A stretch of 64,000 nt of DNA from an uncultured Chloroflexia bacterium. Lineage in GTDB: Bacteria > Chloroflexota > Limnocylindria > Limnocylindrales > CSP1-4. Below the pieces are notes generated by a model. That model saw only the letters and a program-made list of their open reading frames with translations, did no database searches and was not told the origin of the DNA. The position numbers and the translations under genes are program-made. Each line of letters begins with the position of its first letter. The first letter of the stretch is position 1. The stretch is taken from positions 21,742 through 85,741 of the forward strand of contig CAWDCJ010000004.1 in the NCBI GenBank assembly GCA_963800795.1. Reading direction: 5' to 3'. Below are positions 1 through 64,000 of this stretch, in pieces.

Positions 1-321
1 GTTGTACTGGTCGAGGAGCGCCTGGACCTCGTGGACGCCGTCCATGACGTTGCCCTTGACGTCCTTGGCCGGGTCGAGCTGCGGCTCCTGGCTGAGGAAG
101 CCGACGGTGAAGCGCGGGGTCAGGCGTGCCTCGCCGGTGAACCCGTCGTCGAGGCCGGCCATGATCCGCAGCAGGCTCGACTTCCCCGCCCCGTTCGGGC
201 CGATGACCCCGATCTTGGCGCCCGGGAAGAACGAGATCGAGATGTCCTCGAGGACCGTCCGATCAGGCGGGTAGTGGCGGGCAAGCTTGTAGGTGCTGTA
301 GATGAATTCCGCTGGCATGGC
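1..321 (-). CDS. ettA: ABC-F ATPase EttA-like (energy-dependent translational throttle), N-terminal part; gene runs off window start
   Basis: Minus-strand translation from ATG 319-321 gives MPAEFIYSTYKLARHYPPDRTVLEDISISFFPGAKIGVIGPNGAGKSSLLRIMAGLDD..., matching the EttA N-terminus and Walker A GPNGAGKS. Not in ORF track because it is truncated by the window edge. Confidence 0.8.
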
Positions 322-388
322 CGCGCAAGCGTACCGGGCCGGAGCGACGCGTGGCGGCGCGCTTCCTTTGCCCTCTTGACGTTGCTGT

Positions 389-410
389 GATACAACCGTA
401 TGGTTGTATC
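389..410. promoter_or_regulatory. Inverted repeat GATACAACC-gtat-GGTTGTATC overlapping arsR start codon; candidate ArsR/SmtB autoregulatory operator
   Basis: Perfect 9-bp arms with 4-bp spacer read directly at 389-410. ATG of the ArsR-like gene is at 400 (alternative ATG at 412). ArsR/SmtB regulators typically bind imperfect 12-2-12-type inverted repeats at their own promoters. Confidence 0.45.
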
Positions 411-747
411 TATGGAGCACGACCTCAACGCGGACCGCCTCTTTGCCGCCCTGGCCGATGCCACCAGGCGCGACATCGTCCTGCGGGCACTCGCGGGCCG
501 CGAAGGCATCGCCGAGCTGGCCGGGCACTACCCGATGAGTTTCGCGGCGGTGCAGAAGCACGTCGCCGTGCTCGAGCGCGCCGGCCTCGTCACCAAGGAG
601 CGCATGGGCCGCCGCAAGGTGGTGCGCACCAACGTGGAGGCGCTCCAGCTGGCTCGAGGCCTTCTCGATCAGTACGAAGCGCTGTGGCGCGGCCGCGTCG
701 AGCGGATGACCAATCTCATCACCAGCACCGAGGGGGACGACAGATGA
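400..747 (+). CDS. ArsR/SmtB family transcriptional regulator
   Basis: 115 aa. The stretch LFAALADATRRDIVLRAL...AELAGHYPMSFAAVQKHVAVLERAGLV is the winged-HTH signature of the ArsR family. Stop overlaps the next start (ATGA at 744-747). Confidence 0.8.
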   Translation: MVVSMEHDLNADRLFAALADATRRDIVLRALAGREGIAELAGHYPMSFAAVQKHVAVLERAGLVTKERMGRRKVVRTNVEALQLARGLLDQYEALWRGRVERMTNLITSTEGDDR

Positions 748-1244
748 CTGTTACCGCTGTCCGGAAGGATCCGGCCGCCCTGGCCATGACGCTGACCGCC
801 GAGCTTGATGCGTCGCCGACGCGCGTCTGGCAGCTGTGGGCCGATCCGCGCCAGCTCGAGCGCTGGTGGGGTCCGCCCATGTATCCGGCGACCTTCACGG
901 CCCACGCCCTGGCTCCCGGCAGCCGAAGCGAGTACCACATGACCGGGCCGGGTGGCGACCAGCCGCGCGGCTTCTGGGACATCCTCGAGGCCGACCCACC
1001 TCGTCGACTCGCCTACCGCCATGGGTTCGCGCACGACGACGGGACGCCGAACCCGGACCTCCCCGGCATGACCGCCGTCGTGACGATCGAGGCGATCGAT
1101 GCCGCGCGAACGCGGATGTCGATCATGAGCAGCTTCCCGAGCGCGGAGGCGATGGAACGCCTTCTGGCCATGGGCATGGAGGAGGGCCTCACGCAGGCGG
1201 TCGGCCAGATCGACGGCATCCTCGCGGAAGGAGTCGCGGCATGA
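744..1244 (+). CDS. SRPBCC/AHSA1 (activator of Hsp90 ATPase homolog)-like domain protein
   Basis: MTVTAVRKDPAALAMTLTAELDASPTRVWQLWADPRQLERWWGP... is the typical AHSA1/SRPBCC fold signature (the W..W..P..ERWWGP motif). Translationally coupled to arsR, a common arsR-SRPBCC pair. High GC3. Confidence 0.7.
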   Translation: MTVTAVRKDPAALAMTLTAELDASPTRVWQLWADPRQLERWWGPPMYPATFTAHALAPGSRSEYHMTGPGGDQPRGFWDILEADPPRRLAYRHGFAHDDGTPNPDLPGMTAVVTIEAIDAARTRMSIMSSFPSAEAMERLLAMGMEEGLTQAVGQIDGILAEGVAA

Positions 1245-1335
1245 CCACGATGACCGAACCGGCGCCCCATCCCCTGGACGTTCGACGCCGACCGGCCCTC
1301 GCCTGATCAACCCTTGACGCGTGTTCGCGCCCGGG

Positions 1336-1740
1336 CTACCCCGCGATGACGCTGTCCACGCGGATGACCGGCGGCTGCTCGAAGTGCTTCTTGACCGCGC
1401 ACTGCTCGGCCGCGCGAACGACCGCGTCGGCGTACTTGTCGGGAAACCCCTTCGGCAGCTCGATCGTGACCTGGATGTCGCTCACCAGGTGGGTCGCCGG
1501 GTTGGTCCGCATCCGCTGGACGAGGCGAATGCCCTCCGTCGAGATCCCCCGCTGTCGGCAGAAGCCCAGCACGTAGATGCCCGCGCACGTCCCGATCGTG
1601 GAGAGGAACGTGGCGAACGGCGTCGGGGCCGAGCTGTCGCCACCGCCCGACGAGGGCTGGTCGGTGGGAACCACGAAGCCCCCGAAATGCGCGTCCACAC
1701 GCGCGCCTCCGGGGAAATCGATTGTCATCTCCATGGAACG
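1336..1740 (-). CDS. OsmC/Ohr family peroxiredoxin-like protein
   Basis: MEMTIDFPGGARVDAHFGGFVVPTDQP...PTPFATFLSTIGTCAGIYVLGFCRQRGI...VTIELP matches the OsmC family, including the two cysteines. The listed ORF extends further upstream, but the conserved protein begins at MEMT. Confidence 0.8.
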   Translation of the reverse strand, partial: RSMEMTIDFPGGARVDAHFGGFVVPTDQPSSGGGDSSAPTPFATFLSTIGTCAGIYVLGFCRQRGISTEGIRLVQRMRTNPATHLVSDIQVTIELPKGFPDKYADAVVRAAEQCAVKKHFEQPPVIRVDSVIAG

Positions 1741-1828
1741 AGACCTCTTCCTGCCGGCGTGATGCGTCGAACCCCGGATGGCACCGGCATGCTCACGACC
1801 GTTGACGCGCAGTCCAAGAATACCCCGT

Positions 1829-1848
1829 ACTTGCGTAGTTGCGCAAGT
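1829..1848. promoter_or_regulatory. Inverted repeat ACTTGCG-tagttg-CGCAAGT (contains palindrome TTGCGCAA) in divergent osmC / 1937(+) intergenic region; TTGACG -35-like hexamer at 1802-1807
   Basis: Read directly from sequence. Sits between two divergently transcribed genes, a typical place for an operator. Confidence 0.3.
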
Positions 1849-1936
1849 CTGCATCAACGCGCCTGCGGGGGCGAGAGGATACGATCCCGGCTGTGAACGT
1901 GGTTGGACTCCTGCCGGTCGGCGACCCGCCAACGCC

Positions 1937-2530
1937 ATGACGACGAGGCGCGTGGCCTGGCGGCGTTCCGACGAGGTGCCGGTCGACGAGCTGTGCACGC
2001 TGACGCTCCGCGACGGCGGGCTCTCGCTCGTGGGCACGGTCCTGGGCGCCGAAGGCGGTTTGCCCGTCCGGATCGAGTACCAGGTCATGGCCGACGGCGC
2101 CGGCATGACGACCGCGGTTCACGTTCGCGACCTGCGCGGGTTCCTGGCGCGGACGATCGCCCTGGAGCGCGATGCGAAGGGCGGCTGGACCGTGGACGGC
2201 AAGCCCGCGCCGTTGCTCAGGCGGTGCACCGACGTCGACCTTGGCTGCAGCCCGTCCACGAACACGCTCCCGATCCGCCGTCTCCGGCTCGGCATCGGCG
2301 CGTCGCACACGATCCAGGCGGCGTGGGTCCGGTTCCCCGAGCTCACGGTGGTCAGGGCTGCCCAGACCTACACCCGCCTCGACGAGCTCACGTATGGCTA
2401 TGCGAGCGGCGACTTCCAGGCCCAGCTGACCGTGGACGACGACGGCCTCGTGACGACGTACGCGGCCTGGCAACGGACCGGGGTCGCCATGGGTCCCGAC
2501 GACACGGAGCCGCTCGACTCGCACCGCTAG
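1937..2530 (+). CDS. Conserved hypothetical protein (~197 aa), possibly of the putative glycolipid-binding family
   Basis: ATG at 1937 (MTTRRVAWRRSDEVPVDEL...). High GC3. Family assignment is from memory of PF06475-like proteins and is weak. Confidence 0.45.
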   Translation: MTTRRVAWRRSDEVPVDELCTLTLRDGGLSLVGTVLGAEGGLPVRIEYQVMADGAGMTTAVHVRDLRGFLARTIALERDAKGGWTVDGKPAPLLRRCTDVDLGCSPSTNTLPIRRLRLGIGASHTIQAAWVRFPELTVVRAAQTYTRLDELTYGYASGDFQAQLTVDDDGLVTTYAAWQRTGVAMGPDDTEPLDSHR

Positions 2531-2566
2531 CCATCGAGCGTCGTCCTCTCCCCCGTCGCGGAGGCT

Positions 2567-3128
2567 TCAGGCCGTGCCGCCGAAGTCGACGTCTCCGGTC
2601 TTCACCGTCCCGGCCGTCCGGCCCGGCGCCGTCTGGTAGGTCCAGTACAGGTTCGTATGCGCGATGACCCCGTCCGGGGGCGGCGCCCCCCAGGCCGTCT
2701 GGTCCTCGGTGGTGTGGGCGTCGCTGACGAGGGTCGCGTCGTACCCCCTGACGAACGCGCCGTGGAGCGTCGAGCGGACGCACGCATCGGTCTGGGCGCC
2801 GACGACGACGAGTCGCCCGACTCCGAGGCCCGCCAGCACGGTCTCCAGGGTGGTCTCCTCGAAGGAGTCGCCGTAGTGCTTCTCGACGAGCGGCTCGGCG
2901 TCGCCCGGAGCCAGCTCGGGGACGATCCGCCAGTCGTCGCTCCCCCGGGCGAGCCCATCGTCGGAGTGCTGGACCCAGACAACCGGGACCCGTTCCCGCC
3001 GCGCCTTCTCGACGAGACTGCCGACGTTCGCGACGACCGCGATCGCGCTCGTATGCGCCCGCAACGACGCCGTTCTGCACGTCGATGACAAGGAGCGCGG
3101 TGTTCGGCCGGTTCTCGAGTGTCGTCAT
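2567..3128 (-). CDS. Isochorismatase-family cysteine hydrolase, interrupted by a 1-bp frameshift (sequencing error or pseudogene)
   Basis: N-terminus MTTLENRPNTALLVIDVQNGVVAGAYERD is in the frame of ORF 2388..3128. It continues as AVVANVGSLVEKARRERVPVVWVQHSDD...VVVGAQTDACVRST in the frame of ORF 2567..3091. The junction near 3038-3043 reads gat-c-gcg gtc, i.e. one extra base. Confidence 0.7.
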
Positions 3129-3310
3129 CGTCTCCCCCTTCGCGCGTGGCCCCTGCGTCCGCCAACGATAGCCCCACCGACCGACGGCGGCGCGCGCCGA
3201 CCTGCCGACGATCGGCGCCAGGCTCCCTTCACCTGGCCGAGGCCCGACCGAGTCGACATCGGCGGAGTCTGGGAAGATCCGCGCGTGAGAATCCCTCCCA
3301 TGGTCCCAGG

Positions 3311-4240
3311 ATGACCCGGCGCGGCCTCGTCCTGTTCGGACTGATGTCGGTCATCTGGGGCATCCCCTACTTCTTCATCCGGATCGCGGTCGCGGAGGTC
3401 ACGCCGGCCACGCTCGTCTTCGGCCGGACCGCGATCGCGGCCATGATCCTGCTGCCGGTCGCGATCGTGCGGGTCGACCTGCGGCCGGTCGTCCGGCGCT
3501 GGCGCTGGGTGGTCGCCTTCGCCGCCGTCGAGATCGCCGGCCCATGGGTCCTGCTGGGATCCGCGGAGCAGCACATCTCGAGCTCGCTGGCCGGGCTTCT
3601 GGTGGCGGGCGTCCCCCTCGTGGGCAGCCTGATCGCGCTCGGCACCAGGGCCACGGACCGTCTCAGCCGGGCAGGCATGCTCGGGCTGGTGGTGGGCCTG
3701 GCCGGCGTGGTTGCCATCGTCGGTGGAGATTTCGAGGCCTCGGACGCGACCGCGCTGCTCGCGGTTGGGGTCGTCGTGGTGGGCTACGCCCTCGGGCCCG
3801 CGATCCTGTCGCGCCGCCTGGCGGGCCTGCCTTCGCTCGGCGTGATGGCGCTCTCGCTGGCACTGTGCGCGGTCGTCTACGCGCCGATTGCCGCCGCCCA
3901 ATGGCCGCCGGTTGCGCCTTCGACGAACGCGCTCGCCGCCATCGTCACGTTGGCGTCCGTGTGCACCGCCGCGGCATTCCTCGTCTTCGCGGCGCTGGTC
4001 GCCGAGGTCGGCCCGATCCGCGCCACGGTGATCACCTACGTCAACCCGGCGATCGCGGCGCTGCTGGGCGTCTTCGTCCTCCAGGAGACGTTCACCGCTT
4101 CGATGGCCCTCGGCTTCGGGCTCGTGATCGCGGGCTCGGCGCTGGCGACGCGATCGCCGAGCGCCGGCCTGGAGCCGGGCGCGGGTTCCGTGCGGCCTCC
4201 CCGTCCCGCCGTGCCGAGGTCTGACGAGCCGGCGGTCTAG
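3311..4240 (+). CDS. DMT superfamily (EamA-like) transporter
   Basis: ATG at 3311 (MTRRGLVLFGLMSVIWGIPYFFIRIAVAEV...). About 10 predicted TM helices in two EamA repeats. The upstream part of ORF 3119..4240 is not conserved. Confidence 0.85.
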   Translation: MTRRGLVLFGLMSVIWGIPYFFIRIAVAEVTPATLVFGRTAIAAMILLPVAIVRVDLRPVVRRWRWVVAFAAVEIAGPWVLLGSAEQHISSSLAGLLVAGVPLVGSLIALGTRATDRLSRAGMLGLVVGLAGVVAIVGGDFEASDATALLAVGVVVVGYALGPAILSRRLAGLPSLGVMALSLALCAVVYAPIAAAQWPPVAPSTNALAAIVTLASVCTAAAFLVFAALVAEVGPIRATVITYVNPAIAALLGVFVLQETFTASMALGFGLVIAGSALATRSPSAGLEPGAGSVRPPRPAVPRSDEPAV

Positions 4241-4465
4241 AGTCGGCCGGATGCGCCGGATCGACCGGTGGTGATGTGGCTGCCGTGGCGCTCCCACGGA
4301 CTGTCATGACCGTCCGTCATCGCCGAGCGCGGCGAGCCCGTCGCCGAAGGACGCGAACGACCCGCGAACCGTCGCGCGAACCGCCGCGCGCCCTCGCGGT
4401 GCTACCCTGAGGTGCCCGAGCTGCCCTTCCGCGTGTTCGAGGCCCGCTCAGGATCGGATTGCACC

Positions 4466-4756
4466 ATGGCTCGCACCAAGTTCGTCACGCCCGAAGCGCT
4501 GATTGTCATCTCCACCGATGGCTACTTCGACGTGTTCCCGTTGGGGGCACGGGTCCCCAACGCCAGGCCTGCCTACCGGGGAACGGTCGATCTCCTCGAT
4601 CGCGAAGTCCGCGCCGGGGATCGGCTGACCGTCCGGCCCGACTCCATCGCCCTGCGCGTGGCGGTGGCCTCGTGGTCAGCAGAGCACGGCGCCGCCGCCG
4701 TCCGCGGCGAGATGGGGGGAGGCCGCAACGGCAAGCAGGTCACCCCGGCAGCCTGA
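4466..4756 (+). CDS. Hypothetical protein (96 aa)
   Basis: ATG 4466 (MARTKFVTPEALIVISTDGYFDVFPLG...). Strong GC3 bias supports coding. No family recognised. Confidence 0.4.
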   Translation: MARTKFVTPEALIVISTDGYFDVFPLGARVPNARPAYRGTVDLLDREVRAGDRLTVRPDSIALRVAVASWSAEHGAAAVRGEMGGGRNGKQVTPAA

Positions 4757-4847
4757 GCGCGACCGCGGTGGCTGAGGACGCGGCCCTCCGCACGGCGCGG
4801 CGATCGACGACCGTGCCCGCCTCGAGGCTGCGCTCGCCGGGCTGGGC

Positions 4848-5291
4848 GTGGCCTACGAGCTGTTCGCATGCGACCCCACGCTCGCGGACACGGCGGCGTT
4901 CTGCTCGGCCTACGGCTTCGATCCTGCTGATTCGGCCAACACGATCCTCGTGGCCGGCAAGGCCGAGCCGCGCCGGTACGCGGCGTGCGTGGTGCTGGCA
5001 CCCTGTCGGCTGGCCGTGAACCGGACCGTTCGGACGCTGCTCGGTACGCGGAAGGCTTCCTTCGCGGCCCCCGAAGAGGCCCGCGCCGTGACGGGCATGG
5101 AGATCGGCGGGGTCACGCCGTTCGGGCTGCCCGGCGGGCTGCCGATCTGGATCGACGCTGCAGTCATGGCACGCTCCCGGATCGTGCTCGGCGGAGGCAG
5201 CCGGCGCTGGAAGGTCATCGCCCCGCCGGCGATCCTGCTGGCGCTCCCGGGCGCGGAAGTCGTGCCGGGCCTCGCCGACAGCCCGGACTAG
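4848..5291 (+). CDS. YbaK/ProX-like aminoacyl-tRNA deacylase domain protein
   Basis: TGMEIGGVTPFGLPGGLPIWIDAAV...IVLGGG is the signature of YbaK/ProX editing domains. The frame is open back to 4776 (...DRARLEAALAGLGVAYELF) with no ATG. GTG 4848 is the listed start, so the start is uncertain. Confidence 0.6.
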   Translation: MAYELFACDPTLADTAAFCSAYGFDPADSANTILVAGKAEPRRYAACVVLAPCRLAVNRTVRTLLGTRKASFAAPEEARAVTGMEIGGVTPFGLPGGLPIWIDAAVMARSRIVLGGGSRRWKVIAPPAILLALPGAEVVPGLADSPD

Positions 5292-5334
5292 GCCACAAGG
5301 CGATCGCGGGCGAGTCGCCGCGGCCCTGTCCGCC

Positions 5335-5732
5335 CTACGCGCCGCCGTCGTGTGCTCGGGCGGCCAGCCACGGAGCCGCCAGGCCGGCGCGGCGCTCCGA
5401 CGTGAGGAGATCCGCGGCGTGGACCGCCATGACCGCCCCTTCGATCACCTCGAGCGCGGCCTCGCCACCGGCCCGGTCGTCGGGCACGAGGTCATCGGAC
5501 TCCTCCACCACCGCGCCGAGCAGCGGGATCCGGTCCAGGAGCGGCCCAAGGACGTGCGTGAGATCACCGCGCCCATGCTCCGCGAGCACCATGTCGGCGA
5601 GCCGCAGCTCATCCCGGAGGCCGGGGTCCACGCAGCAGCGAGACGGGGCAGGTCGGCGATGGTCAGCGCATCCAGGGCGGCGGCCAGGCGGACGCGCGGA
5701 TCGTCATCCGCAGGAGTGGTCGGGTTCTGCAT
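5335..5732 (-). CDS. Hypothetical acidic protein, apparently split by a frameshift
   Basis: ATG 5730-5732 (MQNPTTPADDDPRVRLAAALDALTIADLPRLAAA) runs in one frame. The downstream 98-aa ORF 5335..5631 (DELRLADMVLAEHGRGDLTHVLGPLLDRIPLLGAVVEE...) is in the -1 frame with equally strong GC3. Junction near 5630-5640. Confidence 0.35.
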
Positions 5733-5757
5733 CGGTTGAGCCTACGCGCGCGCGGGA

Positions 5758-7341
5758 TCATCCCGCCGCCCGGCCACGGAGATGATCGAGCAGCCGGTCG
5801 GCAATGACGTACGAGCGCCCACCGCCCATCACGAGGACAACGTCGCCGCGCTGCACGCGCGGGGCCAGCCAATCGGCCGTCGCTTCCACGGATCCCGGAG
5901 CCGCGGCCGGTGCCCGCCCCCGTGCGTTCACCGCGTCCGCGAGCGCCTGGGACGACGTGATCGTGGTGTCCGGATCGCGCCCGGCATGGATATCGGCGAT
6001 CGCCACGCGGTCCGCACTCGCCAGGACGTCGGCGAAACCTTCGAGCATCGCCGCCGTTCGGTGGTAGGTCAGTGGCTCGTACACCGCCCAGAGCCGGCGG
6101 TCCGGATAGCGGGACGCCACGGCAGCGAAGGTCACCGCCATCGCGGTTGGGTGGTGGCCGTAGTCATCGAGGACGACCACGCCGTCGACCTCACCCTTGA
6201 GCTCAAGGCGGCGCCCGACGCCCGGGAACGTCGCCAGGCTGGCCAGGATGGCGCCGACGTCCGCCCCGGCGACGAGCGCGGCCCCGGCCGCCGCGAGCCC
6301 GTTCTCGGCGTTGTGCCGTCCGGCCAGGCCGACCCGTGCGCTGACCACACCCGAGGCGGTGAGTCCCACGATCGAGAGGCTCCCCTCCCCTGACGGGCTC
6401 GTCCGCCAGCTGCCGACGATCGCCGTGGCCGCGCCGCGGCCCGTCGCATGCGCCCGCGCGAGGGCGGCCACGGCCGCGGCGGGATCCTCGTCCTGGCTCA
6501 CGACCTGTACGGCGACCAGCCTGCCGGGCCAGTCTCGAAGCGCGGCGAGCACCTCTCGGACGCCCGCGTCGCCGGCGTTGGCGATGAGGACGGGATCCAC
6601 GCCGCCTCCGTCGAAGGCGGAGATCCAGGCCACGAACGCCGCAACCACCGCTGCGCGGTCGGGAAACACGTCGGGGTGGTCCCAGTCTGCGTTCGTCAGC
6701 ACGCCGATCGCCGGTCGATAGGGATCGAAGTTGCCCGCGTACTCGTCCGCCTCCACCACGAACCGGCGTCCGCCCCCGAGGCGCACGGTTGACGGTCGCG
6801 GGCCCCCGGCGAGCGACGCGGGAAGCAGGGCGCCCACGAAGCCGGATGGATCGAGACCGGCGGCCGTGAGCAGGTGAATCAGCCATCCGGTCGTGGTCGA
6901 CTTCCCGTGCGTCCCGGCCACGGCGATGAGCGACGCGGCGCGCGTCGCCGCGGCATCCGCGATCAGCTGCTGGACACTGGTCAGGGGGACGCCCAGCTCG
7001 CGGGCCCGCCGCAGCTCGGGGTGGTCGGGATGGACGGAGGTGAGCGCCTTCGTGACCGCCAGCCGGTCGACGAGCCTGGACCCGTCGCGGGCGACGTGCG
7101 CAGGGTCGTGACGCCATTCCAGTGGGATCCCCGCGTCCTCGAGCGGCGGCGTGTAGGACGACGGCCCGCCCGCATCACACCCGGACGCGCGCGCCCCGAC
7201 CGCGTGCCCCAGGAAGCACGCCGCCGCGCCGGCCGCGCCCCCTGCGCCCACGACGTGAATCCGCTCCCCCGCCGGGATCGGCCGGGCCTCCCGCGCGGGC
7301 TCCAGGCCGGCGCCGATATCCGCGGCGTCCCGGTGGGTCAC
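5758..7341 (-). CDS. Mur ligase family protein, MurC/Mpl-like (UDP-N-acetylmuramate--L-alanine ligase paralog)
   Basis: [29 protein letters not shown] (MurC-type N-domain), [15 protein letters not shown] (P-loop), [30 protein letters not shown] start 7339-7341 overlaps the stop of the upstream ThDP enzyme (GTGA). It is not in a dcw cluster, so probably Mpl-like. Confidence 0.8.
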
Positions 7342-9406
7342 GGTTGCTCGGGGATCGCCGGCTCGGGCTCCGACTCAGCCGCCGCTTCGGGCGCGGGTTC
7401 CGCCGCTGACTCAGCCGCAGCTTCGGCCTCGGGTTCCGCCGCTGACTCAGCCGCAGCTTCGGCCTCGGGTTCCGCCGCGGGTTCCGCCGCTGACTCGGGC
7501 TCGGCCTCGGGCTCCGGCGCGGGCTCGGCCTCGGCCTCGGGCTCCGGCGCGGGCTCGGCCTCGGGCTCGGGCTCCACCGCCGACTCGGGCTCCGGCTCGG
7601 GCTCGGGCGCGGGCTCCGCTGCCGACTCGGGCTCGGCCTCGGGCGCGGGCTCCGTGGTCGGCCCCGACTCGAGTTCCGGAGGAGACTCGGGCTCGAGCCC
7701 CGGAGCCGCGCTGGCGTCGCTCTCGGAGACCGCATCACCGATCCGGTCCACGGACACCCAGCGCCGATCGACGACCAGGTGGAGGACGGTCGGACGTGAC
7801 GCCGCCAGGGCCGCCCGGAGCGCGGGCTCGAACGCGTCGTCGCGGTCCACCCTGACGCCGACCGCGCCATACCCTTCCCCGACCCGCACCCAGTCGACGG
7901 GGCCAAGGTCGGTTGCCACGGGCGCGAGGCCGCGCTGGACCTGGTGGTCATGGATCGTGCCGTAGCGCTGGTTGTCGAACACCAGCACCACCGGGTGGAC
8001 GCCGCTGCGGACCGCTGTCTCCAGCTCGGCAATCGACATCCCGGCCCCGCCATCACCAACCAGGGCCACGACCGGCCTCCCCGGGCCGGCGAGCGACGCT
8101 GCCACCGCGGCCGGGATAGCGAACCCCATCGCCCCGGCCGTCGTGCCGAGGAACGTACCCGGCCGGCGCAGGACGAGGCCCCGAGCAGCCCAGCCGCCGA
8201 AGTTGCCGGCATCCGTCGAGATGATCGTGTCCGGCGACAGGACGCGGTTCAGCGTCGCGATGACCCGGCCCGGGTGCACGCCCTCGCCGTCCCAGTCGTC
8301 GCGATCGACGCGGCGGGCGTCCTCGTAGGCAGCCCGGTCTCGCGCGGTGGCGGCGCGCCGCCGCTCCAGGCCGGCGAAGTCGAGGACCCCGGTGGCGAGG
8401 ATCCGGCGCGCGTCGCGCAGGAAGGTCCGCGCGTCGGACGCCAGGGCGAGGGTGGGTCCCGTGAGCCCGGGGCGCGTCCCCAGCGGCTCCACGTCCACGT
8501 GGGCCCAGCGGGTCCCCGGCGCTGGGATGGCATGCTCGTACGTCGCGATCTCGTTGAGGCGGCTGCCGATGACGAGGATCGCGTCCGCATCCTCCAGGCG
8601 CGACCGGACCGACGGCGCGGCGAAGTACCCGGTCATGCCCAGGTAGTGGGGATTGTCGTTGGGAAAGACGTCCGGACGGCGCCATGTCGCGATCACGGGC
8701 ACGTCGATGAGCGCCGACAGAGCGGACGAGGTCCGCCGTCGCGCGCGAACGCAGCACGCCGCCGCCGGCGAGGATCACGGGGCGTTCAGCGTCGAGCAGC
8801 AGGTGCAGGATGCGGCGGACATGAACCGGATCCGGCGGGGTCCGTGACGGACCGGGCAGCGGGCCGGGAGCCGCGGAGACGGGTGCGGCATCCACCTCCT
8901 CGTCGAGCAGGTCCTCCGGCAGCGAAAGCAGGACCGGGCCGGGTCGCCCGGCCGTCGCCCGCCTGAGCGCCTCGTCGATGGCCGCTGGCAGCGCGGCAAC
9001 GTCGCGGACCTCGCGCGCCCAGCGGCAGAACCCGCCCACGGTCGCCGCCAGGTCGGCCTCCTGGAACCCCTCCCGACCCCGGGACGCGCGCTTCACCTGG
9101 CCGACCAGGGCGATCACGGGAAGCGAGTCCGCGTAGGCCAGCGTGCAGCCCGATGGCCAGGTTCGCAGCGCCCACGGCCCGCGTCCCGAGGACAACGGCT
9201 GGACGGCCGCTGAGCGCGGCAGACGCCGCCGCCATGTACGCGGCGCCGCCCTCGTGACGGGTCGCGATGACCTGGATCCCGGCCCCGGCAAGACCGTCGA
9301 GGAGGGCGAGGAAGCTCTCGCCCGGCACGGTGTACGCGACGCGCACTCCGGCCGCGGCGAGGGCGTCGGCGATGAGGCGGCCGGCCGTTCGCGGTGTCCC
9401 GGTCAC
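7338..9406 (-). CDS. Thiamine-diphosphate-dependent enzyme (acetolactate-synthase-like large-subunit family) with ~150-aa acidic PE/AE-repeat C-terminal tail; two apparent 1-bp frameshifts
   Basis: N-terminal domain [29 protein letters not shown]...[44 protein letters not shown] is in frame 8786..9406. It continues [15 protein letters not shown]...[10 protein letters not shown] in frame 8053..9291 (shift near 9136-9142). It then continues [26 protein letters not shown]...[16 protein letters not shown]...LHLVVD in frame 7338..8702 (shift near 8716-8722). The tail is [22 protein letters not shown]... Confidence 0.75.
7345..7700. repeat. Degenerate tandem repeat (36-bp unit gctgactcagccgcagcttcggcctcgggttccgcc exact x2 at 7405-7476, degenerate copies around) encoding the acidic PE/AE tail
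   Basis: Direct reading of 7381-7700 shows the 36-bp unit at 7405-7440 and again at 7441-7476, flanked by related ggctcgggctccggcgcgggctcggcctc units. Confidence 0.7.
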
Positions 9407-9418
9407 AGGCGTCCCTTT

Positions 9419-9907
9419 CTAGCGGTAGTTGGAGAACTGGAGCGGGACTGCCTCGTCGAGCTCGCGCAGCCGCGCGATCACCTTCTGGAGGTCGTCCTTG
9501 CTCTTCGCGCTGACCCGGACGGCGTCGCCCTGGATCTGGCCCTTGGTCTTGGGGAACTCGTCGCGGAGGATCTTCGTGACCTTCCTGGCCAGGTCGTCCG
9601 GCAGCCCGCTGCGCAGGCCCACGTGCTGGCGGACCTTCATGCCGCCGGCCTGCTCGATCTCGCCCCAGTCGAAGATCTTGAGCGAGAGGCCGCGCCGGAC
9701 TGCCTTCGTCTCCACCAGCTCACGAATCGACTTGGCCCGCAGCTCCGAATCGGCCACGATCGTGAGCGCGTCCTTCTCCTGCGTGATCTCGGCGGTCGCG
9801 CCCTTGAAATCGAAACGAGTGGCGATCTCGCGACGGGCCTGGTCAAGCGCGTTGCGAAGCTCTTGCGCATCGAACTCGGAGACCACGTCGAAGGAGAACT
9901 CGCCAGC
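9419..9907 (-). CDS. yajQ: YajQ family cyclic-di-GMP-binding protein (UPF0234)
   Basis: MAGEFSFDVVSEFDAQELRNALDQARREIATRFDFKG...LSLKIFDWGE... is the classic YajQ sequence. ATG at 9905-9907. Confidence 0.85.
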   Translation of the reverse strand, partial: AGEFSFDVVSEFDAQELRNALDQARREIATRFDFKGATAEITQEKDALTIVADSELRAKSIRELVETKAVRRGLSLKIFDWGEIEQAGGMKVRQHVGLRSGLPDDLARKVTKILRDEFPKTKGQIQGDAVRVSAKSKDDLQKVIARLRELDEAVPLQFSNYR

Positions 9908-10037
9908 CATCGGTTCCTCCGTGTCGCCCGGCACGCACTCCGGGACCCTTCGCTCGTTGCGCAAGTATGGCGACCGCGCGGGCGCCTGTCCGTCGGCCGG
10001 CGCTCGCCGGGCCGGCTGCTGGAGCGGCGCCGGCCGG

Positions 10038-10562
10038 TCACCCCGTTTCGCGGTCGCCCGATGCGATCGCCTCCGCGCGCTCGATGAGCAGCTCGAGCGC
10101 GGCGCGCGCGCTCGCTGCCTTGTTCGAGCCGCGGTCGCCGGGCCAGCTGAACCGCCGGAGCTCGACCCCGGCGGCATCTGCCACGGCCACGTACGTGAGG
10201 CCCACCGGCTTGCCCGCCGTCGCCCCGGACGGCCCGGCAATGCCGGTGACGGCAACGGCGAGGTCCGATCGAAGGCGTGCCCGTGCCCCCGACGCCATGG
10301 CGCTGGCGACCTGCGCGCTCACCGCCCCGTGCTGGCCGATCACGCTCGCCGACACGCCCAGGAGCGCCTCCTTGGCGTCGTCCGAATAGGCGACAACCCC
10401 GCCACGGAGATAGCCCGACGCGCCGGGCACGTCCGTCAGCGCGTCGCCGATGCGCCCGCCCGTGCAGGACTCGGCCGTCGCGACGGTGAGGCCGGCCGCC
10501 AGGCAGATCAGCTGGAGCCGTTCGGCGAGCGCGCGCAGGTCCGGCTCAGGCCACGCTCGCGC
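10038..10562 (-). CDS. CinA C-terminal domain protein / nicotinamide-nucleotide amidohydrolase PncC-like; no canonical start codon in frame
   Basis: ...LRALAERLQLICLAAGLTVATAESCTGGRIGDALTDVPGASGYLRGGVVAYSDDAKEALLGVSASVIGQHGAVS... is the PncC/CinA-C signature. The frame opens at the rodZ stop (10563-10565). There is no ATG/GTG/TTG before the conserved TAESCTGG. GTG 10428-10430 would truncate the domain. Confidence 0.7.
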   Translation of the reverse strand, partial: ARAWPEPDLRALAERLQLICLAAGLTVATAESCTGGRIGDALTDVPGASGYLRGGVVAYSDDAKEALLGVSASVIGQHGAVSAQVASAMASGARARLRSDLAVAVTGIAGPSGATAGKPVGLTYVAVADAAGVELRRFSWPGDRGSNKAASARAALELLIERAEAIASGDRETG

Positions 10563-11940
10563 TCACGTCGTCCGGTCCGTGCGCTTCGGCGGCGCCGGCG
10601 GCTGGAAGAGCCACGTCTCCGGCGAGCCACCCTTCCCCAGGGCACCCAGGCTCGTCCCGTTGAGGGTATAGAACGTCACCCCGGCGTTGCCCGTTCGAAC
10701 CTCGACGGACGTGGTGCCACTGAACGTGAGGGTCTGGCCGTCGTTGACGAGGAGCCCGCCGCTCCCGGTCGTCGGCGACACGATCGCCGTCGACCCAGAC
10801 CTTGAGCCAGGCCCGCCCACCCTTCACGTCCACGACGACGTTCACGCCCTGGTAGACGACGGTCACGCTGCGGGTCAGCGTGGTCGTCATGCCCTGGTCA
10901 TTCTTGGCGACGATCGAGATCACCCAGCGACCGGTTGTCAGGTCCAGGTTGGCCGCGAACGACCCATCGTCGGCGGGCGCGACCACGATCGGTGCGGGAG
11001 GCGCGGGCGTCGTCGTCGCCGAGGGCGCAGGCGCCTCGCCGGGCGCCTTGCCCGCGAACGCGGCGCTGATGTCCACGCTGGTCGCGTCGGTGGCGTCACC
11101 GGTCACGGGGATCGCCCCGTTCTGGAACGTGGCGCCGTCCGCGGGCGAGCCCACGGTCAAGGTCGGGGCGACCACCGGGTTGAACGGGACGGTGATCAGG
11201 AGCTCGACCGGGTGCTCGGCGGCCTTCCCGGTCTTCGGATCCACCGCGCTCACGTCGAACTGGTTCCTGCCCCGCCGGAGGTCCACCGTGGCCAGCCAGG
11301 TACCGTCGCCGCCCGCGGTGATGTTGAGCGGGTCGCGACCGGGAGCCGCGATGGTGACGAGGCCACCTGCGATGGTGAGCCCGCGCAGCGTGTACGTCGT
11401 CGCATCCTGTGCCACGTCCGTCACGGCAGTGGGCGGATCGACAACGCTCAGCGGCGGGGGCTCGGAGAAGCGGACCAGCTGGAAGCCGATGTAGGCGAGG
11501 ATCAGCACCACGCCCAGGGTCACGACGGCCGCCACCACGACCCCGGAAGTCAGCACCAACCCTTTCCGAGGCGCGATCAGCGGTCGCGGGACGACGATCA
11601 CCGGCTCGGGAGCATCCGCCGGCGCCTCGCGATGCCACTGGGCGACCGCGTCGTCCGGGTCGATCCCGAGGTACTGGGCGTAGTTGCGCAGGAAGCCGCG
11701 GACGTACACGCCACCCGGCAAGGACGCGTAGTCGCCGCGCTCGAGCGCCGCCAGGTACCCACGCCGGATCTTCGTCTCGCGCTCGGCGCGAAGAAGATCG
11801 ATGCCCTTGGCCTCGCGCGCCGCGACCAGTCGCTCGCCGAGCGGGTCGCCGCCCGCGGTCGCTCTCCGATCCGCGATCGGGTCGCGGTCGTGCTCGGGCC
11901 CCGCCGGGCGAGCATGGTTGCGCGTGGTCACCCGTCGTCC
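10563..11940 (-). CDS. rodZ: RodZ-like cytoskeleton protein (XRE-type HTH - TM - Ig-like region - DUF4115); 1-bp frameshift near 10793
   Basis: GTG ~11938-11940. LGERLVAAREAKGIDLLRAERETKIRRGYLAALERGDYASLPGGVYVRGFLRNYAQYLGIDP is the RodZ HTH. TM helix LVLTSGVVVAAVVTLGVVLILAYIGF. C-terminal WLKVWVDGD | VSPTTGSGGLLVNDGQTLTFSGTTSVEVRTGNAGVTFYTLNGTSLG is the DUF4115 motif, in the frame of ORF 10563..10820. Position after ftsK and before cinA matches the conserved order. Confidence 0.7.
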
Positions 11941-14285
11941 CCATCGTCGGCGTCGGGCGGGGCGACGACGCTGCTCGGCCTCGCGCCGCAACACCTGCCG
12001 CGCGTTCGAGCCGTCGAACGCCCCGATGTAACCCCGCGCCTCGAGCTGGTCGATGATCCGCGCCGCCCGGGCATACCCGATCTTGAGCCGCCGCTGCAGC
12101 AGCGACGCCGAGGCGCGGTCGTACTCCTGCACGACGCCCACGGCATCCCGCAGGAGCCGGTCCGCGTCGTCATCCGCGAGGTCGTCGACCGACCCGGTGG
12201 AGTCCTCCTCGTCCTCGATGATCCCCAGGTCGTAGTGGGGCTCAGCCTCGGCCCGCCAGTGGGCCGTGACCGCCCGGATCTCCCGGTCCGCCACGAAGAC
12301 GCCCTGCAGGCGGATGGGGCGCGGCAGGTCGGACGGCTGGAAGAGCATGTCGCCGCGACCGATGAGGTCCTCTGCGCCGGGCGCGTCCAGGATCGTCCGG
12401 GAGTCGATCTGGGAGGCCATGGCGAAGGCGATCCGGCTGGGGAAGTTGGCCTTGATCAGGCCCGTCACGACGTTGACCGATGGGCGCTGCGTGGCGAGGA
12501 CCAGGTGGATCCCGGTCGCGCGCGCCTTCTGGGCCAGGCGGACGATCGGGTCCTCCACGGTCCGGCCGTCGCGCATCATCAGGTCGGCCAGCTCGTCCAC
12601 GATGATCACGATATAGGGCAGCCGATCGGTGGGATCGGCCCGCGTCTCGTTGTACGAGTCGATGTTGCGGGCCGTGGCCCCGGCGAACTTCCGGAAGCGC
12701 ATCTCCATCTCGCTCACCGCCCACTTGAGGGCGGCGCGGGCGCGGTCGACCTCGGTGATGACGGGGACCAGGAGATGGGGCATGCCGTTGTAGTCGGCGA
12801 GCTCAACGCGCTTCGGGTCCACCAGGATGAGCCGGACCTCCTCCGGCGTCGCCCGCATGAGCAGGCTGGTGATGAGGGCATTGACCATGACGCTCTTGCC
12901 GGAGCCGGTGGCGCCCGCGATCAGCAGGTGCGGCATCTTCGCCAGGTCCGCCGCGCGGGCATGACCTGCCACGTCGCGTCCGAGGGCGAAGGCGATCTTC
13001 GACGGGATCGCGGCGACCTCGGGATCCTCCAGGATCCGCCGGATCGCGACCACGTTGAAGTCCATGTTGGGGATCTCGAGCCCCACCACCGTCTTGCCCG
13101 GGATCGGCGCCTCGATCCGGATCGTGCGGGCGGCAAGCGCCATCGCCAGATCATCCGCCAGCGCCTCGATGCGGCTGACCTTGATCGACGGGTCGGGCTC
13201 CACCTCGTATTGCGTCACGACGGGGCCGGCGTTCCAGCGCGTGACCCGGCTGGGGATGTTGAAGCTGGCGAGCTTGCCCTCGATGATCCTGGCGTTGCGC
13301 GCGTGGTCCATCCCGGCATTCGTCGTGCGCGGCGCCAGGTCCTCCAGCAGGGTCATCGGTGGGAGGCGGTATTCCCGCCGGACCGGCTCGGCGGCCAGGC
13401 CCGACCCGGGAGACCCCGAGCCGATGTCCGCGACGGGCACACGGGTCGCCCCGTTCACGGGGCTCGCGGCCCCGTCGTCCGGGAAGAGCGTCATCCGCTC
13501 CCCGCGAGTGGAGCCGGCGGTGGCCCGGCGAACACGGACGAGACCTGCGCCGGCTGCTCCAGCGGCGACGGGATATCCGGCCGCGAGATCTCGCGTCCGT
13601 TCCTGCCGTCCCGGAGCGTGGCCTTGGCGCCCGGCGGCGACGCGCCCGGCCCGTCCGTTCGAGGGCGACGGGCCTGTTCGATGGCGGCTGCGCCGGCGCT
13701 CGCGGCGGGAGCGGCGAGGGCGCTGCCGAGGTCGCGGGCGCCGCGCCCGAACGGCGCCAGCAGCTCCCGGACCGGCCGGTCCAGGGCGACCACGAGCCCG
13801 GCGAGCAGGATCCCGATGAACACGATGAAGGCGCCGAGCGGGCTCACGAGGCCGTCGACGAACGTGGCGAGCGACGACCCGATGCGGCCACCCGAACGGC
13901 CATCCAGCACGCCGGCCTTGGCGAGGAGCGCGATGAGGGCGAGCGCCGCGAGATACGCGACGGCGGAGCCCAGCAAGGTCCGGGGCCAGCCCGCACGCAC
14001 ACCCCCCGACCGCTCCAGCCAGAACCCGAGGCCGATCAGGACGAGCGGAAGCAGCCAGCGGCCGGACCCGAACCATGGCGCGATGACGTTCAGGATCCAG
14101 TCCGTCAGCGCTCCCCGGCCCTGGAACACGAGCCCGATGAGGATCACGGCCCCCAGCACCATCAGGACGACCGCCACGAGCGAGCGCGTGACGTCGGGTG
14201 AGAGGCGCGGCATCCGCGGGACCGACCCTCGGCGGGTGGCCCGCGTCCGCGACCGGGCGGCAGGGGGACGTCGGCGCGTCGCCAC
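11937..14285 (-). CDS. ftsK: DNA translocase FtsK/SpoIIIE; frameshifted near 13493 and again near its 3' end
   Basis: 4-TM N-terminal domain in ORF 13491..14285. Motor domain lies in the long 10546..16245 frame: PHLLIAGATGSGKSVMVNALITSLL (Walker A), ...IIVDELADLM, LVLATQRPSVNVVTGLIKANFPSRIAFAMAS, and the gamma domain LLQRRLKIGYARAARIIDQLE. In the raw frame it reads through into rodZ. A +2-frame TGA overlaps the rodZ GTG (GTGA), suggesting a terminal frameshift. Confidence 0.8.
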
Positions 14286-15969
14286 CTAGACCTCGACGAC
14301 GACCGGGAAGACCATCGGTCGCCGCTTCGTCTGCTCGTACAGGAACCGGGAGACGCCATCCTTGATCTGGCTCTTGAGAAGGCCGACCTCGCTGATGTGG
14401 TCGCCCGGATTCTCGATGGCCGCCACCACCCGACGCACGGCCTCGGCCATGATGGGGTCCTTCTCGTTGAGGTGGACGAAGCCGCGGGTGATGATCTCGG
14501 GCTGCCCGACGACGCTTCCCGTCTGCTTGTCGACCGTCACGACGACCATGAACATCCCGTCGTTGGCGAGCGCCTTGCGGTCGCGCAGGACGATCTCGCC
14601 GACCTCGCCGACGGACAGCCCGTCGACGTAGACGTAGCCCGCGGTCACCGGCTGGCCCCGGCGCCCGGACCCGTCGGCCAGGATCTCGATGGGGGTCCCG
14701 TTCTCGATGATGTAGACGTTCTCGGGCGCAACCCCGGTCTCGATCGCCAGGCGCCCGTGCTGGACCTGCATCCGGAACTCGCCGTGCATCGGGATGAAGT
14801 GGCGCGGCTTGGTGAGGCCGAGCATCAGCTTGAGCTCTTCCTGGCTGGCGTGGCCCGAAACGTGCGCCCGCTTGATCGTGTGGTAGATGACGTTCGCGCC
14901 GGCCTTGAACAGGTTGTCGATCGTCCGGTTGACGTACTCCTCGTTGCCCGGGATGGGGCTCGCCGAGACGATCACCGTGTCTCCGGGCTGGATCTCCACG
15001 AAGCGATGGTCCCGGTTGGCCATCCGGGCCAGCCCGGCCATCGGCTCGCCCTGGGCGCCGGTCGTACAGATGACGAGCTTGCCGGCCGGGACATCGCCGA
15101 TGCGGTCCTTGCCCACGATCCGGTCCGCATCGTAGGTCAGGTACCCGAGGTCGCTCGCGACCCTGAAGTTCTGCTCCATCGAGCGCCCGATCACGGCGAC
15201 CTTCCGGTCGAAGCTGGCCGCCGCGTCGAGGACCTGCTGGACCCGGGCGATGTTGCTGGCGAAGGTCGCCACGATCACCCGGCCGTCGAGCGGCTCCATG
15301 ATCTCGCGAAATGCCTCGCCGACCGTCCGCTCCGACGGCGTGTAGCCCGGGTTCTCCGCCCTGGTCGAGTCCGAGAGGAGACAGACGACGCCCTCCTCGC
15401 CCAGCTTGGCCAGGATGTGGAAGTCCGACAGCCGGCCGTCGACCGGGTGTGTGGTCGAACTTGAAGTCGCCCGTGTGCACGACGACGCCAACCGGCGTGC
15501 GCAGCGCGATCCCCATCGCGTCGGGGATGGAGTGGCCGATCCGGAACGGGACCACGGTGAAGGGCCCGATCGGGATCTCGTCGCCGGGCTCGAGGCCGAG
15601 AAGCGGGTTGTTGTGGAGCTTGTGCTCCTTGATCTTGTTGCCGAGAAGCCCGCGCGCCAGGATCGACGCGTAGACGGGAACGCCGGGGAACTCGGGGAGC
15701 ACGTACGGGAGGGCGCCGACGTGATCCTCGTGCGCGTGCGTGATGAGGAACGCCCGGACGTTGGCGCGACGCTCCTTCAGGTAGCTGATGTCGGGAATGA
15801 CGAGGTCGATGCCGAACATCTCCTCGTCGGGAAACATCAGGCCGCAGTCGATGACGACGATGTCGTCGCCGTACTCGAAGACGTACATGTTCTTGCCGAT
15901 CTCGCCCACGCCCCCCAGGGGGATGATGCGAAGCGGCTGGTCGTTGGTAGCGGGTCTCTGGCTGGTCAT
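14286..15969 (-). CDS. rnj: Ribonuclease J (metallo-beta-lactamase/beta-CASP RNase); 1-bp frameshift near 15441-15450
   Basis: ATG 15967-15969 (MTSQRPATNDQPLRIIPLGGVGEIGKNMYVFEYGDDIVVIDCG...ITHAHEDHVGALPYVL...HTGDFKFDHTP) is in the long frame. It continues VDGRLSDFHILAKLGEEGV...HVSGHASQEELKLM...PMHGEFRM in ORF 14286..15491. The junction sits at a cccgg homopolymer. Confidence 0.85.
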
Positions 15970-15973
15970 GGCC

Positions 15974-16675
15974 TCACGTGAACAGGGTGAGTTGATCTGG
16001 CTCGGGTGATCGGGCCGGCGGGTCGACCGGCGCCGGGCCGCCTTCGGGGGTCGTGGCAGGCGGGGTCGCCGCGGCGCCGTCGCGCGACCGCCGGGCATCC
16101 TCGAGGGCCGCCGGGATGCGCGCCATATCCTCGAAGCTCGCGGTCTCGATCGCCGCCGCCCGGAGAGCGGCCGCGGGATGGTACAGGGCGAAGACATGGG
16201 CGCGGGCGGCCCCGGTCGCCGGGTCGGCCGGGGCGGCGGTCCCATGCGACCGGCTGATCGTGGTGCCCGGCCGGAACAGGCCCATCGAATGGCGGCCCAG
16301 CGTCACCACGAGGGCCGGATCGATCGCCTGGAGCTGGCGGCGCAGGTAGGGGGCACACGCGGCAACCTCGTCCGGCTCGGGGTCGCGGTTGTCCGGCGGG
16401 CGGCACTTGACGATGTTCGTGATGAAGACGTCCTCGCGACGCCAGCCGATGGAGGCCAGCAGGCGGACCAGGAGCTCTCCCGCTCGCCCCACGAAGGGCC
16501 GGCCCAGGCGGTCCTCGTTGACGCCCGGGCCCTCTCCCACGAGGACGACCTCGGTCATTGGGTTCCCCTCACCGGGCACCGCCCGAGTCCGGCCGGCGTG
16601 GAGCCGGCAGGCGGTGCAGGCCCGAACCTCTTCTGCGATCGCGTCGAGCGCCGCACGGCGTTCGGTGGCGGTCAC
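15974..16675 (-). CDS. Uracil-DNA glycosylase, family 4 (UdgA-type)
   Basis: EVRACTACRLHAGRTRAVPGEGNPMTEVVLVGEGPGVNEDRLGRPFVGRAGELL...ITNIVKCRPPDNRDP is the family-4 UDG signature. GTG 16673-16675 overlaps the asd stop (GTGA). Long P/A-rich C-terminal tail. Confidence 0.8.
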   Translation of the reverse strand: MTATERRAALDAIAEEVRACTACRLHAGRTRAVPGEGNPMTEVVLVGEGPGVNEDRLGRPFVGRAGELLVRLLASIGWRREDVFITNIVKCRPPDNRDPEPDEVAACAPYLRRQLQAIDPALVVTLGRHSMGLFRPGTTISRSHGTAAPADPATGAARAHVFALYHPAAALRAAAIETASFEDMARIPAALEDARRSRDGAAATPPATTPEGGPAPVDPPARSPEPDQLTLFT

Positions 16676-17754
16676 GCGGGCGTCTCCGCCTCCGCGTGCG
16701 GGGCGCGGCGCGACGCCGGCACCACCCAGCCGCGCGCGGCAAGGATCTCCGCGAGCTCCACCGCGTTCGTGGCCGCTCCTTTGCGGACATTGTCGGAGAC
16801 GCACCAGAAGGCGAGGCCGCGACCGTCCGGGATCGACGGGTCCTGCCGGACGCGACCCACGTAGATCTCGTCGCGCCCGGCCGCATCCGTGGCCAGCGGG
16901 TAGACGTGGGCGGCCGGCTCATCGCGCACGACGACCCCCGGCACGGCCGCGAACAGCGCGCGGGCGGCCTCCGGAGCGAGGGCCGCGCGCAGCTCCACGT
17001 GCACTGCTTCCGAGTGGCCCACGAAGACCGGCACCCGGACCGCCGTGCAGGAGACCCGTAGGTCCGGCAGGTGGAGGATCTTGCGACTCTCGGAGACGAC
17101 CTTCCACTCCTCCTTCGTGTAGCCGTTGTCCAGGAAGACGTCGATCTCCGGCAGGGCATTGAACGCGATGGGGTGCGGGTAGACGGCCGCCGACTTGGGT
17201 GACCCGGCCGCGTGGGCCCGGATCTGCGTCTCCAGCTCCGCGATGGCCTCCGCGCCGGTGCCGGACACGGCCTGGTAGGTGTCCACGACCACGCGCTCCA
17301 GGCCCGGGCCGTCGCGCAGGGCCATCAGGAGCGGCACGAGCTGCATCGTGCTGCAGTTCGGGTTCGCGATGATGCCCTCGTGGGAGGCGAGGTCCTCCGG
17401 GTTGACCTGGCTCACGACGAGCGGGATGCCGGGCTCCATGCGCCAGGCGCTCGAGTTGTCGATCACCGTGCACCCGCGGGCCACCGCCAGGGGCGCCAGC
17501 TCTCGCGAAACCTCCGCGCCGGCCGAGAAGAGCGCGACGTCCACCCCCTCGAACGCCTCCGGGCCGGCCTCGAGCACGGACACCTGGCGACCGGCCACGG
17601 GGACGCTCATGCCGGCCGAGCGCCCGGAGGCGAGGAGGCGGAGCTCGGCCATCGGGAACGAGCGCTCCAGGAGGACCGAGATCATCGTGCGGCCGACGAC
17701 GCCGGTTGCGCCGACGACGGCGACGGTCAGGGGTCGGGCGGTCGTGTTGGACAT
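16672..17754 (-). CDS. asd: Aspartate-semialdehyde dehydrogenase
   Basis: MSNTTARPLTVAVVGATGVVGRTMISVL...IIANPNCSTMQLVPLLMAL...VDTYQAVSGTG...VRVPVFVGHSEAV is the Asd signature. ATG 17752-17754. Confidence 0.85.
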   Translation of the reverse strand: MSNTTARPLTVAVVGATGVVGRTMISVLLERSFPMAELRLLASGRSAGMSVPVAGRQVSVLEAGPEAFEGVDVALFSAGAEVSRELAPLAVARGCTVIDNSSAWRMEPGIPLVVSQVNPEDLASHEGIIANPNCSTMQLVPLLMALRDGPGLERVVVDTYQAVSGTGAEAIAELETQIRAHAAGSPKSAAVYPHPIAFNALPEIDVFLDNGYTKEEWKVVSESRKILHLPDLRVSCTAVRVPVFVGHSEAVHVELRAALAPEAARALFAAVPGVVVRDEPAAHVYPLATDAAGRDEIYVGRVRQDPSIPDGRGLAFWCVSDNVRKGAATNAVELAEILAARGWVVPASRRAPHAEAETPA

Positions 17755-17804
17755 GGCTCCGCTGCTCATGAAGGGACGTGCGGGCACGGCCCGAGTATAC
17801 CAGC

Positions 17805-17869
17805 GTGCCCCCGGCTTCCCGGGGGCACGCGCTGGATACCGCGCTCGAGCGGGCCCACGGGTGGGCCCG
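17805..17869 (-). terminator. Two perfect GC-rich hairpins downstream of pnp (gtgcccccgg-cttc-ccgggggcac at 17805-17828; cgggccca-cggg-tgggcccg at 17850-17869)
   Basis: Read directly. They lie in the 88-nt gap between the pnp stop (17876) and asd start (17754). No strong U-tract, so possibly a processing/stability element rather than a classic intrinsic terminator. Confidence 0.4.
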
Positions 17870-17875
17870 CCGGGT

Positions 17876-20455
17876 TCAGCCCTTGGCCAGGTGGCGCTGC
17901 ATGGCGGCCTTGCGGGACAGGTTGACCCGTCCCTGTCGGTCCACCTCGGTGACCACCACCATCACCTCGTCGCCCACCGACACCACGTCCTCGACGGAGG
18001 GCACGTGGTAGTCGGCCAGCTCGCCGATGCGGACCAGGCCTTCCTTGCCCGGGAGGATCTCCACGAAGGCGCCGAAGGTCATGAGGCGGGTCACGGTCCC
18101 CAGGTACAGGGCACCGATCTCGACCTCGCGGGTGAGGGACTCGATCCAGTGGATGGCCTTGCGGGCGTTCTCGCCGGACACGGCGGCGATCTCCACCATG
18201 CCGTCATCCTCGACGTTGATCTCGGTCCCGGTCTCCTCCTGGATCTTGCGGATCATGGAGCCGCCCTTGCCGATGATGTCGCGGATCTTCTCGGGGTTGA
18301 TCTTGATCTTCGTGATGCGCGGCGCGAAGTCGCTCATCGTGTCGCGGGCGGAGGGCAGGACCTCGAGCATCTTGTCCAGGATGAGCATCCGCGCGGCGTG
18401 GGCCTTCTCGAGCCCCTGCCGGATGATCGCCTCGCTGATGCCGGTCACCTTGATGTCCATCTGAAGGGCCGTGATCCCGTCCCGGGTGCCGGTGACCTTG
18501 AAGTCCATGTCGCCGAAGGCGTCTTCCTTGCCCAGGATGTCGGTGAGGACCGTGAACGTCCCGTCGGGCTCGGACATCAGGCCCATCGCCGCGCCGGCCA
18601 CCGGCGCCGTGATCGGCACGCCGGCATCCATGAGTGCCAGCGTCGAGCCGCACGTGGAGGCCATCGAGGTCGAGCCGTTGGACGTTACGCACTCCGAGAC
18701 GAGGCGGATCACGTAGGGGAACTCGTCCGCGCTGGGGAGCACGGGCAGCAGCGCCCGCTCCGCCAGGTGGCCGTGACCGATCTCGCGCCGGCCCGGGCCG
18801 CGCATCATCTTGTTCTCGCCCGTGCTGTACGGCGGCATGTTGTAGTGGTGGATGTAGCGCTTCTCGGTCTCCGGGCTGATCGTGTCGATCCGCTGGACGT
18901 CCGAGGACGGGCCGAGGGTCGCGATGGTGAGCGCCTGCGTCTCGCCGCGCGTGAAGAGGCCGGAGCCATGCGCCCGAGGCAGGAGGCCGACTTCGACGGT
19001 GATCGTGCGCAGCTCGTCGACGCCACGCCCGTCCATGCGGATCCCCTCGGAGAGGGTCAGCCGCCGAACCGTCTTCTTGTGGACGGCGCCGAACAGGCTC
19101 TTGGAGACCCGAGCCGTTCGCCGCGCTGCATCCAGCTTCGCCTTGGCGTCATCCCTGGACGTCCGGCCCGCGCGGATGGAGTCGGCGATGCCCGCCGTGA
19201 GCGCCTCGAGGCGTCCGGGCAGATCCGCGGCGATCGCGAGGAGCAGGGCGGCCGTTGCCTCGGCATCCGGCAGGGCACGGTGGGCCTGCTTCAGCTCGAT
19301 CCCGAAGAAGTCGGGACAGCTCGCCGAGGGTGTAGCTGGGAAGGTCGGGGTATCCATCGCGCGCGAGCGTGAGCGTGTCGAGGTAGGTGCCCGGCCGGAT
19401 GCGCGTCCCGTCCCCCAGGGCCGCTTCCAGGAACCGATGTCGAAGCCGATGGAGTGGCCGACCAGGGTCGCCTCGCCGATGAACGCGAGCGCCTGCTTGG
19501 CGGCCTCCGCGGGCGCCGGGGCGCCGGCAACGTCCTTGTCCGTGATCCCGTGCATCTGGTTGCCGAAGATCGGCCGGCCCGGGTTCACGAACGTCGACCA
19601 GCGATCGACGACCTTGCCCTTCTTGACCCGGACGGCGGCGATCTCGATCAGGTCCGCCATCTCCGGGTTGGTCCCGGTCGTCTCGACGTCGAGCACCACG
19701 AACTCGGCGCCGGCCTTCGCCTTCTCCGCGAAGTCCAGGACCGAGCCGGTGCCGGCCTCCAGGTACGGGATGCGCTTCGTCTTGCCGACGGCCTCCTGGA
19801 GCTGGAGCTGGAGGTCGATCAGCGGCTGGAGCGCGCGATGCCCGAACAGGATGGCCTCGGCCATCACGGACTCCGGAAGGATCTTCGCGCCCGCCTCGAC
19901 CATCATGATGGCCTCGCGGGTACCCGAGACGATGAGGTCGAGATCGGACTCGGCGAGCTCCGGGATGGTGGGGTTGATGACGAACTCGCCGCCGATCCGG
20001 CCGATCCGGACGGCGCCGATGGGGCCCAGGAACGGGATCTCGCTGATGGTCAGCGCCGCGGACGCGGCGACCGTTCCGAGGACGTCGGGGTTGTTCTCCT
20101 GGTCCGTGGAGAGGACGGTCAGGACGATCTGGACGTCGTCCTTGTAGCCCTCCGGGAAGAGCGGTCGGATCGGCCGGTCCGTCAGGCGGGCGGCCAGGAT
20201 GGCGGCCTCGGACGGGCGCGACTCGCGCTTGATGAACCCGCCGGGGATCTTGCCGGCGGCGTACATCCGCTCCTCGAAGTCCACCGTCAGCGGGAAGAAG
20301 TCCAGCCCCGGTCGGGGCTCGGACCGGTTCGCGGTGCCGAGCACCACGGTGTCACCGTACGTGACGGTGACGGCCCCTCCGGCCAGGCGGGCGAGCTTGC
20401 CCGTCTCGATGGTCAGGGGGCGTCCGCCGAATTCGACGGAAAAGGTCAGGGACAC
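17876..20455 (-). CDS. pnp: Polynucleotide phosphorylase (PNPase) with an inserted DnaQ/PolC-like DEDDh 3'-5' exonuclease domain (residues ~251-410)
   Basis: 859 aa versus ~700-750 typical. RNase PH1 (…[25 protein letters not shown]…), PH2 (…[13 protein letters not shown]…ETQALT…[12 protein letters not shown]…[23 protein letters not shown]…), KH ([12 protein letters not shown]) and S1 ([15 protein letters not shown]) domains are all present. Between EAVGKTK and RMDGRG lies [26 protein letters not shown]...GITDKDV...[17 protein letters not shown]...YLDTLTLAR...[25 protein letters not shown] start with GAAAGGAACG Shine-Dalgarno. Confidence 0.85.
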
Positions 20456-20558
20456 GAGCGTTCCTTTCTCGCTCGCGTCGGGCTTGGACCGCGGCCGGCG
20501 CTCGCGCCGACCTCCGAATGCACCGAACCCGGGGTGCTCCCCCGGCCTCAGCGCGTGC
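20456..20558 (-). promoter_or_regulatory. rpsO-pnp intergenic leader with GC-rich stem-loops (candidate RNase III/autoregulatory pnp leader)
   Basis: Palindromes ccgggg-gagcac-ccccgg and cggcgc-gag-cgccg read in the 103-nt spacer. This resembles the conserved rpsO terminator / pnp leader arrangement. Confidence 0.4.
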
Positions 20559-20828
20559 TCAGCGGCGCAGGCCGAGCCGTGCGATGACGGCGCGGTAGCG
20601 CGCGGCGTCCTTCTTCACGAGGTACGCGAGAAGGCGCCGGCGATGGCCGACCAGCTTGAGGAGGCCGCGGCGGGAATGATTGTCCTTGGGGTACAGCCTG
20701 AGATGTCCCGTCAGGTCCTTGACCCGCTCCGTCAGGAGCGCGATCTGGACCTCGGCAGAGCCCGTATCCCCTTCGCTCACCGCGTATTCGGCGACGATCC
20801 GGTCCTTGGTTTCCCGCACGAGCGGCAC
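20559..20828 (-). CDS. rpsO: 30S ribosomal protein S15
   Basis: [92 protein letters not shown] 20826-20828 is preceded by GGAGGA. Confidence 0.85.
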
Positions 20829-21021
20829 TCGGTCCTCCGACACGAAAACTTCTACAACACGTTCTAGCAAACCGACGGAGCGTAACAGGGGCAGGCGGTT
20901 CCTGCAAACACGCAGCGGATCCAGGTTCGGGTTCCCGGCCTGGGCCCGAGATTGACGCTGGCGCGGCCGGGACAGCCGGCCAGGGCCGCGGCGCCGGGCG
21001 GCCCCGAGACGCCAGTGGCCG

Positions 21022-21888
21022 TCAGGCGCGCCCCACGAAGGCGACCCGGAGGCGTCCTGGCGCGAGCGTCGCAGGGCGAGCGTGAACGTCCAGCGTCCCG
21101 GATTCGTCCACTCGGACCAACGCCGCGTGCGGGCGCGTGGGCACGGTCCCGGGCGCGATCGCCGGCTCCACGGTCGCCGCGTATCGGCCGGGCGGCGGCA
21201 GCGCAACGGGCACCGGGAAGTGGAGGGTGCCAGCCTGGCCGGTCCGCGTTCGAGCCGCGATCTCCCCGGTGACCGCCACCCGCCGGCCGAGGAGTGCGCG
21301 CGCTGTGGGAAGGTCGCCCGAGGCAATCGCGCTCCGGATGTCGGCGCTGCGCACCTGTCGCCCGCCGATCTCGAACGGCGGAACCACGACCACCCGGAAG
21401 CCGTCGCGGGCACCCAGGGCGGCGAGCGTTGTGGGCGTGCCTCGCCGCTCGTGCCCGAATGCGGCGTCCGGCGTCATCAGGAGCCCCGACAGGCTGGTGC
21501 GGGCCCGGATCGACTCCACGAACGCGTCGTATGGGGTGCGCCGCAGGGCCTCGTCGAAGTGCTCCACGATGGTCACCTCGACGCCGGCCTGTGCGAGGCG
21601 TGCGAGGCGCTCATCGGGGTCGCACAGCAGCGGCGGTGCAGCCCCGGCCACGATCTCGTCGGGATGGTGGTCGAAGGTCAGCACCGCCGGTGCGACGCCC
21701 ATGCGAACCGCGGCCCTTCGCAGCTCTCGCAGGAGGTACGTGTGGCCGCGGTGGAGTCCGTCGAATACGCCGACCACCAGCAGGAGCGGTCCGTGCTCGG
21801 CCCGCAGCGCGGCGATCCCGGCCAACGCGTGCTGCGCGTGCACCCCGGAGCGGCTCACAGGCACGGCAGGACGTCCGAGCTCAGGCAT
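21022..21888 (-). CDS. ribF: Bifunctional riboflavin kinase / FMN adenylyltransferase
   Basis: [19 protein letters not shown] (nucleotidyltransferase HxGH) ... C-terminal riboflavin kinase region [28 protein letters not shown]...GRYAATV. ATG 21886-21888. Confidence 0.8.
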
Positions 21889-22969
21889 TCGGTGCGGCTG
21901 CCCCACTCGGGACCAGCACCTTGTCCGGCACGAGGTGTCCTCCGACACGCCGCGCGATCGCAACCAGGGTCCCGTCCTCGGACACCAGGAGCACGCGTGC
22001 CGCGGCCGGGGCGCTGGGCGCGGGAACGGTGCCGGGCGCGGGAACGGTGCCGGCCGCGGGAACGGTGCCGGCCGCGGGCGGCGCCTGCGCCGGGAGCCGG
22101 CCGGCCTCGCTGACCCAGCCGCCGTGGCCGACGACGAGGAGCTCGTCCGGGCGGAGCGTCACCGTCGGGAAATCCTCCAGCCCGGTCCCGACCGGACGGA
22201 GAAGCGCCGCGAATCGTCCGTTCGCCGCAGCGTCCCGGACCACGTCGAGGCTGATGGCGTCGTCGAGCGTGAACGGTCCCGCGGCCGTGCGGCGCAGGGC
22301 TCCGAGGTAGGCCGCGCTGCCGACCGCCGCCCCCAGGTCGCGCGCCAGCGCCCGCATGTAGGTCCCCGCTGAGCAGGCAACGTCGAGGACGGCCAGCGGA
22401 TGCGCGGGATCGGTCTCGTCCCATCGCTCGAGAGCAAGGGCATGAAAGGTGACATCGCGAGCCGGCAGCACTGGGGTCTGCCCTGCCCGGGCCAGCGCGT
22501 AGGCGCGCCTGCCGCCAACCTTGCGCGCCGAGAACGCCGGCGGCAGCTGGAGCTGTCGCCCCAGGAACCGGGCCAGCGCGATCTCCACGGTGGATCTCGT
22601 GGGGGCCGGTTGATCCACCGGCGTCAGCTCCCCTTCGAGGTCATCGGTCGTCGAGGACGCGCCGAAGCAGACCGACGCGCGGTATGCCTTGCGGGCGCCC
22701 AGGTGGAACTCGACCACCCGCGTCCCCAGGCCCAGGTAGAGGGGGAGCACCCCCGACGCAAACGGGTCGAGCGTCCCGCCGTGGCCGATCCGCTTCGTGC
22801 CGGCGAGACGGCGCACCAGGGCGACGATGTCGTGCGACGTCGGCCCGACCGGCTTGTCCACCACCAGGATCCCGTCAAGGCGCGAGTCGGTCCGCTCGCT
22901 CCGCGGGGTGCGCCCGTGGCCCGGCCGGTCGGAGACGTCCACCGGGGACGGCGTACCGTCGTCCGTCAC
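21881..22969 (-). CDS. truB: tRNA pseudouridine(55) synthase TruB with G/T/V/P/A-repeat insertion near C-terminus
   Basis: LDGILVVDKPVGPTSHDIVALVRRLAGTKRIGHGGTLDPFASGVLPLYLG is the TruB catalytic motif. GTG 22967-22969 overlaps the nrnA stop (GTGA); alternative GTG at 22942. C-terminal AAGTVPAAGTVPAPGTVPAP is encoded by an 18-bp tandem repeat. Confidence 0.8.
   Translation of the reverse strand: MTDDGTPSPVDVSDRPGHGRTPRSERTDSRLDGILVVDKPVGPTSHDIVALVRRLAGTKRIGHGGTLDPFASGVLPLYLGLGTRVVEFHLGARKAYRASVCFGASSTTDDLEGELTPVDQPAPTRSTVEIALARFLGRQLQLPPAFSARKVGGRRAYALARAGQTPVLPARDVTFHALALERWDETDPAHPLAVLDVACSAGTYMRALARDLGAAVGSAAYLGALRRTAAGPFTLDDAISLDVVRDAAANGRFAALLRPVGTGLEDFPTVTLRPDELLVVGHGGWVSEAGRLPAQAPPAAGTVPAAGTVPAPGTVPAPSAPAAARVLLVSEDGTLVAIARRVGGHLVPDKVLVPSGAAAPNA
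22021..22074. repeat. 18-bp tandem repeat cgggaacggtgccgg(g/c)cg x3 inside truB
   Basis: Three contiguous units read at 22021-22038, 22039-22056 and 22057-22074. They encode the A-G-T-V-P-A peptide repeat. Confidence 0.75.
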
Positions 22970-23985
22970 CGCGAGACCGCGCGCGCATGCCGCTCGGCTT
23001 CCGGCAGGACGGCTGCGACCGCCTCGGCCAGCGGCAGCGGGAGCGAGGCGCCGGCGGCCCGTGGATGCCCTCCGCCGCCCCAGGTGCCACACAGCGCGGT
23101 CGCGTCCACGCCCCCGGGCTTCGTGCGCACGGAGAGACGGGTCGCGCCATCCTTCTCCTTGAACAGGAGGGCGATCTCGGCGGTCTCCGACTGCGCGAGG
23201 AGGTCGATGATGCCCTCGGAGTGCTCCGAGCGCGCTCCCGTCGCGGCGAGATCCGCCAGTTCGAGTGTCGAGGCGATCACCAGCCCGCCGGCGTGTGACT
23301 GCAGGCGGGCCAGGACGCGCCCGAACAGCGCCAGCTGGGCATCCGGCTTGGTCCGATACAGCCGCCGGCTGATCTCGGAGAGCGGCGCCCCCGCCTCGAC
23401 CAGCGCGGCCGTCACCTGGAGCGTGCGGGCCGTCGTGTTCGGGTGGGCGAACGTGGCCGTGTCCATCACGATCCCCGCCGCGAGCGCGGCCGCCAGCCTC
23501 CCCTCCCCCGCTGCCAGCGGGACACCGAGACGCACGGCCAGGAGGGCGACCATCTCGCACGTCGCCGCCGCCGCCGGGTCGATCCAGGCCAGGCCACCTG
23601 TGCCGTCATTGCTGGCGTGATGGTCGATCGTCAGGAGGGGCGTATCGGCGAAGAGCGCGGGATTTCGCTCCCGGATCGAGCCGACGCGGCTGAGGTCCCC
23701 ACAGTCGCACAGGACGACCAGGTCGTAGGCGACATCTGGCTCCGGGTCGGTTCGGACGGCGTCGCTGCCGTCCATGAACCGGTAGAGGTCGGGCAACGGG
23801 TCCGCGGCCGCGACGGTCGCCCGCCCACCCAGCGCCTCCACGAGCAGGCCGATCGCGATCGCCGCCCCCAGCGCGTCGGCGTCCGGGCTCTCGTGCCCGA
23901 CCGCCAGCACCCGCCTGGCATTGCGAACGCGCTCCACCACAAGAATGGGGACCGCCTCTGTGAGCGACCCCAGGTCGATCGCCAT
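22966..23985 (-). CDS. nrnA: DHH-family phosphoesterase NrnA-like (nanoRNase / pAp phosphatase)
   Basis: VLAVGHESPDADALGAAIAIGLL...LVVLCDCGDLSRVG...LLTIDHHASNDG...GGGHPRAAGAS gives the DHH and DHHA1 motifs. ATG ~23983-23985 lies just after the rbfA stop. The rbfA-nrnA-truB order is typical of Actinobacteria. Confidence 0.75.
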   Translation of the reverse strand: MAIDLGSLTEAVPILVVERVRNARRVLAVGHESPDADALGAAIAIGLLVEALGGRATVAAADPLPDLYRFMDGSDAVRTDPEPDVAYDLVVLCDCGDLSRVGSIRERNPALFADTPLLTIDHHASNDGTGGLAWIDPAAAATCEMVALLAVRLGVPLAAGEGRLAAALAAGIVMDTATFAHPNTTARTLQVTAALVEAGAPLSEISRRLYRTKPDAQLALFGRVLARLQSHAGGLVIASTLELADLAATGARSEHSEGIIDLLAQSETAEIALLFKEKDGATRLSVRTKPGGVDATALCGTWGGGGHPRAAGASLPLPLAEAVAAVLPEAERHARAVSR

Positions 23986-23986
23986 C

Positions 23987-24553
23987 TCAGCGAGCTCGCG
24001 GCGGGCGACGCGAGCCGGACGGCGGCGGGCGCCGTGCACCGGACGGCGACCGCCGGCGGGCGCCCGGCGGCTTCCGGATCCCGGCTCCGCGTTCGGGGGT
24101 GGCGCCGTCCGGCCCGGGCTCAGGCGTATCCCCTTCACGTGGCAGGCGTGCGACCGGCGTGGGCAGCGACTCGGTCACCGGTGCGTCGGCGAGCGAGGCA
24201 GCGCCCGGGATGTCCCCGTGCTCCAGCTCGTCGAGGATCTGAAGGACACGCGTGCCGTGCTCCATCGAGGAGTCAAGCACGATGTGAAGGGCAGGGACCC
24301 GGCGAAGGCGCAGGCGGACGCCCAGCTCGCGCCGGACATATCCCATCGCTCCATCGAGCGCCTCGAGGGTCGCGCGCCGCTCTTTGGCGTCGCCGATGAC
24401 GCTGACCCAGACCTTCGCGTGCTGGAGGTCCGGGGTCGTCTCCACGTCCGTCACGGTCGCGAATCCCACGCGCGGGTCGGCCACCTCGCGTGACAGGATG
24501 GCGCCGATCTCCTGGCGCAGGAGCTCGTCGACCCGGTCCGTTCGCTGGCTCAT
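23987..24553 (-). CDS. rbfA: Ribosome-binding factor A with long low-complexity C-terminal tail
   Basis: MSQRTDRVDELLRQEIGAILSREVADPRVGFATVTDVETTPDLQHAKVWVSV... is the RbfA signature. A ~70-aa P/G/R-rich tail follows. Confidence 0.8.
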   Translation of the reverse strand: MSQRTDRVDELLRQEIGAILSREVADPRVGFATVTDVETTPDLQHAKVWVSVIGDAKERRATLEALDGAMGYVRRELGVRLRLRRVPALHIVLDSSMEHGTRVLQILDELEHGDIPGAASLADAPVTESLPTPVARLPREGDTPEPGPDGATPERGAGIRKPPGARRRSPSGARRPPPSGSRRPPRAR

Positions 24554-24562
24554 GGCCGACCG

Positions 24563-26461
24563 CTACCGAATGCTCGCGCGGCTCACCGACTGCTGGGTGA
24601 ACGCTTCGATGATGTCGCCCTCGGCCAGATCGTGGAACCCGGCCAGGCCGATGCCGCATTCGTACCCCTGGGCGACGTCGCGGACGTCGTCGCGGAAGCG
24701 CCGGAGCGAGTCCAGCTTGTCCGTGGCGATGAGCTTGCCGTTGCGATAGACGCGCACGCCGGCCGTCCGCGGGATGTGGCCGTCGGTGACGAAGGATCCC
24801 GCGATCACCGTGCTCTTGCCCACCCGGAAGATCTGGCGGACCTCCGCGCGTCCCTCCACCTGCTCGACGATCTCCGGTTCGAGCATGCCACTGAGGGCAG
24901 CCTCGATGTCGTCGGTGAGCTTGTAGATGATGTCGTACAGGCGGACGTCGACCTTCTCCGCCTCGGCCGTCCGACGGGCCTGGGGATCCAGCTTCGTGTT
25001 GAAGCCGACCACGATCGCGTTGGACGCCGAGGCGAGCAGGATGTTGTTGTCGGTGATGTCGCCGGTTCCCTCGTGAAGCACGCTGATGCGGACCTCGTCC
25101 GAGATGATCTGGCCCAGCGCATGCGTGATCGCCCCCAGCGAGCCGGAGACGTCTGCCTTGAGGATGATCCGGAGCTCCTTGGACTGCCCTTCCTGGAACT
25201 GGTTGAAGAGATCCTCCAGGGTCGCCTTCTGGCTAGTGCCCGTCTGGGCGATGGCGGCGTTCCGCGTCTGCTCGACGATCGATCGGGCCGTCTTCTCATC
25301 CGGGACGACGCGCAGGATGTCGCCCGCCTCCGGCACCTCGCCGAGCCCCAGCACGAGCGCCGCGGACGACGGGCCGGCCTTCTGGATGCGCTTCCCGGCC
25401 GCGTTCTCGAGCGCCTTGACCTTGCCGTAGGTCTTGCCGACCACGACGATGTTGCCGATCCGGAGGGTGCCCGTCTGGACGACGACGGTGGCCACGGGGC
25501 CGCGCCCCTTGTCCAGCTCGGCCTCGATGATCGTCCCGACCGCCTCGCGCTTCGGGTTCGCCTTGAGCTCCTGGAGGTCGGCGACCAGGTTCACCATGTC
25601 GAAGAGGTCGTCGAGGCCCTGGCGCGTCTTCGCCGACACCTGCACGAGGGGGACGTCGCCGCCGTACTCCTCGATCACGACGTTCGCCTCGGTCAGCTCG
25701 GTCTTGACCCGGTCAGGATTCGCGTCCGGCTTGTCGACCTTGTTGAGGGCGATGATGATCGGCACCTTGGCCGCGCGGGCATGCGCGATCGCCTCGAGGG
25801 TCTGGGGCATGACGCCATCGTCGGCCGCGACCACGATGATCGCGATGTCGGTGACCTTGGCGCCCCGCGCTCGCATGGCGGTGAACGCCTCGTGCCCCGG
25901 CGTGTCGAGGAAGACGACCTTCTTGTCGTCCTTGACGATCTCCGAGGCGCCGATGTGCTGGGTGATCCCGCCGCGCTCCCCGGCCGCCACCGCGGTGCTC
26001 CGGATCGCGTCGAGCAGGCTCGTCTTGCCGTGGTCGACGTGGCCCATGACGGTCACGATCGGCGCGCGCGGCACGAGCAGGGTTGGGTCCTCGTCGACGA
26101 ACAGGGTGACCTTGGTCGCGGGGGCAGGCGCCTCGGCACCCTCCTCCTCGGCCGCGGCGACCGGCGCCTCCGCCTCGGCCGTCTCGAACCCGAGCTCGGT
26201 CGCCACGAGCGACGCGGTGTCGCGGTCGATCAGCTGGTTGATGGTGGCGAAGATCCCGCTCTTGATGAGCTCGCGGATCACGTCCGCGGGGTTGACCGCA
26301 AGGACCTCGGCGAGCTCCTTGACCGTGATCGTCGACGGCAGCACGACGGCGCTGCGGTCTCGCGGCTCGGCGACCGAGACCGGCGTGAAGCCGCCCCCTT
26401 CACGTCGCTGCGGCTTGCGGGGGCCGCGGCGGCCGCGGGTCCCGCTCCTGCTCCTGGCCAT
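24563..26461 (-). CDS. infB: Translation initiation factor IF-2 (short form, 632 aa)
   Basis: [19 protein letters not shown]...[16 protein letters not shown]...NKVDK (G1-G4 motifs) plus conserved C-terminal domains. ATG 26459-26461 overlaps the ylxR stop. Confidence 0.9.
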
Positions 26462-26790
26462 CAGGCCCCTCCTTCTCGGTCGTCATGGGTTCGGGGATGG
26501 GATGCTGCGGATCCGGGGAACCGCGGTGCTTCGAAGAGGTCGGCGGCGATCGGGACGGCGAGCGCGCGCCGCAAGGCCCCCTTCTCGAGGGCCGCCGCCT
26601 GACAGGCGGCGTCGGCGCAGACGTAGGCGCCCCGCCCGGGGGCGCGCCCCGTCGGGTCCACGACGACGGCGCCGCCCGGCGTGCGGACGACCCGCAGGAG
26701 CTCGCGCTTCTGGCGGGGCGTCCGGCAGGCGACGCAGGTCCGGGTCGGATGCTGCCGCGGGGGCGGGCCGCCGGCCGTGCGCCGCGCTAC
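26461..26790 (-). CDS. ylxR: YlxR/DUF448 family RNA-binding protein
   Basis: [48 protein letters not shown]... is the canonical YlxR motif. It is conserved between nusA and infB. The 5' end is uncertain because the nusA 3' region is scrambled by indels. Confidence 0.6.
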
Positions 26791-26799
26791 GGTGCCACC

Positions 26800-27944
26800 T
26801 CCGCCGCGGGCACGTCCGCGGCTTCCGGTGTCCCCGCCTCGTCCGCGGCCGCGACACGCCTCGGCCTCGACCTGCGCAGTCGGCGGAACGGCGGCCGGCT
26901 CGTGCGCCTGCGCGTCGCTGCGGATGTCGATTCGCCAGCCGGTCATCTTGGCCGCCAGCCGTGCGTTCTGCCCTTCGCGCCCGATCGCGAGCGAGAGCAT
27001 CTTCTCCGGGCACGACGACGTTCGCGATCCGGTGCTCCTCGTCGATGTGGACCGCCACGACCTGGGCCGGGCTGAGCGCCTTGGCGACGAAGACCGCCGG
27101 GTCCTCGCTCCATTCGATCACGTCGATCTTCTCGCCGGCCAGCTCGGCCACCACCGCCTGGACGCGTGCTCCGCGCTGGCCGACGGTTGCCCCGACGGGG
27201 TCGAGGCCCTCCTGGCGGGAAGCGACGGCCACCTTGGAGCGGCTGCCGGGCTCGCGGGCGATCGCCTTGATCTCCACGGTGCCCGCGTGGATCTCGGGGA
27301 CCTCCAGCTCGAACAGGCGACGCAGGAAGCCCTTGTGGGTGCGGCTCACCAGCACCTGGGGCCCGCGCGGCGCACGCCGGACCTCCAGCACGAACGCCTT
27401 GACGTTCTGGCCGATCCGGTAGTGCTCCACCGGCGACTGCTCCGTCGTGGCCAGGATCGCCTCCGCCTTGCCGAGGTCGAGGATGATCGCCCTGGGCTCG
27501 ACGCGGTTCACCGTCCCGGTGATGAGGTCGCCCTCGCGGCTCGCGAACTGGTCGTAGACGACGTCACGCTCCGCCTCCCGCAGGCGCTGCAGCACGACCT
27601 GCTTGGCGGTCTGGGCCCCGATCCGCCCGAACGCATCCTGCCCCAGCTGCTCGGTGACGACGTCCTCGCCCACCTCGGCATCCGGCTTGATCGCGCGAGC
27701 GTCAGCCACGGACAGCTCGGTGAGAGGATCCTCCACGTCCGTCGACCACCCGGCGCTCGCGGGTCACCAGCATCTCGCCGCGCTCCGGGTCGATCCGGAC
27801 CCGCACGTCCTCGTTGCCGGGAATCCGACGGTACGCGGACTCGATCGCGTCGGCGATGGTCAGGATGAGCTGCTCCCGCGGAACGCCCTTCTCTGCGTTG
27901 AGCTGGAGGAGGGCGCCCACGAAGTCGCGGCTCATATCGTCCAC
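26800..27944 (-). CDS. nusA: Transcription termination/antitermination factor NusA; at least two 1-bp frameshifts (near 27735 and 27000)
   Basis: N-terminus [40 protein letters not shown]...VTRERRVVD (ORF 27702..27944). Then [16 protein letters not shown]...S1 domain...KH1 (ORF 26483..27736). Then [32 protein letters not shown] (KH2, ORF 26461..27000). Confidence 0.8.
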
Positions 27945-28001
27945 CTCCCATGCTCGTAGCGGACCGCGGCTGACCGGTCCCTGCCGGCCGAAAGAAAGAC
28001 G

Positions 28002-28022
28002 TGGGGGTCACCCACGTCATGG
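28002..28022 (-). terminator. Hairpin gacgtggg-tgaccc-ccacgtc followed by U-rich tract on the minus-strand transcript, downstream of ispG
   Basis: Read from sequence. The minus-strand RNA is ...GACGUGGGUGACCCCCACGUCUUUCUUUCGG, about 110 nt after the ispG stop and ~60 nt before nusA. Confidence 0.45.
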
Positions 28023-28129
28023 AGCGGCGCGGTCGAAGTTGGGCGGAGTATACCCCACCCGGGCCGCGTCTCAGCGTCGCGAGCCAAGCCTGCGCGTCGG
28101 ACGCCGCTCAGGCGGCGTCCACCGGTCCC

Positions 28130-29395
28130 TCACTCGGGGGCGGCGACCATCTCCACGGCACTCCCCGGCGTCGGGTAGCGGCGCGCCACGTACTCCTCGA
28201 GCAGCCGGATGAAGCGCTCCACGATGTCGTCACCGCGGTAGGTGTCGTGCAGCTTGCCGTCGACGAACACCGGTGCCACCGGCGCCTCGAACGTGCCCGG
28301 CAGACTGATGCCGATATCCGCGTGCTTGCTCTCCCCCGGCCCGTTCACGACGCACCCCATCACGGCCACGCGGAGGTCCTCGACGCCAGGATGGAGCGTT
28401 CGCCAGGTCGGCATCCGCTCCTTGAGATGATCCTGGATGTCGCGGGCCATCTCCTGGAAGAACACCGAGGTCGTGCGCCCGCAGCCTGGGCAGGCGCTCA
28501 CCTGGGGCATGAAGCTGCGCAACCCGAGCGACTGGAGGACCTGCTGGGCGACCTCGACCTCCAGCTCCCGCCCGGCTCCCGGCTCCGGTGTCAACGACAC
28601 GCGGATGGTGTCCCCGATCCCCTCGCTGAGCAGGACGCTGAGGCCCGCCGTCGACGCGACAATTCCCTTCATCCCCATCCCGGCCTCCGTGAGGCCGAGG
28701 TGGAGGGGGTAGTCGCACCGGGCAGCCAGGCGGTGGTAGACGTCCACGAGGTCGCGGACGCCGGACACCTTTGCGCTCAGGATGATCCGGTCGTGCCGCA
28801 GCCCCGTCTCCTCGGCCAGCTCCGCGGAGCGGAGCGCCGAGGCGAGCATGGCCTCGATCATCACGTCCCGGCTCTCCCGGGGCGTCGCGAGCGAGGCGTT
28901 GGCCTCCATCATCGAGGTCAGGAGGGCCGGGTCCAGGGAGCCCCAGTTGACACCGATCCGGACCGGCCGGTCGTGCTCGACGGCGACTCGCACGATCGTC
29001 TGGAAGTTGTCGTCGTGGCGCTTGCCGCCGACGTTGCCGGGGTTGATCCGGTACTTCGCCAGCGCGCGAGCCATCTCCGGGTAGTCCACCAGGAGCTGAT
29101 GGCCGTTGTAGTGGAAGTCGCCCACGATCGGCGTATCGAAGCCGAGGTCGCGCACCTTGCGGACCATCTCCGGGACCGCTGCGGCTGCCGCCTCCGTGTT
29201 CACGGTGACGCGGACCAGCTGGGAGCCGGCGCCGGCGAGCCGGACGACCTGCAGGGCCGTCGCGTCGGCGTCCGCGGTATCCGTGTTCGTCATCGACTGG
29301 ACGACGATCGGGTGGGCGCTCCCCACGGGTACGCCGCCGACGTCGACCGACACCGTCGTCCGGCGGACCGGGCGCAACCGGTCGGCGTCCGTCAC
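28130..29395 (-). CDS. ispG: 4-hydroxy-3-methylbut-2-en-1-yl diphosphate synthase (IspG/GcpE)
   Basis: [14 protein letters not shown]...INPGNVG...C-terminal 4Fe-4S cysteines ([10 protein letters not shown]...[10 protein letters not shown]). Confidence 0.9.
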
Positions 29396-30550
29396 GGCGT
29401 GCCTCCGGTCACCTGGCGGGCGACGTCGAAGTAGGTGATCCAGATGAGGAACCCGAACAGGAAGACGAAGCCGACCAGGTAGGTGAGGCGCTCGATCGAG
29501 ATCGCCGTCTCCGCCGACAGGCCCCTGCCGCGGAAGCCGGCTCGCCGCAGGACTGCCCCGCCGCTCGCGAACAGGGACCGCAGCAGGATCACCAGCATCC
29601 GGCCGCCATCGAGCGGCGGGAACGGCAGGATGTTGACGAGGGCAAGGTTCGCCGACAGCAGTCCTGCGAGGTACAGGGTGAAGATGGGCCCGAGCTGCCA
29701 GAAGACGTCGCCGACCTGGACCGCGATCCCGACCGGCCCGCTGACGGGCGGCGCCTGGGTCGGGTTCGACGCCACGGACGTGACGAGCGACGCGAGGCCG
29801 TCCACGATGAGCCGGAAGGCACTGACCGTCCAGGCTGCCCCCGCCTGGACCGCGGACACGGGGTCACGGCCCGCATACGCGCCGCTGAAGACCAGGCCCG
29901 CGCTTCGAATTCCGAGTGCACCCTGGGTCGCCGCCACGTCCGGCGGCCTGAGCGTCACCGTCACATCGCGCTCGGCGCCGCCCGCTGCGCGCACGAGGAG
30001 CGTCACGGTCTGGCCCGCTCGGTTGCGAAGCGCGTCGATTGCAGCCTGGCCCGCCTGTGGGCTCGGCAGGAGGTCGAAGGTCGACCCGTCGATGGCGAGG
30101 ATCGTCTCGCCCGCCTGGAGCCCGGCGTGCTCCGCCGGGGAACCGGCCACGACCTCATCGAAGGTGAGGCCGCCCTGTGGCGTCGCGAGCCAGGCGATCG
30201 CGGTGAAGATCACGAACGCGACGAGCGAGGTTCATCGCCACGCCGGCAACCAGGACCAGCATCTTCTTCAGGAGTCCCGCCGCGGCGAAGGAGCGCGGGT
30301 CGTCGGAATCCCCGTCCTCGCCCTCCAGCAGCACATAGCCGCCGATCGGGAGCCAGCGCAGCGTGTAGAGGGTCTCGCCCTTTGCGCGCAACACACGAAC
30401 CCGTGGGCCCATCCCGATCGCGAACTCGTGCACGCGCATGCCGAACAGGCGCGCCACCACGAAATGGCCCAGCTCGTGGACCAGGACGAGCCCGCACAGG
30501 ATGACCACGAACAGGAGGATCGTGATCGCCCCCTGGATGACCGCCGGCAT
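29392..30550 (-). CDS. rseP: RIP metalloprotease RseP/Rip1 (M50 site-2 protease) with PDZ domain; 1-bp frameshift near 30222
   Basis: [17 protein letters not shown] (HExxH) ... PDZ region ([20 protein letters not shown]) ... [17 protein letters not shown] (LDG motif). N-terminal part is in ORF 30155..30550, the rest in ORF 29392..30213. Confidence 0.8.
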
Positions 30551-30558
30551 GAATCCTC

Positions 30559-31800
30559 CTACGCAGGCCGTGCGCCGCCGGTTCCCGGCGCGCCGAACGT
30601 CGCCCGAACCTCGCGGTCCAGCGCGACGAGGTCATCGTACCCCGGCTCCTGCCCGGGACCCGTCCCGAAGCGCGCCACGGCCTCCTCGAGCAGGCGGGCG
30701 ATCCCCGGGAAGTCCAGCGTCCCCTCGAGGAATCGCGCCACGGCCACGTCGTCCGCGGCGATCAGCGCGGCGCTGGCGCGCGACCCAAGCATCCCGGCCT
30801 CGCGGGCGATCCGGAGGGCCGGGAACCGCGCGCGTGTCGGGGGACCGGAAATCCAGCGGCCCGGCGGCCACGAGGTCCGGAGTGGCGGCAGGCGACGGCC
30901 GGCGGGACGGATGCGTGATCGCGTACTGGATCGGGAGCCGCATGTCCGGAGTGCCAAGCTGGGCCTTGAGCGAGCCGTCCACGAAGCGCACGGCGGAGTG
31001 GACCACCGACTGGGGATGGATGACGACCTCGATGGCCGCGAAGTCCACGTCGTAGAGCCAATGCGCCTCGATCACCTCGAGGCCCTTGTTGGCGAGGGTC
31101 GCCGAATCGATCGTGATCTTGGCCCCCATGCTCCATGTCGGGTGGCGGAGTGCCATCGCGGGCGTGATGCCGGCGAACGCCTCGGCCGGCGTGTCGAGGA
31201 ACGGGCCGCCCGACGCCGTGAGCACGAGCGCGGCAACTCCCGCCATCTCTTCGCCGACGAGGCACTGCCAGATGGCCGAGTGCTCCGAGTCGATCGGCCG
31301 GAGCCAGCCCAGCGGGTGCGCCAAGGGGCTCGCTCGGGTCGGCGGCGGCGTGCGCCGCCGCGAGGGCCCGGGCCTCCGCCATGACCAGGTGCCCGCCCGC
31401 GACGAGCGTCTCCTTGTTGGCGGTCGCCACGACCTTGCCCGCCCGGAGCGCGGCCAGGACCGGCCGCAGGCTCACGATGCCGCCCGTCGCGACCACGACG
31501 AGGTCGACGTCGTCGCGGGTCACCATCTCCACGAGCGCGTCCTCGCCGTGGAGCCGAAGCGTGCCCGCGGGAAGGTCGAGCGGCGTGTCGTCGCCAAGCG
31601 CGACCGCGCGCGGTCGGAACTGGCGGGCCTGCGTCTCGAGGAGCGAAGCTCGGGAGCCGGTCGCGAGCGCCACCACGCGCCACTCGGGGGCAAGCCCGGC
31701 CAGCACCTCGAGCGCCTGGCGCCCGATCGAGCCGCCGGAGCCGAGGAGCGCGACGCCGAGCCCCGCCTCAGCCGGCGACGGAGCGCGACATACACCACCA
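30559..31800 (-). CDS. dxr: 1-deoxy-D-xylulose 5-phosphate reductoisomerase; at least two frameshifts
   Basis: [19 protein letters not shown]...[17 protein letters not shown] (frame of 30762..32363). Then [16 protein letters not shown]...[39 protein letters not shown] (30632..31324). Then [30 protein letters not shown] (30559..30957). The 5' end is unclear; a possible ATG lies at ~31790. Confidence 0.75.
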
Positions 31801-32643
31801 GAACAGGCCCGGCGAACAGGAACGAGTCGAGGCGATCCAGGATTCCGCCGTGTCCCGGGATCCACGTCCCGGAGTCCTTCGCGCCGGCCGCCCGTTTGAG
31901 CAGGCTCTCGGCGAGGTCTCCCGCCTGGGCCGCCGCGCCCAAGGAGCGGCCCCAGGACCAGGCCTTCGAGCGGCGACCGGCCACTCATCGCGAGGACGGC
32001 CGCGACGCCGACCGTGGCGACCACGAGGCCGCCGAGGACGCCCTCCATGGTCTTGCTGGGCGAGATCCAGGGCAGGAACGGGCGTCGCCCGAAGGCCCGA
32101 CCGACCAGGTAGGCACCGGTGTCGAAGCTCCAGACTGCGGCCAGCAGCACGAGCACCCATCGCCGCTCCGGCCAGAAGACGCGGTCGAACGAGGCCGGAT
32201 CCGTCCACTGGGTGGTGAGGAACGCGAGCGTGCCGAGGAGGCCCACGTATGCGGCTCCGAACACCGTGGACGACCAGGTCGGCAAAGCCATCCGCCGGGT
32301 CGCGACGGGCAAACGCGACGATCGCCAGGCCGGCTGCCACCGCGCCCAGGAAGGCGATGCCATCGACCGAGCTCACCCGCGTCGCGAAATCAAGGGCCGG
32401 CGCGGGCCGACCCAGCAGGTGGCTGCCGAGCATCGCGGGGATCGCCGCCGCGGCGACGAGGATGGCCGCGCCCGCCACCACCCCGTTGTGGATGACGGGA
32501 CGCCCGGCAAGCGGCAGCAGGTGCTCGACCTCACGCGCCGCCAGGCCGGCAAGGATGACGGTCAGATGACGCCGATCCCGACACCGCCCGCCGCAATCGC
32601 GAGGGCAACCACCGGGACGATGACGAGCGCGCCCTGGGTCCGC
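31765..32643 (-). CDS. cdsA: Phosphatidate cytidylyltransferase (CDP-diglyceride synthase); about four frame changes
   Basis: GTG ~32641-32643, directly after the uppS stop. Conserved C-terminal half [33 protein letters not shown]...[39 protein letters not shown] is spread over ORFs 30762..32363 and 31520..31984. Confidence 0.7.
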
Positions 32644-32663
32644 TCGCGCACCGGTCGACCGGA

Positions 32664-33386
32664 TCAGCGCCCGAACCGACGTCCGCGCCCCGCGTACTCC
32701 TCGAGCGCGGTGTCGAATGCGTCGGCGTCGAAGTCGGGCCACAGTGCCGGACAGGAGTGAAACTCCGCGTAGGCGGACTGCCAGATCAGGAAATTCGAGA
32801 GGCGCTGCTCGCCGCCGGTGCGGATCACGAGGTCGGGGTCGGGCAGCCCGGCGGTGTAGAGCCGGGAAGCGATCGTCGCTTCGTCGATCTCGTCCGCCGG
32901 CGTGCCGGCCGCGACGATGGCCCGGACTGCATCGACGATCTCGGTTCGACCGGCATAGTTGAACGCGATGTTGAGAACCAGGCGGGTCCCGCCCTCGGTC
33001 GCCGCGAGCGCCTCCGTGATGGAGTCCCGGACATCCGCCGGGACCTCCGCCAGGCGCCCCGCCACCCGGACGCGGACTCCCTGCCGCACGAGCTCGGGCG
33101 TCTCCGCGCGGATCGCCTGGTCGAGGAGCGAGAACAGCCCGGCAACCTCCGCCTCAGAGCGGGCCCAGTTCTCGCGGCTGAACGCATACAGCGAGAGGAC
33201 CGAGATGCCGCGCCGGATGGCGTGCTCCACCAGCCAGTGGATCTTGTCGACCCCCGCGCCGTGCCCCTGGAGCTCCGGCACGCCGTGGGCCCGAGCCCAG
33301 CGACGATTGCCGTCCATGATGATCGCCACGTGCGCCGGACTAGGACCGTTCTCGGGCGGCTCGTCGGCTTCCGGAGCGCGGGCCAT
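32664..33386 (-). CDS. uppS: Isoprenyl transferase / undecaprenyl-diphosphate synthase
   Basis: HVAIIMDGNRRWA...LSLYAFSRENWARS...LVIRTGGEQRLSNFLIWQSAYAEF. Confidence 0.85.
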   Translation of the reverse strand: MARAPEADEPPENGPSPAHVAIIMDGNRRWARAHGVPELQGHGAGVDKIHWLVEHAIRRGISVLSLYAFSRENWARSEAEVAGLFSLLDQAIRAETPELVRQGVRVRVAGRLAEVPADVRDSITEALAATEGGTRLVLNIAFNYAGRTEIVDAVRAIVAAGTPADEIDEATIASRLYTAGLPDPDLVIRTGGEQRLSNFLIWQSAYAEFHSCPALWPDFDADAFDTALEEYAGRGRRFGR

Positions 33387-33440
33387 CGGATGCGCGCCCG
33401 GCGGGGCGACCGTGGGCCGGTCCAGCTGGGCGTGGCTCAC

Positions 33441-33998
33441 CTAGACCTCGAGGACCTCGCGTTCCTTTGCCCCGCCCACCTTGTCGACCTCGGCGATCTG
33501 GCGGTCGGTCACCTTCTGCAGGACCTCGAGCTCGCGGTGCGCCTCGTCCGTGCCGAGATCGCCGTCGCGCTCTTCCTTCTTGATCGCGTCGGCGGCCTCG
33601 CGGCGCAGGTTCCGGATCTCGACCCGGGCCTCTTCCATGCGCTTGTGGACGGTCTTGACGATGTCGTGACGGCGCTCCTCGGTAAGCTGCGGGATGTTCA
33701 GCCGGACCGCCGTGCCATCGACGTTGGGCGTGATGCCCACGTCGCTCTTGAGGATCGCCTTCTCGATGGCGCCGAGGACGCTGCGATCCCACGGCTGGAT
33801 CACGATCTGGTGTGGCTCCGGCACGCTGATCCCGGCGAGCTGGTTGAGCGGCGTGGACGTGCCGTAGTACTCGACGTGGATCCGCTCCACGAGCGCGGTG
33901 GAGGCCCGGCCCGTTCGAATCCCCTGCAGGTCGCGCTCCAGGACCTCCACGGCCCGCGTCATCTTCGGCTCGATGATCCCGAGGACCTGGCTGCTCAT
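33441..33998 (-). CDS. frr: Ribosome recycling factor
   Basis: 185 aa with typical Frr sequence (…[36 protein letters not shown]…). Confidence 0.9.
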
Positions 33999-34768
33999 GC
34001 GGGGGTACCTCCGGCGGCGATGCGGGTCCCGATCGGCTCTCCCATCGCGGCCCGGCGCACGTTCTCGGGCTCGTTCAGGTCGAAGACGATGATCGGTAGA
34101 TCATTCTCCATGCAGAGCGAGACGGCCGTGGTGTCCAGGACGGCGAGCCGCCCGGCCAGGACCTCCGCGAACGTGAGCTCCGTGTAGCGCCGCGCACCCG
34201 GGTGGGTCAGCGGATCCGCCTCGTAGACGCCGTCGACCTTGGTCGCCTTCAGCAGCACGGATGCGCCGATCTCCACCGCGCGCAGGGCGGCGGCCGTGTC
34301 CGTCGTGAAGTACGGGTTGCCTGTCCCGGCCACGAAGATCGCGACCCGGCCCTTCTCGAGGTGGCGGATCGCGCGCCGCCGGATGTACGGCTCGGCAACC
34401 TCGTTCATCGCGATTGCGGTCATCACCCGCGTGGGGACCCCAACCCGCTCGAGGGCGTCCTGGAGAGCCAGACCGTTCATGACCGTCGCAAGCATGCCGA
34501 TGTAGTCGCCGGTCGCGCGGTCCATCCCCCGTGCGGCCGCCGCGAGGCCGCGGAAGATGTTCCCGCCGCCGACCACGATGCCTACCTGGACGCCCGCCGT
34601 GCGAGCGGCCGCGATCTGGCCGGCGATGAACGCGCAGAAGGCCGGGTCCACGCCGTACTGGCGTTCGCCCAGCAGCGCCTCGCCGGAGATCTTGAGCAGG
34701 ATCCGGCCGTAGCGCGGCCCGGCCGCGGCGCCGGCCGTCGCCCCGGCCCCGGCCCCAGCCTCGCTCAC
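33995..34768 (-). CDS. pyrH: UMP kinase
   Basis: [14 protein letters not shown]...[10 protein letters not shown]...[11 protein letters not shown]... Confidence 0.9.
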
Positions 34769-35364
34769 AGCTCCTCGCCGAGCGCGTAGCGGGCGAAGCG
34801 GCGAACGCGGATGTTCTCGCCGATCGTGGCGATCGCGGACGTCACGAGATCACCCACGCTGATGTCCGTGTCACGGAAGGGCTGCTCCATCAGGCACACC
34901 TCTGCGTACCACTTCTTGAGCTGGCCGTCCACGATCTGGGGGCGAATGTGCTCCGGCTTCTTCTGGGTGGCCTCGTCCGCCAGCAGGGCGGCCTTCTTCG
35001 CCTCCAGCTCCGCCGCGGGAATCCGCTCGACGTCGACGAACATCGGGGCCAGTCCGGCGACCTGGACGGCCAGGTCGTGCACCAGCTTCTGGAACTGCTC
35101 CGTCCTCGCGACGAAGTCCGTCTCGCAGTTGACCTCGATGAGGACGCCCACGCGCCCCCCAGGATGGATGTAGCTAGCGACCAGGCCCTCGCGGGCATCC
35201 CGCCCGGCTCTCTTGGCGGCCGCTGCAAGGCCGCGCTCGCGGAGAAGGATCGTGGCCTTCTCGAGGTCGCCGTCCGATTCCTCCAGGGCACGCTTGCAAT
35301 CCATGAACCCGGCGCCGGTGCGCTCGCGAAGCTCCTTGACGTCGCTCGCGGAAATGTTGGCCAT
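34765..35364 (-). CDS. tsf: Elongation factor Ts
   Basis: [37 protein letters not shown] (UBA-like N-terminus) ... [12 protein letters not shown]. Confidence 0.9.
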
Positions 35365-35433
35365 CGGTGGGTGCGTCTCCTGTCACGTGCGGCCGGTGGC
35401 GCGTGCCCCCGGCCCGGCTGAAATCTCGGCGGG

Positions 35434-36339
35434 TTACTCGGCCGGGACGATCAGGTCTGCCGGGTCGGCAGGCTCGACCGGGGCGGTAAGCCCTGCACCG
35501 GGCAGCAGCGAATCCTCTTCGATGTCCGGCTCGAACGTGAGCGCACCCCCGGCGGCCAGCTGGGCCACGAGCTCGTCCGCAGAGGCAAGCTCGTCCGCGG
35601 CGAACGCCTCCGCCATCTCCGGCTCGGGCTCCGGCTCGCGGTCGCTCCGGGCTGCGCGCTCGCGGTTGCCCTCGATGGCCGCGTCGGCAATCAGCGAGCA
35701 CAGCAGCCGGATGGCCCGGATCGCGTCGTCGTTGCCGGGGATGATGTAGTCCAGCTCGTCGGGGTCGACGTTCGTGTCGCCGGTCCCGATGATCGGGATC
35801 TCCAGCTTGATGCATTCGGCGACCGCGATCCGCTCCCTGGCCGGGTCGATGATGAAGACCGCGCCGGGCAGGCGCCGCATCTTCCGGATCCCGCCCAGCG
35901 AGAGCTTCAGCTTGCGAAGCTCTTCCGAGTGGACCGCCGCCTCCTTCTTCGTCATGCGGTCGAAGTCGCCGTTGAGCTGGCGCGCCTCGAGCTGCTCGAG
36001 GAGGCCAAGGCGCTTCTTGATCGTCACGAAGTTGGTCAGCATGCCGCCCAGCCAGCGGCTGGTCACGTACGGCTGGCCCGCCCGCTCCGCCTCCTGGACG
36101 ATCGGCTCCTGGGCCTGCTTCTTGGTCCCCACAAAGAGGACCTGCTCGCCCCGGGCGGTGGTCTCGCGGATCGCGTCGAGCGCAAGGTCGAGACGCTTGA
36201 CCGTCTGGGCCAGGTCGATGATGTGGATCCCGTTGCGCTCGGCGAAGATGAACGGGCGCATCTTGGGATTCCAGCGGCGTGTCTGGTGGCCGAAGTGAAC
36301 GCCGGCCTCGAGGAGCTGCCGCATGGAGACGGTGGGCAC
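35434..36339 (-). CDS. rpsB: 30S ribosomal protein S2 with acidic PE-rich C-terminal extension
   Basis: [43 protein letters not shown]... GTG 36337-36339 sits 9 nt after AGGAGG. Confidence 0.9.
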
Positions 36340-36509
36340 GGGGATGGACCTCCTGCTCGGTTGTACCTCCGCGGGCCCTGCCCCGGGACCGGGCGACCCA
36401 GAGGCAGCCCGGCACCGACCCGAGACGTGGTCTGGCACCGCGTGTGAACTCGCCGGCCGGGATATCGGCACGGCGGCGACCGCCGGAGTACCGGTGGCCG
36501 GGGCGGAGT

Positions 36510-37001
36510 CTACCACAGGGCCACCTGCCCGCCGCCCGGTCCCGCGGCCCCGTGCCGTCGGTCGCCCGCCAGGATCGCTGCGATCACCCGACCGCGCGGT
36601 GGTGGCGAACCCGCGGCGGACCGCCTTGCCACGCGGGCGGTTCCACGACCACGAGGTCCAGTCGAACCGGGAGGTCTGGCAGGGCCGTCCCGTCGGGGAG
36701 CCGCCCCGCGCCCAGGAGCCGCCCCAGGCCGAGTTCGCAGCATCGTGAGCTTGCGGTGATCGAGCGTCTCCTCCGGGAGCCCGTAGTCGCGCCGGCGGCG
36801 CCAGCGCACCTCGGCCACGACGAGAGAACGTTCCGGACCGGGATCGATGGCAACGAGGTCCAGCTCCGAGCGTCCGGCTCGAACCTGGCGGCCAAGGATG
36901 ACCCAGCCACGGGCGGCCAGGATCGCGGCGACGTGTGCCTCCGCGGCGTCACCGGCCCGCTGGGCGGGCGTCCGCCGGTGGTTCGGTTGGGTCGGGGCCA
37001 T
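36510..37001 (-). CDS. YraN family (UPF0102) predicted endonuclease
   Basis: [43 protein letters not shown]...[14 protein letters not shown]. The C-terminal third looks non-conserved, possibly another indel. Confidence 0.6.
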
Positions 37002-37009
37002 GCCCCACC

Positions 37010-37756
37010 CTACCCGACCGGGATCACCGCTCGCTTAGTGGACCAGGCCACCGCGCGGTGGACCCGCGAATCGGGATCCTCGCCCGGGGCCCCGACGAGC
37101 TCGTCGAGCTCGAGGTCGAGCTGCTCGACCCCAGCCAGTGCCTCGCGGACTGGCGCGAACAACCGCCGATGGAAGGGCGTCGCCCCCAGGACCCGGAGGG
37201 CGGTCCGGTGCTCGGCGGTCGCGTACCCGGCGTTGTGCTCCCAGCCGTAGCCCGGATAGCGCGTCGCGAGCCGGGCCATCAGGCGGTCGCGGACCACCTT
37301 GGCGACCACCGAGGCGCAGGCGATGGAGTACACCAATGCATCGCCGTCGACGATCGCGTCGTAGGGGCCAACGGCCGCCTCGAACCCCGCGATCGGCAGG
37401 CCGTCGACCAGGACGTGATCGTGCCCTCCGAGCCGGGCGATCGCCCGGCGCATTGCGAGGTGCGTCGCGTGGTAGATGTTGAGCCGGTCGATCTCCGCGA
37501 CGGAGGCGGCACCGACGCCCACCGCCAGGGCCCGGCGCCGGATCTCGGGCGCGAGCGCCTCGCGTTGGGCCGCGGACAGCGTCTTCGAGTCGCGCGCCCC
37601 GGCGATGCGACGACAGTTCGGGCGGAAGATGACTGCCGCGGCGACCACCGGCCCGCACGTCGGCGCAACACCCACCTCGTCGACGCCAGCCACGCGCCCC
37701 GCGCCCGCCCTCCAGAGCAGTCGTTCGCGTCGAAGCGTGGGCACGGTTGGGGCCAT
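37010..37756 (-). CDS. rnhB: Ribonuclease HII
   Basis: VAGVDEVGVAPTCGPVVAAAVI...DSKTLSA...YHATHLAMRRAI... Confidence 0.85.
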   Translation of the reverse strand: MAPTVPTLRRERLLWRAGAGRVAGVDEVGVAPTCGPVVAAAVIFRPNCRRIAGARDSKTLSAAQREALAPEIRRRALAVGVGAASVAEIDRLNIYHATHLAMRRAIARLGGHDHVLVDGLPIAGFEAAVGPYDAIVDGDALVYSIACASVVAKVVRDRLMARLATRYPGYGWEHNAGYATAEHRTALRVLGATPFHRRLFAPVREALAGVEQLDLELDELVGAPGEDPDSRVHRAVAWSTKRAVIPVG

Positions 37757-37863
37757 CGCCGGACAGCGTAGTCGAGCCAGGGCCGGGCTGCCGGGATCCC
37801 AACGGCCCCGCCGGAGCGGGGCCGCGCCTGGAGCCTGTACGGGCCACAGAGGGCCCGCGGGCG

Positions 37864-38211
37864 TCAGTTCGTGCGCCGCTCTCGGAGCGTGGCCGCCTTG
37901 CCGACCCGGCGGCGCAGGAAGTAGAGCTTCGCCCGCCGCGCCACGCCGTGTCGGACGACCTCGATCTTCTCGATCCTCGGGCTGTTGACCTTGAACGTCC
38001 GCTCGACGCCCACGCCCGAGGCGATCCGGCGCACGGTCAGCGAACGCGTGATCCCGCCGCCCGTCAGGCGCAGGATGGTGCCTTCGAAGACCTGGACACG
38101 CTCACGGTTCCCCTCGACCACCTTGGCGCTGACCTTGACCGTGTCGCCGGGCGCGAGGGCCGGGATGTCCGTTCGAATCTGGTCCTTGACGATCTCGTCG
38201 AGTACGTTCAC
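37864..38211 (-). CDS. rplS: 50S ribosomal protein L19
   Basis: [47 protein letters not shown]... GTG 38209-38211. Confidence 0.85.
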
Positions 38212-38348
38212 CGGGTCGACCCCTGCTGCACTGGGCGGCCAGGACGATCCCGCGGGCCGCGTTCTTGGGCACGATGGAAGGGCCGCGGATGGGCGGCCGA
38301 CGGCGGAGTATAGCACGGGCCGCCGGCGATCACGGGTTCCCGCCCCGG

Positions 38349-39119
38349 TCATCCGGGAGCCCGTCGCCCGTGCTGCGACCCACCTCGCCGGCTGCCATCT
38401 CGTCGATGACCTCGCTCGAGGAGGCGAAGCTCCTCCCGACTGAAGGTCCGCCCCTCGAGGAGGTCAGGTCGTCGCTCCAGCGTGCGCCGGAGCGACGCGC
38501 GCAGGCGCCACCGCCGGACGGCGTCATGGTCGCCCGAGGTGAGGACCGCCGGAATGCCGCGGCCCTCGAAGCTCGCCGGGCGCGTGTACTGGGGATACTC
38601 CAGGAGCCCCCGCGTGAACGACTCGTCCAGGAGGGAGCCGGGCTCGATCCCTCCCGGCAGGAGCCGCAGGACCGCATCGCAGACGACGAGCGCGGGCAGC
38701 TCCCCACCGGTCAGGACATAGTCGCCGATCGAAAGCTCGAGATCCACGATCTCGCGAATCCGCTCGTCCACGCCCTCGTAGCGCGGACAGACCAGCACGA
38801 GGTGAGGACGGGTCGCGAGATCCACCGCGCGCTCGTGCCGGAACGGCTCCCCGGCCGGGTCGAGCAGGATGACCAGGGAATCCGGCCGGCGGAGCGTCGC
38901 CAGCGCCCCGGCGACCGGCTCCGGGCGCAGGACCATCCCGGCCCCGCCGCCGTACGGGGCGTCATCCACGCTCCGGTGGCGGCCCAGGCCCCACGCGCGA
39001 AGGTCGTGGACCCGGATCGAGGCGAGGCCCTCCTCCTGGATGCGGCCGGGGATGCTCGCCGCCAGCGGTCCCGCCAGCATCTCCGGGAAGAGGGTGAGGA
39101 TGTCGATCTCCAGCCGCAC
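38349..39119 (-). CDS. trmD: tRNA (guanine37-N1)-methyltransferase
   Basis: [15 protein letters not shown]...[15 protein letters not shown]... Confidence 0.9.
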
Positions 39120-39130
39120 GTGATCTGCGC

Positions 39131-39910
39131 TCAGATCGAGGCAGTCCCGGGACTGGGTTCGGAGCCGGGTCCGGCCTCCGGCGAAGGGACCGGATCCGGC
39201 GCGCCGGGCCGCTCGGGGGCCGGGCCTGCGGGAGCTGACCCGGCGGGATCTGGGCTGGCGGATGCCGGGTCAGCCGATCCCGGGTCAGCCGATCCCGGGC
39301 CAGCGGCGGCCGGGCGCGCTTTGGGCGGAGATTGCTCGCCCTTGCGCGGGCGCGGAGCCCGGGCCGGCCGCGGCGGTCGAACCTCCTCGGCGGCCGGCAG
39401 GTCGAGGGCATCGGCGTCGGCCACGATCTCGCCGCGGCGCGGCGCCAGGATCCGGACGAACGGGCGCGCCACCGGAAGGTCGAACGGACCGCGCGGCCCT
39501 CCCTCCACGACCAGGATCTCGGCGCCGCCGGAGCGGTACACATCGCGCACGGTCCCGAGGGCCCCACCGCTCGGGTCGACGACCGGGCAGCCCACGAGCT
39601 CGTGCCAGTAGTAGCTGCCGCGCGGCAGGGGTGGGACGACGCCCGGATCCGCCTCCAGGTAGACGGACAGATACGGCGCCGCCGCGTTGCGCGACGGGAT
39701 CTCCCGAAACCGGATGATCCACCCGGGCGCCGCGGCCCAGGCCTCGCTGATCGTGAGCGGGTCGGGCGCACCTTCCGGATAGAGGCGCGCCCCCGGCGCG
39801 AACCGGGCGACCGGGTCGTCGGTCAGGACCTCAACCCGGAGTCCCCCGTTGACACCGTGGAAGCCGCGAACGAGCGCCACGACGAGACGGTCGCCAGCGG
39901 CGCCCGGCAC
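39131..39910 (-). CDS. rimM: 16S rRNA processing protein RimM with ~100-aa P/A/G/S-rich C-terminal tail
   Basis: GTG 39908-39910, 10 nt after the KH-protein stop. VPGAAGDRLVVALVRGFHGVNGGLRVEVLTDDP...PRGSYYWHELVGCPVVD. Confidence 0.75.
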   Translation of the reverse strand: MPGAAGDRLVVALVRGFHGVNGGLRVEVLTDDPVARFAPGARLYPEGAPDPLTISEAWAAAPGWIIRFREIPSRNAAAPYLSVYLEADPGVVPPLPRGSYYWHELVGCPVVDPSGGALGTVRDVYRSGGAEILVVEGGPRGPFDLPVARPFVRILAPRRGEIVADADALDLPAAEEVRPPRPARAPRPRKGEQSPPKARPAAAGPGSADPGSADPASASPDPAGSAPAGPAPERPGAPDPVPSPEAGPGSEPSPGTASI

Positions 39911-39918
39911 GCCGGGGA

Positions 39919-40152
39919 TCAGACGATCTCCAGCTGGAACTGCTCGCCGTCGCGGGCGCCGACGACCTTCAGGAGCGTTCGCAGGGCCTTGGCGACACTT
40001 CCGTTCCGGCCGATCACCTTGCCCATGTCGTCTTCCGCGACACGGAGCTCGATGATCGTGGCGCCGGCCTCCTGGCTGACCACGACCTCGACCTGGTCCG
40101 GGTGATCGACGAGCGCTTTGGCGACGAACTCGACGAGCTGGGGGGCGGCCAT
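39919..40152 (-). CDS. KH-domain RNA-binding protein (UPF0109/YlqC-like)
   Basis: MAAPQLVEFVAKALVDHPDQVEVVVSQEAGATIIELRVAEDDMGKVIGRNGSVAKALRTLL. Confidence 0.8.
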   Translation of the reverse strand: MAAPQLVEFVAKALVDHPDQVEVVVSQEAGATIIELRVAEDDMGKVIGRNGSVAKALRTLLKVVGARDGEQFQLEIV

Positions 40153-40164
40153 CGGGGTCCCTTC

Positions 40165-40419
40165 CTACTTCGCGGCCGGCAGGACGCCGGCATTGCGCAG
40201 GAGCCGTTCGACCGTGTCGGTCGGAAGGGCTCCCTTGGCGAGCCACGACTTCGTCTTTTCCACGTCGACCGCGAACTCGACCGGCTCGGTCCGGGGGTTG
40301 TAGTGCCCGAGGATCTCGATCGTGCGGCCGTCACGCGGGCTTCGGCTGTCGGCCACCACGACGCGATACGCCGGCTGCTTCGTTGCACCGACGCGGGTGA
40401 GGCGAATGCGAGCTGCCAT
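40165..40419 (-). CDS. rpsP: 30S ribosomal protein S16
   Basis: [43 protein letters not shown]... is preceded by AGGAGGAG. Confidence 0.9.
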
Positions 40420-40490
40420 GTCCTGGTTCTTCTCCTCCTGCTCGAGGCGCGCCGCCCTCCCGGCCGGCTCACGCCCGTTCTGATGGGTTG

Positions 40491-42245
40491 CTACTTGAAT
40501 ATGACCACGAACTGGCTCGTCCGGGTTCCGGCGGGAGCCTTCTCCACGGCGGCGAAGGCGTCCAGGGGCGCAAGGAACGGCTGCACGTCCGTCGTGTACC
40601 TCGCCTGGTCCGTGGCCGGGATCAGCGATTCCAGGCCTTCCCGGACGCCCGTGATGTTGACGTAGGCATCCACGACGCCGGCTCCGCCGGCGACGTCGAT
40701 CGCGTGCTGGTACCCCGCTTGCGAGGCCAGGCCGGCGCTCGCCGGGGTATCGAGGACGGCTTTCACGAAGTCGACGGTCCCAATGGCGAACAGGCTCCCC
40801 TGGGCCGTGACCGCCAGCGGCGGGGTGGCGACGCCGGCGGCGCCCGTGCCCGGGAGTGCCGGCAGCGTCACCACCGTGATCGTCCCTGCTGCGTACGGCT
40901 GTTGCGCCACGCTGATCCCCGCTCCGCCCCCGGCCAGCGCGAGCACGGCCCGGAGCTGGTCAAGCGTGCGGGTCGCTGCCGCTGGGTCGGTCGCAATGGC
41001 AGCGAGGCCGCCGCCCCAGGTCGTCCCATCGCGGGTGACCGCCAGCGCCGCGTCACCGGCCCAGCCCGCCAGCGACCCGATGCCGCCGATGGCAGCAAGC
41101 GCCGTGTCGACCTTGTCGAGCGCCGCCTTGCCGGCCGGATCGCAGGCAATCCCGGCCTCGATCTCGGACCAGAGCGCCACGAGCGCCGGCCCGGCCTGTC
41201 GGCCTTCGATCGCGATGAGCGTCGTAGCGGGGAGATGTGCGGCGATCGCACTGCTCGTGTCCGTCGCCACCGGGCCCGTAGCCGCGCCAGCCGTTACGGC
41301 CGGGGCGACGTGATCCATCACGAGCGCCCCGCCGGAGGCGTGGGCGAACCCGGCCGACCAGCCCGGCGCGGCCGCCACCGCGCTGTCCAGGCAGGACGCC
41401 GGAACTCCGGCCGCGCCGCCTGCCAGGGACATGAGGGAATGCAGCAGGCTGGCAGTATCCAGGTAGCCGAAGCCGAGATATGCGCCCGGCGCAGCAGCCT
41501 TGGCCGCCATGAACCCGCTGGAGGCGGCGACCGGGCTGGCGCCGTTCGTGTCCAGGGCAGCCTTGACGGTGACCTCGGGCCCCAGGAAGAGGACGGTCCC
41601 GCGCGTGGCCCAGGCGAGGGTCATCCCACCGCGGTCGACGGTCGTGATCGTTCCGTCAGCGTAGGCTGAGGTGGATGCCGTTCCGCCGACCTCTTTCGCG
41701 ACCCAGTCGGTGGCAGCTGCGACGTCCTTGACGCTCGCCAGCACGACGAACCCGCGGTCCGGGGCCTTCGCCGTGGCAGGATCGTTCCGATCGGCCGCCG
41801 CGATGTCGAGCAGGTCGCCCGTCACCGCCACGCCCACCTCTCCGGCGACCCACGGCTTCAGGTCGGACGTCCAGCTGATCCCGGTCTTCTGGAGCACCTC
41901 GTCCAGCGCCTGGTCGATCTTCGAGTCGAGCGAGGCCTGGTCCTTGAACCCCGGGAACGTGGCGATGATGTTGCCGACGTTCTCGCGCTGGTCGCCGGGC
42001 AGGTCCGCCCGGGCCTCCAGGTAGGCAATGGTCCCCGCCGGGATCCAACCCTCGACCGCAGATGTCGTCGCGCCGGATGTCATCAGGACGGTGCCCACCG
42101 AGGCGGCCCCCACCACGAGCGCGACGACGACGAGCGCGACACCCCAGCGCAGGGTGCCGGCCGGGCGCCCCCGCCCACCGGGGGTCGCCGGTCCACCCTG
42201 CAGCGGGCTGCCGGGCTCGACCTGGACCGGTGTGAACTCGGCCAT
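40491..42245 (-). CDS. Large secreted/membrane-anchored hypothetical protein (584 aa), possibly DUF3352-like
   Basis: N-terminal TM/signal anchor ([22 protein letters not shown]). The body is Ala/Gly/Thr-rich with strong GC3. The family call is from memory and weak. Confidence 0.5.
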
Positions 42246-42263
42246 CGTGCGCCTCCCTCGGCC

Positions 42264-43583
42264 TCAGCGGCCGAAGACCCCGGGGAGCCGGCGGCCCCCG
42301 CGGAGCTGTTTCATGAGCTTCTGCATCTCACCGAACTGCTTGACGAGGCGGTTGACCTCGACGATGGAGGTGCCCGATCCCGACGCGATGCGACGGCGCC
42401 GGCTTCCGTTCAGGATCGTCGGGTCGCGCCGCTCGCCCGCGGTCATCGATCGGATGATGGCCTCGGTTCGCCGGAGGTCGCCGCGGTCCACCAAATCCTG
42501 CGCCTGCCGTGCCATCCCGCCAAGACCCGGGATCATCTCCATGACCTGGCCGAGCGGCCCCATCTTCTTGACCTGCTGGAGCTGGTCGAGCATGTCGTCC
42601 AGCGTGAAGCTCCCGGACTGGAGCTTTGCGGCCGCCTTCTGAGCCTGCGTCGCGTCCAAGGTGTCCTGGGCCCGCTCGATGAGCGTCAGGACGTCGCCCA
42701 TCCCAAGGATCCGGCCGGCCAGGCGATCCGGGTGGAACGGCTCCAGGGCGTCGGTCTTCTCGCCCGTGCCGAGGAACTTGACCGGCAGCCCGGTGACCGC
42801 GCTGATCGAGAGCGCGGCGCCGCCGCGTGCGTCCCCGTCGATCTTCGTGAGGACCAGGCCCGTCAGCGGGACCGCCGCGGCGAACGCCTGCGCCACGCCG
42901 ACCGCCTCCTGGCCGGACATCGCGTCGACGACGAGGAGCGTCTCGACCGGCCGGACCGTGCGCATCAGCTCGGTCACCTCGGCCATCAGGACCTCGTCCA
43001 GCGTCAGCCGGCCGGCCGTGTCCAGGATCACCGTGTCGCGGACTTCGTGGCGCGCATGCTCGATCCCGAGCCTGCCGATCTCCGGGACGGCCGTCCCCGC
43101 CGGGGCGGCGAAGACCGGCAGGTCGAGGCTCGCCCCGAGGGTCACCAGCTGCTCGATCGCGGCCGGGCGGTACGGGTCGGCCGCGACCAGCAGCGGACGC
43201 CGCCCGATCTTCACGATGTGGCGGGCAAGCTTGGCGGCGGTCGTCGTCTTGCCGGAGCCCTGCAGACCCACCAGCGCGATCACGGCCGGGTTCCCCGCCA
43301 GGTGGAGCGCGCGATCACCGGCGGAGAGGAGCGCCGTCAGCTCCTCGTTGACGATCTTGACGACCTGCTGGCCGGCGTTGAGCGATGCCAGGATCTCGCT
43401 GCCGGTGGCGCGCTCGCGAACACGGGCCGTGAAGTCCTTGACCACCTTGAAGTTGACGTCCGCCTCCAGGAGCGCCAGCCGCACCTCGCGCATGGCCGTC
43501 TCGACGTCGGCTTCGCTGATCCGGCCGCGACCGGTGAGCGAGCCGAGCGTCCGGCGAAGGCGCTCGGAAAGGGCATCGAACAT
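42264..43583 (-). CDS. ffh: Signal recognition particle protein Ffh
   Basis: LVGLQGSGKTTTAAKLA...DTAGR...M-domain with GMGDVLTLIERAQ...MKKMGPL. Confidence 0.9.
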   Translation of the reverse strand: MFDALSERLRRTLGSLTGRGRISEADVETAMREVRLALLEADVNFKVVKDFTARVRERATGSEILASLNAGQQVVKIVNEELTALLSAGDRALHLAGNPAVIALVGLQGSGKTTTAAKLARHIVKIGRRPLLVAADPYRPAAIEQLVTLGASLDLPVFAAPAGTAVPEIGRLGIEHARHEVRDTVILDTAGRLTLDEVLMAEVTELMRTVRPVETLLVVDAMSGQEAVGVAQAFAAAVPLTGLVLTKIDGDARGGAALSISAVTGLPVKFLGTGEKTDALEPFHPDRLAGRILGMGDVLTLIERAQDTLDATQAQKAAAKLQSGSFTLDDMLDQLQQVKKMGPLGQVMEMIPGLGGMARQAQDLVDRGDLRRTEAIIRSMTAGERRDPTILNGSRRRRIASGSGTSIVEVNRLVKQFGEMQKLMKQLRGGRRLPGVFGR

Positions 43584-43706
43584 GGCTGGGTGCGGACTCC
43601 TGGGGGCGGTGGCCGTGACGACGCTGCGTGCGCCGTCACGTGGTGCGCGGGTTCTGGCGACACCGAAGGGTTCGAGTGTACCCCACCAATCCCGGATCGC
43701 GCCCGG

Positions 43707-44849
43707 TCAGCCGAAGAGCGCCGCCACGAACGCGTCGGGATCGAACGGGAGCAGGTCGCCGATCTTCTCCCCCACTCCGACGAAGCGAACAGGCACCCCG
43801 AGCGCCTGCTCGATCGCGAAGACGATCCCGCCCTTGGCGGTCGAGTCGAGCTTCGTCAGGATGATCCCGGTCAGGCCGGTCGACACGTGGAACGCCTTCG
43901 CCTGGGCAAGGCCGTTCTGTCCCGTGGTCGCGTCGAGGACGAAGAGGACCTCCGGCTGCGCCCCGGGAAGACGGCGGTCGATCACCCGGCGCATCTTCGC
44001 CAGCTCATCCATCAGGTTCGACTTGGTGTGGAGCCTCCCGGCGGTGTCGGCGATCAGCACGTCCACTCGGCGGGCGACGGCCGCGTCGACGGCGTCGTAG
44101 ACCACGGCCGACGGGTCGGCGCCAGGCGCGTGGGCCACGACCTGCGCCCCCGCGCGGTCGCCCCAGGTCCGAAGCTGCTCGATGGCCGCGGCCCGGAACG
44201 TGTCCCCGGCGGCCAATAGCACGGTCTGCCCATCGGCGCGATACCGGGAGGCGAGCTTCCCGATCGTGGTCGTCTTGCCGGTCCCGTTGACCCCCACGAC
44301 GAGGATCACCGCGGGCGAATCCGGCGCTGCCCGGCGGGGCGCCCAGCCCGGGTCGCGGTCGACGAGGAGCGCCGTGAGCTCGGCCCGAACGGCCGCCACC
44401 GGGCCCGCCATGTCGCGACGACGCCGCGCCCGCTCCACGACCTCCAGCGCGAGCGTCGCGCCCACGTCGCCCGCGATGAGGGTCTCCTCGACCGCCTCCC
44501 AGGTGGCGCCATCGGGCTCGCCCCGGCCCAGCAGCCCCTTCAGCCTGGCGACGAAGCCGCCGCGGCTGCGCTCGACGCCCGCCGAGAGGCCCTCGTCGTC
44601 GCGCGCCGGGCCGGTCGCCGGCGTCGCCGTGTCCCCGCGCGGCGGGGCATCCTCGCCGGGCGCGAGCGGGCCGGGCGCCTGGGCGTCTGCCGCGAGCGGG
44701 ACCCCAGCGGCCGGTGCGTGCCCGTCCGGCGATCGGGTGTCGTCCTCTGCTGAGGACCCTGCCCCGGGCTGGGATATGCGCCCACCGTCCAACCCCGCGG
44801 CATCGTCGTCAGGCCGGTCCGGTTCGGAGGGTCGCCGTCGCCAGAACAT
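43707..44849 (-). CDS. ftsY: SRP receptor FtsY
   Basis: [19 protein letters not shown]...[10 protein letters not shown]...[12 protein letters not shown]. Confidence 0.85.
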
Positions 44850-44863
44850 CGCTCGTCGCCCCC

Positions 44864-47800
44864 TCAACCGGCCGGCGTGGAAGCGGGCAGCGCCCGGCCC
44901 CGATCGCCGGCCGCATGCTCGGCGATCGCGGTCGCCTCGTCGAGCCGGAGGCTGATCACCCGGCTCACCGCATCGTCGCCCACGGTGACACCGAAGAGGG
45001 CATCGGCCGCCTCGATCGTCCCGCGGTTGTGGGTGATGACGACGAACTGGGTGGACATCGCCAGCCCCTGGAGCGCCTCGACGAACCGGCCCACGTTCGC
45101 CTCGTCGAGCGCCGCATCGACCTCGTCGAGAACGCAGAACGGCACCGGCCGGACTTCCAGCATCGCGAAGAGAAGCGCGACGGCGGTCAGGGCGCGCTCG
45201 CCTCCCGAAAGCATCGCCAGCGCCTGGGCCTTCTTGCCCGGCGGACGCGCGACGATGTCCACGCCCGTCGCCGCGAGATCGGCCGGGTCGGTGAGGCTCA
45301 ACCGCGCGTAGCCGCCCCCGAAGAGCTGCCGGAAGCGGCGGTCGAAGGCCGCCTCGAGCGCGCTGAAGGTGGCCCGAAACTGGCTCGCGATGAGCGTGTC
45401 GAGCTCGGCGATCAGGGCCCGCGTCCGGTCGATCGCGCGGTCCAGGTCCCGGCGCTGCGTCTCCAGCGTCTCGAGGCGGGAGCGGACCACCGCGTACTCC
45501 TCGACCGCAAATGGGTTGGGTGCGCCAAGCTCGTGGAACCGCCGCCGGAGGGTAGCCAGGCGCCCAGGCGCCACGCTCTCACCGGCGGGAGCCTGCTCCG
45601 CCCAGCGTTCCCCGGCGACCGCCAGCGCGGCTGCGAGGCGCGATCCATCGTCGTCGCCGGCGTCCCCTCCCAGGCAAACCGGAATCGCCCGCCTCGGGCG
45701 CAGCGGCGATGGCCGCGGTGCCGGGCGGTGCGAGCACCTTGATCCCCAGCTCCCCGAGCCCGGCGAGCTCGACGAGCGCTTGCTCGCGGACGGCGTCCAT
45801 CCCGAGACGTGCCTCCAGCTCCCGCACGGTGGCGGCGCGAACCAGCTCGTCGGTCTGCCGAAGGCTGTCACGAGCCCCTCCGACTGCCGTCTCTGCCTGC
45901 CGGAGCCGCTCGCGGTCCGCTGCATCGGCGGCGAGGCAGCGGTCCAGGACCCCACGAGCGGCTTCCTCGCGCGCGCTCGCCTCGGCCAGCTCCCGCTCGC
46001 GCGACGCCCCGCAGGGCGACGAGCGCCTCGTCGCGGACCGCGAGCGCGGCCGCCTCGGCGTCTGCCCGGGCGATCCGCTCCTCGGCGAGCATGGCAGCCG
46101 CTTCTGCCCGGGCGCGCCGACCCTCGGCGGCCCGGCGCCGGGCGTCCAGCTCCGCTCGATCGGCAGCCAGCCGGTCGCGCCTGACGCGCAGGTCCGCCGC
46201 GCGCGCCTCCCACGCCGCCCGGGCACCTCCGGCATCCACCGGCACGCCGTCGGCCTCGGTCGCGCGGTTGACCTCGGACGCCGGGGCGGTACCGGCGGCG
46301 CCATCCGGGCGCGTGAGTGCACCCAGGCGATCGGCGAGCGCCGCCCGCTCGGCCGCGATCACCGCCAGGCGGGACGCAGCCCAGCCGGCCTCCCGGGCTG
46401 CCTGCTCGGCGTCGCGGGTCGCGCGTCGCTCGGCTTCCTCCGTCGACCGGACCCGCGAGGCGGCGTCGCCCTCGGCGGCCCGGGCCTCGGCGTCCGCGGC
46501 CCGGGCCGCCTCCGCCGCGGCGTGAGCGTGCGCAAGGCGCCCATCCGCGTCAACCCGTTCGGCCTCCGCCGCCTCCAGGTCGCGGCGCACGGCTTCGGCT
46601 TCGGCACGACGTTCGAGCGGGGCATCCGCGATCCCGAGGCGGACGCTGCCGGCCGCGGTCACCACCGCACCGGTCCGGGTGGCCACGCTCCATCCCGGGG
46701 GCAGCTTCCCCGCGATCGCCAGGGCGTCCGCGAGCGCCGGCACCCAGGCACACCTGGCGATGAGACGCGAGGCCGCGGCGGCGCCGTCTGCCCGCACGGC
46801 GTCGGCGAGCAGGCCTCCCCCGACACGGGCCACCGCGCCGCGAACGGCCGCGATCTCGGCCGGCGCCGGCGCGGCCGCGCCCGGGCCGGCGGCCTCGTCG
46901 AGCACCACGATCCCTCGCTCCTCGGCCAGCGCGGGGACGTCCGCGTGTCGAACCACGAAGGCGCCCGCAAGCTCACCGAGCGCGGCCGAGACCGCGACCC
47001 GGAGCGACGGCTCAACGTCAAGGCCGGTCGCAAGGGCGCGCCCACCCAGCCGCCGTGCCGCCCGGCCAATTCCCCGGGTCTCGTCCTCGGCGAGCCTCGC
47101 CTCGAGCGCCTGCAGCCGGCCGCGCAGGGTCGCTGCCCGGGCGCCGGCGCTGGCCGCCGCGTCGGCCTCCGTCAGTCGCGCGGCCTCGGCCGTCGCGGCA
47201 ACCGCCCGCGCGGCGTCGCGAGCGCCGGCTGCGGCTGCTCGCGCCGCCCGCACGGCGCGAGCCCGCTCGCGCGCATCCTCGGCTGCCGCCTCGAGCTCGG
47301 TCGCGCGCCGCGCGGTCGACTCGGCCGCCGCCTGCGCCTCGCCGAGCCGCCGGTCGGTTTCGGCCAGGCGGCGCCGTATCCCGTCGACCTCGGCCGCCCG
47401 GGCGTGCGCCGCCCGTCGAAGGGCGGACTCGGCTTCCGATCGCGCGGCCGTGGCGGCCAGCAGCGCCTGCGCCTCGCCGCTCGCCTCGGCGAGCGCGCGC
47501 TCCAGCTCCTCCAGCTCCTGCTCGAGGCTCGGATCCGGCTCCGGCAGCGGCAGCGCGAGCTCGCGCCGGCGCGCCGAAAGCTCCGCCTCGGCCGCCGCGC
47601 GCTCGGTGGCGAGCCGGTCGCGGTCCCGGGCGATCCCGGCGGCCTCCGCCGACGCGCGAGCGGCATCGAGCTGGAGCACTGCCAGCGCCGACCGGGCCGT
47701 CTCGTGGTCCGCCCGCGCGGCCTGCTCCGCGTTCGCCCGAGCGGACAGGGCGCGCGCCGCGTCGGCCGCTCCGTTCTCAGCATTCTGCAACGCGTCCAGG

Positions 47801-48582
47801 GCCAGGGCCGCCGCCCGGCGCGCGGTCGCCAGCTCGCGGTCGGCGTGGCGCTGGGCGCTCGCGACGGCGTGCCAGCGCGTGCCGAGCCGGGTCACGATCG
47901 CCGCCGCCAGCTCCTCGCCCGCCCGGGCGCGCGTGACGTGCTGCTCCGCCTGGGTCGCCAGCCGCCTTGCCTGCGGACGCAGCTCGCCGAGGACGTCGTC
48001 GACGCGCGCGAGGTTCGCGCTGGCCTCTTCGAGCTGCTCCTCCGCCTTTCGGCGCCGCCGTTCGTGTCGCCGCACGCCGGCCACCTCCTCGAAGAGGGGA
48101 CGGCGCTCCTCGGGACGCAACGCGAGGGCCTGGTCGACCATGCCCTGGCCGATGAAGAGGAACGCGTTCTCCGCCAGGTGGGCTGCGTCGAGCAGGTCGA
48201 CCAGATCGCGGAGGCGAACACGCTGCCGATTCACCAGGTAGTCGTTCTCACCCGAGCGATACAGGCGCCGGCCGAGTTCGAGCTGCACGAAGTCCAGCGG
48301 GATAAGCCCATCAGCGTTGTCGAGCACGAGCGAGACGTCGGCCATCCCGAGGGCGGACCGGCGCTCCGAGCCGGCGAACACGACGTCCTCGGAGCGCCGC
48401 GACCGGATCGCCCGACCCTGTTCGCCGAGCGTCCAGCGCAGGGCGTCGGCGAGGTTGCTCTTGCCCGAGCCATTCGGGCCGACAACCGCGTTGATCCCCG
48501 GCGCGAACTCCACCAGCGTCCGGTCGGCGAAGGACTTGAATCCCTGCAGGCGGAGCGCGACGAGGCGTCCCGTCTGGCTCAT
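44864..48582 (-). CDS. smc: Chromosome partition protein Smc; frameshifts near 46015 and ~45880
   Basis: N-terminal [48 protein letters not shown]. Long A/E/R coiled coils. Hinge. C-terminal ...[40 protein letters not shown] is in frame 44864..46213. A short piece is in frame 45579..46322. Confidence 0.85.
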
Positions 48583-49343
48583 GACGCGCCGGGCTCCGGC
48601 CCGCCCCCGGGCGCTGGCGCGTCGCCTGCCTCCCGGCCTCGGAGCGCGGCCAGAGCAGCCTCGGCGGCCGCAGTCTGGGCGGTCCGCAACGAGCCGCCGG
48701 TCCCGGTCCCGATCACCTCATCCCCGACGGTCACCTCGACGACGAACTCCCGCGCGTGATCCGGGCCGGAGGACTGCACGAGGCGGTAGACCGGCCGCTC
48801 GCCGGACCGCTGCGTCAGCTCCTGCAGGCGGCTCTTGGGGCTCTTGAGCGTGCCGGCGGGCGCGTCCGCCTCCAGCTCCGGCGCGGCGAGGTTGCGCAAC
48901 CATCCGCGGACCGCCTGCCAGCCGCGATCGAGGAAGACCGCGCCGGCGAGCGCTTCGAAGGAGGAGGCCAGCAGGGCGTCACGCGCCCGTCCGCCGCGCT
49001 GGGATTCTCCCTCGCCGAGGAGGACCGCGTCGCCGAGGTCGATCCGGCGCGCCAGCCGCGCCAGCCCGTGCGAGCTCACGATGGACGCGCGCCGCGCGGA
49101 CAGGACCCCCTCGTCGTCGTCCGGATGGCGCGCGTGGAGCGCCTCCGAGACGACCAGGCTGATCACCGAGTCGCCAAGGAACTCCAGCCGCTCGTTGTGC
49201 CCGACGGCTCCGCCGGGGTGCTCGTGGAGCCAGCTCCCGTGGACCAGGGCGCGCTCCAGCAGGGCGACGTCGTCGAAAGGGATCCCAAGGCGCACGGCGA
49301 ACGCCGCGGGCGAAGGCGAGGCGCGCGGATCGTCTCCCGGCAA
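48579..49343 (-). CDS. rnc: Ribonuclease III
   Basis: HNERLEFLGDSVISLVVSEAL is the RNase III signature, followed by a C-terminal dsRBD. The listed ATG 49424 would overlap acpP; TTG ~49341-49343 or GTG at VRLG is more likely. Confidence 0.8.
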   Translation of the reverse strand: MPGDDPRASPSPAAFAVRLGIPFDDVALLERALVHGSWLHEHPGGAVGHNERLEFLGDSVISLVVSEALHARHPDDDEGVLSARRASIVSSHGLARLARRIDLGDAVLLGEGESQRGGRARDALLASSFEALAGAVFLDRGWQAVRGWLRNLAAPELEADAPAGTLKSPKSRLQELTQRSGERPVYRLVQSSGPDHAREFVVEVTVGDEVIGTGTGGSLRTAQTAAAEAALAALRGREAGDAPAPGGGPEPGAS

Positions 49344-49356
49344 GGGCCGGGCGCGG

Positions 49357-49593
49357 TCAGCTGGCGTGCTCGTCGATGTAGTCGGAAGCGTCCTGCACGG
49401 TCCGGATCTTCTCGGCTTCCTCATCCGAGATCTCGATCCCGAACTCTTCCTCGAGGCTCATGATGAGCTCGACGAGATCGAGCGAGTCCGCGTTCAGGTC
49501 ATCAACGAAGGAGGCCTCGGGCGTGACCTCCGTCTCGTCGACGCCGAGCTGCTCGACGACGATCTTCTTCAGCCGCTCGTAGGTGGTCGCCAC
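49357..49593 (-). CDS. acpP: Acyl carrier protein
   Basis: [63 protein letters not shown] has the DSL phosphopantetheine site. GTG 49591-49593 with GGAGG upstream. Confidence 0.85.
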
Positions 49594-50135
49594 TTGCCTG
49601 CACCCTCCTGGAGTCCTGCGGGTTCGTCGGGGTCTGGGTTGCGGGTGGGTCCATCGGGTCCACCGGCCGCGGCCTCCCTGGCAACTCGTCCGAGGACCCC
49701 ATTCACCAGGCGCCGGGCCGGGTCCCCTCCGTAGACCCTTGCCAGCTCGACCCATTCGGCGATCGCCACGCGGGCCGGCGTTGCGGGCGAGTGTAGCACC
49801 TCGCTCATGCCCAGACGGAGCAGGACGCGGTCCATCCGCGCCAGTGTCGTGAGCGGGTATTGAGGCGCTACCGCCTCGATTCGGGCGTCGACCGTGGCTC
49901 GATTCGCATCGACCGCGTTGACCAGGATCCGGGCGTAGATGGCTGTCTCCGGGTCACCCTCGGTTTCGGCGAGATGCCGCTCCAGCACGGCCGTCCCTGT
50001 TCGCTGACCGAACTCCGCCTCGAACAGGGATGCGAGCGCGAGCCGGCGGGCCGCGTGCCGCGCGCGGGGCAGGTCCCCGCGACCCGCGTGTCGCCGCGGG
50101 TGGGCGGCCTCGTGGCGCTGCGGCAGCTCAGGCAC
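49569..50135 (-). CDS. nusB: Transcription antitermination factor NusB
   Basis: [15 protein letters not shown]...[17 protein letters not shown]...[30 protein letters not shown]. The 3' end overlaps acpP by 25 nt, possibly another indel. Asp23-nusB adjacency is conserved. Confidence 0.7.
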
Positions 50136-50442
50136 CGACGCCGTCGACGACGACGCTGACCGCTCCGAGCCTCAGCCCGAGGAGGCGCTCGATTGCCGTG
50201 GCAACCGCGACCTGCACTTCGACGGCGAGCTCGGGCAACGGCTGGGCGGCCCGCGCGACCACCACGACCCGGGCCTCAACCGCACCTTCCCGGAACCGGA
50301 TCCCGACCGCACGCCCGGACAGCGCGCGTCGCCAGGCAGGCCCGCCCCGCCCCACCCGCAGCACGCCGGGCACCTCGAGCGCGGCCCTCCGGATCACGTC
50401 GCGGATGACCGGGTGGCTGACCGCGAGGTCTGGCGCGGTCAC
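50128..50442 (-). CDS. Asp23/Gls24 family stress protein
   Basis: VSHPVIRDVIRRAALEVPGV...VEVQVAVATA is the Asp23 family pattern. Confidence 0.65.
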   Translation of the reverse strand: MTAPDLAVSHPVIRDVIRRAALEVPGVLRVGRGGPAWRRALSGRAVGIRFREGAVEARVVVVARAAQPLPELAVEVQVAVATAIERLLGLRLGAVSVVVDGVGA

Positions 50443-51491
50443 GCCGGCGTCCCTGCCGCGGGCGGCCGGGCCTGCGAACCCTCGGCGTCGACCGTCGGGT
50501 CAGGCGCCCCGGGCAAGGAGGACGCCCCTGGGCGGCGGAAGGTCTCGCCGATCAGCTCCGGCAACCGCACCCGCGCCGCGGCCGCTCCTACCGCGACCGC
50601 GTGCATGATCATCCGCCGCTTGGCGCGACCGTGGGTGATGATCACGGTCCCCCGCACGCCGAGCAGTGGCGAGCCGCCCAGGACCTCGTAGTCGAAGGTG
50701 GCCTGGATCCGGCGAATCCGGGCCGCATCAGGAGGTACGCGAGGCGGCCGCGCAGGCCCGCCTGGAACTCCTTCCGCCAGAGGTCGAAGATGAAGCCGGA
50801 CAGGCCCTCGAAGAACTTGATCGTGACGTTGCCCAGGACCGCGTCGCACACCACGACGTCGGCCGGATGGTGGACGAGGTCCTTGCCCTCCACGTTGCCC
50901 GTGAAGTTCAGCCCGGACGCGTCGAGGAGGGTGGTGGCGCCCTGGATGCGCGCGTCCCCCTTGCCTTTCTCTTCGCCGATCGAGAGGAGCGCGACCCGTG
51001 GCCGCGCCACGCCAAGCGCGCGCTCGGCGAAGAGCGAACCCATGTGCGCGTACTGGACCAGGTTCTCGGCTGTCGAGTCCGGGTTCGCCCCGATGTCGAG
51101 GAGGACGAAGGGGCCGGAGTCGGTGATGAGCTGGATCGCCAGGGCCGGCCGGTCAACCCCGGGGATGCGGCCGAGCCGGAGCACCGCGGCTGCCATCGCC
51201 GGCGCCGGTGTGCCCGGCCGTGATCACCGCGTCCGCGCGGCCACGCTTCACGAGGTCGCAGGCCACCAGGATCGAGGCGTCTCGCTTCTCCCGCAGCGCG
51301 AGGGCCGGGTGCTCATGCATCTCGATCACCTGCCCGGCCGCCTCGAGCGAGACGTTCGGCGGGAGCGCGGCGCCTGCCAGCCCGCGAATCCGCTCCGGGT
51401 CGCCGACAAGGATGAGCTCGTCATCCGGGAACTCCGCCGCGTACAGCAGGGCTCCTGCCACGACCTCGTCGGGCGCGTGGTCGCCCCCCAT
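50439..51491 (-). CDS. plsX: Phosphate acyltransferase PlsX; two frameshifts
   Basis: MGGDHAPDEVVAGAL...VITAGHTGA (51153..51491). Then AMAAAVLRLGRIPGVDRPALA...LLDIGANPD (50642..51196). Then FDYEVLGGSPLLGVRGTVIITHGRAKRR (50439..50849). Confidence 0.8.
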
Positions 51492-51603
51492 CGCATCGAT
51501 CGCGAGGCGGACCTTCCGGGCTGCGCTCGACGCCGCGGACGGTCGTGAGATCCATCGGCGGACTCCGTGGTTGGGCGCCGCGGACGCGGCGCCTGTCCGG
51601 CCG

Positions 51604-51804
51604 TCAGGAGGCGGCTTCGCCGCCCTTCGTCTTGAGCTCCACGACGGCCCGGCCGCGGTAATAGCCGCAGTTCGGGCAGGCGTGGTGGGAGCGCCGCATC
51701 TGGTGGCAGTGCGAGCACTCGACGAGGCTGGGCGTGGTGAGCGCGAGGTGCGCGCGGCGGTCGCCCTGCCGGGCGTGCGATACCTTGCGCTTGGGGAGAC
51801 CCAT
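51604..51804 (-). CDS. rpmF: 50S ribosomal protein L32
   Basis: MGLPKRKVSHARQGDRRAHLALTTPSLVECSHCHQMRRSHHACPNCGYYRGRAV. ATG 51802-51804 with GGAG upstream. Confidence 0.85.
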   Translation of the reverse strand: MGLPKRKVSHARQGDRRAHLALTTPSLVECSHCHQMRRSHHACPNCGYYRGRAVVELKTKGGEAAS

Positions 51805-51974
51805 CGGGGTGGTCGCTCCTCTGGTGTCGGGCGGCGCGCTGAGCGCGGAAGCCGCCGGGTCGTCGGATCGTGGCCACGTCCGCGCAGACCGCGCGACGGG
51901 CCGAAGGCGGAGTGTAGCGGGTTTCAGGCCTCCGTGTCCGGGTGGAACTCGCGGAGCACCTCCAGGCGAGGATC

Positions 51975-52490
51975 GACCGGTCCCGTCGGGGTGGCCGTGA
52001 GGGCCCAGGTTCCGATCGGCGCCGCAGACCGGGCACAGGCCGCGGCAGTCCGGGCGGCAGAGCGGGACGATCGGTGCGGCAAGCTGGACGCCCTCGCGCA
52101 CCGGCGTCTCGAGGTCCATCTCGTGATGGTCGGTGAGGCGCGCCACCTCGGGCTCGATGGCCCGATTGAGCGGCTGACCGGTCGCGATGTCGAGAGCGGG
52201 CATGAACTCCTCGTCGAGATCGAGCTGCCAAGGGCACCACCACGGGCGCCAGGCAGCGCCCACAGGTGTCCGCCAGCGCGGTCGACACGTGCCCGGTCAC
52301 GATCGAGGCCCCGGTTCGTCCGCACCGCGCGCACGCTGCCGGTCACCGGCTCGGCCAGGACCAGGTCGCCCCCGAGATCGATCACGGCGCCCGTGAAGCT
52401 GTAGTCGCGGAATGCGCCGCGAGGCTCGCCGAGAAGCCCCGCGACGTTGAACAGGAGCGGCTGCTCGTCAGGCTCGAAGGTCACCGCGCG
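51975..52490 (-). CDS. yceD: YceD/DUF177 family protein; frameshifted
   Basis: AVTFEPDEQPLLFNVAGLLGEP...VIDLGGDLVLAEPVTGSV (ORF 51924..52670). Then LDLDEEFMPALDIATGQPLNRAIEPE...PLCRPDCRGLCPVCGADRN (ORF 51604..52263). Conserved position before rpmF. Boundaries approximate. Confidence 0.65.
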
Positions 52491-53001
52491 GGGCCGCGAT
52501 CGGCGGGCGCGGCGTCGGGCTCCTCTCGTCGTACGGCTCAGCGACGGCCGCGGCTTCCTCCGGGACATTCCGCTCGTCGAGCATCTCGATCCCGCGCCGG
52601 ATGCTCTGCAGCGCCTTGACGATCTCGCCCTCGAGATGGACCAGGACGTCCGCGGCATACTCGTCGGCACCGCGCCGGATGTCGGCGGCCTCGGCGAGCG
52701 CGGCCTCCACGATCCCGCGCCCTTCGGCTTCCGCGGACTCGGTCAGGCCGCGCTCGTCGATCAGGAACGCGGCCTGTTCCTGCGCCTTGGCGACGATCCG
52801 CTCGGACTCCTGCTGGGCCCGCTCGAGGATCCGCTCGCCCTCTGCGTTGATGCGCCGGGCGGACTGGACCTCCTCCGGCACTGCGTGGCGCAGCTCGTCG
52901 ACGAGGTCCAGGGCAGCGGCCTGGTCGACGACGACGTTCGAGGTGAGGGGAAGCTTCCTCCCGTTGGCGATCATCGCCTCGAGGCGCTCGACGAAGAACA
53001 T
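52468..53001 (-). CDS. SepIVA/Rv2927c-like DivIVA-family coiled-coil protein (putative septation factor)
   Basis: RKLPLTSNVVVDQAAALDLVDELRHAVPEEVQSAR ... ADEYAADVLVHLEGEIVKALQSIRRG parallels the N- and C-terminal blocks of mycobacterial SepIVA as I recall them. Conserved position upstream of yceD in Actinobacteria. Confidence 0.55.
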   Translation of the reverse strand: MFFVERLEAMIANGRKLPLTSNVVVDQAAALDLVDELRHAVPEEVQSARRINAEGERILERAQQESERIVAKAQEQAAFLIDERGLTESAEAEGRGIVEAALAEAADIRRGADEYAADVLVHLEGEIVKALQSIRRGIEMLDERNVPEEAAAVAEPYDERSPTPRPPIAAPRGDLRA

Positions 53002-53058
53002 GATGTCGATGGGACCGCCCTCCGCGCGCGGGCGGCGAGCCGCCCGGTCTGGACCGGA

Positions 53059-53577
53059 TTATCGCACGCGGGCGAGCGCTCCCTCGGCCGTTGCGACCGC
53101 GGCCAGGCGATCCGCAACCGAGGGCGGCACCATCCCGGCCGGATCGCCGCCGAAGCGCACGATCTCCCGGACCAGGCTCGACGACAGGTAGCTGTATTCG
53201 AGCGCGGTCATGAAGAAGACCGTGTCGATCTCGGGTGCCAGCCGGTGGTTCATGTGGGCCATCTGGAGCTCCGCCTCGAAGTCGCTGACCGCGCGCAGGC
53301 CGCGGACGATGGAGCGCGCGCCCAGCTCGCGGCAGGCGTCCACCGTGAGGCCGGTGAAGGGGCGGACGTCCACGCGGTCCGCGCGGTCGGCGAGCGCCTC
53401 GCCGACACCGGAACGGATCACCGCGACCCGAGCGTCGATGTCCAGCATGGGAACCTTCTTCGGGTTCACCAGGACCGCCACCACGACACGATCGAAGACG
53501 CTCAGCGCGCGGCGCAGCACGTCCACGTGACCCAGCGTGATCGGGTCGAACGAGCCCGGGTAAACCGCGACGCCCAT
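53059..53577 (-). CDS. coaD: Phosphopantetheine adenylyltransferase
   Basis: MGVAVYPGSFDPITLGHVDVLRRA... ATG 53575-53577. Confidence 0.9.
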   Translation of the reverse strand: MGVAVYPGSFDPITLGHVDVLRRALSVFDRVVVAVLVNPKKVPMLDIDARVAVIRSGVGEALADRADRVDVRPFTGLTVDACRELGARSIVRGLRAVSDFEAELQMAHMNHRLAPEIDTVFFMTALEYSYLSSSLVREIVRFGGDPAGMVPPSVADRLAAVATAEGALARVR

Positions 53578-53599
53578 CACATGCTCCGCCTCAGGCGCC

Positions 53600-54190
53600 G
53601 CCGGGCGGTGGCACGTCCTCCGCCGGGGCGCGAACGTAGGAGACGACGATCGTCTCGCCGAACCTGCGTTCCCGGGTCGATCGTAGCAGCCCGACGGCCG
53701 GCGGCGGCGGGACGCTTCCCGAAGCCCGTGGCGATCACGAGCGCACCGCGACCGAGCGGCGCATCCGGCCCCCCGAGCTCGCGCAGGCAAGCGTCCCTGA
53801 CCTCGACGTCCGCGTAGGGTGGGTCGAGGATGACGATGCCGAACGGGCCGTCGGCGCGCGCATGCGATCGCAGGTAGGCCACCGCATCCCCCGCACGACG
53901 CGCGCCCGGCCGGCGACGTCGGCCCGTCGGAGGTTCTCCCGGATCACGCGACAGGTCGCCGCGTCGCGTTCCACGAGGATCGCCCGGGCGGCGCCTCGGG
54001 ACAGCGCCTCGATGGCGGCCGCGCCGCTCCCGGCGCAGAGGTCGAGGACGTTCGAGTCCGCCAGCACCGGCTCCAGTGAGCCGAAGATGGCCTGCTTGAC
54101 CCGGTCGGCAAGCGGCCGCGTCCCGGGGCCCGGGGCGGCCAGCCGGACTCCGCGGGCCGACCCGGCGATGACCCGCCCGGCGTCGGCCAT
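53600..54190 (-). CDS. rsmD: 16S rRNA (guanine966-N2)-methyltransferase RsmD; frameshifted
   Basis: VIAGSARGVRLAAPGPGTRPLADRVKQAIFGSLE...VLDLCAGSGAAAIEALSRGAARAILVE, then DGPFGIVILDPPYAD in ORF 53577..53882. Confidence 0.7.
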
Positions 54191-54193
54191 CGA

Positions 54194-56454
54194 CTAGGCT
54201 CCGGTCGCCGGCTCGCCGGCCGCCACGTCGCGCAACCAGCCGAGGTCCATCTCCCGCGCGAGCGCGGCGCCTCTCCCGGCGACGCCGCCGTCTGCGAGCA
54301 GCAGCGCCTCCGCATGGCGTCGGGCAGCGACCGCGAGCTCGCGGTGATCCGCTCGGGCCAGCGTGGCCACCCGCAGCCGCGGCAGCCCATGCTGCGCGTA
54401 GCCCAGGACGTCGCCCTCTCGCCGCTGTTCGAAGTCGACCTCCGCGAGGGCAAAGCCGTCGTCCAGCCGCGCGACCGCGGCCAGGCGGACCTGCTCCGGC
54501 CCGACCGGCTCGATCTCGCCGCGCTCGAGCGCGGCGGCCTGGCGCTCGTCGGACGGAAGCCGGTCACTGACCAGGACGCACCAGCCCTGGTCGGTGGCGC
54601 GTCCCACGCGGCCGCGGAGCTGGTGGAGCTGGGCCAGCCCGAAGCGGTCCGCGCCCTCGATCACCATGACGCTCGCCGCCGGGACATCCACCCCGACCTC
54701 GACCACGGTCGTGCCGACCAGCACGTCGACAAGGCCATCCCGGAAGCGCGCCATGGTGGCGTCACGTTCGGCGGGTCGCAGGCGGCCGTGCACGAGCCCG
54801 ACGACGAGCTGTCGCTGCAGGCCGGCTGTCGCGAGCCGCTCGGGCGCGTTCAGCAGCGTGCGCAGGCGCGCCGCCTCGGCCTCCGCCCCCGCCACGTCGT
54901 CGGGTGCATCCGCGGCCGCCCCGTCGGCCTCGTCGATATGCGGAACCACCACGAACGTCTGCCTGCCCGCCGCCGCTTCGCGCGCCACGAACGTCCACAG
55001 TCGATCCAGGTGGTCGGGATGGCGCAGCCCGGTGCGGATCGGCAGGCGGCCGGTCGGCGCGGTGCGCAGGTCGGTCACGTCCAGGTCCGCATACAGCACC
55101 TGCCCGATCGTGCGCGGGATCGGCGTCGCGGTCATGAGAAGCACGTGGGCGGCCCCGCCCCGGGTCTTGGCCTCCAGCGCGCCGCGCTGTTCCACGCCGA
55201 ACCGGTGCTGCTCGTCCACCACGACCAGGCCGAGGCGGGCATAGGCGACGCGCTCCGAGAACAGGGCGTGCGTCCCCACGACCACCTGCGCGCGTCCGTC
55301 GGCCAGCGCCTCCAGGACGCGGCGCGATTCCGGACCGGCAAGCGAGCCGGTCAGGAGCTCCACGCTGATCCCGAGCGGCCGAAGGAAGTCGTCAAGGGTC
55401 ACCGCGTGCTGGCGCGCCAGCAGGTCGGTGGGGGCCAGCAGCGCGCCCTGGACGCCGGCACCCGCCGCGAGCGCCAGGGCGTAGGCCGCGACCGCGGTCT
55501 TGCCCGACCCGACGTCGCCCTGCAGCAGCCGCAGCATCGGATGCGCGCCGCGGACGTCGTCGCGGACAGCGTCCATCGCGCGCTCCTGGTCGCCCGTGAG
55601 CTCGACCGCGCGACCGAGCCGACCGGCCAGGGCATCGGCGAGCGCGCGCCGGACGCGTGCGTCCTGCGTCGGGAGGCGTCGTGATCGAGACGGAGGCCGC
55701 GACCGCCCGCTCGCGACGTCGGCCGACCATCCCCACCTGCAGCGCCAGAAGCTCGTCGAAGGCAAGGCGCCGGAGGGCGGCATCGCGCCGCTCGAAGTCA
55801 TCCGGGAAGTGAACCTGCGCGAGCGCTTCCCCGATCCCGACCAGCCCCATGTCGCGCCGGATGCTGTCGGGCAGGTACTCCGGGTAGGGCGGCAGCCGAT
55901 CGAGGGCAGCGCGGATGGCCGCCCGAAGCGTCCGGATCGGCAGGCCTGCCGTCAGGCTGTAGACAGGAACGATCCGGCCCACGTGGAGCAGGTCGCCGTC
56001 GGGCGGCTGGAAGGCCGGGTTGTCGAGCAGGACGCTCGCGCCGCGCCTCTTGAGCTTGCCGGAGAAGAGCAGCTCATCGCCCTCGCGGAGTCGCCGCTCA
56101 ACGAACTGCCGGCCGTACCACTGGGCCTCTGCCGTGCCGGTCCCATCCGTCAGGTCGGCAGTCACGACGCGGGTGCCGCGGCGGGCGGTGCGTCCGGCCC
56201 GGACTCTCGTGACGGTGGCGCGCGTGCTCACGATCGTGTCCGGCGCCACGAAGCGAAGCGCGTGCAACGGGTAAGAGGACCCGCAGGTCGTCGTAGCGGC
56301 GCGGCAGCCAGAGGAGCAGATCGCGCACGCTGCGCAGCCCGATCCGGGGCCCGACCCGCTTGAGCACGCTGGCGCCAGGAAGCCCGCTCGCCGACAGCGC
56401 AACGCCGAACGGGTCCGGCGGCGAGGTCGCGGGGGTGGGCGTCGCGGTCCCCAC
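54194..56454 (-). CDS. recG: ATP-dependent DNA helicase RecG; at least three frameshifts
   Basis: N-terminus in ORF 56098..56454. Wedge domain in 55392..56402. Helicase core LLQGDVGSGKTAVAA...VVVDEQHRFG...LLMTATPIPRT...QLRGRVGR in 54194..55801. Confidence 0.8.
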
Positions 56455-56462
56455 GCCGTCCC

Positions 56463-58120
56463 CTACTCCGCGCTGATGAGGTAGCGATAGTGCGGCTGGA
56501 GGCCCGTCCTCACCTCGACATCATCGAGGGCCGGCCAGCGGGCGCGGATCTTGCGGGCCACGGCTTCCGCCTCGGCGAGGCTCGCATCGACGCCGTACCA
56601 CAGCGTGACCAGGCCGAACCCCGCCCGGAATGAGCCGATCCCCTCCAGGATCGTGGTCTCCTGGTCGTCCCCCACGGCCAGCAGCCCGTCGTCGGGGTCC
56701 AGTGCCATCGTCTGGCCCAGGCGGACCTGCCGGCCTCCGACCATGGCGTCCCGAACCGCGGCCGTGACGAGCAGGGTCTGGATCTCGCGGCTCGCTGCGA
56801 GCATCCGCTCCGCGTTGCCGCTCGCGCCGTCCGCGACCTGGAGCGCCAGCAGCGCCGCCAGGCCCTCCGCGGCATTCCGGGTCGGCACGACGCGGGTGGG
56901 CCGGTCGGACATCTCGGCCGCCTGCCCGGCGGCCAGCTTCACGTTGGGGTTGTTGGGCAGAATGAGGATCTCGTCGGCCGGAGATCGGCGGATCGCGGCG
57001 AGGATCTCGCCCGCGCTCGGGTTCTCCGCCTGGCCGCCGCGGACGATCGTCACGGCGACCTCGCCACCGAGCGCGGCCTCCTCGAAGTACGGGGCGAACC
57101 CATCGCCGGGCACGACCGCGATGATCCCCAGGGGTGACCGGACGGCGTCCGGTTCGGGGGCGTCACCCTCCGGCGGGTCCGCCGGCACGGCGCACTCGCT
57201 TTCCACCGCCGTTCGCGCCCTCGCGGACCTCCCTGGCCTGGTGGTCCAGGTCGACGACGGTCGCGTTCACGATCCGGCCGAGGCGGAGCGCGTGGCGGAC
57301 CACCAGGTCGGGGCGCCCGCTGTGCACGTGCACCTTGGCCACCTTGGCGTCGCCCGCCACGTTGACCGACTCGCCCGTCCGAACGAGATACGCGGTGATC
57401 CGGTCCAGGTCCAGGAGCTTGCCCGGAAAGGGACGGATCAGGTAGACGGTCTCGTAGCCATGCCCGGTCTCGCCAAGGGCGATCCCGGCGGGGATCGGAC
57501 CCGGCGCCGCCTGGACGTGGCGGACAGCGGCCGGCTCGTCCCCGCGCAGGAAATGGAGCGCTCCCTCGAGGAGACGGACCAGGCCGGCCCCGCCGGAATC
57601 GACCACACCCGCGTCGCGAAGCACGGGCAACAGGCTCGGCGTCCGTTCGAGGGACTTCTCGGCCGCGTCCGTGGCCCCGGCAAGGACGACGCCGATGTCG
57701 TTCTCCCGCTCCGCCGCGGCGACGGCCGCCGCCGCGGCCTCGCGGATCACGGTGAGCATCGTGCCCTCGACCGGCCGGGGGACCGCGCCATACGCCGCCG
57801 TGCTCGCCAGCGCGAGGGCATGGGCGAGGTCAAGGCCATTGAAGCGTCGCTTGCCGGCGAATCCCTCCGCGAGCCCCCGCACGATCTGACTGAGGATCAC
57901 CCCCGAGTTGCCCCGGGCGCCGAAGAGGGCGCCCTCCCGAAGTCGCTCGGCGACGCCCTCCACGCTCGTCTCGTCCCGCACGTACCGGAGCATCTCGGTG
58001 CAGGTCGTGAACATGTTCGAGCCGGTGTCGCCGTCGGGAACCGGGAAGACGTTGAGGGCGTTGATCTCGTCGACGTGGCGTTCGAGGTTTGCCACCGCGG
58101 CTCGCACGGCCTCGAGGAGG
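56463..58120 (-). CDS. yloV: DAK2-domain fusion protein YloV (DegV-like)
   Basis: INALNVFPVPDGDTGSNM...GARGNSGVILSQI in ORF 57163..58392, and a DegV-like C-terminal half in 56463..57206. Conserved asp23-yloV pair. Confidence 0.7.
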
Positions 58121-58150
58121 CCGGCGCCGTCGCAGGCGATTCGGACCACG

Positions 58151-58636
58151 CTAGGCGGTCCCCGGCGTCCGGCCCGACCCGCCGTTTGCCGTCGTCCGCG
58201 GCGCGTCGTCATGCAACGGGCCGGGAACAGACGGCGGATCGACCCCGCGCATCGACCCTGCAGGCGTCGCTGGCCTGCCCGCTGCATACGGCTGCCCGCG
58301 CACGCCCTGGACATGGATCGCGACCGGGCCCACGCCTCGCCCCAGCGCTCGCTCGAGTCCGTAGCGGACCGCGGAGTCGACCTGGCGGGCAACCTCTGCG
58401 ACCGGCACGCCGTAGGCGACCGTCAGCCAGACCTCGGTCGCGACCGCCGGATGGAGCGACACGCGGATGGCGCGGCTCCCGAGGCCCAGCCTTGCGCGGA
58501 CGTGTGCCCACAGCGTCGGCTCGGTCAGCCCGGTCACCCCATAGCTGCCCATCGCGGCGTCGCGGACGATCTCCTGCAGGGCCCGCCGAGCGACGACGGC
58601 GCGACCCGGCACGAGACGAGTCGGCTCCTCGGGCAT
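58151..58636 (-). CDS. Asp23/Gls24 family protein (second paralog, YloU-like)
   Basis: LVPGRAVVARRALQEIVRDAAMGSYGVTGL...VAIHVQGV is the Asp23 pattern. Sits upstream of the DAK2 gene and divergent from rpmB, as in Bacillus yloU-yloV. Confidence 0.6.
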   Translation of the reverse strand: MPEEPTRLVPGRAVVARRALQEIVRDAAMGSYGVTGLTEPTLWAHVRARLGLGSRAIRVSLHPAVATEVWLTVAYGVPVAEVARQVDSAVRYGLERALGRGVGPVAIHVQGVRGQPYAAGRPATPAGSMRGVDPPSVPGPLHDDAPRTTANGGSGRTPGTA

Positions 58637-58790
58637 CGGGGCATCACCTCGCGACTTGACCGCGGAACGCGGACGATGTGCTAGCATACAGCCTCCCCGG
58701 ACCCCTTCCCGGCGGCGCTTCGGCGTGCCGAGAGGAAGACGGGAACGGCGGATCGCCCGCCGACCGGAAACCCCGCACCTGAGGAACCCG

Positions 58791-58988
58791 ATGGCCCGGA
58801 GCTGCGCGATCTGCGGCAAGGTCTCGATGGGCGGCTTCAACCCGCAGTCAAGCGGGATGAACCGCGTTCGTGCCCACCGTCGCTACCAGCCGAACCTCCA
58901 GCCGCTCGCGGTCGTCGAAGGTGGCGTCGAGACGCGCAAGCTCGTCTGCACGCGCTGCCGGCGCACCCAGACCAAGAAGAGCCGCTGA
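58791..58988 (+). CDS. rpmB: 50S ribosomal protein L28
   Basis: MARSCAICGKVSMGGFNPQSSGMNRVRAHRRYQPNLQ... ATG 58791 with GAGGAA upstream. One of the few plus-strand genes. Confidence 0.85.
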   Translation: MARSCAICGKVSMGGFNPQSSGMNRVRAHRRYQPNLQPLAVVEGGVETRKLVCTRCRRTQTKKSR

Positions 58989-59070
58989 CCCTTCGGCCGG
59001 AGCGCCGCGGCCCCGGCCCCCCGACCCCCGACCCGGCTCCCGCCGGGTCGTTTCATGTTCGCGGCCGCGC

Positions 59071-59517
59071 TCAGCGGTCCGCGCTGTCGAGCCAGACCGT
59101 GAAGGGGCCGTCGTTGACGAGCTCCACGTCCATCGGCGCCCCGAACCGACCCCGCTCGACCTGCGTCCCCGTCGCCTCCACCGCGCGGCAGAAGCGCCGG
59201 TAGATCGCCTCTGCGTGGTCCGGCGGGGCCGCCCCGGTAAAGCCCGGCCGGCGGCCGTGCCGCGTGTCCGCATAGAGCGTGAACTGGCTCACGACCAGCA
59301 CCGCGCCCCCGACATCGCCCAGGGCAAGGTTCGTGCGTCCGCGGCGATCCTCGTGGATGCGGAGCTCGACCACCCGGCGGGCCAGCGCGTCCGCGGCTGC
59401 CTCGTCATCCCCCGGGGCGACGCCAAGGAACACCAGCAGGCCGCGGCCGATCGCGCCGACCGGCTCACCGGCAACCCGCACCTCCGCCCGGCTCACGCGC
59501 TGGAGGAGCGCCCGCAC
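59071..59517 (-). CDS. dtd: D-aminoacyl-tRNA deacylase
   Basis: VRALLQRVSRAEVRVAGEPVGAIGRGLLVFLGV...SQFTLYADT...GRRPGF. GTG 59515-59517. Confidence 0.85.
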   Translation of the reverse strand: MRALLQRVSRAEVRVAGEPVGAIGRGLLVFLGVAPGDDEAAADALARRVVELRIHEDRRGRTNLALGDVGGAVLVVSQFTLYADTRHGRRPGFTGAAPPDHAEAIYRRFCRAVEATGTQVERGRFGAPMDVELVNDGPFTVWLDSADR

Positions 59518-59521
59518 GAGG

Positions 59522-60517
59522 TCAGGTCCCAGCGTCGGGCGGTCGGTCGCCGCGATCCGCCAGGAGGCGCGCGCGCCACGCCTCGGCCTCGACGATCGCC
59601 TCGTCGCGCGCCGCCGAGAAGTGGTCACGCGTCCAGGCCTCGGCGCTGCGCGGGATCAGCAGGTCGTAGTCACGGACGCCATCCGGGTTCAGCTGGCCGT
59701 CGCCGCGGAGCATCACGACCGGCACCGTCGCACGCTCGATCGCATCCCGGAGAGGGCCCGCGACGTGGCGCGGCAACTGCGCGAAGCGGACCATCTCGTC
59801 GCGCGGGTGCGGCGGCACGCCCCCGTTGCGCTCATGCGCGAACCCCTCATCCGCGAGCGTCCGGACCAGGCGCACTTCGCGGGCCTGGTCGCGGCCCTTC
59901 GTGAAGAGGGCCGTCCCGACGACGAGGACGTCGGCGCCCAGGCCTCCGACCAGCTCGGCCGTCTCGCGATTCACCCCGCCGTCCACGTGGACCTCACCGC
60001 CCCAGGGCTTGTGAGAGAGCAGGTCGCGCGCCGGAAGCAGCTTCGCCTCGGCAACGTCTCGCATGAACGTCTGCCCGCCGAAGCCGGGCTCGACGGTCAT
60101 CACCATCACGATGTCCAGCAGCTCGCGGTACGGTTCGAGCGCGGCGAGCGGCGTCCCGGGGCGGAGCGCCAGCCCGGCCGCCCGGCCGGCTGCCCGGATC
60201 CGGCGCAGCACGGGCTCGATCGGCTCGCTGACCTCGACATGGATCGTGATCGAGTCGCAGCCAGCCTCGAGGAAATCGTCCAGCCAGCGGCCCGGCTCGG
60301 CGATCATCAGGTGCGCGTCGAAGGGGACCTTGGTCACCGGCCGGAGCGCCCGGATTGTGCCCGCGCCGAACGTGAGGTTCGGGACGAGGTGGGCGTCCAT
60401 CACGTCAAGGTGGATCCGGTCCGCCCCGGCCCGGATCACGCGGCGGACCTCGTAGGCGAGATTGCCCAGGTTCGCGTTGAGGATGCTCGCGGCGATCCGC
60501 GCCCGTCCCTCTCCCAT
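59522..60517 (-). CDS. rpe: Ribulose-phosphate 3-epimerase with unexplained ~110-aa C-terminal extension
   Basis: IAASILNANLGNLAYEV...HLDVMDAHLVPNLTFG...HVDGGVN...VLVVGTALF covers ~220 aa of Rpe. No stop until 59522; the extra VRFAQLPRHVAGPLRDAIERATVPVVMLRGDGQLNPDGVRDYDLLIP... has strong GC3. Confidence 0.75.
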   Translation of the reverse strand: MGEGRARIAASILNANLGNLAYEVRRVIRAGADRIHLDVMDAHLVPNLTFGAGTIRALRPVTKVPFDAHLMIAEPGRWLDDFLEAGCDSITIHVEVSEPIEPVLRRIRAAGRAAGLALRPGTPLAALEPYRELLDIVMVMTVEPGFGGQTFMRDVAEAKLLPARDLLSHKPWGGEVHVDGGVNRETAELVGGLGADVLVVGTALFTKGRDQAREVRLVRTLADEGFAHERNGGVPPHPRDEMVRFAQLPRHVAGPLRDAIERATVPVVMLRGDGQLNPDGVRDYDLLIPRSAEAWTRDHFSAARDEAIVEAEAWRARLLADRGDRPPDAGT

Positions 60518-61899
60518 CAGCGGTTCCCTCGGCTCGGCGCTCCGGGCGGGCGGCGCCCGGAACCGGGACCGCGGCCCGGGTGCCCGGCCATCCTCGGCGT
60601 CCCGGTCCGCGGCGGAACGGGACGCGAGGTCGCGGGGCGCAGCGCCCGCCGGGGACCCACCTCGCGGGGCGCCGAGGTCACCGGCACGTCACCCGGCATC
60701 GGTTCATCGGTCCGTGCGCCGGCAATCGCTCGGGCGGACGCGGCAACGAGGCGCTCGTGGCGCCGGGCCACGGCGGCGGCCGTGGGCTCACCCGACTTCT
60801 CGGCCGCCAGCTGGCCGCAGGCCGCTCCGACCTCCTGGCCGCGATTCCGCCGGACGGTCACGCCGATTCCGGCGGCCCGCAGGCGGTTCGCGAACGCCTC
60901 GATCCGGTCCGGCGCGCTCGCCTGCCATGGCGTATGGGCAACCGCGTTCATCGGGATGCAGTTGACGTGGCTGCCGCTGCCGGCCAGCAGGCGCGCCAGC
61001 GCGTCCGCGTCGGCCGGCGTGTCGTTGAGCCCGTCGATCATCACGTATTCGTAGCTCACGCGGCGCCCGGTTGCCGCGGCGTACCCCGCCGCTGCGGCGA
61101 TCACCGCGCGAACGGGCCAGCGCCGGTTCAACGGCACCAGGAGGTCGCGCAGGGAATCGCGGGCCGCGTGCAGGCTGACGGCGAGCGTCCACTGCGGGCG
61201 CATCGCGGTAAGCCGCTCGATCCCTGGGACGACGCCCGAGGTCGAGATCGTCACATGACGGGCACCCAGCCCGAAGCGCTCCGCGTCCGTGATGACGAGC
61301 GCCGCGCCGACCACGGCGTCGAGGTTCAGGAGCGGCTCGCCCATCCCCATGAACACGAGGTTCGTCAGGTGACGGCCGGTGGCTGACAGGCGGCGTCGGG
61401 CGTGCCGGACCTGGTCGACGATCTCGGCGACGTCCAGGTCGCGCTCGAACCCGAGCTCGCCGGTGGCGCAGAACGGACACCCGACCGCGCAGCCTGCCTG
61501 GCTGCTGATGCACAGCGTGTTCCGCTCGCGCCGCTCGCCGCGCGCCGGGTAGTGCATGAGGACGCTCTCCACCAGGCGACCATCCGAGAGCTGGTGGAGC
61601 GCCTTCTCCGTCGCGCCATCGTCCGCGAGGCGGACCTCGGTCGCGGTCAACGCATCGAACCGCAGGCGTTCGGCAAGGCCGGCGCGCAGCGGCCGGCCCA
61701 GCGTGGTCACGTCGTCCCACGAGGCTGCCTCCGAGCGCCATACCGAGTCGCCAACCTGGCGGGCCCGAAATACCGGCTCTCCCATCCCGGCCAGCATCGC
61801 GGCAAGCGCGGCCGGCTCCACGCCCGACACCCCGGGGCGGGGGTCGCGCGGGCTGGTGGGGACAGGATTCGGCGGCGCCTGGACGGTCGGGTCGGTCAT
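60517..61899 (-). CDS. rlmN: 23S rRNA (adenine2503-C2)-methyltransferase RlmN (radical SAM) with long low-complexity C-terminal tail
   Basis: CISSQAGCAVGCPFCATG (CxxxCxxC) ...MGMGEPLLN... Confidence 0.8.
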   Translation of the reverse strand: MTDPTVQAPPNPVPTSPRDPRPGVSGVEPAALAAMLAGMGEPVFRARQVGDSVWRSEAASWDDVTTLGRPLRAGLAERLRFDALTATEVRLADDGATEKALHQLSDGRLVESVLMHYPARGERRERNTLCISSQAGCAVGCPFCATGELGFERDLDVAEIVDQVRHARRRLSATGRHLTNLVFMGMGEPLLNLDAVVGAALVITDAERFGLGARHVTISTSGVVPGIERLTAMRPQWTLAVSLHAARDSLRDLLVPLNRRWPVRAVIAAAAGYAAATGRRVSYEYVMIDGLNDTPADADALARLLAGSGSHVNCIPMNAVAHTPWQASAPDRIEAFANRLRAAGIGVTVRRNRGQEVGAACGQLAAEKSGEPTAAAVARRHERLVAASARAIAGARTDEPMPGDVPVTSAPREVGPRRALRPATSRPVPPRTGTPRMAGHPGRGPGSGRRPPGAPSRGNR

Positions 61900-61909
61900 C
61901 CGGGGCCGA

Positions 61910-62867
61910 TTATCCCACCCGCGAGCCGAGCAGCCCGGGCCGGCCTCGCACGAACGTGGCGGCGTCCATGCGACGCCCGCCGGCCGGCTGGAGCTCGAGC
62001 AGCAGGAGCCGGCCGTCGGCGGTCGCCAGCGCCAAGCCGGAGCCGCCGTGGCGGACCAGCCGCCCGGGTACGTCGCCGGGCTCGCTGGGCCCGACGCCGG
62101 CCTCGAGAACCACGACCCGCCCGGTCGACGCCTCCAGGAATGTCCCCGGCCATGGACGAAGCGCTCGGACCTGGCGCGCGAGCAGCGCGGCCGGTCGGCC
62201 TGGGTCCAGGCGCCCGTCGTCGCGCCGGAAGGGCCGGGTCATGCTCGCCCCTTCCGGCGATTGCGGCAGCGCCGGGAGCGAGCCTTCGAGCCATGGCCCC
62301 AACGCGCGCCCGAGCAGGTCCGCGGCGACCTTCGCCAGGCGTGCCTCCAGCCCCGGCGCATCCTCGTCGCCCGCCAGCCTGAGGGCCTCCACGGCCAGAA
62401 TCGGGCCCGTGTCCAGCCCCGCGTCCATCCGGAAGAGGGTCACGCCCGTCTCTGCGTCCCCGTCCAGGATGGCCGCCGGGATCGGCGTCGCCCCACGGTG
62501 GCGCGGAAGAAGGGACGGGTGCAGGTTGAGGATGCCGTGCCGGGGAATCTCCAGCATCGCCGGGGGGACCAGCTTCCCGTAGTCGGCCAGGATGCCGAGC
62601 TCAGGGCGAAGCGCGGCAACCTCCGCGACGGTCTCCGGGTCGCGCAACCGCGCGGGGGCAAGCACCGGCAGGCCAAGCATCCCCGCGCGCTCTCCCACCG
62701 GGGTCGCCAGCAGGGTCGCTCGCCGGCCGGCCGGTCGCGGCGGCGTGGTCACGACCGCGACCAGGGCAACGCGCGCCTCGCCGGCGAGCGCCTCGAGCAC
62801 CGGAACGGCGAACGCCCCGGAGCCGAAGAAGATCGCCCGGGCGGGCTCAGCCGCGGGAGGCCGCCTT
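61910..62867 (-). CDS. fmt: Methionyl-tRNA formyltransferase; start codon unclear
   Basis: RAIFFGSGAFAVPVLEAL...HGILNLHPSLLPRHRGATPI... No ATG/GTG/TTG between the def stop and the conserved N-terminus in this frame. Confidence 0.8.
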
Positions 62868-63407
62868 CGCTCTCTCCGGGTCGATGCCGCGCTGCTCCAG
62901 CGCCGCATCGGCGGCCCGGTCCTGCTCGTCGTCCATGCCACCGCGCCCGACCGGGATCAGCTCGTCCGGCGACGAGAGGTAGTCGACGTAGAGCTTCCCC
63001 TGCAGGTGGTCCAGCTCGTGCTGGAAGGCGCGGCCGAGAAAACCGGCGCCCGTGATCTTGAACTTCTTCCCGACGCGGTTCTGGGCCACGACCCAGACCT
63101 TCTCCTTTCGCGTGACGTAGGCCACGTAACCCGGGATCGACAGGCAGCCTTCCAGGTCGCGGTCCTCGCCGTCGGCGCGGACGATGCGCGGGTTCACGAG
63201 CTCGAAGAGGCGATCCTCCACCTCGACCACCGCGACGTTCAGGGCCTCGCCGATCTGCGGGGCCGCAAGGCCGACGCCCGGCGCGTGGCGCATGGTCTCC
63301 GTCAGGTCGTCGATCAACCCGTGCAGGAACTTGTTGAAGCTGTCCACGGGCTGGCCGCGCAGCCGGAGCCGCGGGTCGCCGAGCGTGAGGATCGGAAGAA
63401 CGCTCAT
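62847..63407 (-). CDS. def: Peptide deformylase
   Basis: GVGLAAPQIG...EGCLSIPG...QHELDHLQG (three Def motifs). Confidence 0.9.
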   Translation of the reverse strand: MSVLPILTLGDPRLRLRGQPVDSFNKFLHGLIDDLTETMRHAPGVGLAAPQIGEALNVAVVEVEDRLFELVNPRIVRADGEDRDLEGCLSIPGYVAYVTRKEKVWVVAQNRVGKKFKITGAGFLGRAFQHELDHLQGKLYVDYLSSPDELIPVGRGGMDDEQDRAADAALEQRGIDPERAKAASRG

Positions 63408-63482
63408 GGCCCGAGTATACGAGAGGTGTCGGTTTCGGCCAGCATCTCCGTGAGCGGCCTGCCCGGTGCCCCGGGCCGGATG

Positions 63483-63882
63483 TCAGGCCCCAGTGGCCTC
63501 GTCATCCGTCGGCGGGGTCTCCGCGGGCGGCTCCGCGCCGGGGGCCCCCGGCTCGTCCCCATCAGCCCGATGGCGGAGATCCTCGGCGAAGCGACGCGAT
63601 CGACCCGCGACGCGCGCGCCGACCTCTTCCGTCTTCAGCGCCGCGCGCTTGGCGAGGGGACCCGCCCGGTCTCCCGCGACGGCGGCCAGCTCGGCCGCCT
63701 TCGCGGCCACGTCCCGGGCAACCGGGCCGGCGTGGGCGGCCACCTGGTCGATCATCTGCTGGAGCTGGGCGAGCCACTCGCGAGCCTGCGACGCAGCGGT
63801 GTGCTCGTCAGGGGCGGCGCCTTCGTCGGGAGGGGGCTCATCGGCTGCGGGCCCCATGGGCGGGAGCTGCTCGTCGGTCATC
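63483..63882 (-). CDS. Hypothetical acidic protein
   Basis: MTDEQLPPMGPAADEPPPDE...AREWLAQLQQMIDQVAAHAG. Start chosen at the internal ATG. No family recognised. Confidence 0.35.
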
Positions 63883-64000
63883 GCATATCTCCTTACGGCT
63901 GGTCCCTGAATTCTCGTCGCGGGACCTGGTCTGGCCAAGTGCCGTCGGTACTCTCGTGTCCCGGGGCAGCGAGCGCGTCGATCAGAGGAGGCTCTCCGGG

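Follow-up and report, generated by a model that had tools for sequence, protein, structure and literature searches.

Pseudogene-rich genomes in decay, such as those of Mycobacterium leprae and of recent endosymbionts, carry a high share of frameshifted genes. Programmed frameshifts, such as those of prfB (+1) and dnaX (-1), also change the frame by one base within a conserved gene; their sites are conserved among relatives and accompanied by slippery or stimulatory motifs. Shadow ORFs of high-GC genomes arise without any sequence error. Residual indels of nanopore-only metagenome-assembled genomes (MAGs) are one-base, frame-breaking and private to one assembly; they vanish in independent or short-read assemblies, centre on homopolymers, and split or fuse gene calls (Sereika et al. 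2022, PMC9262707; PMC12313526). R10.4 bins with less than about 40-fold coverage require short-read polishing (PMC9262707). The Microflora Danica long-read MAGs (MFD-LR) come from nanopore reads alone, with assembly by Flye and one round of Medaka polishing (PMC12313526).

The stretch analysed here (the window) comprises 64 kb of a 198.5-kb contig in a deposited assembly (NCBI and ENA). It has 72% GC and comes from an uncultured soil or sediment member of the Chloroflexota related to Candidatus Limnocylindrales. A total of 35 frame-breaking indels were mapped (29 insertions and 6 deletions; one-base in 34 cases and two-base in one), affecting conserved housekeeping genes, 19 of about 68 in the window (Table 1). 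The density is one per 1.83 kb, within the one per 1-2 kb estimated in the initial annotation. With little room for doubt, these indels are errors made in building the consensus of the assembly, roughly one one-base indel per 1.8 kb, and not signs of dying genes.

Sites were called from three lines of evidence: tblastn frame changes, blastn gaps common to all relatives, and Pfam coverage. A GC3-phase HMM gave many phase switches in mid-gene without a stop codon; GC3 was 0.82-0.92 on either side of each switch, in agreement with the earlier impression of strong codon bias at both sides of the junctions. In tblastn with intact orthologues, frames changed inside genes of the window, the orthologous proteins matching two to three frames with 80-99% identity both before and after each junction, and the exact extra or missing base was visible in blastn alignments with relatives. 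Positions 1-153 of the isochorismatase Pfam profile were covered only with two frames joined (19-153 by the C-terminal frame alone), and the Pfam RNase_T score of PNPase rose from 72.1 to 98.4 bits after indel correction. As a separate observation, a DEDDh (RNase_T) exonuclease domain is inserted in the PNPase of this lineage and may merit its own study.

Table 1. Frame-breaking indels and one artefactual ORF mapped in the window. L numbers, related genomes; q, residues of the tblastn query; A and B, assemblies described in the text.
Feature	Position (strand)	Gene	Evidence
+1 insertion	3041 (-)	isochorismatase-family gene 2567-3128	tblastn (L094 orthologue: q1-29 frame -3 to 3042, q30-186 frame -1 from 3040), blastn gap, Pfam joined frames
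-1 deletion (G5 to G4)	5619-5621 (-)	hypothetical 131-135 aa gene 5332-5732	gap vs L089, L090, L094; tblastn -3 to -2 at 5625/5619
+1 insertion	8720-8721 (-)	ThDP (TPP) enzyme gene 7338-9406	gap vs L089, L090, L094; tblastn -2 to -3 at 8722/8720
+1 insertion	9138-9141 (-)	ThDP (TPP) enzyme gene	gap vs L089, L090, L094; tblastn -1 to -2
+1 insertion	10781-10784 (-)	RodZ-like gene 10566-11931	tblastn (L094 RodZ: q1-382 frame -2 to 10786, q383-455 frame -3 from 10784), blastn gaps
+1 insertion	11977 (-)	ftsK 3' end	gap vs L089, L090, L094
-1 deletion (C run)	13503-13504 (-)	ftsK 11977-14213	gap vs L089, L090, L094; tblastn -3 to -2
+1 insertion	15445-15448 (-)	RNase J gene 14289-15969, within GDFKFDHTPVDG motif	gap vs 6/6 relatives; tblastn q1-175 frame -2, q175-560 frame -3, 99% identity either side
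+1 insertion	19311 (-)	PNPase gene 17876-20455	gap vs 6/6 relatives; RNase_T score rise
-1 deletion	19433-19434 (-)	PNPase gene	gap vs 6/6 relatives
+1 insertion	26855-26858 (-)	nusA ~26790-27935, near 3' end	gap vs L001, L003, L012; tblastn (L003 NusA) q356-406 frame -2, q407-428 frame -3
+1 insertion	27006 (-)	nusA	gap vs 6/6 relatives; tblastn -1 to -2
+1 insertion	27738-27743 (-)	nusA	gap vs 6/6 relatives; tblastn -3 to -1
+1 insertion	30225 (-)	rseP (M50 protease) 29395-30547	gap vs 7/7 relatives and near-identical L092; tblastn q3-107 frame -1, q108-384 frame -2
+1 insertion	30831-30833 (-)	dxr 30562-31757	gap vs 7/7 relatives and L092; tblastn -1 to -2
+1 insertion	31317-31332 (-), exact base ambiguous	dxr	gap vs 7/7 relatives and L092; tblastn -3 to -1
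+1 insertion	31779-31781 (-)	cdsA ~31770-32654	gap vs all relatives and L092 (CdsA intact in L092, 292 aa)
+1 insertion	31937 (-)	cdsA	gap vs 7/7 relatives and L092
+1 insertion	32279 (-)	cdsA	gap vs 7/7 relatives and L092
+2 insertion	32557-32567 (-), exact position ambiguous	cdsA	two-base gap vs 6/7 relatives and L092
+1 insertion	36731 (-)	yraN/UPF0102 gene ~36587-36986	gap vs L092, L093; tblastn -3 to -1 between 36705 and 36730
+1 insertion	45671-45678 (-)	smc 44864-48582 (three tblastn frames)	gap vs L092, L093; tblastn change ~q935-939
+1 insertion	46013 (-)	smc	gap vs L092, L093; tblastn change ~q845-850
-1 deletion	50716-50718 (-)	plsX ~50451-51555	gap vs L088, L091/L092, L093; tblastn -1 to -3
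+1 insertion	51199-51202 (-)	plsX	gap vs A and B; tblastn -3 to -1
+1 insertion	51518-51521 (-)	plsX codon 12	gap vs A and B; tblastn -2 to -3
+1 insertion	51975-51980 (-)	yceD (DUF177) 51927-52484	gap vs A and B
+1 insertion	52228-52229 (-)	yceD	gap vs A and B; three tblastn frames
+1 insertion	52304-52305 (-)	yceD	gap vs A and B
-1 deletion	52525-52526 (-)	hypothetical 173-aa gene 52468-53001, near 3' end	gap vs A and B; tblastn match ends at q162/173
+1 insertion	53708-53712 (-)	rsmD 53594-54190	gap vs A and B
-1 deletion (C run)	53891-53893 (-)	rsmD	gap vs A and B
+1 insertion	55667-55668 (-)	recG 54197-56454	gap vs A and B; tblastn -3 to -1
+1 insertion	56274-56275 (-)	recG	gap vs L087, L088, L091; tblastn q1-60 frame -2, q61-282 frame -3
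+1 insertion	57216-57220 (-)	Dak2/FakA (yloV) gene 56466-58149	gap vs L087, L088, L091; tblastn (L087) q3-322 frame -2, q323-573 frame -3
Artefactual 1899-aa ORF	10546-16245 (-)		ORF list, codon-position GC by segment

The frame switches that the initial annotation had placed inside conserved genes are real, and nearly all of the 35 sites lie at most 25 nt from a position it had given. Its sites were recovered for isochorismatase (~3040, found at 3041), the ThDP enzyme (~9139 and ~8718; 9138-9141 and 8720), rodZ (~10793; 10781-10784), ftsK (~13493 and the 3' end; 13504 and 11977), rnj (~15445; 15445), pnp (two; 19311 and 19434), rseP (~30222; 30225), cdsA (about four; 31780, 31937, 32279 and 32557-32567) and yloV (57216-57220). 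The genes yceD and rsmD are broken as described, by three sites and by a compensating pair, respectively; protein identity falls to 71% across the out-of-frame stretch of rsmD. In nusA both proposed sites stand (~27735 and ~27000; 27738 and 27006), with a third at 26855-26858. One site each was well placed in dxr (~31315; ~31330) and smc (~46015; 46013), while the other had been displaced (~30950 for 30831-30833; ~45880 for 45671-45678). The frameshifts of plsX and recG are genuine, but number three instead of two in the former and two instead of three or more in the latter. Sites at 5619-5621, 36731 and 52525 had been missed.

Every indel is private to the window: up to seven related genomes lack it, among them a near-identical independent assembly. 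A three-way comparison from 30.1 to 64 kb was made with assembly A (ENA ERZ25039477 contig_56946, 98.4-98.8% identical to the window) and assembly B (MFD02416 MAG, 92-95% identical). The window has 22 private indels of 1-2 nt there and assembly A about 17 (15 insertions and 2 deletions, an insertion bias like that of the window), with none in common; the C run of rsmD at 53891-53893 is present in a different version in each of the three assemblies. All 22 window-private indels fall in coding sequence, as expected where selection has not acted on them. Over the syntenic 22 kb of the infB region, tblastn gave seven frame switches in the window and none in seven assemblies with MEGAHIT, SPAdes or IDBA-style names, whose short-read status is taken from the contig names alone. 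Five of ten nanopore-only MFD MAGs contained such switches (0-8 per MAG), and HMM switch counts followed the same pattern across these assemblies. MAGs of this nanopore-only kind are the nearest relatives of the window, and several of them share the defect. Because of these relatives, and of the error profile common to them, the window probably stems from a low-coverage, nanopore-only metagenome assembly made with Flye and Medaka, of the Microflora Danica long-read type.

The errors of the window are insertion-biased, and the insertions occur irrespective of sequence context and are not centred on homopolymers. Insertions extended a run in 33% of cases, versus 52% expected by chance, and their sites showed no homopolymer preference; the placement of most sites in short G/C homopolymers by the initial annotation was not borne out. 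Of the deletions, only some lie in a run of five or six C or G residues. The profile differs from the homopolymer deletions classically seen in nanopore consensus sequences and counts against the nanopore explanation: published residual indels centre on homopolymers, whereas the window, for which the platform is presumed, has 29 insertions to 6 deletions and no identical-base preference. The sites are mildly clustered (spacing CV 1.29, P = 0.024), and those between 14 and 36 kb lie in segments that diverge by 0.12-0.16 from two relatives (L001 and L003), compared with 0.06-0.10 in the background. Such clustering and divergence are not explained by noise that is purely uniform. Both features would suit collapsed strain heterogeneity, in which the assembler or polisher merged near-identical strains and left indels where haplotypes differ, and at least three close populations are represented by the window, A (98.4-98.8% identity) and B (92-96%). 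In that case neither low coverage nor basecalling noise would be chiefly responsible, and the indels would still be non-biological. Such merging is nevertheless rather unlikely, as from 50 to 64 kb divergence near the sites is not raised (0.042-0.050 versus 0.051), and mismatches are not locally enriched within 5 nt of them.

Genuine pseudogenisation, that is, a decaying genome with many genes inactivated by frameshift mutations, is very improbable. Many genes are indeed broken, by indels truly in the deposited sequence, and their share resembles that of decaying genomes. However, the indels strike core functions (nusA, dxr, cdsA, rseP, ftsK, smc, rnj and plsX), and indispensable genes are affected no less often than others. 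No IS elements or gene remnants were found in the window, which likewise counts against decay. After removal of the 35 indels, no internal stop occurs in the 8,634 codons of the 19 genes. Downstream of the first frameshift pN/pS is 0.16, 0.16 and 0.11, the same as in intact genes (0.17, 0.09 and 0.20). Substitutions between the window and assembly A (pS 0.0305, pN 0.0061) give a pN/pS of 0.20, and therefore selection acts on these genes; it is normal purifying selection. None of the 22 testable indels occurs in that assembly, whose private set differs, and one-base indels between the two are far commoner than gaps of 3n length, which form a single cluster. In contrast to decaying genomes, the window is thus without nonsense mutations, relaxed selection, or indels inherited in common with a relative of 98.4-98.8% identity. 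The opinion that the genes are alive and that the problem is one of quality, not pseudogenisation, is upheld by these data together with the frame-switch control.

Recoding, by which programmed ribosomal frameshifting or transcriptional slippage would restore the frames and the genes would be expressed as written, deserves even less credence. Nothing specific favors it; compensating pairs keep a long ORF open in PNPase (19311/19434, 123 nt apart) and rsmD (53708/53893, about 185 nt apart), and the changes are one-base and within conserved genes, as in prfB and dnaX. Unlike those, none of the sites is conserved, no relative having a shift at any of them, and no common motif or slippery sequence was found among the indel sites; nor are there long homopolymers able to support slippage. 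Correction of the PNPase pair adds 26 bits to the domain score. Just as negligible is the view that there are no frameshifts and that long overlapping ORFs of a 72% GC genome had misled the first reading (the six frames of the window hold 258 overlapping ORFs of 100 aa or more, and the 1200-aa ORF is a shadow ORF), since orthologues align to two or three frames and nucleotide alignments pinpoint the extra or missing base.

The errors of consensus building entered irrespective of gene function or context, biased to extra bases, and shift the reading frame in the 19 live housekeeping genes. At 72% GC, stops are few in any frame, and shifted frames often stay open; because of this, ORF callers return fused or chimeric ORFs along with fragments. 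The 1899-aa ORF is such a chimera, as had been proposed, and joins the N-terminus of RNase J, an out-of-frame read-through, the C-terminus of FtsK and the N-terminus of the RodZ-like protein, with GC3 of 0.92-0.93 in the in-frame and 0.48-0.65 in the out-of-frame parts. The reading of ftsK into rodZ was also correctly recognized: the insertion at 11977 abolishes the ftsK stop and fuses the gene in frame with the RodZ-like gene, while in relatives the two genes share a 4-nt overlap and lie in different frames. On the plus strand, the 1200-aa ORF, which had been regarded as another indel artefact, is an antisense shadow ORF of the 72% GC genome and not an indel product. High-GC shadow ORFs account for this ORF and for shifted frames that stay open over hundreds of codons, as in the 1899-aa ORF; in the window they merely worsen the harm that the indels do to annotation. 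In practical terms, the result amounts to an ordinary warning about data quality.

The G+C content of the window is 72% (68-80% along its 64 kb), which opens long ORFs in six frames; 258 ORFs reach 100 aa or more, spread over all six, so ORF lists alone prove nothing. Codon-position G+C was used instead, in an HMM with seven states (six coding phases and non-coding). The resulting segments have a GC3 of 0.82-0.92, in agreement with the strong codon bias on either side of each junction that was claimed in the initial annotation. Many segments change phase on the same strand, at junctions without a stop codon, and in-frame translation continues across them (in RNase J, for example, ...GDFKFDH is followed by HPVDG...). 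In pnp, a stretch of 121 nt is out of phase, and its alternative frame encodes the ExoII-ExoIII part of a DEDDh exonuclease. When intact orthologues from syntenic contigs were used as tblastn queries, each affected gene was matched in two to four frames of the window; the query coordinates of neighbouring matches adjoin, and identity is 80-99% on either side. With the two frames of the isochorismatase joined, positions 1-153 of the Pfam profile are covered, compared with 19-153 from the C-terminal frame alone. Correction of pnp (removal of T at 19311 and restoration of one base at 19434) raised the RNase_T score from 72.1 to 98.4 bits.

The census comprises 35 indels in 19 genes, namely 28 one-base insertions, one two-base insertion and six one-base deletions, or one indel per 1.83 kb. 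In the 22-kb infB region the HMM placed 11 frameshift-like junctions in the window versus one or two in six assemblies with short-read-style contig names; the stricter tblastn count was seven versus none. The frame switches in the window thus exceed chance or an effect of the method. The site list of the initial annotation was remarkably accurate, with most sites no more than 25 nt from located indels. Its second sites in dxr and smc correspond to existing indels but were displaced, and in plsX, recG and nusA the indels are real while the numbers differ (three, two and three, respectively). The list was also incomplete, since four sites had been missed. Several candidate gene-breaking sites were rejected, as shown in the table together with the coordinates of the other features. 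The single switches near NusA in three loci, seen with locus L003 as the reference, derived from an over-long L003 nusA start and are not shifts.

Coordinates of the features discussed, in window numbering
Feature	Position (nt)	Strand	Observation
Accessory region	2530-4470		Compared with 13002-18385 of locus L094
Isochorismatase	3040, 3042		tblastn frame switches between these positions
YbaK-like gene	4796, 4805		Rejected; in variable N-terminus
Deletion	5621		G5 to G4
Sites missed initially	5619-5621, 26855-26858, 36731, 52525
ThDP enzyme, C-terminal tail	7338-7720	minus	Low-complexity
Candidates in ThDP tail	7536, 7712		Rejected; within low-complexity tail
Candidate	8865		Rejected; divergent stretch, net change 3n
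1899-aa ORF	10546-16245	minus	One frame throughout
1899-aa ORF, out of frame	10546-10783	minus
1899-aa ORF, coding	10786-13503	minus	FtsK C-terminus and RodZ-like gene; GC3 0.92
1899-aa ORF, out of frame	13505-15445	minus	GC3 0.48, GC1 0.94
1899-aa ORF, coding	15446-15969	minus	RNase J N-terminus; GC3 0.93
RodZ-like gene	10566-11931	minus	Next after ftsK
Insertion in ftsK	11977		Deletes ftsK stop
Deletion	13504		C run
RNase J junction	~15449		In-frame translation continues across it
Gaps versus every covering relative (4/4 to 7/7)	15445, 19311, 19434, 27006, 27738, 30225, 30831, 31779, 31937, 32279
pnp	17876-20455	minus	859-aa PNPase
pnp insert	~19090-19780	minus	DEDDh exonuclease domain
Candidate gaps	22041-22115, 24026		Rejected; 3n-length repeat variation
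Candidates near nusA	27947, 28079, 28108		Rejected; upstream of nusA
dxr site	30831-30833		Initially placed at ~30950
Candidates	35397, 51600, 53039, 59010		Rejected; intergenic
smc site	45671-45678		Initially placed at ~45880
HMM segments inside smc	45685-47286	plus	Rejected; composition artefact, coiled-coil region at 80% GC
C run	53891-53893		C5, C6, or C4 then GC
Deletion	53893		C6 to C5
Ribulose-phosphate 3-epimerase	59528-60517	minus	331 aa

Nearly all genes of the window lie on the minus strand, and the window is a conserved housekeeping block. Syntenic relatives, through their gene tables, supplied the gene assignments. In order, the genes are ettA (partial), a small accessory region, Mur ligase, ThDP enzyme, yajQ, cinA; RodZ-like gene, ftsK, rnj, udg, asd; pnp, rpsO, ribF, truB, nrnA, rbfA, infB, nusA, a 421-aa gene (probably ispG); rseP, dxr, cdsA, uppS, frr, pyrH, tsf, rpsB; yraN, rnhB, rplS, trmD, rimM, KH-domain gene, rpsP, DUF3352, ffh, ftsY; smc, rnc, acpP, nusB, asp23, plsX, rpmF; yceD, hypothetical gene, coaD, rsmD, recG, fakA/yloV, asp23, rpmB; dtd, rpe, rlmN, fmt and def. 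An InfB scan ranked uncultured Chloroflexota closest, under the labels Candidatus Limnocylindrales or 'uncultured Chloroflexia'. Among species representatives, MAG MFD02416.bin.1.133 (locus L001), one of the Microflora Danica (MFD) long-read MAGs, is nearest; its best InfB segment is 100% identical to that of the window, yet the DNA identity is only 92-96%, which marks it as related to the window rather than its source. Identical copies of nine window proteins occur in NCBI and ENA, all on a single contig of 198,527 bp.

The region from 30.1 to 64 kb was compared three ways, between the window, ENA ERZ25039477 contig_56946 and, as outgroup, the MFD02416 MAG with its loci L001, L088, L093 and L094. 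Contig_56946 is an independent assembly with 98.4-98.8% identity to the window. The window alone has 22 indels of 1-2 nt and contig_56946 alone about 17 of a single base, and none is shared. All 22 of the window are missing from both contig_56946 and the MFD02416 MAG, and each of the remaining 13 is missing from two to seven relatives. All window indels are 1-2 nt long (i.e., non-3n lengths), and 3n-length gaps between the window and contig_56946 were found in one cluster only, in the low-complexity tail of rimM. All 22 polarised indels fall in coding sequence. Events not under selection are expected to fall there, since coding sequence makes up roughly 90% of the window; selection would leave the reverse pattern. 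Essential genes are not spared, as nusA, dxr, cdsA, ftsK and smc are all hit. In contig_56946 the private indels leave FakA, RecG, SMC and FtsY split and DUF3352 joined to S16, and CdsA, Dxr, YceD, RsmD and PlsX are intact. The indels are therefore an assembly or consensus artefact, being private to one assembly and unselected, in genes under purifying selection.

The initial annotation had placed most of the errors in short G/C homopolymers, which does not hold for the insertions. For 18 window insertions, with contig_56946 as a near-identical reference, six (33%) stand next to an identical base, where random insertion into this sequence would give 52%, and two (11%) lie in runs of at least three bases, where 21% would be expected; the association is below random expectation and was rejected. 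Many insertions are a T, C or G between unlike bases (GAAG[T]CGG, GAT[C]GAG, CTGC[G]TCGG). Junction dinucleotides are unremarkable, and no 3-mer or 4-mer was enriched after multiple-test correction at the 33 insertion sites of the window and contig_56946, which argues against a methylation motif as the cause. Contig_56946 is insertion-biased like the window, with 15 insertions to two deletions. Only four of the six deletions of the window lie within runs (G5, C5, C6 and TT), and the classical homopolymer picture is matched by those at 5621, 13504 and 53893. The C run at 53891-53893 differs between the window, locus L088 of the MFD02416 MAG and locus L091 of contig_56946, and looks intrinsically hard for a consensus caller. 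The spacing of the indel sites shows mild clustering (CV 1.29, P = 0.024), with four sites in cdsA, three each in nusA, plsX and yceD, and indel-free stretches of 7-9 kb. In 14-36 kb, but not in 50-64 kb, the sites lie in segments that are more divergent from relatives, and a local excess of substitutions round the indels, looked for as a mark of error clusters, is likewise seen at the 100-nt scale in the former region and not in the latter. Local drops in depth or collapsed strain variation could explain the clustering.

Frame switches in the syntenic infB region were detected by tblastn in five of ten MFD MAGs (eight in L014, six in L015, four each in L004 and L011, one in L001) and in none of seven assemblies with MEGAHIT, SPAdes or IDBA contig names. 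The MFD long-read MAGs derive from nanopore reads alone, by assembly with Flye and a single round of Medaka polishing; when their authors tested the catalogue for nanopore-associated errors, some MAGs of lower coverage had a reduced coding density (PMC12313526). According to the same group, R10.4 bins with less than about 40-fold coverage still require polishing with short reads, as indels in the consensus lead to frameshifted gene calls (PMC9262707). The errors of the window quite likely have the same origin as those of the nanopore-only MFD MAGs, a platform that we infer, since the window is deposited in NCBI/ENA as they are, its nearest relatives are MFD MAGs, and the error profile is common to them. 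The window would then be a case of a well-known fault of long-read-only MAGs, residual consensus indels, but with an atypical profile, insertion-biased and independent of context. This profile, common to two independent assemblies, is the basis of a technical alternative, in which it marks a systematic, as yet undescribed failure mode of the long-read consensus pipeline on low-abundance genomes with 72% GC. Otherwise, some of the indels, though not most, might be genuine frameshift alleles that segregate in the natural population and were caught by the consensus. The best candidates are two compensating pairs, with which the PNPase and RsmD ORFs stay open and which would recode 41 and about 61 codons, respectively. 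These two alternatives are very improbable.

Between the window and contig_56946 there are 372 coding substitutions with a strong bias to synonymous changes (pS 0.0305, pN 0.0061, pN/pS 0.20). A population in which four of five amino-acid changes are removed cannot have fixed about 40 frameshifts in core genes alongside, and the indels must have arisen after the biology, in sequencing or assembly. The lesion mix of pseudogenes (nonsense, frameshift and deletion) was looked for in the 19 genes, which have 35 frameshifts and no nonsense codon; after in-silico removal of the indels there was no internal stop in 8,634 codons. Relaxed selection after inactivation was not found, as pN/pS is the same downstream of the shifts and in intact genes (0.16, 0.16 and 0.11 in the would-be out-of-frame parts against three references; 0.17, 0.09 and 0.20 in intact genes). 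Inherited lesions were looked for in the 98.4-98.8% identical assembly, and none was common to both. The initial view of a quality problem rather than pseudogenisation is upheld by these results and by the private occurrence of the indels. A conserved recoding site was also looked for; the orthologues are all in one frame, and no k-mer is enriched at the sites. The indels represent neither pseudogenisation nor recoding, nor a misreading in the initial annotation.

Several features were observed apart from the indels. The PNPase contains a complete RNase_T/DEDDh 3'-5' exonuclease domain (Pfam residues 253-405) with intact motifs DVETTG, GHSIGFD and HRALPDAE. Solved PNPases align to residues 4-224 and 456-852 only, and none has the insert; their all-alpha linker of about 74 residues between the two RNase PH cores is replaced here by about 231 residues. 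The domain is closest to the exonuclease domains of PolC and DinG. It is present in 15 of 15 Limnocylindrales-like loci (77-95% identity) and missing from the fetched PNPases of Paenibacillus, Actinomycetota, Myxococcota and others, with a spacer between the cores of 235 aa in the former and 78-106 aa in the fetched canonical PNPases. The architecture recurs in a divergent 864-aa homologue (P0483), whose domain is 54% identical. No description of this architecture was found by a quick full-text search of the literature.

In the accessory region, the window has real gene-content differences from locus L094 of the MFD02416 MAG. It is without the esterase and the 395-aa hypothetical gene that L094 has between the 96-aa gene and EamA, and without the M20 peptidase that separates isochorismatase from the glycolipid-binding gene; such variation is ordinary for an accessory region. 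The acetolactate-synthase-like ThDP enzyme has a Pro/Glu/Ala-rich tail ([12 protein letters not shown]...), whose length differs among relatives in blocks of 11-18 nt and whose antisense resembles an Arg/Gly-rich ORF. The RodZ-like protein (455-466 aa) has HTH_25, a transmembrane stretch, a weak RodZ_C match and a faint Glucodextran_B match. The ribulose-phosphate 3-epimerase is about 110 aa above the usual size; its C-terminal extension is kept in L087, L088 and L091, with no Pfam hit in their gene tables.

The initial annotation had also named two long ORFs as artefacts. The 1899-aa ORF is indeed one, with in-frame and out-of-frame parts strung together. The 1200-aa ORF on the plus strand is an antisense shadow ORF (GC1 0.84, GC3 0.76) and would exist without any error. 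The reported read-through of ftsK into rodZ was borne out, as the loss of the ftsK stop fuses ftsK to the RodZ-like gene; in relatives the ftsK stop and the RodZ-like start overlap by 4 nt, with the genes in different frames. Sister long-read assemblies have private one-base indels of their own (L091/L092, both of contig_56946, and L004, L011, L014, L015 and L090). L092 shows a 693-aa DUF3352-S16 fusion and L090 a split Mur ligase. Public protein clusters (e.g., P0377) already include such broken or fused products, and the 779-aa RlmN-Rpe protein P0198 may be another fusion case. Many cluster representatives of the PNPase insert are of fragment length.

ORF-based annotation of this contig and its sister MAGs is bound to split or fuse about 28% of the genes, to under-count conserved marker genes and to bring chimeric or truncated proteins into public protein collections. 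The 35 listed sites are directly correctable; homopolymer-aware polishing would miss most of the errors of the window. As a data-quality flag the indels are correct and useful; as biology they are not a real feature, and claims of gene loss or pseudogenes for the lineage that rest on such MAGs would be wrong.

Follow-up and report, generated by a model that had tools for sequence, protein, structure and literature searches.

A predicted DnaQ/PolC-type exonuclease domain nested in the helical linker of Limnocylindria polynucleotide phosphorylase

Polynucleotide phosphorylase (PNPase) is among the most conserved enzymes of RNA decay, and reviews describe its five-domain plan as universal, that is, as common to the PNPases of all organisms (PMC8836086). 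The solved enzymes of E. coli (3GCM, 3CDI), S. aureus (5XEX), C. crescentus (4AM3), S. antibioticus (1E3P) and human (3U1K) share the order PH1, all-alpha domain, PH2, KH and S1, the all-alpha domain being uninterrupted in each. In the E. coli enzyme, phosphate is held by S438 and S439 and metal by D486, D492 and K494, and the helical domain lies on the face of the ring opposite KH and S1, beside a side pore giving access to the phosphorolytic site (PMC2723993). This dynamic helical domain next to the active-site pore is the least understood part of PNPase.

PH rings are also known in the company of DEDD-type hydrolases. The eukaryotic exosome pairs its PH ring, non-covalently, with Rrp6 and Rrp44, and thereby resembles the protein described here in joining a PH-domain ring to a hydrolytic 3'-5' exonuclease of the DEDD superfamily. 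The ring of the eukaryotic Exo-9 core is, however, catalytically incompetent, whereas that of the Limnocylindria PNPase still appears to be competent, judging from its conserved residues. In human cells, mitochondrial RNA is acted on both by a degradosome that contains PNPase and by the DEDDh enzyme REXO2 (PMC7261184), and the Caulobacter degradosome contains PNPase together with RNase D (PMC4245959); in both cases the association between ring and hydrolase is non-covalent, whereas in Limnocylindria the two are fused in a single polypeptide, with three copies of the hydrolase per presumed trimer. Rrp6 and RNase D are moreover DEDDy enzymes and Orn/REXO2 are of another type, in contrast to the DnaQ-type DEDDh domain considered below.

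The pnp gene examined here lies in a window of 64,000 nucleotides (the whole stretch of DNA that was analysed), in the order nrnA-like/truB/ribF/rpsO/pnp/asd/UDG/RNase J. Its position downstream of rpsO is that of a housekeeping pnp and is common to canonical PNPases, and the order rpsO-pnp-asd is conserved. Searches with Rfam gave no match anywhere in the window, and scans for promoters and terminators found none around pnp. The features of the gene and its product are collected in Table 1.

Table 1. Features of the pnp gene and its product, with positions in the window
Feature	Positions	Strand	Basis
pnp, 859 aa including the nested exonuclease domain	17876..20455	(-)	ORF list; TIGR03591; synteny
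PH1, first RNase PH-like domain, aa 1-214	19814..20455	(-)	Pfam RNase_PH and RNase_PH_C
All-alpha domain, N-terminal piece, aa 215-250	19706..19813	(-)	PNPase alignment, AF2 helices
Predicted nested DEDDh (RNase_T/DnaQ-like) 3'-5' exonuclease domain, aa 253-405	19241..19699	(-)	PF00929, PDB profiles, AF2, Foldseek
Exo I motif, aa 252-261 (D256, E258)	19673..19702	(-)	as written in ORF
Exo II motif, aa 331-341 (D339)	19433..19465	(-)	as written in ORF
41 out-of-frame codons, aa 342-382	19310..19432	(-)	three-frame translation; DNA alignment to L001
Exo III motif, aa 392-402 (H392, D397)	19250..19282	(-)	as written in ORF
All-alpha domain, C-terminal piece, aa 411-477	19025..19225	(-)	weak PF03726, AF2 helices
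PH2, second RNase PH-like domain, phosphorolytic site apparently intact	18341..19024	(-)	alignment to solved PNPases
KH (aa 715-772) and S1 (aa 778-849), RNA-binding domains	17909..18313	(-)	Pfam

That the protein is a PNPase is clear from its profile matches. It scores 934.8 bits against the PNPase equivalog TIGR03591 (cut-off 525.05) in two stretches flanking an insert, and the Pfam domains follow the canonical order, with two RNase_PH domains, RNase_PH_C, KH_1 (2.5e-12) and S1 (6.9e-18); the original prediction, according to which PH1, PH2, KH and S1 are all intact, is thus upheld. PH1 has a mean pairwise identity of 85% among 61 full-length sequences of the family, and PH2 aligns over its full length with the solved PNPases (E from 1e-57 to 1e-97). 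The phosphate- and metal-binding residues of PH2 are kept, as in canonical PNPases, PGRREIGHG aligning with the RR-x-x-GHG motif of the solved enzymes. As judged from these alignments, both the core and the phosphorolytic site of PNPase have remained intact, and the product, a member of the PNPase family, is presumed to form a homotrimeric ring with a central channel that degrades RNA from the 3' end in a phosphate-dependent manner.

The departure from the canonical plan lies between PH1 and PH2. In the alignment, the gap between these domains amounts to 229 aa in the pnp product against about 72 aa in 5xex, in agreement with the roughly 250 aa, as opposed to a canonical 90 or so, that had been read from the ORF. 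An insert of about 155 aa accounts for an interruption of the all-alpha domain, so that the protein lacks the uninterrupted all-alpha domain of about 70-90 aa and has to be regarded as a PNPase variant. The insert matches RNase_T (PF00929) at aa 253-405 even in the ORF as assembled (E 1e-19, 72.1 bits against a gathering score of 24 bits) and more strongly after correction of the frame, as discussed below (E 1.2e-28, 101.2 bits); it also exceeds the cut-off of the dnaq model TIGR00573 (78.7 against 71.5). The DEDDh domain proposed within the helical linker is therefore found where it was expected, the range given for it, 19200-19730, correctly bracketing the domain at 19241-19699.

Both sides of the insert carry recognizable remains of the all-alpha domain. 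The alignment with solved PNPases runs to about aa 228 and picks up again at aa 458, and a weak, below-threshold match to PF03726 places aa 452-477 on the last 26 positions of that profile (55-80 of 81). AlphaFold2 (AF2) predicts helices at 210-223 and 237-247 in the N-terminal piece, and at 394-429, 434-448 and 452-470 in the C-terminal piece. Exo III opens the first of the latter, a helix of some 36 residues (183-218 in the model of the module), so that the last helix of the exonuclease would extend without a break into the all-alpha domain. In sequence terms, then, a complete DnaQ/PolC-type DEDDh domain sits between the helices of the all-alpha domain, with the rest of PNPase intact.

The AF2 model of the exonuclease module is confident (pLDDT 90.7, pTM 0.86) and predicts a normal DnaQ-type RNase H-like alpha/beta fold. 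Its Foldseek matches are the exonuclease domains of DinG, PolC, epsilon and DnaQ, with a TM score (normalised to the target) of 0.79-0.80 to epsilon and DnaQ, and an rmsd of 2.4 A over 169 columns to the PolC exonuclease; the TM score to RNase T, normalised to RNase T, is about 0.6. In the full-length AF2 model, confidence is good only in PH1, in the helical pieces and in the exonuclease domain, PH2 and S1 having a pLDDT of about 25 because few rows of the alignment cover them, and this model was therefore not used for the geometry between domains.

Profile searches of the PDB with the insert rank its relatives in the same way: the PolC exonuclease comes first (4e-35, 37% identity), followed by the DinG exonuclease (5e-30) and epsilon (1e-18). 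The match to RNase T is far weaker than that to PolC (E 1e-7 to 1e-10), and Orn chains are absent from the matches at E<=1e-3. Membership in the RNase T/oligoribonuclease subfamily was ruled out, PolC being much closer. Outside PNPases, the nearest relatives are DnaQ-BRCT, triple-DnaQ-GIY-YIG/UVR and DnaQ-DinG proteins. The insert shares the Exo I, II and III motifs, H-x4-D included, with the exonuclease of PolC and the N-terminal exonuclease of DinG, but the context of these is a polymerase, a PHP domain or a helicase, whereas the host of the insert is an RNA phosphorylase. The PolC exonuclease is likewise nested inside another domain, in that case PHP. Identification of the pnp product itself as PolC, DinG or DNA polymerase III epsilon was ruled out, as the match is limited to the exonuclease segment and the equivalog scores are far below their cut-offs (PolC 126 against 873, DinG 128 against 789, dnaQ_proteo 76 against 222.7). 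By these comparisons the insert is a relative of the PolC, DinG and DnaQ exonuclease domains and not a member of those whole-protein families.

The fusion is not confined to the present genome. PF00929 is found in all of the best 120 protein clusters, which are 796-865 aa long (most of them 857-865), and in a scan of GTDB the insert and both helical flanks are covered in all of the best 80 species genomes, with identities of 52-82% (80/80, three cut by contig ends excepted). Nearly all GTDB matches bear the name Chloroflexota, Limnocylindrales or Limnocylindrus, and their sequences were put together with several assemblers. Both counts are lower bounds (at least 120 clusters, at least 80 species). 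On the sequences sampled, the fusion is clade-wide in Limnocylindria, a class abundant in soils and lakes. The check on which lineages share the architecture, suggested at the outset, thus points to a set that is nearly all Chloroflexota/Limnocylindria. Among 1.84 billion representatives searched, no independent PNPase-exonuclease fusion was found outside the clade, the matches checked beyond the fusion family being DnaQ-BRCT, DnaQ-GIY-YIG and DnaQ-DinG proteins.

These data also bear on whether the insert could be a chimeric assembly join instead of a real part of the gene, for which the probability is next to nil. Nothing was found in favour of such a join; against it, no fewer than 80 species genomes and 120 protein clusters, obtained by independent projects and with independent assemblers, share these junctions, there is no GC break across the insert, and the length is kept at 857-865 aa in most clusters. 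The fusion is thus real, and the chimera was rejected on the protein-cluster and species evidence.

As stated in the original prediction, the characterised PNPases lack the insert, which holds for the solved enzymes of E. coli, S. aureus, Caulobacter, Coxiella, M. tuberculosis, S. antibioticus and human. The novelty claimed for the architecture has to be qualified: our literature search found no paper describing a PNPase with a nested DEDDh domain, but the architecture is common across Limnocylindria and is machine-annotated in databases, where the fusion proteins carry the automatic labels 'polyribonucleotide nucleotidyltransferase', 'DNA polymerase III epsilon subunit family exonuclease' or 'exonuclease domain-containing protein'.

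The catalytic residues of the inserted domain are conserved throughout the family. D256 and E258 of Exo I are present in 61/61 full-length sequences, D339 of Exo II in 60/61 (with a gap in the remaining one), and H392 and D397 of Exo III, the H-x4-D pair, in 60/61; F338/D339 are invariant in alignment A1 and the whole pentad D256/E258/D339/H392/D397 in alignment A2. Motif counts in 165 homologues are consistent with this conservation, and even lineages with as little as 39% identity over the aligned module keep the pentad. The exonuclease domain has a dN/dS ratio of 0.37; the helical flanks have higher values (0.46-0.64), and PH1, PH2 and KH/S1 lower ones (0.17-0.21). The codon-level data indicate that the domain is under purifying selection, and it is likely to be an active exonuclease. 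A catalytically silent domain, acting as a structural, regulatory or docking module (binding a nucleotide, a 3' end or a partner, or gating the side pore), would fit with its faster evolution relative to the PNPase core and with the proposal that access to the active site is modulated by the helical domain in which it is inserted (PMC2723993). Since loss of catalytic residues would then be expected, the near-complete retention of all five of them makes this reading very improbable.

We think it fairly probable that the housekeeping PNPase of Limnocylindria combines, by virtue of its DEDDh insert, phosphorolytic with hydrolytic 3'-5' exonuclease activity, the frameshifts of the present sequence being artefactual. 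A DnaQ/PolC-type DEDDh domain would have been inserted, in an ancestor of Limnocylindria, between the helices linking PH1 and PH2. Every protomer of the trimer would then carry an active, Mg2+-dependent and phosphate-independent hydrolytic exonuclease, mounted beside the side pore on the ring face opposite KH and S1. Two chemistries would probably be combined in one enzyme in this way, as each protomer would bear a hydrolytic site beside the phosphorolytic ring: reversible phosphorolysis, converting channel-threaded RNA to NDPs, and irreversible hydrolysis, yielding NMPs. The most likely substrates of the hydrolytic site would be single-stranded 3' ends and the short oligonucleotides left by PNPase, whose end-product is a short oligonucleotide (PMC11572968).

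A counterpoint to this role in RNA decay is that the proteins most closely related to the insert act on DNA as exonucleases (PolC proofreading, DinG, DnaQ-BRCT and DnaQ-GIY-YIG). The domain could be active on DNA or on the RNA strand of R-loops, with a role for this PNPase in processing DNA 3' ends during repair. PNPases of B. subtilis and M. smegmatis have indeed been implicated in DNA repair. DEDDh enzymes, however, often cut RNA and DNA alike, so that homology leaves the substrate unfixed. A DNA substrate would agree with the ranking of sequence and fold matches given above, in which PolC is far ahead of RNase T and the nearest non-PNPase relatives are DnaQ-BRCT, triple-DnaQ and DnaQ-DinG proteins, and with the presence of a UDG-family gene two genes downstream of pnp. 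The DinG exonuclease of B. subtilis prefers ssDNA, requires Mn2+ to cut ssRNA and, in hybrids, degrades the RNA strand (PMC12525004). Otherwise the genes around pnp belong to translation and RNA processing (nusA, infB, rbfA, truB, rpsO, RNase J), and we regard a DNA or R-loop substrate as unlikely. The same neighbourhood includes an NrnA-like DHH/DHHA1 gene four genes upstream of pnp; a candidate for a dedicated nanoRNase may therefore already exist, which weakens the idea of oligonucleotide clearing by the insert.

For the preferred reading, that of a dual exonuclease acting on RNA, Orn/REXO2 and RNase T offer a functional parallel, as DEDDh chemistry and fold are shared and the proposed role in finishing short RNAs is analogous, although their sequence similarity to the insert is much weaker than that of the PolC exonuclease. 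Both Orn and RNase T form homodimers, with substrate sites to which the two subunits contribute; nothing points to such an arrangement in the insert. If both sites are active, the Limnocylindria enzyme would be a bacterial single-polypeptide counterpart of the pairings of PH rings with DEDD hydrolases seen in the exosome, PNPase/REXO2 and the Caulobacter degradosome, with a second nuclease of different chemistry nested in the helical domain. It would offer a natural construct for asking what that domain and its pore do, how the oligonucleotide remnants of PNPase are cleared, and why cells pair phosphorolytic with hydrolytic decay.

It is conceivable, if rather doubtful, that the enzyme goes further and constitutes a self-contained, exosome-like machine, in which the phosphorolytic ring is functionally coupled to three rigidly mounted DEDDh sites. 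A short 3' remnant or a stalled 3' end might be passed to the hydrolytic site via the side pore of the helical domain, or the exonuclease might hydrolytically edit or limit PNPase's own template-independent tailing. Were such coupling to exist, RNA decay would be phosphate-independent and complete to mononucleotides within one enzyme.

The copy of the gene in this assembly departs from its relatives in one respect. A base is missing at about 19434 and an extra base is present at about 19311, leaving 41 scrambled residues between Exo II and Exo III. The original prediction had read all three Exo motifs, which are indeed in the ORF, but the continuation '...GFL' it gave for Exo II is out of the assembled frame, the earlier reader having silently corrected the two indels. 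The -1 frame holds the corrected 41-residue text for 19310-19432, which agrees with the sequence of homologues. Aligned with its nearest relative (L001), the pnp DNA shows exactly two unpaired 1-nt indels, where the relatives have the bases …ATCGGCTTCCTG… and …TCCCGCTTCTTC…. Between the indels, 2/41 residues differ from the nearest relative in the corrected frame, with DNA about 85% identical.

Such a compensated pair of frameshifts could in principle have truly inactivated the exonuclease domain of this strain, the scrambled residues being tolerated because only the PNPase core would matter. The shifted stretch does stay open, and an identical protein (P0123) has been deposited in NCBI and ENA. 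Among the homologues compared, however, P0123 is the only one with the scrambled text, and the scrambled version is found on one contig only; the few residue changes between the indels indicate purifying selection in the corrected frame. Comparison with a syntenic contig moreover reveals about ten frame breaks in seven genes over 22 kb, the pnp pair included, those in the six other genes being unpaired (rseP, nusA (two), RNase J, ftsK, rodZ and ilvB (two)). Breaks outside pnp include those at about 30226, 27740, 26990, 15445, 10783, 9145 and 8721. Many relatives in the databases that derive from long-read MAGs are likewise riddled with frameshifts. Genuine inactivation is consequently a very slim prospect, and in view of the roughly eight further breaks in other genes the two pnp frameshifts are most likely assembly errors, not biology.

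Eight apparently divergent or degenerate fusions among the representatives (P0255, P0261, P0263, P0264, P0271, P0290, P0315 and P0321) were rejected for the same kind of fault, being frameshift-riddled translations and not truly divergent proteins; they lend no support to decay of the domain. The practical lesson is that indel-rich long-read MAGs fill protein databases with frameshifted pnp sequences that mimic divergent families.

The pnp product carries two RNase_PH domains, RNase_PH_C, KH_1 and S1 (Pfam), along with an RNase_T match that spans the entire model and lies between both PH domains (E 1e-19, 72 bits). This match bears out the original prediction of a DnaQ/PolC-like DEDDh exonuclease domain within the alpha-helical linker of PNPase. 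The TIGR03591 PNPase equivalog matches in two stretches (934.8 bits, cut-off 525), and the middle segment matches DnaQ-type families instead (the DEDD-exonuclease PRK07883, the DinG and PolC exonucleases and TIGR00573 dnaq; NCBIfam). Judged by sequence, the protein is a PNPase in all testable respects except that its helical domain is interrupted, and the insert belongs to the DEDDh/DnaQ-like superfamily. Assignment of the insert to PolC, DinG or epsilon as such, or to the RNase T/Orn subfamily, was rejected on family and profile scores. GC content runs over the insert without discontinuity.

Features in the window around pnp and frame changes relative to related sequences
Feature	Position	Strand	Extent	Basis
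pnp ORF	17876..20455	minus	859 aa	
RNase_T domain (PF00929)	19241-19699	minus	aa 253-405	Pfam
Extra base in pnp	~19311			L001 alignment
Missing base in pnp	~19434			L001 alignment
Frame changes in rseP, nusA (two), RNase J, ftsK, rodZ, ilvB (two)	~30226, ~27740, ~26990, ~15445, 13200-13800, ~10783, ~9145, ~8721		within 22 kb	JGI contig comparison
RNase J gene	14289-15969	minus		
Unpaired +1 insertion in RNase J	~15443-15445			
Spurious ORF	10546..16245		1899 aa	
DHH/DHHA1 gene	22969-23985	minus		
18-nt tandem repeat	22019-22078		3.3 copies, 97% match	

The domain recognised from its DEDDh motifs is real, but a frame break inside it had been passed over: residues 342-382 are out of frame as assembled (ending in SASCPD), and the -1 frame gives a corrected text of 41 residues. 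In a DNA alignment with the nearest intact relative locus (L001, on a JGI contig; 89% identity), pnp has exactly two unpaired single-base indels, between which the corrected frame changes 2/41 residues and the DNA is ~85% identical. Correcting both gives an RNase_T score of 101 bits, and the corrected text agrees with all other homologues read, the sole exception being P0123, a database protein identical to the window's own ORF. As a check on the indels, the window was compared with 19 proteins encoded on the syntenic JGI contig, and several of the genes found to be frame-broken are normally indispensable. The assembly thus looks prone to indel errors, so that every ORF-level reading of the window needs a frame check. 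As such breaks recur in rseP, nusA, RNase J, ftsK, rodZ and ilvB, and as the corrected frame is conserved, we conclude from these comparisons that the pnp indel pair is almost certainly an artefact, not pseudogenisation. RNase J, three genes downstream of pnp, is split into two frames, its N-terminal part being in frame with the spurious ORF.

A full-length search recovered at least 120 clusters (90% identity level; 796-865 aa, mostly 857-865) that are 81-96% identical to the query and all contain PF00929 and PNPase domains; one PNPase-exonuclease cluster has 171 members. GTDB was scanned, at one genome per species, with a 271-aa profile of the insert and both helical flanks. The best 80 loci match the full query at 52-82% identity (3 are cut by contig ends), derive from many different projects and assemblers, and are nearly all from Chloroflexota MAGs named Limnocylindrales, Limnocylindria or Limnocylindrus. 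A chimeric assembly join, which the original prediction had raised as a possible explanation, is excluded by this recurrence across clusters, species loci and assemblers, and the fusion is clade-wide, conserved and real. Of 1.84 billion cluster representatives searched, no more than 59 score E 1e-30 or better, and those covering flanks and insert are members of this one PNPase-exonuclease family (e.g. P0243, a Limnocylindrus protein of 864 aa); the multi-stretch matches outside PNPase that were run through Pfam proved to be DnaQ-BRCT, DnaQ-GIY-YIG/UVR and DnaQ-DinG proteins. Eight representatives from a 50%-identity library (P0255, P0261, P0263, P0264, P0271, P0290, P0315 and P0321) were rejected as divergent members, being frameshifted translations in which correct sequence alternates with R/P/S-rich out-of-frame stretches; such translations of indel-rich MAG contigs make the family look more diverse than it is. 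Three short contigs with a Limnocylindria-type pnp (L042, L052 and L080) lie in MAGs named Patescibacteria, Verrucomicrobiia and Polarisedimenticolia, probably through mis-binning rather than horizontal transfer.

PNPases of all organisms share a five-domain plan according to a review (PMC8836086). As had been stated of characterised PNPases, no solved PNPase has the insert, and a literature search found no description of a PNPase-DEDDh fusion. The variant is common in its clade and machine-labelled, but only in that sense already annotated: since pipelines call these proteins PNPase, 'DNA polymerase III epsilon subunit family exonuclease' or 'exonuclease domain-containing protein', the sequences are public yet uninterpreted. 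The fusion is a new form of a known enzyme, conserved clade-wide.

Solved PNPases align at residues 152-228 and resume at residue 458, with ~72 residues between these blocks versus 229 in the pnp product. Residues 229-252 and 406-457 sum to a normal helical-domain length, so the exonuclease is nested between the all-alpha helices and does not replace that domain. AlphaFold2 models the 271-aa module with pLDDT 90.7 and pTM 0.86. In the AlphaFold2 predictions of module and full-length protein, helices 210-223 and 237-247 precede the exonuclease fold, and a continuous helix (394-429), beginning at Exo III and extending into the helical domain, is followed by helices 434-448 and 452-470, which suggests a fairly rigid mount; the full-length model is poor for PH2 and S1. 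In Foldseek the module falls in with the DinG exonuclease of S. aureus and with PolC exo (rmsd 2.4 A at 37% identity), and it also resembles DnaQ of S. thermophilus and epsilon of E. coli (target-normalised TM 0.79-0.80), with RNase T ranking lower; sequence profiles give the same order (PolC 4e-35, DinG 5e-30, epsilon 1e-18, RNase T 1e-7 to 1e-10). The helical domain of E. coli PNPase lies on the ring face opposite KH/S1 and contributes to a side pore that reaches the phosphorolytic site and is thought to carry NDP/phosphate traffic (PMC2723993). By inference, three exonuclease domains would decorate that face.

The catalytic residues D256/E258 (Exo I), D339 (Exo II) and H392/D397 (Exo III) are invariant in a 16-sequence alignment reaching down to 39% identity, and 60-61 of 61 full-length sequences (GTDB loci plus the intact orthologue P0121) carry the pentad; motif counts in 165 database homologues give the same picture. 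A silent or merely structural domain is unlikely given this invariance. Mean pairwise identity is 70% in the exonuclease domain, 57-63% in the helical flanks and 83-88% in PH1, PH2, KH and S1. Nei-Gojobori dN/dS is 0.37, 0.46-0.64 and 0.17-0.21 (PH1, PH2 and KH+S1) respectively, values that are relative only, as synonymous sites are probably close to saturated and skewed by the high GC content. The remaining PNPase domains are intact, as predicted: besides KH_1 and S1, the phosphate-binding SNGSTSMAS, PGRREIGHG and the metal-binding motif (D486, D492 and K494 in E. coli; PMC2723993) are kept. Unlike the eukaryotic exosome core, a passive scaffold, the PH ring thus appears to have retained its phosphorolytic role.

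The best-supported reading is that the pnp product is a bifunctional 3'-5' exonuclease. Phosphorolysis would act on RNA threaded via the KH/S1 face. The tethered hydrolytic DEDDh site at the opposite face, whose activity and substrate we infer, would in its most economical role degrade single-stranded 3' ends and the short oligonucleotide left over by PNPase (PMC11572968). This would resemble the situation in human mitochondria, in which short RNAs from a decay machinery that includes PNPase are cleared by REXO2 (PMC7261184), and that in the degradosome of Caulobacter, to which PNPase and RNase D are both recruited (PMC4245959). The main rival is that the hydrolytic site acts on DNA or R-loops: the insert is most closely related to DNA exonucleases, and ssDNA is the preferred substrate of B. 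subtilis DinG (PMC12525004). A nanoRNase role of the DEDDh site is also less necessary given an NrnA-like gene in the pnp cluster.

The gene order nusA-infB-rbfA-(NrnA-like DHH)-truB-ribF-rpsO-pnp-asd-UDG-RNase J is conserved. The DHH/DHHA1 protein, encoded at a conserved position between rbfA and truB, is matched best in NCBIfam by NrnA (bifunctional oligoribonuclease/PAP phosphatase), far below cut-off (81.7 versus 350 bits); it is a candidate nanoRNase, bearing on the need for the PNPase exonuclease domain. No Rfam family reached gathering score on either strand of the whole 64-kb window, and a scan around rpsO-pnp gave no sigma-70-like promoter or intrinsic-terminator pattern. Close to the C-terminal end of the truB reading frame, the tandem repeat codes for (AGTVPA)n and may be a length-variable linker.
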